A stretch of DNA of 64,000 nt from Raja brachyura (Eukaryota). Every line of letters starts with the position of its first letter. Positions within the stretch are counted from its first letter, which is position 1. Of this stretch, positions 1-64,000 are shown piece by piece. Position numbers and translations under genes: made by a program. The stretch spans positions 19,468,001 to 19,532,000 of the forward strand of contig OY740806.1 in the NCBI GenBank assembly GCA_963514005.1, in the 5' to 3' direction. A model generated the notes under the pieces. It did not search any database and was not told the origin of the DNA. It worked only from the letters and a program-made list of their open reading frames with translations.

Positions 1-1278
1 CTTGAACATTGAGCAAAAAATCAACTGGTGGAGAAGCTCAGCAGGTTATCAGTATCTATGAAGGGAAATAATAGATGATGTTTTGGGTCAGGGCCCTTCT
101 TCAAAACTCAGGAACAGTCCTGACCTAAAATGTCATTTGTCATTTCTCTCCACAACTGTCATCTGAACCACTAAGTTCTGCCAGCAGTTTGCTTTCTGCT
201 CCGAGATTTAAACATTTAGTTGCAGCAATTGACCATGCATCTTTGTGGAAAAGCATAGCTCTTTGTGGAAAAGTATTCCAAACTTCTACCACCCTCTGTG
301 GAAATTTCTACCATCCTCAACTTAATCTTTTGAAGTCCAGCTCCAGTTTAGACTCGCTCCGAAGCCCAACTTCTCCATTGAACTGAAGCAGTTTCTCTCT
401 GTCCATTTTATCAGCTTCAACACTCTGAAAACTTATCAAATTAGCTCATATTCAAGTCAATTCAAGATAATCTACCCTGTTTTCATATGCCAACTCCTGA
501 TATACAAATATCTTCTAATACATTTTAATTAAAATCTTGTCAAGGTCAATATGTTTTTGTAAAGATGCAGTGCTGTCAATACTCCAGGTATAATCAGAAC
601 AGAACATTGTGTAGGTCTAACATAACTTCTCGCCTTTCCTTTCAGGACTCTTGATATAATGTCCAGGATTTCCTGAACCATTTTAGTTATTGTCTGTAAA
701 GGTCCATGATCCATGTCCTCTTTGAATCTCCACTCCTTTTGTTATTTTACAGCGTTTAGAAAACTCTCAGTTCCATCTATGTTAAATCAATTGTGGATGA
801 CCAATGATCAAATCCATGACCACAACTTTGCCCACTCACTCAACCCATGAATTGTCTCCTTGTAATCATTTCTCCTTGTTCAGCTCTTAATGTGTCCTCG
901 GGGGAACCATTCACCTTGTGTTAAACGTTATGTCCATTTTAGGTTCTCATCATTCCGCACCCCCTTACCATAAGGATGAATGGCCTGCCCTCTCCCAGGC
1001 CTGTTTTCCTACTGCCAGGAGTAATCATGAGATGCAAACGAGTGATTGTCGTGACTAAAGCAACACAATTTCAGCCTCTATGTAGGATAGCGCAAGTTCA
1101 TAACGTCACAGTTAAGGTGAAAAATTATAAGGGGGCTGCAGCCACAACCATATTTTCTAACATTATTTTACAGATGTGTGCTGATCAATAGGTACTTCAT
1201 TGATTCCCTTTGAGCCTCAAGCCTATGGAAAAGGTTCTGTTTACAGCACCTCAATTTTGATGACAAGGTGATCCATAA

Positions 1279-1425
1279 GTTTAGTTTAGTTTGCACGGAA
1301 CCCAAAGCGCGCAGCCACAGGGAAAATGCACAACCTCCACACAGGGCAACACCCAAGGTCAGGGTCGAACCTGGGCCTGGGACGCTGTGAAACAGCTGCT
1401 TTACCAGCTGCGCTACTGTGGCAAC
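1279..1425 (-). mobile_element. tRNA-derived SINE (HE1/V-SINE-like), internally deleted
   Basis: gtttagtttagttt tail and reverse-complement tRNA-like head (gtcagggtcgaacctggg...ctgcgctactgtg). Confidence 0.65.
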
Positions 1426-2199
1426 CGGAAGTACACCCAGAGCTGCAGTTATGGTGCAATTTGCAAATGCAAGTTCTTCCCATCCCCACTACTCCCAGAG
1501 TAATATGTTTCAGTTTTCCGTATTTTAATCTAATGTCCTAGATGCCACAGCCGAGGTAAGTGAGTCTGAATGTCAAAAAGCCTGTAATAGGTGCTAGCAA
1601 CCCTGTATGTGGGAGTGCTAACTGCTGAAAGCTTGAACCACTGAGGCACCCTGAGGAATAATACAAATCAAAATTGTTATTTCCAGCATCCTGAAAGAAT
1701 TTGTCAAGGGATTCTTCGAGCCCAATGCAAGTCAAAGCCATGAATTAATGATTACAATGTACAGTAAATGTAACGCTGAATTGCATTTGATTGTACATCT
1801 GACACAGAAATTTTGAAGGGTAATGTCTTCATGAAAAAGTGATTGCAAACCTTTCATTTGTTTCCATACACAAATTGCATTGCAACGTGTTATTTAGATC
1901 TAAGGGTAAAATGATGAAATGATACAGGGATTATCTGGCATTTCTCATTCTTAAAAAGGAAAATACAATCACCAAGGCTTTTTCATAAAGATTGCTGCTC
2001 TCAATCAACAACAACAAAAAAATCTATCTCATCATATTCTGTTGACCTTGGCTTGAGGGAAGCGTAGCTTTGTAATTGAAATTCCTGCCGTGCAAGACAG
2101 GCAGAATATGTAAAACATCTGGGGCTGGAGTCTCCAAAGCAGCTCAACAGCACCTCAGCCAGAGAAAGCAGACAATGCTGGTCACACTCAGGCAGCATC

Positions 2200-2374
2200 T
2201 AGATTAGATTAGATTAGATTTTATTATTTGTCATTTGAACCTCAGAGAGGCTCAAACGAAACTCTGTTTCTACAGCCATACAAACAAAACAATTCCGACA
2301 AAACATACAAACAATTCAATTTTCACAAACATCCATCACAGTGAATCTCCTCCTCACTGTGATGGAAGGCAAAG
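2200..2374 (-). mobile_element. LINE 3' tail with 13-bp hairpin and (AGATT)n tail; same family as 43130-43330 (+)
   Basis: tccatcacagtga-9nt-tcactgtgatgga; agattagattagatt. Confidence 0.55.
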
Positions 2375-3204
2375 TAACTCAGCATTGTCCAGCTGAGTTA
2401 CTCCAGCTTTTTGCGTCTATCTTTGGCTTAATCCAGCATCTGCAGTTCCTTCCTACACCTAAAATGTTAACTATTTCCTTTTCCACATCTGCTATCTGAT
2501 CTACTGAATGGGTACAGCATTAAAAAAAAAAGAGAGATTTTGAGCATCAGCAATGCTTTAGACTTTCACCTCAATTGGATATAGGTTGATATTGAGCTTG
2601 TCCATCCACAATGCTGGATAAGTTGCTGACGGACACAACAAATGCATGTTTGCCTCAAGCAACATGTGATCTCAAGACCACAACTCAGTTGGCAACAGTC
2701 ACTAATGAGCAAGAGGTGCATCATCACAGTGGTCACCAGTGGAACGGTGGGCACGCATGATGTTGTCTCTTTTAGGAGGATCACCTTCCAGTGCAGACAA
2801 CACCACATTAAATTCACGTACCATTGCTTGTTTTCACTTGAGCCCTCCCTTTGTTAACCCCACTGTTGCCTATTCTCCCATTCCAGGAAAAAGGACCATT
2901 TGAAAACAATTCAGACAACGTTTCGTCTTCAGCTGGTCTTTTCAAATACATCCAGCAGAGGAGACATACATTGATTCAGTTGCAATCATAGTTCTAGGCC
3001 ATCAGATATATCCTCACCTTCCTGAATGTGCCCCATTTATCTTCAGATGCAAACTGGACCTGCACTATTAAAATTGATGACTATCCTTCACTTTTTTTTC
3101 AATATATAGGTCTCACTGTTCAGGCCAGGAAGGATAGATACTTAGGAAATCCTTTCCTGCCCAGTTAAGTTTAGTTTAGTTTAGTTTTGCAATTTTGTAT
3201 TCAT

Positions 3205-3440
3205 TTACGATACAATACGATATAACGTTATTTATCCCCGGAGGGAAATTGATCTGTCAACAGACATAAATACACAAAATACATGACACATGAAATTAAA
3301 GTGATGAAAGGAAAGTATTGGGGGATGTTCAAAGATTGGGGAGGTGGATGGTAGTTGGTCTCAGTCTTGGTCTACCCCATGACAGAAGGGGAGGAGTTGA
3401 AAAGTTTGACAGCCACGGGGAAGAAGGATCTCCTGTTCTC
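3205..3440 (-). mobile_element. Rex1/Babar-like 3' end
   Basis: (tacga)n tail, tttatccccggagggaaatt, gagttgaaaagtttgacagccacggggaagaagga. Confidence 0.55.
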
Positions 3441-4747
3441 TCCTGCTTCTTGGTGGAACCAGTCCATGCTCATGAGGTCAACTTCATAAAATAAATAGAA
3501 GCAATTTAATCAGGTGGTTCTGGTGGTACACACCTTATACTGAACCCAGTGTTAAGATGGAAATGCTAGTTAGGTTCATGAAAAAAATGTAACCACAGAT
3601 TTGCCACCCTTCAAAGTTGTAACATCATGTCCCTAAAGTAGACATGAATAAAACAGTAAAAAGACAGAATTTACTGGAAATTCATAGTGGCTGCAGCCTG
3701 ACATACTGCTCTCATAATAAATAAAACATATATTTATAGTTATTTTTTGTATTACAAATGTTATCCTGTGGTGCTATTAAGTCTTGCTTTTTGCAAAAAT
3801 CAGTTAAATTGGCAATAATTTCCACTTTTGCAGATTATTAGTACAGAAACAGCAGGGGATACCAGAGATATCAATAGTTAGTGAATACACCTGTTTGTTT
3901 GCAGCCTGCTATTGCTTTAGGTACTGATGAGGTTACGTCTGAGAAATAAAGTGTTAACATTTATCCTTCACTTGGAATTTTAAATATTAACTCATAAGCA
4001 GAATTCTGAAAGTGTCTATGCTGCCGTTTATAATAATGTCTTTGTGCAATTATCGTTTGCTGGTATATCGAAGAATTACCTAAGTCTTGCAGCTTTTTTT
4101 AGGGTGTGAATGGATAAAAGCACCATTGGAATTATTTGCAGATACTTTGTTCCCTTTCAGGAAAATAATGTGCAGCGAGAACCATTTGTGTGTCCTGATG
4201 AATTTTCACCTCGCAAATGTACATGCCACCTCTTGTATTCAGCAAAATGCAGTGGAAACTAAAGGTACTGGCAACACCTCAGCCAGAATTAACCTGGGGT
4301 GCTGAATGCTGGGGCCAAGAACAACACAAACTGTTGCCTCGATTCACAACCAGTGTGTGAATGTCACTGGCACCCTCCAAGGAAATCAGGGAAGGCAGTA
4401 CTGATTGAACTTCCAGGTCATTTTTGCTCAATATTCAATTGGCATACCATGGTTTAAAATACTAATCGTGAAGACAAATGGGTGGGAACTGATGCACAAG
4501 CACCTCTCCAAAGAGAAATGCTTGCTTGTGAAAAGGTGTGATATGGATGACACAGTGATAATTGGTGTTAAACTGAAGGTGTTAACTCTTTGCTGCTAAT
4601 TGGAGTTATGACTTTTTCCCAGTTCAAATCCATGATGCACTTTCATTATGTTTCAGGATCATTTTATTGCATGTGTGTTACCATTAGCGTCACTTTGCTG
4701 CTCAGTTCCATGACTAAGGATATGTAAACTGTATTTTTTGGATTTCT

Positions 4748-4812
4748 TTTCCTTCCTTCTTTCCTTCCTTCCTTCCTTCCTTCCTTCCTTCCTTCCTTCC
4801 TTCCTTCCTTCC
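4748..4812 (+). repeat. (TTCC)n microsatellite in the polypyrimidine region upstream of microexon 1
   Basis: Direct reading of tandem ttcc units. Confidence 0.95.
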
Positions 4813-4877
4813 CCCTACTTCCTCACCCTTCCTCTCCCCACCCCCTCCAACCACCTCACAATTTTCTCCGATTATAG

Positions 4878-4913
4878 AAGTAAATGAGCCTACGAGCTCG
4901 ACCCAGATTCAAG
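4878..4913 (+). CDS. NTM: IgLON (neurotrimin-like) 36-nt cassette microexon 1, phase 1-1, encoding (E)VNEPTSSTQIQ
   Basis: ttatag|AAGTAAATGAGCCTACGAGCTCGACCCAGATTCAAG|gtcagt. It has a long upstream pyrimidine tract and is frame-preserving. The peptide closely matches the recalled mammalian NTM alternative exon ELNEPTSSTLLQ. Confidence 0.85.
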
Positions 4914-5217
4914 GTCAGTACGGAGCACTGTCATTTCTGTGGCTGCATCTTCTCTGCTGTTTTTCTCTATTGCATGAGGGGATGGGGACCTCTTTCAGCA
5001 CTGCCAGCGGGTTCATGCAGTCTGCAAATAAATATATTAAGCTACCTTGGAAGCAAAGACTCAACAACAACATAATTTGACCGGGATATTTTCTTCAGAA
5101 TATTTTCATTACTACTTGCAACAAGAGGAGTGGAATAATGGTTCTTAACCAATAAAAGTCATACCCCTTTACAATAGCTGTAAATAACACGCAGATTTAA
5201 CAGTTCTACCAACAGTC

Positions 5218-5270
5218 TGTGTGTGTGTGTGTGTTGGTGTGTGTGTGTTGGTGTGTGTGTGTGTTTGTGT
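5218..5270 (+). repeat. Imperfect (GT)n microsatellite
   Basis: gtgtgt run interrupted by tg/ttg. Confidence 0.9.
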
Positions 5271-6003
5271 TTAAATTTAAACAGTATGAAACATCAATAT
5301 ATTTTCATCTTGTACCAAGGACTGCTGTATAATCAAGGTTCTATGGGTTTTCGGGACAGATGTGTTAAGAATAACTCTGTGGCTGAATACCATTGTTTTC
5401 AGATGACCAGCATCAGATGCCAATGGAGGCCCTCACAATAGAATGTGTCTCCATTGTCTGCTTAAGGCTCCATTTTGACTGCTTGAGTCAAATCTCCATT
5501 TTGCAACATATTAAAAAAATCTTGCCAACTATTAATCAGAATTTATTGGTAATTTAGTTATTTCTCATATTGGAAGTGAGAAGGCGAAGAAGCCGAGCCA
5601 AGGGTTTCTACAAGCTGCCTTCAGTTAGCCTTAGGGAGAATTCACTGATGCCTAGAAATAGGGGTTGAGATTCATATCCTACAAAATCCACTCCGATTAT
5701 CTGTGAAATTGTACAAAAATACATTAAAAACAAACCTATGCTGATGGCTGTGTGATTCTGGCTAAAATGACATTTGCTGTGCTAGCAAGGAACTTAAAGG
5801 ACTCTGCCCTGGCTGCCACTGTAGAGCAGTAGAAATGACTGTCATGGAAGTAAGGGGAAATGCAATGGGAGGCTAGAGGTGCATAGTGACCTCCTGTGCA
5901 TCTGGCAAGCCCCCTGCCCCCCTCTATGAGTGATCCAAGCTGATCAACTCCAGGAGTTGTCAGAAGTGGCCCCCAAGCCACTACAACTTGGTGATCGCAG
6001 CAA

Positions 6004-6145
6004 ACATAGAAAATAGGTGCAGGAGTAGGCTATTCAGCCCTTCGAGCCAGCACCGCCATTCAAGATGATCATGGTGGATCATCCAAAATCAGTACCCCGT
6101 TCCTGCTTTCTCCCCATATCCCTTGATTCCGTTAGCCCTAAGGGC
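6004..6145 (-). mobile_element. CR1-like LINE 3' tail fragment (subfamily A)
   Basis: Reverse complement of the 7820-7920 tail (catagaaaataggtgcaggagtagg...gcaccgccattca). Confidence 0.85.
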
Positions 6146-7248
6146 TTTACAGTATCTAACTCAACACATCAGCACAACCATTGCTCTGGTGCAGTTTCAG
6201 TATTCCTGAGCATTGCTGTGTGCAACTTATTAAAGTCAAAATGGGAAGCCATTAGTTGGTGTCATTGTGCCCATTCCTGCATGATGAGGAAACAGCAATA
6301 GGTGTTGTTTACCTCCAAAAGTTCCAAGTTCTGCAGGCTGAGGAGGAAACGTGCACCTATCAAGCCATCACTTCAGTCGATGTGTGCCTTATGCTAGCCA
6401 AGCAACAGCTATGCTGGTGTGAGTTGAGGACTGAGTTCTAATTGACTTTAGTTCACATGGATGTGGCCAACTATTGTGATGAACTGCGGGTAGAGCTGCT
6501 ATGCTGTTGTAATTGTGCTCATGGGATCCACTTTCTCGCGTAGAATTCCAATTTGTTAGCAAATCAAAAACTATTCTAAGAGGCCGTCAGGGCAAACATT
6601 AGGGCAAACATTACTCTTACCAAAAGGAACTAAAACAACAGAAAAATTTATTATGAGAAGCAAAAATTACTTTAATAAATGAGCATGATATCAAAACTTT
6701 TGATGAAATGAGTGTATCTAAAATATCTTACATAATAAAATTCTCGGTGGCCGTGTATTATATTTCCTTTCCGAAATTCAGTTTCATTGACTTTAGCAGA
6801 GTCAGATTTTGGACGCACAGTCATGTCCAGATCCTCTGCTCTATTACTTGTGTTGGCTCTGTAACCATGGACAAGCTTCCATCCCTATCCTAGACTGGAA
6901 ATTCTTGCTGTTTAATGATAATACATTGAATGAAAATAATACTGTTTGATCCATTCCCTTCACAGACCAGATGCATGCAATCAATTTTATCACTCATTTT
7001 ACCCAACTCATTTGTTCAATTGTGTAAAGGCACTAAACACATTTTTTATTGGACCTTAGCAGAAGACATGGAGCAAACTTCTACAACTTTTATCCATAAC
7101 ATCCAGTTTCATTGTTTTTGTTTTCCTTATCATTACAGCCGTATGAGAAAACACACATTAAAAATTTAGAGACCAATCAAACTTGATGACATCTTCAATG
7201 CTGCTGCAAATGTTTGATTAATTCAGTTTCCACAAGTCAGCAAAGTAT

Positions 7249-7934
7249 ATGAGAGTAAGCATGCAGGTACAGCAGGCAGTGAAGAAAGCGAATGGAATGT
7301 TGGCCTTTATAACAAGAGTAATCGAATATAGGAGCAAAGAGGTCCTTCTGCAGTTGTACAGAGCCCTAGTGAGACCACACCTGGAGTATTGTGTGCAGTT
7401 TTGGTCCCCTAATTTGAGGAGAGACATTCTTGCTATTGAGGGAGTGCAGCGTAGGTTTACAAGGCTAATTCCCGGGATGGCGGGACTGTCATATGCTGAG
7501 AGAATGGAGCAGCTGGGCTTGTACACTCTGGAGTTTAGAAGGATGAGAGGTTATCTCATTGAAACATATAAGATTGTTAAGGGCTTGGACACACTAGAGG
7601 CAGGAAACATGTTCTCGACATTGGGAGAGTTCAGAACCAGGGGCCACAGTTTAAGAATAAGGAGTAAGCCATTTAGAACGGAGACGAGGAACCACTTTTT
7701 CACACAGAGAGTGGTGTGTCTGTGGAATTCTCTGCCTCAGAGGGCGGTCGAGGCAGGTTCTCTGGATGCTTTCAAGAGAGAGCTAGATAGGGCTCTTAAA
7801 AATGGTGGAGTCTGGGGAGAAGGCAGGAACGGGGTACTGATTGGGGATGATCAGCCATGATCACATTGAATGGCGGTGCTGGCTCGAAGGACCAAATGGC
7901 CTACTCCTGCACCTATTGTCTATCTATTGTCTAT
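7249..7934 (+). mobile_element. CR1/HER1-like LINE, 5'-truncated 3' end (subfamily A), RT C-terminal ORF intact for 203 aa
   Basis: VKKANGMLAFI...[19 protein letters not shown]...[15 protein letters not shown]...RTRGHSLRI...FFTQRVV.LWNSLP, followed by a 3' UTR and ctattgt tail repeats. Confidence 0.93.
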
Positions 7935-9112
7935 GAATTTGGTGTAGAATTATTGCATATCCACCAAAATGTTGTCACACGTGCTCTTTCATATTCAGCA
8001 AGTCATTAACTCAATAGGTTAGAAATATAATGGTCCCTATTTTCCAATAGACTTCACAAACTACTTTGTTTGGACATCAATGGTCTACGTGGAAGTGCTT
8101 CCAAGCAAAGCACCATTATCCCTAAACTATCAACAAAAACTTGCAGAAGGCCAATGCTAACCCTAAATCTCAATGTTACATCATGTTAACAGTTGGAGTG
8201 AAATGGGATTCCCTTCAAAGACCCTAAAACATTCCCATGACTTAAAAAAACTCATGATATGAATTCCTAAGGGTTATGCATTGCACTGATACATCCGGTG
8301 GTCTGCTTACAAACCTTACCTCAGTGTTTACACATTTCAAGTATCTTGAAAGATTAGTGCTGGAGCTAAAGCTATGAATGTCTTAGTTAAAAGGGCGAAT
8401 GATACAAAGTTGGGTGGGAAACTTTGATGTGAGAAATCAAAGGACTGCAATGGAACCTAACCGAGTAACTAAGCAAGTAGGAAGGGTTGGCAGATGAAAT
8501 GCTGGGCTGGTAATAACTCCAATGAGAGAAGTGCTTCTGTAGGGAATGGCTATGCATCTGTATTTTGATATTCAACACACCTTTGCTTTGTGGATTTATG
8601 CATTGTACTACACACGTTGGAGACGTGTTAGAAAATGTAGCCTAGTGCCTCTGATTTTTCAATGCATCATTAGGCGCTAAATGGCATCCAGTAATGGCAC
8701 CTGAACATTTTACGCTATGGGGCTGGTTGCACTTCACATCTGGCCCCTCAGTTTATGTCAGGTTCCCATTTGGATTGAGTCAGAAATCAGGTCTAAAAAA
8801 GTACTCTCGGGTTAATTCTTTGTTTTTATATTTTTTTATTTTACTTCATATATTTGTTTTAAATTAATTTACTGGTTTTGAAAGTATTTTTTTCTATTCT
8901 TTAATTATCTTAGTCAGTTTAAATGCCTCTGGACATCAGGCATTTCAAAATAGTCAACACACCTTTGATAGCAACCAGCTCACGAAGGCACTCATTGCAA
9001 ATTATGGGGGAGTGGGGTCTTAGGTTCTGCTAGATCTCCACCTGTGGTCCTCTCCACTTTTGGAGGAGTGAATCAGTGTATCATATTTTGCAGGAGCCAT
9101 GTGCACTTGTAG

Positions 9113-9330
9113 GGTCATAGAGTCATACAGCGTGGAAACGGGCCCTTTGGCCCAACTTACCCATGCCGAACAACATGCCCCATATATACTGGTCACACCT
9201 AGCCCATAACCCTCTGAACCTGCCTTGTCAATGTGCCTGTCCGAGTGACTCTTAAATGTCATGATAGTACCTGCCCCAACTACCTCCTCCGGCAGCTCGT
9301 TCCTTACACCCACCACCCTTTTGTGTAAAA
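9113..9330 (-). mobile_element. CR1-like LINE 3' end (subfamily B)
   Basis: Minus-strand HKRVVGVRNELPEEVVGAGTI; gtcatagagtcatac tail. Confidence 0.85.
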
Positions 9331-9589
9331 ACGTTAACACAGACACGACCCAGCCCATATTTAATTTTAGTCTGAAGAATTCAAAAGAGAATATGTTTTA
9401 AATGGCAAAAGCTGTTGAAGTTTGTTACTCAAGCAGGTTTACGTGCTCTTGTGCAGGTAAGCAAAACTTGCAAGTGGGGAAAATAATCAGGAAGGTGTGT
9501 TTGAAGGGGATGGATAACACGATTAAATATATTTGGCCTTCAATAAGAGGCCATTAAATTGGTTCCCAGCAAAAATCAAGTTGAATCTA

Positions 9590-9900
9590 TTATCATAGGC
9601 ACAAGGACGGTGAGATGCAGGTGCAATGGAAATATTGTTTGCAGCAGCATTCCAGGTACATAAACTCAAGAGAACACACAAAAACATAATTTATTCTTGA
9701 ATTTTTCAAGAACAGTGAAAAGCCAAATACTATAAAAGACATTAGTGCAAAAACACTGTGAGAAGACAGGTCTATGATAGTGCAAGAGGAGGTCTGTAAC
9801 ATTCCGTTGTCAAGGTTGGAGTAGAGTTGTGCACATTGGTTCAAGACCTGATGGTTGTAGGAATGTAGCCGTTCTTGAACATGGTGGTTCAGAACCTCAG
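9590..9900 (-). mobile_element. Decayed Rex1/Babar-like 3' end
   Basis: caggtgcaatggaaatattgtttgcagcagca...ggttcaagacctgatggttgtagg. Confidence 0.55.
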
Positions 9901-11269
9901 GCTACTGAATGTTCCAATCCGATGGTAATCCCATCAGGGTTGTCCTTCGAGGGGAGATCGAGCAGGATGAGCCTGTTGTGGTCAGAGCTCAGAGAAATGA
10001 TACGTAATTTCACACTAACTGTCTGAGATGTTCAGTAACAGTTCCTGGATAATTCTGTTAGCCAGCCTAAGGAGTTGGTCATTTTAGAGAGAAGTATACA
10101 GAAATATTTCCCCTGTTTGTGAATCTTTGGACTTCACCATCCCTGAGGGCTGTGTGTGCTTAAGGCTGAGACTGAACTACATTTATTCACTTAGGGAATA
10201 GAAGGACTTGAAGATCGGATCATCAAACTGACTTGTGGCTTTCTCCGATTCCTATTTTTGTGTTGATATTCTTGGCTTTTCATTCAATACTTCCAAAATG
10301 GAACGGGCAGGAGCATTCCAGGTCATAGCTAACCAAAATGACATTTATACTGCTAGCAGATGCCAGTAGATGTAACTGTTCAGTGCAGAATAGTACCTCT
10401 TGAGAAGTGAATGCATGTCTTCCAAACGCTAAGAAATTAAATCTTTACACAAAAAATAGTGATAAAGGAATCTTTGATCACCAAGATGTTCAAAAGATAC
10501 CTGGAGGTTTTGCCAACCTTGACACTGCATTACATTTACACTTCACACAATATTGATAAAAAAGTATTTTTATCAACTCCTCCATTAATATCTCCATAAG
10601 TAGCAAACATATTATATTCAAAATATGCAGAAGTGCATAACAGGAACCGAAGCGTGGGAGTTAAAATAAATCCAATCAATGTTATTAACAATATTTTAAC
10701 TATTAATTTAATCTGGATTATGAATTCAACACACTATTTTGTATAATATGTTTGATAATCCATCCCACCGCAAGTTCATTCTGTTGGAACTGCACTCCAA
10801 TATCAGAGTAAATTTCAATCCATTTAATGCTTCATTTACCTTCTGCATTAGGCTCTGAGAAGAAAAGCAGAAATTATATTTTAATTGTAATTTCTAGTTG
10901 AAAAATAACCCCTTTGGCTTCATTTGCTATGTCAACTTCATTCTAACATATCATGCTTTTCAAAGACATATTGTTCCAAGATATAAACACAAGATACAAA
11001 GTTATTCTGTAATAACGTGAAATGAATCATTTTTCAAATCATTTGAATAGGTGAATAATTAGCTAAATCGTTAATCTCAGGATGAGATTATCTGTAAATA
11101 CAACACCACTGATCGATCCTTGCTTATTACATGTAATCATGTTACAACTCATGACCAAACATTTGTCATTTGAAATTCATATTTATAGCTTTAAGGGAAT
11201 AATGTTATTCAAAAATATAGAGAAGCATCTTTTAAAATAATCCAGTGTTAAATAAAAAGCATCAAACTT

Positions 11270-11407
11270 AGTTTGGACATTTGGACAGGTTCATGGATAG
11301 ATTAGGTTTAGAAGAATATGGGTCAAACATAGGCAAGTGGGACTAGTGGGCATGTTGGACAAAGTGGGCAAATTGGGCCAAAGGGCCTGTTTCCACACTG
11401 TATGACC
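11270..11407 (+). mobile_element. CR1-like LINE 3' tail (subfamily B)
   Basis: catttggacaggt...ttgggccaaagggcctgtttccacactgtatgac. Confidence 0.8.
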
Positions 11408-11469
11408 TAAAAATGTGCATTATCTTCTAAACCAAGTGTGTATTTGACTAGAAGGCTTGGAAATTAGAA

Positions 11470-11698
11470 AATTAGGCGTTTGCATGTCCTCCGGATGGTC
11501 TGGTTTCCTCTCACATCCCAATGCCGTGCAGACTTTTAGGTTAATTGGCCTCTGTAAATTGTCTCTAATCTGCTGGGAGTGGATGCAAAAGTGGTGTGAC
11601 ATAGAACTAGTGTGATTGGGTGATCAATGGTCGGTTTGGACTCAGTGAACAGAAGCCCGTATTTCCACGCCATTTCTTTAAATTAAACCAAACTAAAC
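11470..11698 (+). mobile_element. HE1/V-SINE-like SINE, 5'-truncated
   Basis: ggtttcctctcacatccca...ggttaattggcctctgtaaattgt...aaccaaactaaac. Confidence 0.75.
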
Positions 11699-12028
11699 AT
11701 TTAGAATAATGTATAAAGATTTCCAGACTTAACATTTATCAGGGATGGTACATGACACTAAATTAATATATTTTAACAATTTCATCATCTTTACCATCAG
11801 AATTTTTTAAATCTGACCTGATGGGGGTCATTGTTTTCCCCCATTTTACCATTTTACTCAAATTTCCAGTTTATACACAAACATGTTGCTTGTTTGAAGT
11901 AATACTTTGACAATTACTAAATTTGAGAGGAAGACCATGGTCAAATAACGACCTATCAATCTCCCAATTAATGCTTTGTTAAAGAAAGTTGAAAGGAGAG
12001 TAATTCATCATAGTTCATTGCTGTTAAT

Positions 12029-12160
12029 TTGAAGAAGGGTCTTGACCCGAAACAACACCCATTCCTTCTTTCCAGAGGTGCTACCTGTCCCGCTGAGTTA
12101 CTCCAGCTTTTTGTGTCTATCTTCAGTTTAAACCAGCATCTGCAGTTCCTTCTTACACAC
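12029..12160 (+). mobile_element. Penelope pLTR-derived mini-element with 14-bp TSD
   Basis: gaagaagggtcttgacccgaaac...ccagcatctgcagttccttcttacac. TSD tcattg(c/g)tgttaat at 12015-12028 and 12161-12174. Confidence 0.85.
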
Positions 12161-12281
12161 TCATTGGTGTTAATGTCAGTTTGAGTTTCACCTGCATATA
12201 TTTGGTTCCATTACAGTGAAAAGCAAAAAAGTTATCTGCCTTTGATTCAGGTTTCAATTTTCCATGCCGTTATTGCAAGTT

Positions 12282-13030
12282 AAGAAAAATGTGAGGTGTT
12301 ACATCTTGGGAAGTCTAACATGGGCAGCACATACACAGTGAATGGTAGGGCTCTGGGTAGTGTTGTAGAGCAAAGGGATCTTGGAGTGCAGGTGCGTAGT
12401 TCCGTGAAGGAGGAGTTACAGGTAGATCGGGAGGTCAAAAAGGACACATTGAGTACAAAAAGGACATATTTTGACACATTGAGTACAGAAGTTGGGAGGT
12501 CATGTGGCAGTTGTATAAGACGTTCGTGAGGCCACATTTAAAGTATTGTGTTCAGTTCTGGACACCGTGTTACAGGAAAGATGTTGTCAAGCTGGAACGG
12601 GTACAGTTAAGAATTACGAGGATGTTGCCAGAACTACAGGGTCTGAGCTATAGGCAGAGGTTGAGTAGGCTGCGACTCTATTCCTTGGAGCGCAGGAGGA
12701 TGAGGGGTGATCTTATTGAGGTGTGTAAAATCATGAGAGGAATAGATAGATGAACAGAGTCTCTTGCCCAGATCTTAGGACCAGAGGTCATAGGTTTAAG
12801 TTGAATGGAAAATATTTAATAGGAATCTAAGGGGTATATTTTTCACACAACAAGCTGTCAGAGGAGGTAGTTGAGACAGGGACTATCCCAACGTTTAAGA
12901 AACAGTTAGACAGATACATTGATAGGGCAGGTTTGGAGGGATATGGACCAAACGTGAGCAGCTGGGACTAGTGTAGCTGGGACATGTTAGCCGGTGTGGG
13001 CAGGTTGGGCCGAAGGGCCGATTTCCACAA
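12282..13030 (+). mobile_element. CR1-like LINE 3' portion (subfamily B), frameshifted RT
   Basis: LHLGKSN...EQRDLGVQV; QLYKTFVRPHLKYCVQFW...[22 protein letters not shown]; family B tail. Confidence 0.92.
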
Positions 13031-16000
13031 CGCTTCCTCAATTACTCCACGTTTTGAGAAATGCATCCAATTCACCAGTTTTCTTTTGTGGAAATGGAAG
13101 CAGATGTTTGGACTTATGCAGGCTAAAACGTAATGTCCATTTGGTAGTTAAGTGCATTATATACTCTCATCAGCACAGTGTACTGCACTTAATTTCCAAG
13201 TTCATTCTTTTGAATTCAATAGGATAAAACTCAAAGGCAGAGTGCAATACAGTGACCTGACTATATTGTAAACATAGCACGACCAATAAAATATGGATTT
13301 CAAGGTACTAATATTTAAGAACACGGAAATAAAATGAGAAAAAATACCATTCATATCAAATTCCCTTCCTTTCTATTTTAGCAGAATCCGTTATATGTAA
13401 CAGACAAAATAATTCATATGGGTGTATCAAGTTTTCATACCTTGATATGTTACTAACAATTCCATTAATCCGCCTCATGTTTTGCTGAGCTTTCATGATA
13501 TAGCATAGTCTGAGTGAAGTATTTTTAAGACTTTGATAAGGCCAATATTGAACTAGTTGCTGGGAAATGGGTTGCAATGGCATGATTTAACTTACATTTA
13601 TCATCTTTCTCCACTGGGAGACAATTTTACCATCAAGCTTATGAATGAAACCTAATCCAGTTGCACAACATTGTACATGGGTCCAGTATTATGTCATTTC
13701 ACCCCATTGCATAGGGAAACTTTGCTCTATAAAGAAACAATTTGCTTCAGACCAAACAAATATCAAGCTATTTCAGTGCACTCAGCTATATTATGGCTAT
13801 TTATTGTGGCAAATGTATTTGCTTAGCATTTGCAGTAATGATACCCTGTCAGTGCAGAAAGTGGTACCTCAGGTGGGGTCTTTTTTGCTTTTCAACTAAC
13901 CTGTTATTTTGTTCCATTTCTGTCTGTCCACTCAACCTCATGGGGCCTGGGCGCATTCTACTTTTTAATCTTCTTTCATTTTCATCATGTGAGTAATCAT
14001 ATAACCATTTAATCCCTATGTAATTCCATTCCATTCCCTTGACCTGGAAAAGGATAACAACCTTTGACTAGTTAAAGGATAAATGTGTTCAATTTTACTC
14101 CTGGGTGGAGTATACCTTTAGCTTACATTAATGGCTAATTAGGTGAATAAAATAACAACATATTACTCCTGACCTATGAACCCAGGCTTCTTTACCTTAT
14201 ACATTTTTGTTTTTAGGATTACTTTCTTTGATGAAAACTATTGGACCTGCTTTTATTTTGTTCACTAAAAAGAGACAGTACTGCCTATTCATTGATCCCT
14301 GGGATATCAAATTCTCCATTTAATAAATTAAAATATTCAAATGTTGTATTTCTACCAATAAGAAAATGCATTCTAATTATCATTAACTTGTCAATTATCT
14401 TAGAATTATAATATTCAGGTTGGGATTGTCCAGCTAACAATATAAATAACTGTATTTTAAGTAAACTAAAAGTGTACATTTTTTCCCTTCAGACATGTGG
14501 AAAATAATAGTAATGAAAGGAGGGCTGTCTCTTTAAGATTTGTTTCCATGGCAGTTTGTTGACATGAATTGGCTCCTAAATGTTCTAGCTAGTGAATATA
14601 ATGTCATGTTATTAACCTGCTTTTCTTCCCACACCTCTTAAAAGTAACACATTTTGTACTGCTGAGAGATGAAAGGAAATGGCTGACACTTCAAGTGAAA
14701 TGGGTGACAACTTGTAATCAGGCTGAAACCTCAAGTTCCATTTAGATCTAACAAGGCTGAATAATTGTTTGGTGGGGGCTGCACATTACAAATGTAGAAT
14801 TGTAGTTCATTGACACAACCGTGGACGCACCAAAATTAAATGCCCATTCAGTGAGCTTCTCTGATACACCAGGTGTAGAGAAAAACATAGATCAGAGAAA
14901 GCCAAACAAAATCAAACAGTTCATAGTTCAGATGTTAAACAATGAGGATGAACACATTTGTGGAAATGTAGCATTACTAATTTCATGAAGAAGCAAGTAA
15001 GAACCCGCACATGGTGAAAAATATGGCTCTGATTAAATATTAAAATATTTTGTGTTCGCCTACGTTTGATTGCAGTATTGGAGTGGTATAATAAGAATAA
15101 TCCATGGATTTCATGCCAGCAAGAAAAAAAACACAGCATTTCCCAATTTATTCTTTAGTCATCTTATGTTCAATTTTTTAATATAATGCTTGCTCTTTCA
15201 ATCTAAATTCATAGATTTTCAACCATAATTTCAGAAAATGCAATAGCATACAGGCCATGTTTGTCACACATTTTGAAGCTGTTTTAGCCCATTTTCTTTC
15301 ACCTTTGCACTTTATTTGCAACCCTTGATATATATTCTGTACTAACACATTACCAATTGTTGAAATAATCATTCTGGTTTCAAATTATTTGATTTGACAT
15401 TCCAAAGAGACCTAATGTTCATGCTGCCCTCTATTAGTCATTTGAGTTCTAGAAACATCTTCCATCAAGATTCCTGTTCATTGTCATCATTGAGAAGGTT
15501 GTTTCTTATTTTCTGTCCCTGAGCTAAAATCAAGAAAGCTATATTTCAAAATGATACATCATTTTCAGCACCTGAATGTGCCATGCTCCCATATCATCCT
15601 AAATCATGCATAAAAATAAGTTTTAGCATAGAAAGAACAGTCAATTTAGTTGGTAAATTGAAAACAGAGTTATCAGGGGATCACCTATGTATTTTGTGTG
15701 TGTGTTTTTTCCTCCTGATTCCAAAGTTGTCCATTGTGCTTTCATTCACAATCAAAGATCCCAAACAAAATCCCCCTTGTTCCCAGAGAATGTCTGGAAA
15801 TTCCACTGGGATTCTGCAAATATTAGTAAAATGTTCACAATAAAGTATTTTTCCCCTTTTTTTAACATACATTTTCACCTCAGAGTTTCAGTGGAAAAGT
15901 AGTCAACAGAATATCCACTGAAATAACATCATTTGGAATCAACCTGATCTTGGCCTGACAACACAATATGTCTTAAACTCCACGTCATTCACTTACTTTA

Positions 16001-19000
16001 GCATCAATAAATGTCCAATAAATCACTTCAGTAACTCGATATGCCCAGTATAAATTCAACTGAGTAAAGAAACTCATTGTTCTGTTCCTGTAAAACTTAT
16101 GATGTAGCAACATATGAAGGTTTAACTCCACCTGTGACATTCAGCTGCATTGAGTTGAATGGCAATGAACTTAAAGGGCAAGTTCACTTGCCTGCATAAA
16201 TCATAACATGATGAAATCATAACAATCAAAACATAAAACATTGGATGAATTTCTAGCAGCAGTCAGCATCAGATCCTTACTGTTTGTCATATACATTAAC
16301 ACATTGGATTAGAATGTAGGATAAATTATTGGGATATTTGCAGATGTCACAGAAACTGGTCGTATTGTTGATAGTGAGGAGGGCGGTCTTGGGTTACAGA
16401 ACTATGTTGATCAGCTGAGAGCAGTGACAGATGGAATTCAATTGTTCAATGGAACATTATTGCTAATCCTGATATGTGCAAGATGCGCTTGTTGCTTTTT
16501 GCATTTTGACAGATCCAATATATCCCACAAATGTAGGACGCAGGAGAGTGAAGAGAAACGTCCATAAATCTGTGAAAGTCAGGTCATATGCACGTATGAT
16601 GAGGTAACAATGAAAATCTTGCTTGAAGCAGCATCACAGGCACATAAAAAAACATAAATTATATATAAATCACACATAAATTCTGCAAAATGGTGAAAAG
16701 TAAAAGACTATGCAAACAATATAAATAGTGCAAAAATTACTACAAATACCATTGGTCTTCATGGACATGATGGATCAAAGGGTCTGTTTCAGAGCTTTAT
16801 GTTCCTTTCGTTAGTCGTTTAGTTTCTTCCCTCTTCGAAGACAGCTAAGCATTCTCCTCCACTACCTCTGCTCTCCTGTGACCAGGAAAGTCAGAGCAAT
16901 ACATAGAACAGCTTTCCATTAGCAACTTGGTCAAAAACTAACATGTCAAAATATCACACAATTAATTGATGATGTGAATTCTCAGCATTCTGAATTAAAG
17001 TCAGTGGATTAAAATGATAGACAACAGTTTAATCAAATTCTAATGTTAATGTGGTTTTATTAAATTTACTTATCACAATTTAAAACTCTGTGTTGCAAAC
17101 TATGTTGCAAAATTTGACAGATTGTGTTTAACTTTTTATTAGCAAATTTGTCTTAAAGCTTTCAGAAAGCATCGTACTTTATTGTACTCATGATGTAATC
17201 TTTGAAAGTCCACTTCTGTCATCTAATTACAATGTATATTGATTTAATTTACTCAAAATCCTCTTGAATTGCACCTATTTCATTTATAACTGTGCTTGGA
17301 CACCAAAAGGATATTTAAATAAACAGCCATGTTTATTGGATCTGAGCTAGTCACGAACAACATAATTTCCTTTAGTATTTTCACTAACTCAACCGTAAAC
17401 GTAATATTTGAATTTTTTAAATATTTCAAAGGCTAGTTTTTAAATGAAAAGCAAATTTGCCTTTCACTGATGATTCCTGTTGTCTGAAAAATATTTAGGT
17501 TGCAATGGCAGTGCCGCTCGTTAGTATGTCCACTTTGTTGGAGGCACCCAGTGTTCTTAAAATCTGATTCAAATCTCTGCCTCACCTACAGTAAGTTACG
17601 ATTCTGTATGCTTGTCCCCGAGAAGATAAGAAGAGTCTTGACCCAAAACGTCACCCATTCCTTCTCTCCAGACTTGCTGCATGTCCCGCTGAGTTACTCC
17701 AGCATTTTGTGTCTATCTTATATCTTTCAATACAGTTTTTAAAATTGCATCCTGGCATGGACATTGATTTGTGCCATTTCTGATATTATTCTCCTGTCAC
17801 AAACAACAGCATGGAGATGATTCTTATCAAATTGTTTGGTGCAGATAACACTTGGGTATCTATGATGAGGTGGGAATTTTGTTTTGTGTTCTTGAGTTAC
17901 CACAAATGTAGCTGTTAAAACGTGCCCAAAGTAATGTAATTTATGTGTTTAAATCAAAAATCATCTAATTTGGTTTGGTCTGCAGTTTCTAATGGTGAAA
18001 GAAAACATGCCATCCTTTAATATCACCTTCTTCTAATGGTGTACTGGACACTATTTCCTAAAAAAACTATTCTCTTTAAAATATCTAACATGTTGAGAAA
18101 AGTAACGTGTAAAATCTGACAGATATGAATCAAATTCTGGCCTTGGTAAAGATTTGTATTGCAACTCCAGGAGTCTAGCATCATTACATCTAGAGAGCAG
18201 CAGGTATCTAACATGACCTGTCCCATATTTTAACCATAATAGTAGTTCACACTACAGGAGCCCATGAAAAAATAGAGGTTGCATTGATTTAGGATGGAAT
18301 GGGTGCAGGATGCAAGAAAAAAAGATATGTTTTTTATCTTTGGCAAGGATCCAATTCAATTTTATGTAGAGAGAAATCCCTGTTGTTTAGGTAAGTGTTT
18401 CATTTAACCATTCATCTGTGTTTTTCCATTAAAGAAAATGAAGTTTGTGCAAACTGAGATTAATAGCACCTGCAGAGCAGTTTGTTCAAAGTTAAATCAA
18501 CAATTTTGGTGACAAAAGATTGAAGCTGTCATTGGCGATATTTGGAAGCTAACTACATGCTTTTTGGAGCGGGGAAGTTAATACAAATAAAGAATCAGAC
18601 ATTTTAAGTAACAATTTTTGCAAACACATCTATTGATTCAAACTTTGCTTATTTTTGCATAATTTGCATTGATATTGTTGCGAACATCCATTTTTTATAA
18701 ATGATTTGTCATAGTTAAAAGAACATAGATACTTCATTATAAGCAATCTTTCAATAAACTAATCGCTTACATTTTAAAACAATTTTGAATAAATTTGCAA
18801 CTTTTTCTATTGACAAATCTTCATTCTGCCTGCAGCCTGAAGTAATACATGCTTCTTGAATTGAATATCCAGTTCTTTAAATGTCATTGTATGAGTCCGG
18901 ATTCACTGTGTAGCAGAATACCTCACTGAGCTTTCCGCAGCCTACATGTCTTTTTCAAGCAATAGCAAACAGCTATTTGTTTGATGGAACAGCCCCCACA

Positions 19001-19767
19001 TGAGAAAGGGAACCCTTGAGAGACCACAGTTTGAATCATTAACAGAGATATTTTTTAAGCATCACCCCTTAAAATGTCCATCTATTGTTGGGTGAGTGAC
19101 GTAATCAGGTTTGCAGTTGCTGATGAGGAGGTTGGCACCACTCCTTCTGCTAAAGACATGGGAAGCAGTCTTAATCAGACACTTCAAAAAGGGAGAAGAG
19201 ATCCTTCTCTGGTGTTCAGTTAGCCCTGAATCAATTACTTTGCTAACTTTGTGTGAAACCGAATCCTAAAGTGACCATGTTCTGCGGTGTGGTACCAGGT
19301 AAATGTTGCTGGGGTATACAATACAAAGGCATATTCTGAGATACATTCTAACATGTTACACTTGTAGCTAGGCTGTTCTCTCACTTAAGATACGCAGAAA
19401 ATCCAGCAGCCTCCAATTGTTGGAATCTTCACCCAGTAAAAGGTTTAACATCTAGTTGGGTTAATGCCCAGATATTAGCTGTTGTTTCATTTTGGGTTGC
19501 CATTATTGGTAAGGAAGAATGAGATTGATTGCTCTTGTTTTGTCTACAACACATGAAATAATTAATTTGGGTTTCTCAAAAGTGCCTTTCCTAGCACTGG
19601 ACCTTCGATTTTTGAATGCATGTATTTAGTTCTGGATTTTATCATCTGATGCATCATATGACTAATACTGAAATCCTGTATTGAAGTTTCCTCCACACTC
19701 TTGTTGCAACTTAGTTTACATTTAAATTGTTTATCATAAGCTTTTTGCTTTCTTCAATTTTTTTTAG

Positions 19768-19803
19768 AAGAGAAAACTTCTACAATTCTTGCAAATTGGA
19801 AAG
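19768..19803 (+). CDS. NTM: IgLON (neurotrimin-like) 36-nt cassette microexon 2, phase 1-1, encoding (E)EKTSTILANWK
   Basis: ctttttgctttcttcaatttttttag|AAGAGAAAACTTCTACAATTCTTGCAAATTGGAAAG|gtttgt. The peptide resembles the recalled NTM alternative exon EVKTTALTPWK. It lies in the correct order between microexon 1 and the terminal exon. Confidence 0.8.
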
Positions 19804-21254
19804 GTTTGTAAAATGAAAGAAGTTAAAAAATGCATGAAACAAATTATAACTGCACTACAACTTAACAGTCTCTGTGAGTTCTAAGAATGCTAAACTAAAT
19901 GCTGGTGATCAAGCAAATAAATTAACATATTAACAAAATAAATTGGTCTTCAGTACCTATACTGTTGTTGCCTCTTTAAAGCTTCTAAGTAAATTTGCTC
20001 CATTAATTAATTCCCAATATTCAAATCCCTTTAAAATGTCTGTTGCTTTGTAGTGTTTCCAATCATCTAGTCCAATTAGCACAGTTGTAGTGACCTGGTT
20101 TAGTCATTTAGTTTGATGTACTGAATGCATTGTAAACATGTGCATGTATGTGTTTAAAGTTTTCATCAGTAGCAATAGATCATTTCGGATTGTGAACGAA
20201 ATTATTCAAAATTATCATTTTGATAATATTGCTTTTTTTTAAATTGTGTTTTAAAACATTTTTCATGGAAAGTATTTACAGCCAAATCCCCTGGTAAGAT
20301 CAACCAAGAATGTTTAATGATTTAGGAGAGGATTGATCTTGCTGGGCATGGTTTGGTTATTAATAATTTATTTTTTACCAATGTTGTATTATAGAATATT
20401 TTTAATGGTTCTTGGTTGCCTGTTTTCATAGGTTAATTAAAAATATATTGGATATATATGAACATGTAATAGATTTTTTGGTTGAGAAATTGCTGGAAAA
20501 ACAATGGCTTGTTTAAGATATCCCCCCCAATATTAAGGCATATCTCACAATCATCTCTGCCACCCACTCTTATCCCAAGCTGTTTGTGTTCATGAATAGA
20601 TGTGTCCTGAATTGCAAATCATCACAAGCTGCTGGTTAATTTTTGCTGCTCCATCACGTTGTACAAATCCTTAATGTCTATCTCGATTGAATGTGCAGAA
20701 ATAGGTGTTTTGGGAGTATTTTTTAATCTCTTATTTCTTTATTGTGTCTTTTTTTACCCCTCTCAACATCTTCCCATTCATTGTCTTCAATTTAATTTAT
20801 TTCTGCACTCTGTTTAGCTATATTTCCTTCATTTTCTGTGTCATGCCATCTGTCCCCCATTTTCACGTTGCATTGAATGTTACAGGCCGCTGGATCCAAT
20901 GTTCAAGAGGTCCCAGATGCGCCTTTAACCTTGCTGCAATGTTGTCGAGTTGCATTTCCCAGCAGCTTGCAGTGCAAATGTGCAGCGACTTTAAGGCTGA
21001 GCTAATCATTCTCCAATTCACTGTGCCTGTCCAAGTCAAACTGCTCCAGCAATAGCTGAACCATTGTGGAAGAAGAGTTCTAGCTTTTGAAATTGAACTG
21101 TGGGGTAATAGGCCCAAATGCTGAATTGATTCTCCTTCAACAATCATAGCTAAAACAAATATTGAAAGTTAACTTACTTGTTTCATTTAAACACATTGAT
21201 ATCTCTGCTGCAACAGCAGAACAGGGAATTTTAGGTCAACCCATATGCATTTGT

Positions 21255-21465
21255 GTTAAAGAAGGAACTGCCGATGCTGGAGAATCGAGGGTTACACAAA
21301 AAGCTGGAGAAACTCAGCGGGTGCAGCAGCATCTAAGGAGCGAAGGAGATGGGCGACGTTTCGGGTCGAGACCCTTCTTCAGACTCTCGACCCGAAACGT
21401 CGCCCATCACCTTCGCTCCTTAGATGCTGCTGCACCCGCTGAGTTTCTCCAGCTTTTTGTGTAAC
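21255..21465. mobile_element. Penelope pLTR-derived hairpin mini-element with 15-bp TSD
   Basis: 83-bp inverted arms at 21289-21371 and 21385-21467 (1 mismatch). TSD cccatatgcatttgt at 21240-21254 and 21466-21480. Confidence 0.88.
21355..21384 (-). ncRNA. Minimal hammerhead ribozyme motif (Penelope-type)
   Basis: Minus strand reads GU-CUGAAGA-A-GGGUC-UC-GACCC-GAAACGUC: core CUGANGA, stem II, GAAA, palindromic ACGU in place of stem III, and a GUC triplet. Confidence 0.65.
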
Positions 21466-22369
21466 CCCATATGCATTTGTCCCCATTGTTGCCACAGTGC
21501 AATTTGTGTCCTTGTGATTATCACTTGCTGTTAAATTATCTTGACAGTCAGACAACCTCTATTTTGTGGCATGAGGTAACTCTTGTTACCTTTTCCCTTC
21601 TTTGCCTATTACTAAAACAGAGAGACTTCTTTCACTCTGCGTTTTAAGGGTAGCACAAGATGGTAAAACATAAGGCTGAAAGTGCCATTTAGTCTGTCAA
21701 TCCGCAACGCACCTTGTTAAATTGCTATCATTCTGCTGGTACGGTAAGAATGTATTTTATACAGTAACATTGTAAATTGTGATTCCAACAAGAATTTGCA
21801 TAATCCTTCAATTTTGACATCAAAATGTAGTCACTGAAAGGCTTCTGAGGGTGCATTTAAATTTTCAGAGGAACAGGATGCACTCAGTCATCAAGAGCCC
21901 AGATTGGCCGCAGGTACACAAAACATTTCCCCCGTGCCCTTCATTCTTTCAGCGGCTGCACCATAAATAATTATACTTTTCCTTTTAGAACATTACAATA
22001 TAATTTCACGAATGTCCCTGAAAAAAACGACCTAATTGTTTGGACTCTGAGTTAATATCGAAGTCCCATTCATTGAACAATGTCTGCTGAAGTTTAGTAT
22101 TTAATGCCATTGGCTGTCTGTGTCTATTATTGGATTGGAGATGATTTATCAGCAATTAAATAAGAAGCATATAAACAAAAGTAAGAGGAGGCTTTCTGGG
22201 ATCATCTGAACATGATAAAAATTGTGAGTGCCCTATAATTAATAACAGATATTTCAAATTGAATTTGTTAACATTTCATTTTGAAATGTCCCCGAGTGTA
22301 TAGAAACAATGAAAACAACTTTTGACAGCAGCAAGATGTCAGAAACCATCAGAGTAGTACTGTGTCAAA

Positions 22370-22876
22370 GTGTCACAGAGTCTTACAGTGTGGAAACAGG
22401 CCTTTTGGCCCTACTTGCCCACACCAGTCAACATGTCTCACTTGCCTGCGTTTGTCCCATATCCCTCTAAACCTGTCCAATCCATGTACTTGTCCAAGTG
22501 TTTCTTTAATGTTGCGATAGTACCTGCCTCAACTACATCCTCTGGCAGCTTGTTCCATACACCCACCACCCTTTGTGTGAAAAATTTACCCCTCAGGTTC
22601 CTATTGAATCTTTCTCCCCTCACCTTAAACCTATGTCCTCTGGTTCTCGATTCCCCTGCTTTGGGCAAGAGATTGTGCATCTGCCTGATCTATTCCTTTC
22701 ATGATTTTGAAAGCCTCTATAAGATCACTCCTCATCCTCCTGTGCTCCAAGGAATAGAGTCCTAGCCCACTCAACCTCCCCCTATAACCCAGGACCCTTA
22801 GGACTTGGCAACATCCTCGAAAATCTTCCCTGCACCCTTTCCAGCTTGACAACATCTTCCTGTAACATAGTGCCCA
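22370..22876 (-). mobile_element. CR1-like LINE 3' portion (subfamily B)
   Basis: Minus-strand LYSLEHRRMRSDLIEAFKIMKG and ESRTRGHRFKVRGERFNRNLRGKFFTQRVVGVWNKLP. Confidence 0.92.
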
Positions 22877-23861
22877 TGGTACTTGAGACACAGTTTCAGG
22901 TTTTGCCCAGGAATCCTATGCAATCTCATGGCAGATATGAGGTCCCCAGCATGACACTGTTGCAGCAGATAAATGCACCTGTGGTATTGGTGTACGTGGG
23001 TGGATCCAGCTGGATTGGTCCATTAAATCAGTTATTTTTCAGAGAACAGATAAAGAAATATCCATCACGAGGCAAAGGAAATCTGACCACGCACATCATT
23101 TTTTTCAAGTCCTCAAACTCTTCTATCATGCATCGTAATAGTCCGACCTAAATTGTCCTGTAATTTTATCCATTAGTCAGCTATCCATAGAATTATATTT
23201 TACGCCTAATGCATTACAAGTGGGTCCCATGAGAATCTTAGCTGTCCACACTTTGCGGATAGGATTATTGAGGTGGGGAGTTTAACGGGAATCCAATCAT
23301 CCAGTGCCTTATTTTAGCACGAGCAACCAAACCAACATGTGAACAACCCTACTCCAATCCAAGTCTCAGAAGATCACTGGCTTCTGAATCAATGTGATTT
23401 TTTACCATATTGATGAATTCTATTGCAACACAGAATAAGTTTTGACTAAATGGAGAAAGTGACCTGCACTAAGACATACTAGATAAGATTGCAACTCATC
23501 TGTATGGTTTGAAACTTTGAACATAGGATAAGCTACTACTTCCTACCATAACATATTAAGGAAGTAGAACTTAAATTTGCCAACAAAACCCCACATAAAA
23601 AATGCAGTAAAATTTAAATACCTGTTTGATGCAGCTGAGAGCTGAATTTATAGATCCAATTTGATTTAATTTAGGATTTTCACAGTGAAATGTAAAACGT
23701 GTTATTCCAGAGGTGAAGGGAATGCAAAAGATTGACTTCCTGGATAGTAATGAGATACAAATTCATTGCCAAACACACGTATTAAGCTGGCATTTTTGCC
23801 GCGTATGTGTTGAACTGGTGTTGTGGAAGCAGAGTTCAACTTATCGCACCCCATCGTGCAT

Positions 23862-24172
23862 TTGGGTTTAGGTTTATTAATGTCACATATACCAGAGAAC
23901 AGTGAATAGCTTTGTTTTGCATGTCATCCAATCAGATTAGATAATACTGTACATAGATACAATCACATCAAACTCAACTACAATAGAGAGAGCAAGGGGG
24001 ACAATATAGTTCTCAGCATTGTAGTGCACCAGTTCCATAAACAAAGTCCAATATCCGCAATGGGGCAGTGGTGAATTGGACAGTAGACCAGCTAATGGAA
24101 GCACTGTTCAGCAGCCTGATAACAGAGGGGAAGAAGCTGTTTCTGAGTCTGCTAGTGCACGCTTTCAAGCTT
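23862..24172 (-). mobile_element. Rex1/Babar-like LINE 3' end just upstream of the terminal exon
   Basis: tttaggtttattaatgtcacat...cagcctgataacagaggggaagaagctgtttctgagtctg is the reverse complement of a 43560-43830-type sequence. Confidence 0.7.
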
Positions 24173-24349
24173 CGGTGACGAATGATGGATTTCTATCCCA
24201 TGATGTTCCTACACATGCAATGATTTCAAAGCTTGCCAGCACCACTCAGAAGCAATTCGGGGTCAGACTGAATTACAATCTGCATCACAGGGAGCTGAAA
24301 ACGACGGCGTATGTCACTAAGCTGGTAATATGTGCTTGTCAATCCACAG

Positions 24350-24453
24350 GTCCCGGAACAGTGCTTGACGGGAATAACCGCGCTCCCGCAGGAATGACTC
24401 CGTCACTATGGCTACTGGTGATACTCTTCGTCCACTTCCTCTTCAAATTTTGA
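24350..24453 (+). CDS. NTM: Terminal coding exon of an IgLON family gene (NTM/OPCML-like): GPI-anchor signal (G)PGTVLDGNNRAPAGMTPSLWLLVILFVHFLFKF*
   Basis: Branch-like CACTAAG starts at 24316 and the acceptor is tccacag|GT. The GPG start and hydrophobic tail ending H-x-x-x-KF* match recalled NTM (GPGAVSEV...LHLLLKF) and OPCML (GPGAVIDG...AHFFIKF). NTM is preferred because of the microexons. Confidence 0.85.
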
Positions 24454-25600
24454 CGTGACGTGCCCCCACTGAACAGCGCACTGCCTCTAACCCGAACAGA
24501 ACAAATAAACTTTGCCCTGTACAGATTGTGCACAGGCTACAAAACATCGCGTATAGGTTCTGTGCTGACAAGTATTTGTTTTTTTTGTGAGTCCATACTG
24601 ATATTTCCCCTCTGTTGGCTGCAGGGCGCTGGTGCATAATTGCTGTCGAACTGTTAGTTCGGTTACTGTTGATTTTCCAATTTTTAATCCTCCATGTTTT
24701 AGCTGATGTAGTGTTTACATATTTTATGCTTTTAATGATGTTTATTTATGCAGGTACCTTTCCCTCACGTACGTAAAGCTGTCTGGTTTTACTGGGTGGA
24801 TAATATAATTTACCTGTATACTCTTTGTAGACTACCAGTAAATAATGTAATATGCCTGTAGATCATTGGCTAATTAACAGGTGGACTATAGCCCATTGGC
24901 GAGCTGAGCAAATGTTTAGCAGATGAGCTGCACACTTATAACAAAAGGGGCAGTTTTACATTAAAGTTTAAGGATCCTTATCTTAGAGCAATTCTATTTC
25001 AGAAATATATCTCACTAACGTTTAGGCCCATATCGACTATCACCATAATATATAAATTGTGGAAACTAATACAATTGTATCCGTCATGTACGTTAAAGTA
25101 AATATATAACTCCTCAGTTTCCATTTGATTGTGTATTATGTGTGCACATAACCATATTTCTGCACTGGGTCCAATATACTTACAACATTTGCTGAAGGCT
25201 TTTCCAGTGACCAGAATTGATAACCAACCACAAGATAATGCGAATGACCATTTGAAAACGCATCCTGGCAAAGCCTTTTCAGCATCCTGTACTATTGGTG
25301 TCTCCAAGTTTCTGTGTTACTAGTTTATAAAAAGGGAAGCCATGTGATTGCTTAAAGCTGCAGTATCCCTTTTATTTTGTTGGCATGATGCATTTCAATG
25401 CGAAATTAAATGTAAACAATGGTACCCGTTTAAAAACTACTTCTGGCTACGTGAGATTTTGTTCTGATTTCTTTGTTGCAGAAGATGGTTGGAATAATCT
25501 TGGAGGTAATGTTAGACATCTTGCACTTCAAATGTTTGCAGATATTTTAATCGAGCTGTTATTGTTCACTTTTCATTTATTTCAAGTTGAGAGATCTCAA
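24454..25600 (+). other. Proximal 3' UTR of the IgLON gene (end not determined)
   Basis: Unique, TE-free, T-rich sequence directly after the stop codon. AATAAA at 24504-24509. Confidence 0.55.
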
Positions 25601-25839
25601 TTTGAGGGATAGACAGTATGATCAATTGCTGAGCTAGCCTCAGGCAGCAGATAATGGTGCACTTGTGTCACATGGTACACACATACCTAAGAGTTGACCC
25701 TGTCACAAGCACTAAACACGTCACAGAGCAGTTCTACTTTCATGTGAAATTCTGCTTCAGTCAACAAAGCCAAATTCTGAAAGCAGAGTACAAGGTACAA
25801 CTTCTACTGTGTCACTCGGTTAGTGCTACTTTTTCTTTT

Positions 25840-26041
25840 GGGAAGGAGATGAGGAGAAATGTATTTAGTCAGAGGGTGGTGAATCTGTGGAATTCTTTGC
25901 CACAGAAGGCTGTGGAGGCCACGTCAGTGGATATTTTTAAGGCAGAGATAGATAGATTCTCGATCAGTACAGATTTCACAGGTTATGGGGAGAAAGCAGG
26001 AGAATAGGGTTAGGAGGGAGAGATAGATCAGCCATCATTCA
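25840..26041 (+). mobile_element. CR1-like LINE 3' fragment
   Basis: KEMRRNVFSQRVVNLWNSLPQKAVEA..DIFKAEIDRF. Confidence 0.85.
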
Positions 26042-28818
26042 ATTCCACTCCATAATATGCCTGTACAAATCTGAGCTAAGTGGAGTATGTTACATTAAAA
26101 GTTTGTTCCTTTGAAGTGCTATTGTGCCATTGAGACACTGAGCAAGTTCCAGTCCTGGAGGGAAATAATTTGTTTCCAGAAGTAGGAGGTGTGGCAGTAG
26201 GTAGTTCTGTTATAATTATCCTGGAGTTGTCTTAGTGCTGCAGCATCCTTTCCAGTTTGAATGATATCAAAACTGTTAAATTGTGTAGGATTTAAACTTT
26301 CAAGTATTCAAATACACACTTGAGAAAAACACAGTAACCTCTTGCAGACTTCTGAGAAGCAATGCAATAGCTGAGACCAAGTAAAATCACTCAAAGATTA
26401 GATCGTGTCTTTTGAAATTTATTCCTGGAACTGCTGACACGTTATGAACCAGGCCCTGTCTTGAACTGCGCTGCAAATCATCCCAATTTTAAAATGTTAG
26501 GTGCAAAATCGAGATTTTGCTTTCGATGTCAAATAGTAATATATGCTATAAATTATATCAATGTATTCTGGAAGTAAAAATTAATTCTACATATTAACTT
26601 AACATTTCGGAACCATATTTTAACCCCTTACATACCTTTTTTGAACTCATAGGTGAACAGATGGAAAGTCTGGTCGCACAGAATTAGCTTTTTATGTACT
26701 TCACCAGGTTACCTTGAACCAACTGCAATATTACAGAATGCAACTGAAACTTCATAGGAATGAAGCATATGAAAACTTGTTATTAAAAACAACAACTCAT
26801 TTAATTACTTCAGATCCATGTAAAAACCTTGTCATAAACTAGTTTTTCATGAAACTCTAATCCATCTATGACTTGGCCTGTTCTATGTTATTAATCATTT
26901 CAGTTCTGAAGATGAAGGATTTTCTTTAACTTTATGACCACTGTCCTGTTTTTGTCACATATTAAAAATGGCTTGTTGCAGCAAGGAAGCAGAGCACAAT
27001 GCTGAATATTGTGAACTGCAATCGGATCAAAGCACATGTGGCATAATTGTGCCTGCAGAGTGGAGTGAAGGAAGTCATAAATAAAATGAGCAGCGTTTCC
27101 TTTTGTGGTAAGTTAATGTGGATTTTCTGCTCTTCCTGTTTTCAAAGTCACCCCACACTAAACCCTCCTTCCCTAGCAAAGACCACAACTTGAATGCCAA
27201 CTCCTCAGATTATCCAGAACAACTTTGCAATGAATGAGATTTGTACTGGCTGAGTACAGAGAGTTGCTAGTTGCCTCGCAACTTTGCCTTGCAACTGTAG
27301 AATGGTTGGGTTTCAAACCTCTCCATTTAAAGCGATATAGATGGGGATGTGTCACACTCCATGACGCCTTTAGCATCATCCTAATATTTAACTTCTGAAT
27401 AATTTCAACACTGAACAGTTAGCTCATTGTTTACCCCAAAGCAATTGGTGCAGCTCAGTTTTCAGATACCTAATGCAGGATATTTTCCTTGCCTCCACAA
27501 TGCCTGTTGTGACACGACGATATACATTCTGCAAAAAGGTGTTTCAAAAATCCCTACTCATTGGGACAGATGTGAGATTGAAGTGATGAATAGATGTTAG
27601 GGATATTGCAGGAAGTAACTATCTTTATATCAGAACGTAAATACCTTTTATAGAACTTGTTATGCTCTTGTTGTTGACATAGCTGTAAATTCCCCACATT
27701 TTTGTATAATGTTCTTTGAGGAGTGATGTAATTTGAGTAGCCCATTACCTTTTCTCAAATACGACACCTTTCAATGCAGACCCTACCAACTATAGTTTTG
27801 AAGTTTCAAGGTCATGCAAGGCTCCTTGCTTTTGTCGAGAATAAATATTTAGTTATCACTATTGGTCATTTTCAGAACTGCTTTCATCAAGGGTCTTTAA
27901 ATTTACATGGAAGCATAAGAAGACTAATTACAACTCTAAGTATTGCCAAATTCTTTATGTGCATTAGAATGAGAGAACAGCTTCAATTATTTGACATTTA
28001 GCTGGATGGATGTTGTATTTTTCTTTCCAGATGGCATGCTCCGATCTAGTTGAGGTTTATCCTCAGTTTTACTTGGAACAGCGAACAAGATCTCACTGAG
28101 AAGGAAAAACTAAGCTGACTTAGTTATTGTTTTAGTTAGAAGCATACTTGGCAAAAAAATCAACCTGCAGCAGTGGTGAAGATATCCTTGGGTTTAACAA
28201 TCCCAAATTGATGTATCAGTGAGATAGTTGCGGTCCATAATCAAATCAATGTAAAATTGCAAACACTTTATATTTTGTACTTTGCTGAAGTGCAGTGGCC
28301 ATCTGCTAACAGCTATTCTGCAACTTTAGTCATCAATAAGTTAGACAGAAAATGATAAAAAGTGCCAACTTCATAGAATGCTTACACCACAGATTGTTTC
28401 TATGCAAGAGGAATCGTGGTCAAGTGCATAGACCTACCTTTGCTCCACAGGCCTACAAATGCTTTCCACTCGGATACCTACCCAGCTTCTTAAGCTACTA
28501 TTGCCTCCACTGCTTGTGGTGCAATGCATTATAGACCCTGCTGATCATCTTCATTCTCTGTCCCTTGGTTCTTGATCTGTTTCTCTCCCACTGTGCCCAC
28601 ATGTGCCCTTCATGATTTTAACATCCTTTAACAAATCCTCCTGAAACATTGTCAGTTCCATATGCAACAGCCCCAGTCCATCCACACAACTAAATCTCAC
28701 ATCATTGGAATCACCTTAATACATTTCCTCTGCACACTCTCCAAATCCTTTACATCTTTCTCACTAGTAGCACCCACAACCAGTTATGGCTCGACCTCTG
28801 TTTTATAAAGGTCCACAT

Positions 28819-29199
28819 TAGAAACATATAACATTATAAAAAGGACTGGACAAGCTAGATGCAGGAAAAATGTTCCCAATGTTGGGCGAGTCCAGAACCA
28901 GGGGCCACAGTCTTAGAATAAAGGGGAGGTCAGTTAAGACTGAGGTGAGAAAAAACTTTTTTACCCAGAGAGTTGTGAATTTATGGAATTCCCTGCCACA
29001 GAGGGCATGGAGGCCAAATCACTGGATGGGTTCAAGAGAGAGTTGGATAGAGCTCTAGGAGCTAGTGGAGTCAAGGGATATGGGGAGAAGGCAGGCACGG
29101 GTTAAGATAGCGGACGATCAGCCATGATCACAATGAATGGCGGTGCTGGCATGAAGGGCTGAATGGCCTCCTCCTGCACCTATTTTCTATGTTTCTATG
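28819..29199 (+). mobile_element. CR1-like LINE 3' end (subfamily A)
   Basis: MFPMLGESRTRGHSLRIKG...FFTQRVVNLWNSLP; tail cctcctgcacctattttctatgtttctatg. Nearly identical to the 63122-63480 copy. Confidence 0.92.
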
Positions 29200-30734
29200 A
29201 CACCTGATTAAGTTGCTCTCACGTGCTATCCCGCTATTTACACAGTTGGGGATCCTCTTTGCTTTTGAAGCATTTTCACGACTTGCCCTGTCACATGCAG
29301 TGAACTATACAGATGTGGTCCAGATCTCTCTAGTCTTATATCCCTTTCCAAACAGTGACCTCTAATTTATATGACCTCATTCTTTCAACCAGAATTCAAC
29401 AGCATGGCGACATATCACAGCATTACAGCTCATCTTTCATGTATTCACTAAGATGGCCGTATCTTCTCATCCTTGCACTTCACTCTGCGGGCCAGAAGGT
29501 CAGACATGCCTTAGTCTCTGCTTTTTTGTCCAACCTTAGCCAGGGCAGCAATTTGACACAATACAATTGAGAGGGAAATTTAAAAAGCGATAATTCTTCA
29601 TCATTTTTATGCAGGAACCTCTGCACCAAATTTGTACGTTGTGACCACAGAATCAAGGTATGTTGGAAGTTCCTTCAAAGATTAGTTTGCTTAAAAATTG
29701 CCTCTGCCCAGATGAGGGATAGTGGTTATGTACTAGTACCACAGGAGAGCTTATGAGCCTTCTGCAGAGGAGGAGTGAAAACTATTGCGGGGATGAAGGA
29801 GAGGGGTGTCAGTGTGTGGAAACTCTGTAAAACCAATCTTCAGTTGGACAATGGAAATTCTGGACTTTTTTATTAATAGAATGGCCAAATATTTCAATGA
29901 CCACTTGACATGGCTACATGGAAGTTTCCAATAGTCTTTTGAAACTTAAATATTATTTCTAAAAATATTGTAATTTAATAATTTTTCGAGCTGTTTTTTC
30001 CATGCATGAGGTGCAGTTTGACAAATACAATCTCTCACTTTAGTGTGTGGGTCAAGCAAGATATTTGTCTTGAAAGTGCCAGCAAACTGAGTTGGCAGCC
30101 AAAATGTCTGGCCATGGATGGTGGGTCCTTCTTAACATATGGTGTTGGCCTCGTTGATATCACCAGAACCAGCTTTTAACTGCACATGAAGTTTCTATAA
30201 CTCTACCGCCAAACTGGCAGAGAAATATGTAGGGCCCAAAGGCATGAGTACATTAGCCACTCCCTTTCCTTGTGGGTTAAGGAGGAACAACAACATTGTG
30301 CAGATCGCACAAGGAAAGTTTAAGCAACATGGACTCGCCCCATTCTTCCAATTACACAATAATTATTGGCAACCAACCTGCCATTGCATATCTCAGTGCA
30401 ACCTACCTCCCCAGAATGGGTGGTAGTCATGTCAGGTACTTGAGATTAAAAGTATTCCTTAGTCTTATTTCTGGAACAGTGAGTGCGTTTTTTTAGCTCA
30501 CCCCCATGATACCACAAACATGACGGGGTATACCAGTTGGGGTCATTTCCTTGTTGGACTGTCCATTGGGAACAGATGGGTGGGGCCAGGTGCTCTCTTA
30601 GAAATGCAAGGCAATTAGAGAATGAGCCAATGTAGACTGTTTACTCTCAGTGCCTTTACTCAAGTTTATGAAGTAAAACTTGAGTAAAGGCACAGAGAGA
30701 TTCACTTGAAATTTTGAGAGACTCACTGTCCATT

Positions 30735-30945
30735 TTTACTTAGTAGGTGCTGAGTATATGGAATGAGCTGCCAGACGAGATAGTTGCGGCAGGTACTGTA
30801 ACAATATTTAACAGATGCATAGTAGGCAAGGTTTAGAGGGATGAAGACCAAATGCAGGCAAATGGGGCTAGCTTAGATGGGACATCTTAGTTGGCATGGA
30901 TGAGTTAGACTGAAGAACCTGTTTCCATGCTGTGTGACACTATGT
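30735..30945 (+). mobile_element. Decayed CR1-like 3' end (subfamily B)
   Basis: tggaatgagctgccagacgag...gaagaacctgtttccatgctgtgtgac. Confidence 0.75.
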
Positions 30946-31979
30946 GCAAAGAATCAGAAAGGGCCATGGATATCTCCCAAATTCAGATGATTAGCTCTCA
31001 GATATTTCTCTAGTTTGCCTCTCACTAATTCAGAACTACAATTTCACCTCCAGATTTCTTAGAGAAGATTCTCAAACAAATTAAATACCCAAAATTGATC
31101 AAGATATTGAGAGCAATCTGGTAAAGAATCACTCTGCTTTGAGAATGTGATGACCTCATAAATACTGTTAAGTTTATCCACACTTCAGGATGCCCCTTTG
31201 AACTTTATGTAATGGAAAGGATGATTCTGCTGGCTGAAAGAGAATTTACATAAATCACATTTTAAATGAGCGTTGGTATCTATAGAAACATACAAGTTTG
31301 GAAAGACTCGATCATAAAATCAAAGTAGACACATTAAAATTCTGGGCCAGTCTAAGTGAAGCTATGTCAGTTGCTTTACACGTCAAACATAATGGCAGCA
31401 TGGGAAACCTTGGGAATTGTAGGAATATCTCGCTGGTATGTAGTTGGAATTGTAACATTTTTGTTCAGATCCCAACCATTGACATTCACTGTACTGCTCA
31501 ATTTATAGTGTATTCTTGTGCTCATTTACAAGCTGGATGCATCTGCTACACCACAGACAACCTTTTTGATGTTTACTAATTTAGGGAATGGTTGTGCAAT
31601 GATAATGAGGATAAATTCCCTCAGAGTTTCTGAGTCTTTCTGCTGATGATACAGCATGCAGGTTAAGAAAATGGTATAGAAATTCACCCAAAACTGCAGG
31701 CTGGTCAAAAACTGGATAGGATGCTGCTGAGCAGTATAAGGTCAAGTAGCTCACTGCCTAAGGACAGATGAACCGGCAGGCTTAATGCAATAAAACTCCC
31801 TGTGGTGTTGAATACACTGATAAAAGACTTTCATAGACTTGATTTAGTTAATGCCTAAAATGGAACAGTTCATATCATATGCTTTGTAAAAAATGTATAC
31901 TGTGGCTGGGACTTTGATAGGACTGCTGCAATACATTTTGCATCTCATCAACAGAATGTCTGAATGTTTAGTCAAGATT

Positions 31980-32210
31980 AGTTTAGAGATACAGCATGGA
32001 AACAGGCTCCTCAGCCCACCGAGTCCACGCCGACTCTGGGGGCAATTTACCGAAGCACGTCTTTGGAAAGTGGGAAGAAGCCGGAGCACCCGGAGGAAAC
32101 CCACACGGTCCCAGGGAGACGAGAAAAACTCCGTACAGGCAGCACCCATAGTCAAGATGGGACCTGGGTCTCTGGCGCTGTAAGGCAGCAACTCTACCCA
32201 TGTGCTACTC
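31980..32210 (-). mobile_element. HE1/V-SINE-like SINE
   Basis: Reverse complement of the 49720-50015 element. Confidence 0.85.
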
Positions 32211-33725
32211 GGCCATCCACAGTGATTGTACATCTGTCTGGCTGAGCAATATATATGTACACCTGGCAGATGGTGAACTTTATAAGAATACATACCTGCC
32301 CTCTATCTTGATCCATTTTTTAAATGCTGATGCTCTCAATTGTCGTAAAGACCTACATGAACACCCAGTAGAGGCTGTTGTGAAATAGATAAGGACCCTT
32401 CCTTAAGTTTTCTTAAATCCACTTCCAGGTATTAATTCCATCTATCCATAGAAAAAACCTGTTACTAAAATAGTATCAAGCTGAAAATTTCCTCTGTACC
32501 CAATTTGCAGATTAATTGGTTTGAGATATTCTCTCAGGTAAAGCCATTTTTTGAATGAATAATATCCGTATCCCTTTGCAAGAAGACTTCACTATACTAT
32601 AACTCACGCATAAGTAATTCCAAGTACTGAGCCCATTCTTGTTAGCTATTAAATGTGGTCTTCATGCAGTCTATAGCACATGGACACGATCACTAGATTA
32701 GTTGTTACATTTGCTCATGTGTACACTCTGATTCACATGCACTTAGCTTGCAAAGCAGTCAGTTGAGGTGAATCACAAAACATAGTGAGGATGTAAGGAA
32801 CCACATACATGCTGTTGAATCAGCTCATGTTCAAAAAGTTCATGCTTTATTTTAAATGATTGTAATGCTCTTAACTACAAAGTGCTGGGAGCATATTTGA
32901 ACAGTAAGGGTCAAATCTCCAGGCATTTTGATCATGGTTTATAAAAGGTAACAAACAAAATAAAATATCCCTCCCACTTTAATCTGGATATCCAACATTA
33001 AATTGTGGCACATAAAAACAATTGAACAGATAATTAGGCCAGACAATAACATCAACTGATATTCCATAGAAACAATGCTAAACAGTTGTCTCAAGACCTG
33101 GCATCACCGCTCTAAGAGTAATGAGAGATTGACCCTTGCATTTTGTTGCAGATCCATTTCATCACATCTCTGGGGTGAGCCCTTAATCCTACAGCTGCAA
33201 ATTCCAGAAAGCGGGATCAGGAGACATAGGTGGAAGTGATCAGCAGGTAACAATTACAACATCTCCAAATGGAGTTTAAACCAGGGAAAGTTTATAATCA
33301 TCATGTTATTCTAGAGGAAAGCTTGTTGCCATCATCATTCTTCAGGATCATGGTGATGTACAGTGAAATCAAAGTATCTTTGTTCATTCGTGTCAAGATC
33401 AATTTCCATTATCAGCCATAGAATTGATAATGTCATTGTGGTGTTACTAGCTACGATGCAATCATAGTCCACTTAATAGTCCAGGAAATGTGACCATATT
33501 GTTCAATTTGGTTAGAACTACATTTATTTTGTATTTGGTTCACATTGTAATTTCTTTCTAAATTATTAATATTTGACAATAATATTGACAACAGAAACTT
33601 TTAGGTAAATTCATCGACTTTTGATATCTGCCAAGAATTAGTAATAACATTGATAATAGCTGCATTATTTAAACTCGGCCTAGTCATCTCTATTTTTGCT
33701 CCTCTAGATTTATTTTTTATCCTCA

Positions 33726-34110
33726 AGGGCCTGTCCCACATAAGCGACCTTTACTGGCGACTGCTGGCACCCGTGATAGGTCGCCGAAATTTTCAACATG
33801 TTGAAAATTCAGCGGCGACCAGAAAGACGCTATGACTCTTTGGTGACCTCTCACGACCATAGGAGACCTCTCACAACCTTACATGCGACCCCTGGTGACA
33901 TGTCGCGGGTGACCTCTCACGACCATAGGAGACCTCTCATGGTCATACAGCCTGTATGGTCATGAGAGGTCTCCTATGGTCGTGAGAGGCCTGCATAGAA
34001 TTGTAGCGTCTTTATGGTCGCCGCGAATTTTCAAACATGTTGAAAATTTTGGCGACCTATGACGGGTGCCGGCAGTCACGTGTAAAGATCGCGTAAGTGG
34101 GACAGGTCTT
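33726..34110. mobile_element. Palindromic MITE (PIF/Harbinger-like, tentative)
   Basis: TIRs agggcctgtcccac / gtgggacaggtctt, TCA on both flanks (33723-33725 and 34111-34113), and long internal inverted symmetry. Confidence 0.75.
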
Positions 34111-34440
34111 TCAGTGTCACTCCATCACTTCACTGATTGGTATATATTCTCATATATCCACAAACAAATGTGATTAGTCAATAGTTTGTCCACAATCTCA
34201 AAATTCTTAATCAAAATGGATGTCTAAAATTAAAATATATATAAAACTGAAGAAAAGTTTAATTTCTAGAATATTTTAAAAGCTTGAGTTTCTAAGTAGG
34301 TCTTTGAGGTTGGGTTAGTTTATTTGCAACTGGTTACAACAACCCACTATCAATACAAAATAAATACAGAAGGCAGAGAGGATAAACCATAGTTTATGGG
34401 AATGGATTGCATTCGGGATAATAAATAATGCAGAGGACAG

Positions 34441-34602
34441 TTTCAAGAGAGAGTTAGATAGAACTCTTAAAGATAGCGGAGACAAGGGATATAGGGAGAA
34501 GGCAGGAACGGGGTACTGATTGTGGATGATCAGCCATGATCACAGTGCTAGGTGTTGCTGGCTTGAAGGGCCTACTCCTGCACCTATTGTCTATTGTCTA
34601 TT
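34441..34602 (+). mobile_element. CR1-like 3' tail (subfamily A)
   Basis: Matches 7770-7930, including the ctattgt repeats. Confidence 0.85.
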
Positions 34603-36719
34603 GGTATGGGGAAATGTAGCAATAACAAAGTCATCGTCTTGAAGACATTATATGCAGATTGCACTGTATTGGATAGGTAGACAGAAGTAACAATTGGCAA
34701 GGATTATTAAGACGTTTTTAGTTTTTTCTATTGCTTATGACTTTTCCTGAACTCCATGATGTTTTATATCCAATTTTCTTCAAAAAAAGCATATCTAATC
34801 ATAAATAACGTCGCCAATCTCCTCCCTGTGTGTCATGGCTGATGCCATCAAAGAATGAATTGGTCGCTCACTTAAGTCTGGCTCAGGTAATATTTATATT
34901 CAAGTTCCACTGGGAAGACCTGAACACAGAAATTGAGAGTGATTGCAGTATAGTACCAGGAGTGCTTTGTGTAAGAAAGATCAGATGCTGGTTTACACCA
35001 AAGATAAACATAAAATGCAGGAGTAACTCAGTGGGATAAGCAGCATCTCTGGAGAGAAGGAATGGGTGACGTTTTGAGTGACCCTGTCACCCATTCCTTC
35101 TATCCAGAGATGCTGCTTGCTCCAAAAGAGCTTTGTTGTATTACAGGTATCTTTCAGATGAAATCTTACAACATGACCCCTGTCTCACTATTATTTTGAA
35201 GAAGAGCCATTTTATCCTTAACCAAAAGCATGGAAGGTGGAATATTAACTGGTCTTTATCTCAATGGTGTAATTCAGAGGAATTCCAACAATGTTTGTTT
35301 GCATTGAGTTACACGTTTGCTTGTGCCCATGTGGATTTACTACAGTGCTCCAGTTTCCTCCCTTCTCCCAAAGTCGTATAGGTCGTTAATTGCCCCTAAT
35401 ATGTTGGGGAGTGGTAGAATCTAGTAGAAGTAAAATGGGATTAATGTAGGATTAATATCAATGCACAGTTGATGGTCAGCGCGGACTTGTTGGGACACAG
35501 GTCCTGCTTCCATGCTCTATCATTCCACGACTCTACAACAATGACCATGTAAAATAAAATACAACTCTCTCAGCCAGGTAGTTCTTGTGGTTTTCATTCT
35601 CAGTCATCACCCTGAAGGTGGGGGAATTGATCTTTAAAATGTAGAGATATGCATCTGATGTATTTTTGTAGTCATTGACTCATTGTATTTCATCGTCACC
35701 TCTGTTTTGAATATCATTTGAGCAAATCGATTGTTGCATTACCCTGTTCTGCTTGTGGAAACACAGGCATGAGCTAGGAAATGGAGTTTCAGCACATTAT
35801 ATCACTGGAATATTAAGTCTGCCCAAAGTCTTGCGGATTAACTGATAATCAAAGCTCTGCAGTTGTTGGAACTAAAATTAAAGATGCCTTGCACTGTAAT
35901 ACTCCGCATCTGTGCAGCGAAAACATCATCAAGGGTCATTGACCTGAAATATTTAACTTTTTTTTCTGTCCAGAGTTGCTGTTTGACCTGCTGGGTATTT
36001 CCAGCACAATCTTTCTTTGTGCAGAAAGGAACTGCAGATGCTGGTATATACCGTCCGTCTTTGGTCCTCTTGTGGGTGTGGGCAAGTTAGCCCGATCGAC
36101 CTGTTTCCACGCTGTATGACTCTTGCCTGACTCTTGTCTGCCCTCTTTTGAAGCAGTTCCCCACTACTAATACACAAAGTATGATTTTACTTCATTTCTG
36201 CAATAGATTCGGTTGCTTGCAGACATGTACTTGCCTTTGATGCAGTTCTCCAGATGTGACAAGGAAGTAACATTAAAAACAGAAGTGCAGATGGGATTAC
36301 TTCATTCAAATTTGGTCTCTGTTGTTTATTTGCTGCTCGTGCTGAATAGAGGCTTTAGTTGGTGTTTGTTTTAACAAAGAATTAAATCAAAAGTGTCCAA
36401 ATGGTGTCAGAACAAATTCAAATCAATGTATGTTGACTATGACTGTAGGAGATAGTTTTGAGTCATCTGCACTTGGCTTGGTGCTGCCTTAGATTATTTG
36501 CGAGCAAACTTCAAGTGCAAGACAGAGCTCAAAGAAAAGGACCTGCAATCTCACCGATTCAATAGTGCTAATTATTTAATTTCACATTATCCACACCAGA
36601 AGTAATTCCACCACAACTAATTAACACATATGCAAATAAATACTTTGAGAGAAATTATACTTTGATTTTGGAATTAGTTTTACATATTTTGATTTTTGCT
36701 TAATCAATTGTGACAATAA

Positions 36720-37302
36720 TTGGGATAGTAAAGGTTTAGAGAGATATGAGGCAAACGTAGGTGAATGGGATGAGTTTAGGTAGGGCATCTCGGTTAGCAT
36801 GGACAAGTTGGGCCGAAGTGCCCGTTTCCATGCTGTGTGACTGTGACAGAAATGGCACATCAGAGACATCTTTTGCAGGTATCATAAATAGGTTTATAAA
36901 GTACTGTTTTGAAATATGTTCCCTCTTGCCCATTTTTCGTGAACAATTCATACATAAAATCATGCATAACCAAGGGTAGTTTGCACGAGCTATCATTTTC
37001 GGGTGAAATTGTGTAGGTTAGGAAATTGACCTGATCACTAAGGCATGCTATTCTTCTTTACATGTCTGTTTTGTGAGGCAAGACATTTTTACACAGAGAG
37101 TGGCAGATGCCTGTACACACTACCTGGGGAGTTGATAAAAGCAGATATGATAGCATTATCTAAGACATTCAGACAAATACATGAACAGGCAGGGAATAGA
37201 GGAATACAGACAGTATGCACTTACTGTAGATGGGATGAGTTGGATTGCCATAATGGTGGGTAGAACGAACGGTTCCTGTCTGTACTGTTCAATATTCCAT
37301 GA
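36720..37302 (+). mobile_element. Two decayed CR1-like 3' tails (about 36720-36846 and 37075-37302)
   Basis: ttgggccgaagtgcccgtttccatgctgtgtgac; ttttacacagagagtggcagatgcctg. Confidence 0.7.
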
Positions 37303-38519
37303 CTGTTGAGGTAATTTAGTGGGTTAGGCAATATCTCAGGAGAAAATGGCCACGTGACATTTTGGGGTTGTGACCTGAAACGTCACCTATCCATGTTTTC
37401 CACAGATTCAGCCCGACCCGCTGAGTTACTCCAGCACTTTGTGTCTTTTTTAGGAAACACTCAGGTCCTGCTTGAGGCATGAAAGCCACTGCCCCTCATC
37501 TTTTTGAGCATATTTTTGGTAAATTTTCTTTTTTTTGTTATGAAGGACGTTGATTCTAAAAACACCACAGATTTCACAGCAAAACGGTGAATGCACACGT
37601 TAGCTCTTTTGTTGCACATTGTACATAAAGAAACTCCAGCCCTGAGGTTTGCAAGCGTTGCATACATTTTGATAACAAACTGCATGTCAAAGACATTGTG
37701 CCCACTAAGTCATGAAGAGTAATATTTCCTAAAGACATCCGTTCACTGTCACAGAGAAGCATTCACAACAAAGTGCTCTCAGACACGTTAGTAGATAGCT
37801 TCAATTGAAGAACCATCTGTAAATTCCCCAATTTTAATCTTCGAAAACAACAGAGGAATTCATCTATGTGCTAATACACATCACCTCTCCAGCAATAATG
37901 AGAATAGAGTAGATTAATTTGTGTTCAGTTGCACTGTTGACTGGAAATGTAATTGTATGTTTCATGAAGGAGCGAGAGAAGTTTATTAAGTACTACTTAT
38001 TGCAATTTCCTGTTTAGAGCATGCCATCCCATTTTCGAAGATAATACAAATGGAACTATAGGTTTTGTAGGCTGTTTTGATGGTGAAATTAGCAGAAAAA
38101 GAGTTAGACAAGACTAATGAAATTACATGGAAATTTAAAAAAGTTTCATTTGTGATTTTTTTTTTTTTTAAGTATTACTTTAGCTGTGTTCCAACTATTA
38201 TACAGCAAAATTATTGGTACCTTGGGTGAAATGAGAGGGTGAAAATAACATTGAGCTCATGAAACTAAGTAGGGGAGGTTTTTTCTAGTAGTTTATCAGA
38301 TGCAATGCAGGCAACACCTTCTCTCTGTCCACCTGATGCATTTAGTTGTTCTCATTGAAAGTTGGGAATATTAAAAAGCATTGAACTCCTGGCAATGTTC
38401 ATGGTCACTTGGGCAGCTCGACAACTGAGGGGCAAAGCATTCACCAAGGCATCTAAAATTGATGGGCCTTTTGGCACAAGCAATAAGAGGAAGGAGAAAG
38501 AAATACAATGTACAGAGAT

Positions 38520-38835
38520 GGTGGCGCAGCGGGCAGCATGATGGCGCAGTGGTAGAGTTGCTGCCTTACGACGCCAGGGACCCAGGTTCAATCCCGACTA
38601 CATGTGCAGTCTGTATGGAGTTTGTCCGTTCTCCCAGTGATTGCATGTTGTTTTCTCCGAGATCTTCCGATTCCACCCACAAGTACGTACAGGTTTATAG
38701 TTTGTAGGTTAATTGGCTTGAGTTTGTATAATTGGTATAAGTGTAAATTGTCCCCAGTGTGTTTTGTGTTAACCTGCGGGAATCGCTGGTCAGTGCAGAC
38801 TTGGTGTGCTGATCAGCTCTAAAACTAATAAAACC
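38520..38835 (+). mobile_element. HE1/V-SINE-like SINE, near full length
   Basis: A-box-like tggcgcagtggtag, B-box ggttcaatccc, V-domain-like gtctgtatggagtttgtccgttctccc, taaaac tail. Confidence 0.88.
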
Positions 38836-38864
38836 TAGAGACAGGGGTGGTATTGCAGCAAGTG

Positions 38865-39335
38865 CAGGAAGAACTGGGTTACGGAAAATCCGACTTTAGG
38901 CAAAACCTCGGATATAGTACTTAAATTCTCTTTACCAGAACACAGAATGCAGAGATGACCCACTGCAAAAGCTAGTGCCCCCTCCAAACACTCCTTCAGG
39001 TACAAAACAAATATTGCGAACCCCAAGCCATCTCTTTTGAATACAAACTTTATTAACCCGCCGATAGTTTTTTTGTTGATTAGCGGATCAGCCGCTCCCT
39101 CCATCACAACCCAGGCTGCATCCAGACAAACATTTGCCGCTGTTCTCTGGCTGGTAGCAACTCCCACCACCTGTACTGATCTATCACTTGCCCCATCTTT
39201 GCTTTGCATATCAATACCAAAGGCTAAAGATTTCATATTGCGATTTTGGGGGAAGTTGTTTGTTTTTGTCATAGAAAATTCAGTTTATGGACAGTTCTCG
39301 GGAACGAAACCCTCACGTATCCCAAGGACCCTCTG
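38865..39335. mobile_element. Possible decayed Tc1/pogo (Tigger-like) MITE
   Basis: Left cagg...gggttacg, right cgtatcccaaggaccctctg|TA; the TIRs are imperfect. Confidence 0.35.
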
Positions 39336-41796
39336 TATTTGAAGAATACAACTAGTTACAGTTGGGAAAAGTGCCTGACCTGCACACATTTCCCCTTCTG
39401 TGACCAGTACTCCCTTTAGCCCCCTCTGAAAATATCTGCTTTGCAATTCTGACGGAGGTGAAAATTATATTAGGGTGTTAACCAAATCAACTGAAACTTA
39501 TTTTGCATTCATTCCTGTTTCCATATACCAATTTGAATAGTGAGCTGGGAATGGAACAATAGATGATCCAGATGGGTCAATTTCCCATGAGATGTTGTTC
39601 CTCTGTGCCTCAGTTGTTAAGTATAAATAAGGAGGTAGCTAGATGAAAATTAAACTAAATATTTTTCTGCTTGCCTAAAATTTGGATCGAGTGTCATTGA
39701 AACTGATATAAATGTAATGTCAGTCAGTGAAAATATAAAAGCCAAGAAGTATGCTTTTTTTTTTAGATACTTATATTGTTTTATTTGTGCGTTTATCTGA
39801 AGCTCTTCCAGTAATTTGTTTGAGGATGATATCGAGTTGCTAAAAAGTGGAAGCCCCACTTATGATGATCTATCATTCTTGATGCGTTTTGGCATGTTTA
39901 CAATGCTTCTATTCACTTTTAGGCATTAAGCCTATACCACCCACTGCATTCATGCCTTCACATTTAAATTGCATATCAGAAGACTTCAGCGGTAAATTTT
40001 GCTTCTGAAATAAGTTTAAAATCCACAAAACTCACAATTCTGCTATACTAGCAACTGGAATATAGAAAACAAAGGCACCCATACCCTTGATGACTCATTA
40101 TATGTTATGAATTTGGTTTTGTTTGTAACTAAGAGTTTGTTTAAGCAGAATGAACGACTTTTCACATAAAACACCAAGAGTATTGAGTTTGGTGCTAAAC
40201 AGGTTTGAAAGTATCAACTCAAATTCCTATAAATTTGGTGTTGTAAAGCAAAATATAATTGGTAACTGATACTATTACACCTGTTTATCACTCGTGCCTG
40301 TAGATTAAATTTCTCTCTGCCTTTACCCCATCACTGAATGCTTGGTGTCGCTGAAAGTGGCAGCTGACATACATACTGGAAATGGGACAAGATAAAATAC
40401 ACTGTCATGGCATTATTATTCAACTCAGACCATGACTAACTGTTATTGAAGGTCAAATCAATCATGGCAGCAGGGGTAGATTTGAATTTTCTTTGCAATC
40501 TCAGCTGACACCAGTCCAGGGTCAATAGGGACCATCCATCTACCATCATGTAATCTCCTGACCTGCCTCCCCCTTACAAGTTGAACAACACGCCTCATCA
40601 GCTACTACTGTTCATCTTGCAAGCAAGGTACATTAACAGACTGCAAAGACCCCTTTGATCACTTAGAATCTAAAGCAATAAGATTTACCTTCGAGTGCAG
40701 AATTACTATCCACATTCCAGTACTTGCCTCTGTACACATCTCAATGGCTGTATGTCTGCACCTCCATCTACACTGTACATAGGATAGTGGCTACCCAAGC
40801 AGGGTAGATCACTTGTAGTGTATACTATGTATTTTTTGAGTTCCCAAGGAGAGTGAAAGCAGCAGCATATCACAACTGATTAATCATCGAAACACAAAGT
40901 TAACACTTTTTAATTGCATGCTAATTATAATATAGATATTTTTAAAGATTATATATGGTGATATGTGTTAGCTTGCTCAAAGACTGATAATTTAAAATGT
41001 AACTTGTTCAACCTGAAGAAAAAGTCATACAAGCTTTAAATGAAAAATGGTTTCAGTGCACATTTTATTACAGCTAACATGAGATATAACCACAAAAGAA
41101 CAATGTTCAGTTACTTAAGATGAGGGGTTCTTTTGTTACAATGTTTTTTGATATGGTTAACTGCAACAGCTAGGTTCAGAAGGGAATCATGGTAATATTC
41201 TTAACTGCAAAGGTTTATAGTTGGATTATTGCAGTATGTTGCTAATAGTATCTGAAGTTCTATCTACAATAATGTCAGCTGCATCTACTTGGTTTACAGT
41301 TGTTTGCAGTGCAGTCTTCCCATTGCCAATGGATAGATCACCAAAATGTTAAATTTCATAATCAGAAAGCTAGGTTTTCAAACTGAAATTCACTATTATC
41401 ACTGGTAAATTAGCTCAAACCTGATGTGTTTTACGATACTGTCTTTGAACAAAATTCCATTGTGTCACAATATAATTGTCCAAATTTGCTATTGTGGTTA
41501 TATTTTATATATTATATTAATGTCATTGCAGTTCTGTATTGGGCACAAATTAATACAATGATCCTGTGTTATACAGTGGAATTTTTACTGAGATTTGAGA
41601 CAGTCTTCTTGTAATGTATCTAAAAAGTCTAATGTTTTCTGATTGCTGACGTATGCTATACAAAACCTCTCCTCTGTAAAATAATGCTTCATTGTTTCCC
41701 GTGTGACAGATGTACTGCTGTTAATACTACCATAGTCGTGTTAGTATATGTTTTAATGAGGATGCAGTGTAATTGCCATACAATAACCAACCTTCT

Positions 41797-42455
41797 AATA
41801 AATATGTCATTTTCTTTTTATCCTTTCCTTTATCTTAATTGTGGTTTTTTTTGTTGTAAAACTCAGGATGTTCATATAATACCAATCACTCTCATAGGGG
41901 AGCACCATTCTACAAAGGGAAGGGCTTGCTCTATGTAAAATTTAAAAAAAAATGTGACAAGGATTGCCCTTCACTGAGGTGCACCAGCTCCTGTGATGCT
42001 GCACGAGTTAATTTTTTTAATAATGCACTCAGTTTCGGGAATGTGACTGCGACAATTTTCAGTGGCTGCTTCTGTGCATCGTACCGCTTAGGCAACTCTG
42101 TGTTAAGTGGATCGTGATTGGTGGCTGTGTCGTTCTTTCTATGGAGAAGTAAAAACTGGGTGTGTTATGATAATTCTGTGCAACAGGTTTCGAAAAGGAT
42201 GTTGCATACTTTCACATATATCACTGTCTTTGACCTAGTGCAATCTTTTAAGACGATTTACTGCATCTCACTCATTGCTAAGGTTAGCTAAGGAAAATTC
42301 AACTTATCTATGTATCTTTCTTTCTCCCCCTTGTGACTGCTATATTATAGTTACTGCTAATGTATGAAATGAGATGTGTATAAATTTTGAAAAATGTACG
42401 AAATAAAATGGAAAATTTCTTCATGACATTTACAAAGTTTGGTGTGCGTATTTAT
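41797..42455 (+). terminator. Candidate distal polyadenylation signals (AATAAA 41797-41802 and 42402-42407)
   Basis: The second hexamer has three upstream TGTA motifs, CA dinucleotides about 15-20 nt downstream and a GT-rich element (tttggtgtgcgtattt). The first is followed by a T-rich tract. Confidence 0.45.
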
Positions 42456-43499
42456 TGGTGATGCCATGGTAAGTGGGTGACTCCTTCTGATTTGTTCTCA
42501 CTTCTAATCAGCTTTGCAGTGCAGTCAGTCCAGTTGCACAAATGTGCAATAACATTGTAAAACTAACTACGGCAAAATGTTAACAATAGGCTGAGTTCAC
42601 CTCCATTTCTGAGCCGCTGTACCTAAGCATTAAAGATCCTATATCCGCTCTAGGTTCTTTGCTAAGCATGGGGACGAGATTCTTTATACACTTTATTACT
42701 AGCCTGGAATCTTTGGTGCTTGGGGAAAAACTCACACTTTGTTTCTGGTCATTAATGTAACCCAGCACTGAAGTCACAAGAGATTATCAATCTCAATGAT
42801 ATACTTGCAATAACATTAAAGAGAAGGGTCCCAACCTGAAACATCATTTGTCCATTCCCTCCACAGATGCTGCCTGACCTGTTGAGTTACTCCAGCACTT
42901 TGTGTTTTACTGGTCAGTTTAATTGGTCCATGAATTCAATAATTCATGGAAATAACCAGCAGCTAGGATACTCGATAAAGTAAACCATTTTAATCCATTG
43001 TAATAATTTGCTGGCAATTTAAAATGATATCAATAAAAATATACACACTTTTAACAGATCTAACGTTCTGTGGGGGAGTTGGTTGCACAAGTTGAACTGA
43101 ACAATACCATGTAAATGTTTTGCTAAATCATAGATGCTGTTACAACAAGGGAAGGACTAGGAACTTTATTTTCGCCTTCCATCACAGTGAGGAATGTGTA
43201 GAAGTCACTGTGATGGATGTTTATGTTAAAATGTGTTTTTTTGAGTCTGTTGCTTTTTAAATTGTATGCCTGACCTGGCCAGTGAATTTCACTATACCAA
43301 TTGGTGTATGTGACAATAAATGAACTTATGAACTTATTATAAAAATTAGATTGAAATGTGTTCTTATTCTGGATTATTAGGAGTATTGAAAAATACTTTG
43401 ACTTAAGATGATGCTGACAATGTTTCCCTTGCTCCACACCTATCAGTGTCGTCTACCCACTACCCACTACCAGCAAGGATCCCACCCTCATCTACTACA

Positions 43500-43845
43500 C
43501 TCCATCCAGCACCCTGGCCATTCCCTCTTCCACCCTCTCCCATCAGGCAAAAGGTATAGAAGTGTGAAAAAGCACACCTCCAGATTTAGGGACAGTTTAT
43601 TCCCAGCTGTTATCAGTCAACGGAATCAGTGCTGAACTACTATCTTCCACATTGGTGACCCTCAGACTATCCTTGAAGGGACTTTGCTGGCTTTACCTTG
43701 CATTAAATATTATCCCCATATCATGTATCTATACACTGTGAATGGCTCTTTCGTAATCATGTATTGTCTTTCTGCTGATTGGACAGCACGCAACAAAAGC
43801 TTTTCACCATACCTCGATGCATGTGACAATAAACTAAACTGAACT
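43500..43845 (+). mobile_element. Rex1/Babar-like LINE 3' end
   Basis: HPGHSLFHPLPSGKRYRSVKKHTSRFRDSLFPAVI is a typical Rex1/Babar RT C-terminal motif. Ends gtgacaataaactaaactgaactg. Confidence 0.8.
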
Positions 43846-45154
43846 GATCTGCTGTCTGCCTGCAATGGTACCTTGAGCCTCATGCATGAGGTAAAAATAG
43901 TAGCATAGAGTTGACCCAAGCTCCTAACACAGCACCATTTCAATGTAGGCACAAATTGCTGGAACAACTCAGCGGGGCAGGCAGCATCTCTGGATAGAAG
44001 GAATGGGTGGCGTTTACGGTCAAGACCCTTCTTCAGACCCATTTTAATGTACCTTTTTATCCACTGGAGAATTTCTAGCCGTTTTAAACTGTTTGATTTT
44101 GAAATGTGGTAAGCAATGGGCTGCAATGTTTTTCCACAGTATAACAGGAATAGATTTGCATTGGCCAGACATATAGAAGCAGCAGGTTCTTTAGATTTAA
44201 AAACCTTGCAAGTTCATGATAATTTGATATCTTTCATTATCATTTTTCTTTCCCTGCCCAAACGTCATTAAATAAATTCTAATAAACAATTTATTTTTGA
44301 TTGGACTTCAATGCAGACTTGAGATTGTCACTCAGAGCTACGAGGCTACATTAACCAATATAGTTTTTGATACCATTGATGCAGACACGCTTTTGTTTAC
44401 TTACCCGAGTGACCCTTCTTCATTTGATAAGTAAAGTCAACAGGTTCCTGTTCATTTCTTGATACGTATGGACTTTCCATGACCAGCGTCTGTCTAGTTA
44501 TAACAACTATGAAGCAGAATAAAATGTTCAGAATTTGACACTTCATTGGCAATTACATGTAGTGTTTATTACCCATAAAGGGTAAGAGCAATTATAATGA
44601 ACCCAAGTTATGTTGTTCATGTCTATCTGACACTTGGCTGTGATCTCAGTCATAAAAAAGCAAACACGATAAGTATATTAATTGCCGGGGTAGGTCGAGC
44701 TTTGTAATATTGCCACTGAAAAGCTATAGGCCAAGCAATTGTTTAAATTACTTATAGCCAGTCAAATGTGAACGTCTCCTAAATCTGTTTTTAGATGCCT
44801 CAGTCACGGTTACAAAACAGTCTGGAATTATTTAATTGCACTATGCAATTTTGAATTTAGCTAAAAGCCAATGTTAGAACATGGAACATGAAACAGTACA
44901 GCATTAGAACAGGCCCTCGTAAACCTCCTCTGGACCCTGTCCAATGCCAGCACAGCCTTTCTCAGATATGGGTCCAAAACTGTTCACATTATTCCAAATG
45001 CAGTCTGACCAGTGCCATATAAAGCTACAGCATTGCATCCCTGATTTGTATTCTAGCCCTTATTAAATAAATGCCAGCCAGAATCACCATGCAGTCCTTC
45101 TTAACATTCCATGTAGATGATCTTTGAGTTCTGTCCCATACTGCCTTGAGAGAG

Positions 45155-45350
45155 GACACAAAGTGCTGGAGGCAACATCTCCGGAGAAAATGGATAAATG
45201 ACGTTTTGCGTTGGGACCCTTCTTCAGACGAACTTGACCCGAAATGTCACCTATCCTTGTTCTCCCGAGATGCTGCCTGAGCTGCTGAATTACTCCAGCA
45301 CTTCATGTTCTTTGGGTATTAACCAGCACCTGCAGTTCTTTGGTTCTACA
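45155..45350. mobile_element. Penelope pLTR-derived hairpin mini-element (other copies at about 15-215, 2375-2460, 17628-17720, 34970-35120, 35920-36050, 37330-37450, 42820-42910, 43945-44040, 56720-56820, 57105-57310, 62435-62572)
   Basis: Shared gacccgaaacgtcacc...gatgctgcctg...ctgagttactccagca motif, in one or both orientations. Confidence 0.75.
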
Positions 45351-47540
45351 TTATGCCCTGAGAGAGGTTGTGTAATGTAAATGTCGGTTACAAGTATCCA
45401 TCCTCTGTGTAACTGCCGGAAATTGTTTAAAGCAAATTAGGAGACTTTCCTGTCTAACTGGCTATATTTATATATATATAAACTTGGTATATTTAATATG
45501 AAGCATGTGAAGAATTAGTAGGATCTTTCTTTCCATACAAAATATAATGAAAAGGCAAATATTTTAGAATTAAGTTGAAACATTAAAGCGTTGAGGTCAT
45601 GTGCAATACATTTCCTGAATGGGGCGGTTGAAATAACATCCTCAAAAGAATATAATTGTCCAAGAAAACGATTCGATTCTTATGCAATAATATTATTCAT
45701 GATGCGATAGTATGCTTGAACATTTCAGGTGCAATCTCTTATTAAAATTATTTGCAAAGCTTTTGAAATATTTTCAAATGTGCCGTTATATTTCCATGTT
45801 AGCACTTCCATGGCTTCTGTATAAGTTTATTAAGTCATTTACCACCAGCGATAGAGTAAATAGTACAGTGGTATTAGTCATTTAATAAAGGAAATTAAGG
45901 ACCTCTTTCATAAATGGTATATAGGTGGAAAGAAGGCCAATAACAAACGCTGAGAAAATGCACGATGTGAGACTGAACCCAGAGTCAACATTATTGTAAA
46001 GCCCAACTCCCATTATTGCTGAAGCCACTATGCAATTAAATAATGTGTTTGGAAAGTACCTGAAGTAAATTAAAAAGGAATATGATGAACATCCCATAGT
46101 GGGATCTGTCAGCATTAGATTTGAACAGAACAAATATTCACTTCAACCAAACCGTGAGCTGAATTTTCAGCGATGGCTATAGACCAACCAAATGTTTTAA
46201 GGCAAAATGTTATTCCAATTCCTCAACACATGGCAACAAACATTTCCATGACACTATTGAATAACATCTGCCATAGAACACAAATCAGGCAACCAGGATG
46301 AATTTAACTTTTCATACAGTTTCATTCTTTTAACTCACAGTGATCAATCTGCTTTGCTTAGGACTAAACCTGCCTCAGTTACCGGTTGAGGAATTGTTGG
46401 AGTCAGATTTGTGAATCTCTTGATAGTGAGTCTGCTTTGGTATGCTGTTGCTTTTACTCATATTTATTTTTGATTTTATTTTCCCTAAAAGAGCTACACA
46501 TTGATAATTGGAAGGGTCGAAGATTCCCAAGATAATTACAAGGATGTTGGTAGGTCAGATTAGCATAGATGGGGCATCTTGGTTGGCATGGGTAAGTTGG
46601 GCCGAAGGGCCTTTGCCCGTGGTTTATGACTACCACTGAGGAAGTCGTACGGATCACATGGTTGGAGCTGTGAGCTTATTAGTTTCTGAGTCCTCATGGA
46701 GTTTAGATGAACTTTAGATGTTCTTAAAAGAATTGGCCAGAGCAATAGTTGATGTGTTGACATTAGTCTTCTAAAATTGCATATATCCGAGTGTTTCTGT
46801 TTGATTTCAAAATAGCAAATATAACTCCGTCACTCACAAATCAAGGAAGGCAGAAAAGAGGACGCTACAGGCCTTTTAGCTTAACAACTGTCACCGGGAA
46901 AAGGTTAGAAGCAATTATTATTGTTGTTTTAGAAGAGCATTCAGAAAAAATCAAGGCAAAAGGATAAAGTCAACATGGATTTGCGAAGGGTAATCATATT
47001 GGCCACAATACTGGATTTCTTTGAAGAAGTAACTTGAGCTGTGCGTGAAATGAATGTGTTGTTGGTAACCAATCCATTTCTGAAACATGACAGACATGTT
47101 GTTTTGATCAAGGTAAGTTAATTTATTGGCAGTTAAGTTTCTTTATAATTATTGTCCTTGCTGCATTTAATGATATTCTTATCCAGTATGCATTCACCCT
47201 GGTTTATATGTGCCTTAGAATTGTTGCCCTTTAATAAATTGAAACCTACAATTAGTCTGTAAAGTTACTATAACTCTTGTCTAGAAACTTAATTCTTCTG
47301 CATTTCCACTTTATTTAATTGAACATTGTTCCTAATCCACACAGTACATAAAATATCGAGTTTCGGTATCGTCCATTAAAATGAGTGGATGGAAACCTAA
47401 TTAGTTTCCAGAGCTTTAAAATAGATATTTCTGGGAGTAGATTTATGGATAAGAATTATGTTGGGAATTAGTTTATAGATAAGGATGATGTTATGATGTC
47501 TTAAGTGAATTTGGCTTGCTTTATAATTAATCAAAAGCCA

Positions 47541-47830
47541 CTGGGCGGCACAGTGGTAGAGTCGCTCTCTTGCCACGCCAAAGATCTGGGTTTGATTCTG
47601 ACTATGGGTAGTGTCCATACAGAGTTTTAACATTCTCCTTTTGACCACGTTGGTTTTCTCCAGGTACTCCAGTTTCTTCCTACACCCCAAAGAAATGCAG
47701 GTTTGTAGGTTAATTGGCTTTGGTAAAATTGTTAATTGCCGCTAGTGTGTAGGATAGTGCTAGTGTATGATGATCACTGGTCGACACGGATGCAGTGGGC
47801 CACAGGGCCTGTATCTCGAAAGTCTAGTCA
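47541..47830 (+). mobile_element. HE1/V-SINE-like SINE
   Basis: ggcacagtggtagag...gggtttgattct...gggccacagggcctgtatctc. Confidence 0.8.
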
Positions 47831-48489
47831 AAGTCTTTGTGCTGTTTCAACCAGTGATCGCCTCCACCATTGAGACACCTCCCTCTTACTGACTTCAGAG
47901 TGTTTTATCCTCTTTGACATCAAGCAGCCTGATCATCTGGAAAAGCATCTCTAATGCCCACCTCCCAACCAACCAACAAGATCTCCACACTGTACAACTT
48001 TGAACAATTCCCAATTCAGTCAAGATTGATCACTTTATTGTCAGCTTCCAGAAGTACACTGAAGGCAATTATTTCTACATCTCCTGAAGGAACCATAACT
48101 TGCACAGCTTAGTCGTGGGTAAGCTAAAATTATTGTGCCTTGGCAAAATCAAAGCCACTCTGCTCATAAATATCTTGTCTCCGTTCATCTTCATGTGCCA
48201 CCATCTTTGTCCAGCAAAGCTTTTCCCCCCGAGTGTCCTCAAAGACTTCCCCATCTTCAGACAAGAATTGGAATTCAGTCAAAAATGAAACCATATTTCT
48301 TGGATATTCTATTTAATATTTCAGTAAGCAATTGTTGTACATTGGGCTATGCTAATTCAGCGCAACAGGGAACAACATCATGAGCTTCACCTGGAACAGG
48401 ATGAATTTGTTACCAGAAAATGGCAAGCTTCTTGTACAAGTATAAGATGCATACCTTGACATGGACCAGATGAACACAGAAAAACAGGA

Positions 48490-48770
48490 TGGCTCAGTAG
48501 CACAGCTGGTAGAGCTGCTGCCTCGCTTTGTCAGAAACCTAGGTTTGATCCTGACTTACTATGCAGTCTGTGTGGAGTTTGCACATTCTCCCTGTGTCCA
48601 TCTTGGTTTCCTCTGGGTCCTCTAGCTTCCTCCTGCATCCTAAAGACGTGCAGGTTTGTAGATTAACTGTAAATTGCCCCTAGTGTGTAAGGAGTGAATG
48701 AGAACGTGGGATAACATAGAAGTGGTGTGAATAGGTCGGCCTGTTTCCATGCTATATCTCTGAACTAAAA
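48490..48770 (+). mobile_element. HE1/V-SINE-like SINE
   Basis: gcacagctggtagagctgctgcctc...gtctgtgtggagtttgcacattctccctgtg...cctgtttccatgctatatctc. Confidence 0.85.
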
Positions 48771-49719
48771 CAATGTCATTAAATTAAATTAAATGCTATT
48801 CATAATAAAAGATCAAAAGCTGTGAGTTCATGCTTTGCATTTTCGAAGTTCTTCACAGGGTAGTCTACCCCCGCTGTTGGGGTTGTGGGGGAGGTTTGGA
48901 AATTGAAGAGGAACAGTTTTGACCTGCATATGTAAACATTCATGTTACCAGAATATTGCCACCAGATTTACCACATTTGTTTTACTCTCTAGCTAGGGTA
49001 ATAATGGTTTAAAAATTGTCTACTCATTCTAAGTTATTCCACAGCTTTTGTGGTACAACTCTGGTTTAAAGAACATCTATTTCAGCTGTACCGGTGAATT
49101 TTTAGTTTATAAGCTGTAAAGAAGAAATTGCTGGTGACCTAACCAATTAGCATTAATCAAAGGATTCTCACCTGTTAAGAATAATTAATGACTGTGAGAA
49201 AAAAGTAAGTTGTTTTTTTATTTCTGTTTTCCACCATTTGAGATCACTAATCTTGAAATTTTTCACCCCAGTTGCGATCTCGGGTATTTGTCATCCCATG
49301 AGAAAGATTCTGATGGTTATTCAATAAATCACCGTAGAATCATACAGCTTAATTGCAAATGGGGTCAGAGGATTGCGGAATATGCTGTCAATCTGCAATG
49401 CAGGCTGCAGCCTGCACTGAAACTTTGAAGGCCTCATGTAGGTAGGGATCAGTGCTACTGGAAGCGTAGGTGGCATGGGAGGCAATCAGGTCAAAGCAGC
49501 CAAGGTTTCAAATCATTTATCTATCACAGTGCTTGAGGTGGTTGCAGTCGGTGACAAAAATTGCCCTAGTTCTTCACTGATTATCAGAATAAGTATTCAT
49601 TTATGCACATACGATGTGGCAGGATCTTTTGCGCAAAAAAAAAGACCTTGTGTGTGGAGGGTGAGTGGGTGGTTAAGGATGCGGAAGGGGGGTAAAGGGG
49701 AGGCCAGATGGTGAACGGG

Positions 49720-50015
49720 TGGCACGGTGACACAGCGAATAGACCTGCTACCTTACAGCGCCAGAGACCAGGGTTCGATCCTGACCACGGGTGCATTTTT
49801 GTACCGAGTTTGTACATTCTCCCAGTGACCTGCGTGGGTTTTCTGTGGATTCTCCAGTTTCCTCCCACACTCCAAAGATGTACAGGGTTTGTAGGCTAAT
49901 TGGTTTGGTATAAATGTTAATTGTCCCTAGTTGTGTAGGATAGTGTATATGTATGGGGATCACGTGGAGTCGGTGGGCCGAAGGGCCTGTTTCCACGCTG
50001 TATCTAAACTAAACC
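49720..50015 (+). mobile_element. HE1/V-SINE-like SINE, full length
   Basis: B-box ggttcgatcc, central V-like domain, CR1-type 3' end ggtgggccgaagggcctgtttccacgctgtatc, and aaact tail. Confidence 0.9.
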
Positions 50016-50657
50016 AAATTTGAGCACAATCTCACCTACACCTGCACTTTGACGAAAATGGCAACTGGCTATGCTGCACCCTTAACATCACTGGCGTCAG
50101 AGTTGACAACACTAAATATTTTTGGCTTTGAGATACATTTGAAAAACACACCTTTGAAAAAATATTTGAATCATTTGAAAATGTATGAGGAAAATTAAGA
50201 AAAAACCACAACGAATACTATTCCATGACATTGGAAAATGTTAAAATACCTCATAAAATTGAGCAGAATCGGCAAATAATTCTGTCAGATTCCTCACAGG
50301 GAAACAAATAAGAATCCCTTTGCATTGGGTCCAATGTGGTGCAGATTTTTTGCATTGATAGCTGGATTCTCAGCCAAACATCAATATGATAGATTGAGGA
50401 AAGTCATAGGCTACTGAATATGAGAGTGGTTGGTCTCTGAAATGCACTCCAAGGGGAGAAATACAAGAGCAATATTTATCATATCATTAGATTATATGAT
50501 AGGAGCAGAAATAGGCCATTCGGCCCATCAGGTCTACTCCACCATTCAATCAAGGGATACAACCATCTGATAGAAGATGCAATTAGTTTAATTTGCCTTC
50601 ATGAGCAGTGAGGATCTTTGGGGCTGAAGGGCCTGTTCCTGCACTTATTTTCTATGT

Positions 50658-50854
50658 AGAAGCAAAGAGCTGCAGATGCTGGTTCATACCAAAGATAGAC
50701 GCAAAGTGCTGGACTAACCCAACAGAAACAGATTGGGTGACATTTCGGGTCGGACCCTTTCTCTGAGTCTGAAGAAAGGTCTTGACCTGAAATGTCACCG
50801 TCCTTTTATACTGCCTCATCTGCTGCGTTACTCCAGCACGTTGTGTCAATCCAC
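50658..50854. mobile_element. Penelope pLTR-derived hairpin mini-element
   Basis: Inverted pLTR halves flanked by a duplicated ttttctatgt (50648-50657 and 50855-50864). Confidence 0.75.
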
Positions 50855-50908
50855 TTTTCTATGTGTTAGGTTCCCTCCACAGTCTGTCTCAATATCTTCA
50901 GAGACATT

Positions 50909-51936
50909 AAACAGACTATTGACCAACATACATACAAACCTACTGACTCCCATGGCTATCTTCACTACTCTTCTTCCCACCCTGCTTCCTGTGAAGACTC
51001 CATCCCCTGTTCCCAATTCCTCCGTCTACGCTGCATCTGCGCCCAGCATGAGGTGTTCTATACCAGGGCATCGGAGATGTCCTCATTCATTTGGAAATGG
51101 GGGTTCCCCTCTTCCATTATAGATGAGGCTCTCACGAGGGTCACATTGATATCCCGCAGGTTGGCTCTTGCCCAGACTCCCCACATTCGTAACAAGGACA
51201 GAGTCCCCCATATCCTCACCTTTCACCCCGTCAGCAGTCGCATACAGCTTATAATTCTCCAACACATTCGCCACCTCCAACCGGATCCCACTACTGGCCA
51301 CATCTTCCCATCTCCACCCCTTTCTGCTTTCCGCAGAGACCGTTCCCTCCGAAACTCCCTGGTCAACTAGTCCCTTCCCACCCAAACCACCCCCTCCCCA
51401 GGTACTTTCCCCTGCAAACCTCAGGAGATGCAACACATGCCCCTTTACCTCCCACCTCGACTCCATCCAAGAACCCAAACAGTCTTTCCAGGGGAGGCAG
51501 AGGTTCACTTTGCGCAGGCTCAGCGATCGTTTCGCTGAACACCTCCGCTCAGTCCGCCTTCACCTACCTGATCTTCCGGTGGCTCAGCACTTCAGCTCCC
51601 CCTCCCATTTCCTATTGGACCTTTCTGTCCTGGGCCTCCTCCATTATCAGAGTGAGGCCCAGCACCTATTGGAGGAACAGCAACTCATATTCCGCTTGGG
51701 TAGATTATATCCCAGCAGTATAAACATGGACTTCTCTAATTCAGATAGCCCTTTCTCTCACCATCCCCTCCTCTTCCAAGTTCCAACACTTCTTACTGTC
51801 TCCAACTACATTCTATCTTTGTACAGCCCCCTCCCCTGACAACAACCTGAGGAAGGGCTTTGACCCGAAACGTCACCCATTCCTTCTCTCCAGAGGCGCT
51901 GCCTGACCCGCTGAGTTACTCCAGTATTTCGTGTCA
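50909..51936 (+). mobile_element. Penelope-like retroelement, 5'-truncated: RT thumb remnant, GIY-YIG endonuclease C-terminal part, 3' pseudo-LTR
   Basis: KPTDSHGYL..SSSHP..C..SIP.SQFLRLR.IC; GFPSSIIDEAL; RRLSDRFAEHLRSV...PVAQHFSSPSH...LEEQQLIFRLG. TSD atcttcagag(a/g)catt at 50894-50908 and 51937-51951. Confidence 0.9.
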
Positions 51937-52383
51937 ATCTTCAGAGGCATTCTTCAGAGTGGTTTATGAGCAGGATAGATGTCTGAGAATCAGAATATCT
52001 GTGAGTTGTCTAAGATGCTTCATCCAAAATGTTGCAATACTATTCACTCAACTGAAGTATATGTCCAGCGGCAGTATAACTCCCTGATGCCCTCAGTTCT
52101 ATTACCACGTGTTCCACTCAGTGACTTCCAGTGAAAATGGCATCATCAGCCACTTTGCTTAATTTTGAATTATTGATACTTTCTCCACCCTGAAAGAATT
52201 ACTGTCAGCAACTCCTGTTAAGGCTTGTCAGTGTGCATTGTGGTGTGTATTGTGCTGATCCATCATGTGCTTAGCCATCAATTTTTTTTTTTTCCTACAA
52301 TTTGACACTTGGTACCTATATTTTTGATCCTTGCTGCTGATGTGTGGCTTTGAAGCAAAAAGACAATTGGACAAACACCCAAG

Positions 52384-52613
52384 TCAGGTTTCTCAACATT
52401 TTTCGTCCCATTTATCCCAGGCAACTTTAATAGCACATAACAATGTTATTTCACTTTTTTTATGAACAACTAATGAACAGATACCGGTATACCAGAACCA
52501 AACACAGTCAGTCAATGAAATAAATATGTACAAATCCAGAATCAACAAATGTGCCCCCTGGGTATGTGAAATTTACCCCCGGGGGTACATTTACCCCAGG
52601 TTGGGAACGCTTG
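52384..52613. mobile_element. Possible hAT-type MITE
   Basis: Termini caggtttctcaac ... ggttgggaacgcttg resemble hAT TIRs, with internal tttacccc repeats. No clean 8-bp TSD. Confidence 0.35.
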
Positions 52614-53205
52614 TGCTAAGTTCTGCCACCCGTATGTCATATTTCCATACAATGAAGAAAACCATTCGGTCCATTGGAACGATGCCAACACCCAGAACAC
52701 ATCCATCAATTCATACTCCCACACTTAACTCATAGGAAGAGATACAACAGCAATATTTATGAGGCATTCAGACAGACACAGGAACAGGCAGGGAATAAAG
52801 ATTTACGACCATGCACAAGAAGATGCAATTAGTTTAATTTGCCATCATGATCTGTCAGCAGACATTTAGTGCTGACGAGCCTGTTCCTCGATTCTACTTT
52901 TCTCTTCTGTAACTTATTCCCTCCCACACACCCATCAACTCCCCCTGATTTTCTTTTTGGCACCCAACTATAGTGGGTGCAATTTACAGCTGCCAATTTA
53001 TCTACCATCACAACTTCATGATATAGGAGGAAAATGCAGCAGACAGTGAAATCTTGCAAACTCTGCCCAGAAAGCACCTGAGATGGGACCCACATCTGGG
53101 CCGCAGGAACTGTGCAGTGTAATATTGGCTGGAACTAAGCATGATATGTATGCAATATTGCCACAATACCCTTTGTTGACTTGGAATCATAAAATGGACA
53201 TATTA

Positions 53206-54841
53206 AGCCCCTGTCCCACTTTTTTCAGCGACTACAGGCGAATAGGCTGTTGCCACATGGTCGCGGGGTGATGCCTGTATGGTCGTGAGTGGTCCCCTCG
53301 AGTCGCCTAAAGAGTCGTAACGTTTTTCTGGTCAGCGATGGATTTTGAAATACTCAACATTTTCCGTGACTGTGGGCTTCATAGAATCATAGAATCATAG
53401 AAAATAGGTGCAGGAGTAGGCCATTCGGCCCTTCGAGCCTGCACCGCCATTCAATATGATCATGGCTGATCATCCAACTCAGTATCTTGTACCTGCCTTC
53501 TCTCCATACCCCCTGATCCCTTTAACCACAAGGGCCACATCTAACTCCCTCTTAAATATGAACTGGCCTCAACTACCTTCTGTGGCAGAAAATTCCACAG
53601 ACTCACCACTCTCTGTGTGAAAAATGATCTTCTCATCTCGATCCTAAAAGACTTCCCCCATATCCTTAAACAGTGACCCCTTGTTCTGGAGTTCCCCAGC
53701 ATCGGGAACAATCTTCCTGCATGTAGCCTGTCCAACCCCTTAAGAATTTTGTAAGTCTCTATAAGATCCCCCCTCAATCTCCTAAATTCAAGTGAGTACA
53801 AGCAGAGTCTATCCAGTCTTTCTTCATATGGAAGTCCTGCCATCCTGGGAATCAGTCTGGTGAACCTTCTCTGTACTCCCTCTATGGCAGGAATGTCTTT
53901 CCTCAGATTAGGAGACCACCAAAACCCTGTACAACTGCAGTGGAACCTCCCTGCTCTTGTACTCAAATCCTTTTGCTATGAATGCAAACATACCATTCGC
54001 TTTCTTCACAGCCTGCTGCACCTGCATGCCTACTTTCAATGACTGCTGTATTATGAAACCCAGGTCGCTTTGCATCTCCTCTTTTCCTAATTGGCCACCA
54101 TTCAGATAATAGTCTACCCTCCTGTTTTTGCCGCCAAAGTGGATAACCTCACATTTATCCACATTATACTGCATCTGCCATGCATTTGCCCACTCACCCA
54201 ACCCATCCAAGTCACCTTGCAGCCTCCTAGCATCCTCCTCACAGCTAACACTGCCCCCCAGCTTCATGTCATTCGCAAACTTGGAGATGTTGCATTCAAT
54301 TCCCTCATCCAGATCATTAATATATATTGTAAATAGCTGGGGTCCCAGCACTGAGCCTTGTAGTACCCCACTAGTCACTGCCTGCCATTCTGAAAATGAC
54401 CCGTTTACTCCTACTCTTTGCTTGACGTAGCTTGTCTTCTCCTGTCTTAGGTGCTGTCGTAGGTTGCCGCCAGGATGACGCAGGTTGTTGCCAGGTGATG
54501 TTGGTTGTCGCCGGGTGCTGACTTTGGTGAATTCCATTGGCGACTACCTACGTCAACCTACATCAACCGGCGACAGGTACTAGCGACTGAATTATCTTCA
54601 GTTGTCGCCGACAGGGTCATTGCTTGTTATAGCTTGTCACCTGTGTGGTCGTAGATTGTCATAGATGGACATCCTAATGGGTCGCCAGTTGTCGGTAGCT
54701 TGCCATAGCTTGACATCGACTAGGTGGTAGGTTGTCGTAGCTTGTTGTAGACATTATCGTATGGGGGGGGGGGGGGCCTTGTCGCCCCTTTTTCGGCGAC
54801 TTGCTACAACTGTGACAACTCGTTTTCATGGGACAGGCCTT
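53206..54841. mobile_element. Related MITE (TIR cctgtccca) disrupted by a CR1 insertion
   Basis: tta|agcccctgtcccact ... tgggacaggcctt|taa. Internal gcctgtatggtcgtgag and ggtcg/cgac motifs are shared with 33726-34110. Confidence 0.7.
53380..54420 (-). mobile_element. CR1-like LINE, about 1 kb 3' portion with RT motifs, nested inside a MITE
   Basis: Minus-strand QRVGVNGSFSEWQAVTSGVLQGSVLGPQLFTIYINDLD...KFANDMKL (FADD degenerate)...; atagaatc tail repeats. Confidence 0.93.
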
Positions 54842-54854
54842 TAAGGTATAGTGT

Positions 54855-54857
<3 letters not shown>

Positions 54858-54886
<29 letters not shown>

Positions 54887-54892
54887 AGGGGG
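54858..54892 (+). repeat. Poly-G tract (a shorter one lies at 54763-54776)
   Basis: Direct reading. Confidence 0.9.
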
Positions 54893-54899
54893 AGATAAC

Positions 54900-55710
54900 A
54901 TCATCCTTGCATCCAGCTTATCAAACCATAGAGGAATCTTATAACGATCAAATATATACTTAGTCTACTCACCCTCTCTCCGTCTGGCAAAACTGTCATC
55001 TCTTGAACTAGTTTAGTGAATCTTTGCTGCACTCCCTCATCCTTTTTAGGTATGAAAGCCAAACAAGTACACCATACTCCAGGTGTGGCCTCACCAAGAC
55101 CTATAAACAGTATGTTTAAGAAGGAACTGCAGATGCTGGAAAATCGAAGGTACACAAAAATACTGGAGAAACTCAGCGGGTGCAGCAGCATCTATGGAGC
55201 GTAGGAAATAGGCAACGTTTCGGGCCGAAACCCTTCTTCAAACACCCTATAAACAGTACGTGTGAACTAATTTAAAAATTGACTCCAGCTGTTTAGGGCG
55301 ATTCCATCCTAAATCCATCTGTGTTTCCCACAGTCAAGAATTATTGGTTTTCGTTCCAGCGTAGCTAATGAAGGATTTCCTCATTACTGGGCTTAGAACA
55401 TTCAACAACACGGAACAGAATCAGGTCCTTCAGCTCACGATGTCTGTGCTGAACACAACACCAAGATAAATTCATCTCATCTGCCTGCATGTGATCCATA
55501 TCCCTCCATTCCTTGCGTATCCATGTGCCTATATAAAAATCTATTAAATGTCACTATCATATCTGGCTCTACCACCATCCCCGGCAGTCCATCCCAGTGA
55601 AAAAAAAACTTGCCTTGTGCATCTCCTTTAAACTTTGTCCTTGTGCCCATTTCACCCTCATGTCCCCTCCTCTTTGACATTTCCTCCCTGAGGAAAAAGG
55701 GTCTGAGTGT
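54900..55710 (-). mobile_element. Decayed CR1-like fragments (about 54900-55105 and 55395-55710) interrupted by a Penelope-derived mini-element
   Basis: Minus-strand EGVQQRFTKLV and KFKGDAQGKFFF..LPGMVVEPD. Confidence 0.65.
55113..55245 (-). mobile_element. Penelope pLTR-derived mini-element with 13-bp TSD
   Basis: aagaaggaactgcagatgctgg...cgtttcgggccgaaacccttcttca. TSD cctataaacagta on both sides. Confidence 0.85.
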
Positions 55711-56047
55711 CTTGATGAATGAAAATGAATTACTGATCAATGAATAAAGGGACACAGCTGTACAAATTGAACTGCAGGACAATAAATACAGTCTATGCCA
55801 ATGATCATTTTTAATATTTCTATGATTCATTTATAAGTTATGAAGCCATACCATTACAGCTTGCTGCAATCTACGTAGAACATTATTCTTCGATCGTACA
55901 GGTATTTATTTTCTCTGGAACTTTCTGCATTTTGTTGATCACGGTCAATGAATCACGGTGTGATGACAAATGGGAACTACACCCGCACATCAGGATGAAC
56001 AACAACTATGGAATGCCGTGCCTGCACAGACAAGATACATGATCATG

Positions 56048-56255
56048 TGTGTAAGAAGGATGCTGGTTGAAACCAAAGATAGACTCAAAAAGCTGGAGAA
56101 ACTCAGTGGGTCAGACAAAATCTCTGGAGAAAGGGAATAGGTGACGTTCTTCAGATTGAAGAATGGTCTCGAACCGATGCGTCACCTATTCCTTTTCTCC
56201 AGAGAAGCTGTCTGACCCACTGAGTTAGTACAGCTTTTTGTGTCTATCTTCAAAG
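56048..56255. mobile_element. Penelope pLTR-derived hairpin mini-element
   Basis: Arms aagatagac..aaaagctg...aataggtgacg / cgtcacctattcc...agctttttgtgtctatctt, flanked by catgatcatg on both sides. Confidence 0.8.
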
Positions 56256-57314
56256 CATGATCATGCCGAGAATGAAAATGTAGGTTCATTTCACATCAGC
56301 AATTCTTCCTTTTTACTTGAATATGCTGTGCAGAAGCTGTTTGAAGCTTAATGCTCAGAAGATGCCTCTGTCAGAAGTAGTGGTTGCATACTACTCTGAT
56401 TGTCATCACTATGGGTCACAATATTTACTCTCTGACCTCCGATAGCATGACATTTCTCCCTCTCACAACTTGCTGCACAGAGTGGCTCATGAAGAGGAAA
56501 CTGGGCCAACTGTCCCTTGAAATTATGGCTCTAATCAGGATTCCCTGGAACTACTACGTCGGTTCATGATAAAGACAAAGAAAGGAATGCTTGAATTATG
56601 TGGCTGCATTGTTTCCTTTTACTTAGAACAGGAAGGAGTGCATGGCACTGTTTCAAAGACCAGGGGAGTTTTATCCTGTGCTGTGGCCACAATTTGTCTA
56701 GCAATTCTGTGGGATTAGAGTGTAAAAGATACAAAGTACTGGAGTAACTCAGCAGGACAGGCAGCTTCTCCAGAGAACAGGGAAAGGTCATGTTTCGGGA
56801 CAGGAATCTTCTTCAGAATCAGGATGAGAGTAAAAGGGTGCCTGGTGTTCAACATGAACTTGGTGAGCTTGCTGGCCTGTTTACGTGCTGTATGACTCCC
56901 AGGCTCTAAGATAACTTGAGCACTTGGAACAAGTGATTGCCTGGTCATTATCACATTGCTGTTTGCGAGATTTTGACAAGTACAAATTGCCGACTGCGCA
57001 TCCTGGATTTGAACACTTCAAATACGCTCATGAACAATAATGTAGTTTGAAACTTTTTGAATTCATGATGGGATGAATTTAGTTGTAAATTTTAATCAAA
57101 ATCTAAATACAGATGTTGAAATTCTGAAAATAAAATATAAAATAATGGAAACATTCAAGTGGTCAGGCAGCATCTGTGGAAAGGGAAACAAAGTTTGTGC
57201 TTCAGGTTCAAGACTCTTTGACAAAACAGTTCTGTCACAGGATTTCTGACAGGAAGTGTTAACCGGTTTGCTTTCTCCAGATACTGGCCGATCTGCTGAG
57301 TGCTCCTGGCATGT

Positions 57315-57570
57315 ACTGATGGCACAGTGGCTCAGCTATTTGAATGTTGCTTTGCACCGCCAGAGATATAGGTTCAATCCTACCTGCGGGCAGTCTCTCT
57401 GTGACTGCGTGGGTTTTGTCCAGGTTCTCCGGATTCATTCCGTATCACAATGACGTGGGTTGGCAGGATAATTGCCATCTGTAAATTGCCACTAGTGTGC
57501 AGGTAAATTGTAGTAAGTGTGGGTGTTGGTGAGTAAGTGAGGAAATCCGTGCTGTATTTATTCTATGAGT
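57315..57570 (+). mobile_element. Decayed HE1/V-SINE-like SINE
   Basis: ggcacagtggctcagct...ggttcaatcct...gtgactgcgtgggtttt. Confidence 0.7.
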
Positions 57571-58523
57571 TAATGGTTTTTATTTTAAATGTAAACCGTC
57601 CTTATTTTGAAGGCAAAAATCCAAAGTGCATTAGAATTCACCTTATTTCAGTGCAACAATTTAAATGAACACTATCTTGAAATAAAGATACATAACACTT
57701 CACTTAAATTTGAATGCATTTTCACTGCTCCACTCCTTCACTTGTACCTGAGCAGCTTCATTCAATATAATGGTGGGTGAGATTGAAAGCTTATTTGGAA
57801 ATTGATTATTTCAGTCAGCCACTTGGCAAGTTCATCTTTCAACAGGAGATCTAAACACTAACAGCATTTTTTAGGTGTATTTCTAAAGTGACAATTGATT
57901 TTTTTTTTGTATGAACAATTGTGGGACCTGTACAATGGCTCACAAATTAAAAGAAAATTGCAGAGAGTCATCAGAGCAGAAATTGATCTCCCTTTGTATT
58001 ATTCACATGTTGTTCTTCAGGCTTTTGTTAATTGCTGCCCCCTCCATACTGTTGACTGATATGTCCCCACGTTTGAATGCCAGCACTTGAACAACAGAAC
58101 AAAAAGAGACTGAGAATCAAATCTTACAAAAGGTTAGGGTTATGACTGACTACACTTCCACGATGTCCTGTTTAATAGGTATCATGTTTCTTTGTAGAGA
58201 AAGCTGGTCATTACTTTGAACATCCTGACATCGGAAAATGCAACAAACTTTATCTGAGCTGAGTTCAGACCCATTAATTCTCATTTGAAACTGGAGCTTG
58301 CTTGTCTTCTCTCTGACCCTCTTGAGGGGAAGTTCACCTTTTGTTCTCAGCTTAATTTAAAGTTGCAGCAGAGTTGAACATCAAGGAGCAAGTTCCACCA
58401 ATGGTCAATATTATTCCACACACCAGTCACCAATGATCAATGATGAATTTCTCTCCCAGTGACTTCAAAGGTTTGTTTAATACCATCTAATGCTCATCCT
58501 GAAGCTTCATTTAGCCTCATGCA

Positions 58524-58815
58524 ATGATGTTTCCACTGGTGGGAGAGTCTGGGACCAGAGGTCATAGCCTCAGAATTAAAGGGCGTTCTTTTAGAAAGGA
58601 GGTGAGGAGGAACTTCTTCAGTCAGATGGTAGTTAATCTGTGGAACTCATTGCCACGGAGGGCTGTGGAGGCCAAGTCTGTGGATATTTTTAAAGCAGAG
58701 ATAGACAAATTCTCGTTTAGTTCGGGTGCCAAGGTTATTGGGAGAAGGCAGGAAAATGTGATTAGGAGGCAGAGATCAGCCATGGCCTAATTCTACTCCT
58801 ATAACTTGTAACTTG
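58524..58815 (+). mobile_element. CR1-like LINE 3' end
   Basis: MFPLVGESGTRGHSLRIKGRSFRKEVRRNFFSQMVVNLWNSLP; aacttgt tail repeat. Confidence 0.9.
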
Positions 58816-59399
58816 TAAAACAATGAAAGCCGGGATGGAGGTTAATGTGTTAATCAAACCTACTGGCGAATACTAACTATACTATAATACTACCTACTAA
58901 CTATACTATAAGTGACTGATCGGGCACGGGGAACAAAACTGGTTACATAATCAAAGGCAGGAGGAAGGAATTTGAGCAAGGATGTGACCAGATGCCAAGG
59001 GCTGGGAATATAGCCACGTGTGTAGACAGAACGGATGGCCTGCTTTGGATTGGGGTGTATTCAGCAGTGATTGGGAACTAGAGACTGGAGTGGAGTGAAC
59101 ATATAGCCAGGAGGTTTTAGTAAAGGACAGGAGAATGGTAGGAAGAGGTGGGAAATATATTCTGCACTTGAACCCTCATGTATGTATGGTTCGAGGAATG
59201 TGATAATTAGGAATGCAACAAGAAAAAAATCCACCCCAGGCTGTTCTGGATGCTAAGTTCTTTTGTTCATTGAAAAGGGAAATAATTTTGTATATTGAGG
59301 ATCAAAGGATGTGGTAATAGTGCTGGTAAATGGCCCTAAGATAGAAAATCAGCCACGATCTTGATGAATGCCAGAAAAGGCTTGATGAATTTAAAGGGT

Positions 59400-59680
59400 G
59401 TTGTTTGGCTTGGTTTAGTTTAGTTTAATTTAGTTTAGTTTAGTTATACAGCATGGAAATAGACATTTTGTCCATGCTAGTTCTATGTTATCCCATTTTC
59501 TCATCCATTCCCCACACTCTAGGGAAAATTTACAGAGGACCAATTAACCTACAAACCCGTACGTCTTTGGGATGTGGGAGGAAACCCACGCGGTCACAGG
59601 GAGAATATGCAACTCGTCAGCTACCCAAGATCAGGATCGAATCCGAGACTCAGGTGCTGTGAGGCATCAACTTTTGTGTG
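59400..59680 (-). mobile_element. HE1/V-SINE-like SINE with (TTTAG)n tail
   Basis: tttagtttag repeats followed by ccaattaacctacaaacc...caggatcgaatccg. Confidence 0.82.
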
Positions 59681-60190
59681 ATACACAGACTCATTCATAA
59701 AAATTCCCCTTAAAATACAAGATACCTGGAGATGTGAACAAGAATGCAGAACAGGGCAATCTACTGCCAGAGGGAGTGGTATAATTGTAGCAAAAGTAAT
59801 CAGCAGAAGACTATATGGGCCCAAGTGTTCAGGAATTAATTCAACCTGAACCTCAGCAAGGAATTCAATGTACAAGGAACAGTACTCATGAACAACTGTG
59901 GGGTAAAACTCCACCCAGAACTCTCCAAGCAACAACGGATAAGATGCTATTGGGACCTGTCACTGATGGAGCAATCAGTATGACATTCTAATTGCACCAG
60001 TTAAGGCGAGGACACCTCTCGTGTAGTATTTAGAAGACTGCAATCAGATGATTAAACAATGCAAACACGATTTCCTGCACAAGAAAGTAAATTATATAAG
60101 TTTGAAAGGAAATGAAAAGAGGCTTCTGGCAATTAATGAGAAATCTGAGGTGACCAACAGAGTAAACATCGGAAACATTACCGAGTGAGA

Positions 60191-61039
60191 TCCATATAAT
60201 TAAAAGTCTATTCTTGACCACTTTCTGTATTGCGCTGTATATTGATTTTAGAAGAAATGATACCACGTACGGCTGTGATTTTTGGTCATCTTACTTAGAG
60301 TCCCCCTCCGCTCATCAGGTGCTGAGGATGTTTCCCATCAATGAAAAATAAAGGAGTTATTAGTGTTTAAAAAATGTTGAGATTCTCTCTCCTGTCAATC
60401 ACGTCATGGAGGCCACGCCCCTCCGATGGGAGGGGGGAAGGACTATTAAACCCGGAAGTATGGGCATGGCTCAGTCTCTGCAAGATGGGGGAGGGAGAGG
60501 TCAGGACTCTCTGTCTGAGCTGTGAATCAAATGAACACGCTGAATGTCTACAGAACTGTGTGTGGTTTTATGTGGTTTTTATGTAGTTTTATCTGTGTTT
60601 TGTGGTGTTTTATGGGGTTTTATGGTGGTTTCGCCCTGCTTGAACTGGTATGGAACTGCATTTGAATTTGGTGGCCTTGCACCCTGCTTGAAATAGTAGG
60701 AAGCTGCATTTGAATTTGGTGGCCTTGCAACCTGCTTGAAATGGTAAGAAACTGCACTTGAATTTGGTGGCCTTGCACCCTGCTTGAAATTAATTTCAAG
60801 GAATAGCCGTGAGTCAACTGCCAGCCCACCAGCCGTGAGTGAGCTGCCAGCACACCAGGCTTGAGTGAATGAGCTGCCAGCCCAAGAATCCATTTGGCCC
60901 ACAATGTTCATACTAGCACTCCAGATGCTCCCCCACCCACTGGCCACCAATATTGTAATTCATGGAGAGGTGGAATATTGCGTTTGGGGACCAGCCCCCC
61001 CGTGTGAACATGGGACCCAACAGGTCCTACTTTGTCTAG
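60191..61039 (+). mobile_element. Non-autonomous Helitron
   Basis: 5' A|TCCATATAATTAAAAG; 3' hairpin tgggacc-caaca-ggtccta (61011-61029) then CTAG|T. Inserted between A and T with no TSD. Confidence 0.75.
60634..60790 (+). repeat. 48-bp tandem repeat, about 3.3 copies, inside the Helitron (a ~26-bp repeat x3 follows at about 60805-60885)
   Basis: Unit ccctgcttgaa.tggta.gaa.ctgcatttgaatttggtggccttgca. Confidence 0.9.
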
Positions 61040-61569
61040 TTCATTTCTAGATTTGATCCAATTCTATGCTTGATTTCAACCTGAACTTATCACTGTATTG
61101 ACTCACTTCAGCAAAAGTTAAAATAGATGAATTATTGTGGTGAATAACTGCAAAATGCATGTTGAGCAAAAGCCTCAGCAGCAAGTGGTATTTTGTGTAT
61201 TACCTTCAGGAGCTAGAATCTGCTTGCACACAGATTAGCCACTTTCCTTAGATTCTTTCAGAAAGTTACGGCTTATACATGGTGCACACTGACCGAAAGC
61301 AAACATGTTGCACTCAAATAGAGAAGGAGGTATAGGTGATTATATTAAGCATTGCAAGTTTTCATTCAACATCAGGGTTGCATAGTGGCGCAACTGGTAG
61401 AATTGCCGCCACTCAGTGCCAGAGACCTGGGTTGATCCTGACCTTGGCTGCTGTCTCTGCTGAGTTATGAACTTATGAAGATAAAACACCCCTGGCCATT
61501 TCCAGGCTGGGCTGCCAATGCAGCCGGCACCCCTTCCCTGCCCGCTTCCAGGATGAATACGAAAGCTCT

Positions 61570-62261
61570 GGGTGATTGTAGAGCAGAGGGATCAAGGAAT
61601 GCAGGTACATAGTTCTTTAAAAGTGGCATCACAGGTAGATAGGGTGGTCAAAAAGACTTTTGGCACATTGGCCTTTATCTGTCGTAGTGTTGAAAGGAGA
61701 AGTTGGGAGGTCATGTTGCAGTTATATAAGTCGTTGGCGAGGTCACATTTAGATATTGTGTTGAGTTTAGGGTATGCACCATGTTATTGGAAAGTTATTG
61801 TCATGCTGGAAAGGGTGCAGAGATGATTTACCAGGATGTTGCCAGGATTCGAGGGTCTGAGCAGGCTCGGAATCTATTCCTTGGAGTGAAGGAGGATGAG
61901 TGGTGATCTCATAGAGGTGCACAAAGTCATGAGAGGAATAGATTGGGTGAATGCACAGAGTCTCTTGCCCAGAGCAGGGGAATCGAGAACCAGAGGACAT
62001 AGGTTTAAAGTGAGGAGGGAAAGATTTAATAGTCTTTTTTTCACACGGATGTGGTCGATGTGTGGAACAAGCTGCCGGAGAGGTGGTTGAGACAGGTAAT
62101 ATCGCAACGTTTAAGAAACATTTAGACAGATACATGAATAGGACGTGTTTATAGGGATATGGGCCAAATGCAGGCAGGTGGGACTAGCTTAAGTGGGATA
62201 TGTTGGTCAGTGTGGGCCATTTGGGCTGAAGGGCCTATTTCCACACTGTATGACTCTATGA
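61570..62261 (+). mobile_element. CR1-like LINE 3' portion (subfamily B)
   Basis: EQRDQGMQVHSSLKVASQVDRVVKK...QLYKSLARSHL; GDLIEVHKVMRG...ESRTRGHRFKV; tail tgtatgactctatgac. Confidence 0.92.
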
Positions 62262-62639
62262 CAGGTCAGACCTACTGGCACCACCTCTGGCCCACACAGC
62301 TTTCTTGGCCACTTCCAGGCTGTGCCTGCCACTGCCACCGACTTTCACCTGCACTCTGGCCGCCCGCAGACTACAACCAAGGACTCCGCTGATACACTAC
62401 TTACCTCACCTGGATTGCAAGCCAAGTTACAGACTGAGCGTCTGAAGAAGAATCCTGACCCAAAACATCACCTGTCCACGGTCTCCCGGTTTGCTGTCTG
62501 ACCGGTGAGTTAATCCAGCACTTTCTGCCTTTTTGTGTATTAACCAGCATCTACAGTTCTTTGTTTTTACTACATGCACAAGGATACTCCCTGAATTGGT
62601 CACCCCTTACTTGGTTATAGTGGACAATCAGCATTAACG

Positions 62640-62918
62640 GAGATCAGAAGACATAGATTTAAGGTGAGGGAGGAAAGATTTAATAAGAACTTGAGGGGAA
62701 ATTATTTTTCTACATAGGGTGGTAGGTAGATGGTCGAGCTGCCAGAGGGCTTAGTTGACGCAGGTACTATCACAACATTTATGAAACAATTGGACAGGTA
62801 GATGGATAGGAGAGGTTTAGAGTGATATGGGCAGGTCGGATTATGCAGATGAGGCACGCTGGTCGGCATGGGTAACTTGGGCCAAATGGCCTGTTTTCAC
62901 GCTCTATGACTCTATGAC
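62640..62918 (+). mobile_element. CR1-like LINE 3' end (subfamily B)
   Basis: gacatagatttaaggtgagggaggaaagatttaa...tctatgactctatgac. Confidence 0.85.
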
Positions 62919-63121
62919 AACATTTAGACATTAAAAACATTTTTTTGGTTTTCGACATATGTTTCAGAATTTTAGATTTGGGAAAACAAAAAAATTGCAT
63001 CTTGGATCTTCTTTGCATTAATACCATTTAATTATTTAACAAGTTGCTCACCATTTACTCTTGGAGAATAAAGGACATCAATTGAGCTCAGAATCAGAAC
63101 TACATGTCTATTAATCTGTTT

Positions 63122-63718
63122 ACATAGAAAAATAGGTGCAGGAGGAGGCCAGCACCGCCATTCATTGTGATCATGCCTGATTGTCCGCTATCAATAACCC
63201 ATGCCTGCCTTCTCCCCATATCCCTTGACTCCACTAGCCACTAGAGCTCCATCCAACTCTCTCTTAAATCCATCCAGTGATTTGGCCTCCACTACCCTCT
63301 GTGGCAGGGAATTCCATTAATTCACAACTCTCTGGGTAAAAAAGTTTTTTTCTCACCTCAGTCTTAAATGACCTCCCCTTTATTCTAAGACTGTGGCCCC
63401 TGGTTCTGGACTCACCCAACATTGGAACATTTTTCCTGCATCTAGCTTGTCCATCCTTTTATAATTGTATATGTTTCTATAAGATCCCCCCTCATCCTTC
63501 TAAACTCCAGTGAATACAAGCCTAGTCTTTTCAATCTTTCCTCTTATGACAGTCCCGCCATCCCAGGGATCAGTCTCGTGAACCTACGCTGCACTGCCTC
63601 AATCACAAGGATGTCCATCCTCAAACTGTATTGTGTACAGTTTAGGAGACCTAAACTGTACACAATACTCCAGATGTGGTCTCACCAGAGCCCTATACAA
63701 CTGCAGAAGAACCTCTTT
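63122..63718 (-). mobile_element. CR1-like LINE 3' portion (subfamily A)
   Basis: Reverse complement of the 28819-29199-type sequence, extending into the RT C-terminus. Confidence 0.9.
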
Positions 63719-64000
63719 ATTCAACACCTAACTACTTTAGACCCCTTGCCCTATCACTGCTCAGAATTTTATTTAAACCTGACAAGTTTGTTGTTAGATG
63801 AGAAGTTTGATATTCTAAAATGTTGTTTGTCACCAATGGGATAATGTTAAATGGTATGTTTCTCAGAATACCTGTTACAAAAGCCTAAAATTAATGAGCC
63901 ACACCATTTCCCCAACCAAATTAAAATGAGAAAAGGGCAAAGAAGGTGTTAACTGGCGTGTATATATCAATTTACACACAGAATAGTCCCACATCATCTT

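Follow-up and report, generated by a model that had tools for sequence, protein, structure and literature searches.

Short hammerhead-bearing repeats of the skate Raja brachyura as probable minimal insertion products of a Penelope-like retrotransposon

The short hammerhead-bearing repeats found in the window, a 64,000-nt stretch of Raja brachyura DNA (OY740806.1, positions 19,468,001 to 19,532,000), correspond, as judged from their sequence, to the opening ~95 or ~128 nt of a Penelope-like retrotransposon of the Neptune type, a stretch that comprises a minimal hammerhead and a "tail". They are probably dead, minimal products of the target-primed reverse transcription of this element and not a separately propagating family. 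As a family, they are nothing unusual among Penelope-like elements.

A profile was built from 10 copies of the window and searched against its whole length (E ≤ 10). It matched 26 arms, and no match was obtained in the controls (one reversed and four dinucleotide-shuffled sequences). The arms correspond to 18 insertions, seven of which are head-to-head pairs (Table 1), in good agreement with the original prediction of about 18 copies, many of them inverted pairs. The five TSDs named in that prediction, at 12029, 21256, 50658, 55116-55245 and 56048, were all present, and further ones were detected at 43948-44038 and 45154-45351. The copy at 50909-51936, which had been described as an RT/GIY-YIG copy ending in the unit, does end in it, but only the C-terminal part of its RT region is present, with no YIDD core, and the GIY-YIG motif is deleted.

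Table 1. Repeat insertions and host-gene context in the 64,000-nt window
Feature	Position	Strand	Remarks
Head-to-head pair, old	15..192		minus arm extends 12 nt beyond window start
Tail-only fragment, long end, without core	2386..2451	+	profile match
Solo long-tail unit	12029..12160	+	14-nt TSD (1 mismatch); C3 and stem III palindrome mutated; last IgLON intron
Solo short-tail unit	17625..17725	+	first box gone at junction; G12 lost through CpG decay
Head-to-head pair, young	21256..21466		15-nt TSD; arms 99% complementary; minus arm complete, long-tail, intact core, C3 at 21382; plus arm short-tail, begins at +11
Last exon, IgLON-like host gene (GPI-signal-like end)	24350..24453	+	context, outside repeat
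Head-to-head pair	34973..35123		5'-truncated in both arms
Old unit, then inverted tail remnant	35931..36007	+	profile match
Head-to-head pair, old	37309..37456		profile match
Solo short-tail unit, old	42822..42911	+	profile match
Solo short-tail unit, start -2	43948..44038	-	13-nt TSD (1 mismatch)
Head-to-head pair: complete short arm, truncated long arm	45154..45351		14-nt TSD; ends approximate
Head-to-head pair	50658..50854		10-nt TSD
5'-truncated Penelope copy	50909..51936	+	15-nt TSD (1 mismatch); C3 at 51847; order: C-terminal RT region, Cys-rich linker, endonuclease, 3' UTR, hammerhead, short tail
Solo long-tail unit	55116..55245	-	16-nt TSD (1 mismatch)
Head-to-head pair: truncated long arm, complete short arm	56048..56255		10-nt TSD
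Solo short-tail unit, old	56727..56816	-	profile match
Unit, very old	57109..57218	-	profile match
Solo long-tail unit, old	62442..62562	+	profile match

The Penelope origin proposed for the unit was supported by full-length RT-EN copies elsewhere in the genome, in which it sits at both ends (unit, 1203-codon ORF, 3' UTR, unit). The 1203-aa frame is intact in copies L061 and L062. Pfam analysis of the full-length ORF gave RVT_1 (E = 5e-4) and GIY-YIG (E = 2e-3), both under the Pfam cut-offs; nothing meaningful was obtained by Pfam with the Penelope-like fragments and the 118 ORFs of the window, and no solved structure resembling the ORF of the element was found. The RT-EN linker of L061 reads CNRKRCYTC (CX4CxxC) and is of the CX2-5CxxC form used as a clade criterion (PMC8557442). 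Copies of the element display pLTRs, partial tandems, an inverted 5'-truncated copy and a one-sided tail; a pLTR, such an inverted copy and a one-sided tail of 30-40 bp are described for Neptune/Nematis elements (PMC8557442, PMC3846280). Judged by ORF layout, linker and pLTR architecture, it is an EN+ element of the Neptune/Nematis type. The 5' start of L061 lies at -2, and contigs of the sequencing runs X1-X4 cover its 3' part, where the depth over the unit far exceeds that over the body.

Exact cores were counted by pattern searches of the genome and amounted to at least 35,700 (13,067 plus at least 22,635 matches). Extrapolation from a sample of 621 arms in 1.4 Mb, in which the interior density rests on 12 stretches, gave about 1 million arms genome-wide. 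The very large copy number that had been anticipated was supported.

With the C of CUGA taken as position 0, the 3' ends of the units were located at two sites, S (about +90 to +100) and L (about +121 to +130). These two peaks match the two initiation sites and the tail of PAc, an element of Anolis carolinensis (PMC11167929). The 5' ends peaked 2-3 nt before the core (-2/-3): among 115 young non-inverted arms, 46 started at -5..0 and 19 at -2, the starts being spread from -9 to +9 and not confined to one base. A G stood at -3 in 8 of the 13 rows that break at -2 (counted by eye), which is suggestive only; cap-templated G is a known phenomenon. A spliced 5' end at CAG/T just before the core, hinted at by the D. 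virilis intron, was rejected, since the upstream letters are heterogeneous and the TSDs are mostly found within ~11 nt of the core, so that a common first exon is lacking. TSDs were mostly of 13-14 nt. They were detected in 45/211 solos (controls 9/632), 36/110 pairs (5/326) and 12/40 extended copies (3/117), so that the TSD-bearing share of the elements is only 21-33%.

Head-to-head pairs showed a marked arm rule. One L and one S arm were combined in 89 of 110 pairs, against an expected 55 (p = 2e-11). Among the strict L+S pairs (n = 75), 32 had a truncated L arm with a complete S arm and 10 the reverse (p = 0.0009), while both arms were complete in 16, all these class counts depending on the thresholds chosen for local alignments. 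Because each arm of the L-truncated/S-complete pairs holds sequence absent from its partner, neither arm is a fold-back copy of the other. The arm sequences suggest that a pair may consist of two separately primed cDNAs, and the proposal that the units are truncation and inversion products was borne out. Some asymmetric pairs could have arisen by post-insertion deletion in hairpin centres.

The published view is different: fold-back (snap-back) of one cDNA at the small core palindromes, or self-priming on antisense RNA (PMC3846280), would produce the inversion, and endonuclease-mediated resolution (PMC8557442) the tail. Palindromes do occur at -5..+4 and in stem II, with several pair junctions located exactly there, and the 16 strict pairs with both arms complete, together with the 10 in which the L arm is complete, are compatible with this pathway. 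It is nevertheless considered unlikely here in view of the mutually exclusive arm sequence in 32 of the 75 strict pairs, and the short arm of pairs ends at the S site, as in solos.

The alternative of a discrete non-autonomous RNA family, retrozyme- or SINE-like, with short units transcribed, perhaps cleaved and circularised, and then re-inserted by the Penelope RT, is more doubtful still. Both ends of the unit are sharp and it has TSDs of its own, but its starts are not permuted to the cleavage site (+28/+29), where only 2 of the 115 young non-inverted arms began and no peak was seen. Random 5' breakpoints had been named as the sign of simple truncation; the ends proved non-random, yet they do not define a discrete family, as copies linked to the element body stopped at the 5' hammerhead edge equally often (58/100, against 53/100 of all copies; rows scored by eye), a comparison that fits a transcript start and a pause alike. 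Since the place and the rate of the stop are the same in body-linked copies, ~42% of which read through, a separate short RNA is unnecessary. Stubs far outnumber ORF-start-linked copies (at least 22,635 exact matches against 241), but they lack RNA downstream of the start sites, and PAc needs ~55-60 nt beyond (PMC11167929). PLE-derived retrozymes are known from vertebrates, one chondrichthyan among them (bioRxiv 10.64898/2026.07.22.740005), and an internal promoter is reported for Penelope in D. virilis (PMC2377424). No head-to-tail tandem arrays were detected in the 1.4 Mb sample, outside which rare arrays are possible, and same-strand neighbours within 60 nt numbered 14 among its 621 arms.

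The junctions also argue against a separate family. Among 138 pairs, 32 locus-pairs had a common junction, of which 29 shared at least one flank and the other three represent the minimal palindrome joint; in this test of pairs, no private junction lineage with independent flanks was found. A 355-copy junction was considered as a self-propagating pair family and rejected, all 30 loci examined being placed within larger repeats, which end in terminal inverted repeats and not in tails (8 loci extended). Where an unusual junction did recur, it was always as a passenger carried by a DNA transposon. The retrozyme-like family of the original prediction was therefore not supported by cleavage-site starts, tandem arrays or junction lineages.

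The core consists of CUGANGA, an extra base at 9/10.1, G10.1-C11.1, GAAA, a palindrome replacing helix III and an NUH (GUC) site, so that the catalytic boxes, palindrome and cleavage site expected of a minimal hammerhead are all present. Helix I has 2 bp (U-A or U-G, and G-C), and the pair types of helix II showed only one-sided and CpG changes. An intact core was found in 38 of the 621 sampled arms and, in the window, in one of the 24 arms scored (21382, minus strand); folding predicts that this core is trapped in a ~95-bp hairpin formed by the two arms of the pair. An Rfam scan of the window returned no hammerhead family, only chance miRNA hairpins, and MFE folds of the unit did not yield the hammerhead fold. 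The broken cores can be explained by CpG decay and junction truncation: core CpG positions were kept at 66-75%, whereas the core positions next to them were kept at 92-96%, with no difference between the strands. Single minimal hammerheads are reported not to cleave in vitro (PMC4209133), and the hammerhead of a stub, whether single or paired, is predicted not to be active.

The units at 12029, 17625 and 21256 are intronic, as confirmed by exon positions. The host gene, which we take to be IgLON-like from its motifs, lies on the + strand; two Ig exons precede the window, at distances of 53.8 kb and 6.4 kb, and the last exon starts at 24350; no Ig domain was detected by Pfam in the 118 window ORFs. 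The one intact core in the IgLON intron of the window is antisense, as had been noted, and in Xenopus introns are depleted of retrozymes (bioRxiv 10.64898/2026.07.22.740005, the consulted parts of which do not treat strand), but a purge of intact sense-strand cores as pre-mRNA cleavers is highly improbable given 264 sense and 263 antisense arms (95% CI 46-54%) and 18 and 17 intact cores (CI 34-69%) in 1.2 Mb of intron of three long CUB-exon genes, intact cores in 14/106 core-spanning non-paired arms on each strand, 14 arms on each strand with none intact in one intron of this IgLON gene further upstream, and a helix I of just 2 bp in a hammerhead type that did not cleave in vitro as a single motif. 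The strand-equal CpG loss fits the other explanation offered originally, CpG decay.

For the preferred reading, dead products of target-primed reverse transcription, the following course may be proposed. The RT-endonuclease would nick both target strands, and the RT would prime internally at S and/or L, as does the Poseidon-clade PAc, for which the two-strand result was obtained in vitro (PMC11167929). About 55% of the cDNAs would stop at the 5' hammerhead edge, which, judging from the DNA, is most likely the RNA start, somewhat favoured over structural arrest. One cDNA would give a solo unit; two, primed on different strands and at different start sites, would be joined head to head as a pair; read-through RNA would give ordinary 5'-truncated copies. 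The hammerhead would be copied uncleaved. We give an even chance to the more specific idea that a dimeric enzyme primes one cDNA per target strand at two fixed sites ~30 nt apart near the RNA 5' end, with run-off at a transcript start in helix I leaving "strong-stop"-like stubs. If true, this twin-site priming would account for two long-standing puzzles, the inverted pLTR and the tail on one side only, and ~4% of the genome would have been generated by it as ~1 million hammerhead-bearing stubs.

The units provide a very large natural archive of Penelope-like insertion products. Their fixed 3' starts, fixed 5' stop and long/short arm rule lead to a testable prediction, namely that each pair contains two primed cDNAs. 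In genomes of this kind, counting hammerheads would largely amount to counting dead retrotransposon stubs, some of them multiplied by DNA transposons.

The core resembles the minimal hammerheads of PLE pLTRs (PMC4209133) in CUGANGA, the extra base before G10.1-C11.1, GAAA, the palindromic ACGU in place of helix III and GUC, and in the thousands of single dispersed motifs. Its 2-bp helix I is as in D. virilis, whereas the Schistosoma type has 4-5 bp, and the exact cores outnumber the ~9,000 motifs of Xenopus. Non-LTR retrozymes (PMC7229834; bioRxiv 10.64898/2026.07.22.740005) are likewise non-coding and PLE-related, with a type I hammerhead and long TSDs, but they form head-to-tail tandems of 150-450 bp, cleavage-to-cleavage monomers and circular RNAs; the skate units occur scattered, either solo or head-to-head, and show no permutation. 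PAc (PMC11167929) shares the hammerhead at the element start, the two internal RT start sites delimiting the tail, the cutting and extension of both target strands and the uncleaved RNA template. It belongs to a different clade, its ORF begins within the hammerhead, whereas the first ATG of the skate element lies ~160 nt downstream, and the consulted parts of that paper do not treat head-to-head stubs. With Neptune/Nematis elements (PMC8557442, PMC3846280) the skate element shares a single RT-EN ORF with the CX2-5CxxC linker, partial tandems, a head-to-head inverted terminal copy, a ~30-nt tail on one arm only and TSDs of 9-15 nt. In contrast to these, most skate insertions are the terminal unit alone, solo or paired, and where self-priming and endonuclease resolution account there for inversion and tail, two primed cDNAs are suggested here.

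The repeated hammerhead units are stubs from the termini of a Penelope element, probably of Neptune type; they are real, very abundant and of a kind already known. A protein search of the skate's own genome with the RT fragment of the window gave 48,029 candidates, with open frames of up to 1203 codons. One fetched copy, L061, displayed the layout unit, ORF, 3' UTR, unit, so that the unit opens the element and recurs at its end. The ORF gave RVT_1 and GIY-YIG matches, both weak, and this arrangement upholds the Penelope origin originally predicted. The ORF also contains a CX4CxxC linker, a type that marks Neptune/Nematis elements according to PMC8557442.

The unit comprises CUGAAGA, an extra A, a helix II of 4-5 bp, GAAA, the palindrome ACGU and a GUC site. 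In boxes, extra A, helix II, palindrome and GUC site it is like the minimal hammerheads of PMC4209133. Helix I is only 2 bp. Comparison of the arms (single unit copies) revealed no compensatory pairs in helix II, changes being one-sided or CpG only. Pairing of the long-tail end, as modelled, would mask the ribozyme and place the long (L) start site at the stem base.

Exact 30-nt cores numbered 13,067 for a first variant and at least 22,635 for a second, the latter count being low since two flank letters were fixed in the search pattern. Reversed controls gave none. In 1.404 Mb of fetched sequence 621 arms were found (0 in the reversed control), 252 of them in 126 head-to-head pairs, and boxes, helix II and palindrome were all retained in only 38. 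Twelve scattered interior stretches held 42 arms in 120 kb (range 0-9). Extrapolating from this non-random sample puts the total at 0.95-1.2 million arms, which would occupy some 4% of the 2.70 Gb genome. With at least 35,700 exact cores, the very large copy number anticipated was borne out. The unit was far deeper than the element body in two other organisms, so the excess of stubs is common to relatives.

A profile HMM made from ten window copies detected 26 arms across the window; five controls yielded no hit. They group into 18 insertions, seven of them pairs. All five target-site duplications (TSDs) cited in the original prediction were found, with two more, and the Penelope copy does terminate in a hammerhead unit.

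Features located in the window and in fetched stretches of the Raja brachyura genome (G000)
Feature	Location	Observation
Penelope copy	window 50909-51936	C-terminal region only of RT; GIY-YIG motif lost; enclosed by 15-nt TSD
Only window arm with intact core	window 21382, minus strand	predicted to be buried with its partner arm in a long hairpin
Host gene, plus strand	last exon at window 24350	Ig exons precede the window by 53.8 and 6.4 kb; presumably IgLON-like, judging by motifs
Long inverted-repeat elements	window 33722-34114; 53200-53386/54420-54845	no relation to the unit; among them 165-nt arms (82%) and a T2-like element interrupted by a CR1-type LINE
Presumed CR1-type LINE 3' fragments and tRNA-derived SINE-like repeats, many	window 7222-7923, 12284-13039, 22358-22915, 53387-54430, 61557-62257	
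Long-tail end	L061:2036-2175	predicted to pair with first catalytic box (z=-2.0)
3' part of L061	L061:5300-6140	element body far less deeply covered than the unit by contigs of two other organisms (runs X1-X4)
Pair in 3' UTR of own parent element	L062:5999-6215 and 1792-2008	after insertion, copied along inside tandem array
Near full-length copy	L065 ~1840-5930	starts ~+26, adjoining predicted cleavage site; possible microhomology with target; single case
Junctions repeating the unit's first ~10 bases just upstream	e.g. G000:C2:6949056, C2:151498718, C6:95878906	
Carriers of 355-copy junction	L261-L263 (G000:C1)	about 2.97 kb
Carriers of 355-copy junction	L264-L268	about 2.07-2.3 kb

Positions were counted from the C of CUGA (0). 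Among 115 young non-inverted arms, selected by tail, 46 started at -5 to 0 (19 at -2), 22 at +1 to +9, 17 at +10 to +50 and 8 at -13 to -46; 22 extended beyond -52. By eye, 53 of the first 100 exact cores listed broke at -8 to 0, 46 ran into the 3' UTR (3 breaking in the next 50 nt) and 1 was ambiguous. The unit was joined to pre-ORF sequence in only 241 copies; among the 100 of these listed, 58 broke at -9 to 0 and 42 read through, also by eye. Since body-linked copies break at the same place, the stop belongs to copying of the element RNA and not to a separate short RNA. Full-length L061 begins at -2, and YCAGTCT at the stop site agrees with an initiator consensus. An internal promoter is present in D. 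virilis Penelope (PMC2377424). RNA starting at the 5' edge of the hammerhead would let the RT run off near -2 and yield stubs. A pause in copying, instead of a transcript start, fits as well, the spread of 5' starts and the 42% read-through suiting it equally. The repeated first bases at several junctions look as if the cDNA end had re-annealed to the internal GUCU after run-off at -2.

The retrozyme-like family originally proposed is not supported. The units lack the defining features given in PMC7229834 and bioRxiv 10.64898/2026.07.22.740005: only 2 of the 115 arms (within the +10 to +50 class) start at the cleavage site, no tandem arrays were seen among 621 arms (14 close same-strand neighbours), and unusual junctions that recur have common flanks. 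Among 138 pairs, 32 locus-pairs had a common junction, 29 with a common flank and the other three being the minimal palindrome joint. The genome contains 355 occurrences of one unusual junction; a self-propagating pair family was rejected here, as 30/30 fetched loci lay inside larger shared repeats. The eight loci extended proved to be DNA-transposon carriers of 2.1-3.0 kb that have terminal inverted repeats. They represent two non-autonomous DNA-transposon-like elements whose common internal segment is crowded with 8-11 hammerhead-tail arms. The hAT-like element has an 8-bp TSD in L261, and the Kolobok/T2-like one has TTAA-type ends.

Selection against sense-strand intronic cores, also suggested, is not supported either. 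Three long genes, CSMD to judge from exon spacing, were found by CUB exons on contigs C31 (+), C5 (-) and C4 (-), each contributing 400 kb of intron sequence. Arms were 264 sense and 263 antisense (95% interval 46-54%), solos (single arms) 129:132 and intact cores 18:17, with an interval (34-69%) compatible with mild bias. Unpaired arms spanning the core were intact in 14/106 on either strand. The proposed alternative, CpG decay, fits: conservation was 66-75% at the CpG positions of the core but 92-96% at neighbouring positions, with no difference between strands. Junction loss and CpG decay account for the three broken sense copies in the window.

TSDs, mostly 13-14 nt, flanked 45/211 solos, 36/110 pairs and 12/40 extended copies, against 9/632, 5/326 and 3/117 shuffled controls, respectively. 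Arm 3' ends formed two peaks, short (S) at about +90 to +100 and L at about +121 to +130. An L arm was joined to an S arm in 89 of 110 pairs with both tails (55 expected, p=2e-11). Among 75 strict L+S pairs, 32 combined a truncated L with a complete S, 10 were the reverse, 16 had both complete and 17 were other. In the commonest class L holds 3' sequence absent from S and S holds 5' sequence absent from L, so neither arm was copied from the other; random loss of a hairpin centre would not favour one side. Given the two-strand activity and predicted dimer of PAc (below), the simplest reading is two separately primed cDNAs, one per target strand, which would be joined head to head. This twin-site priming and the run-off model are the part deserving experiment.

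Literature searches retrieved no work on twin priming in Penelope-like element insertion, judged by titles and opening abstract lines, and listed no paper on this hammerhead-stub family in skates or sharks; one chondrichthyan was surveyed in the 2026 preprint (bioRxiv 10.64898/2026.07.22.740005). An inverted copy with a one-sided tail has been published already; the layout matches, and the published explanation is self-priming with endonuclease resolution (PMC8557442, PMC3846280). According to PMC11167929, the Poseidon-clade element PAc of Anolis carolinensis, a predicted dimer, cuts and extends both target strands in vitro, and its tail is delimited by two internal RT start sites, which the S and L peaks resemble.
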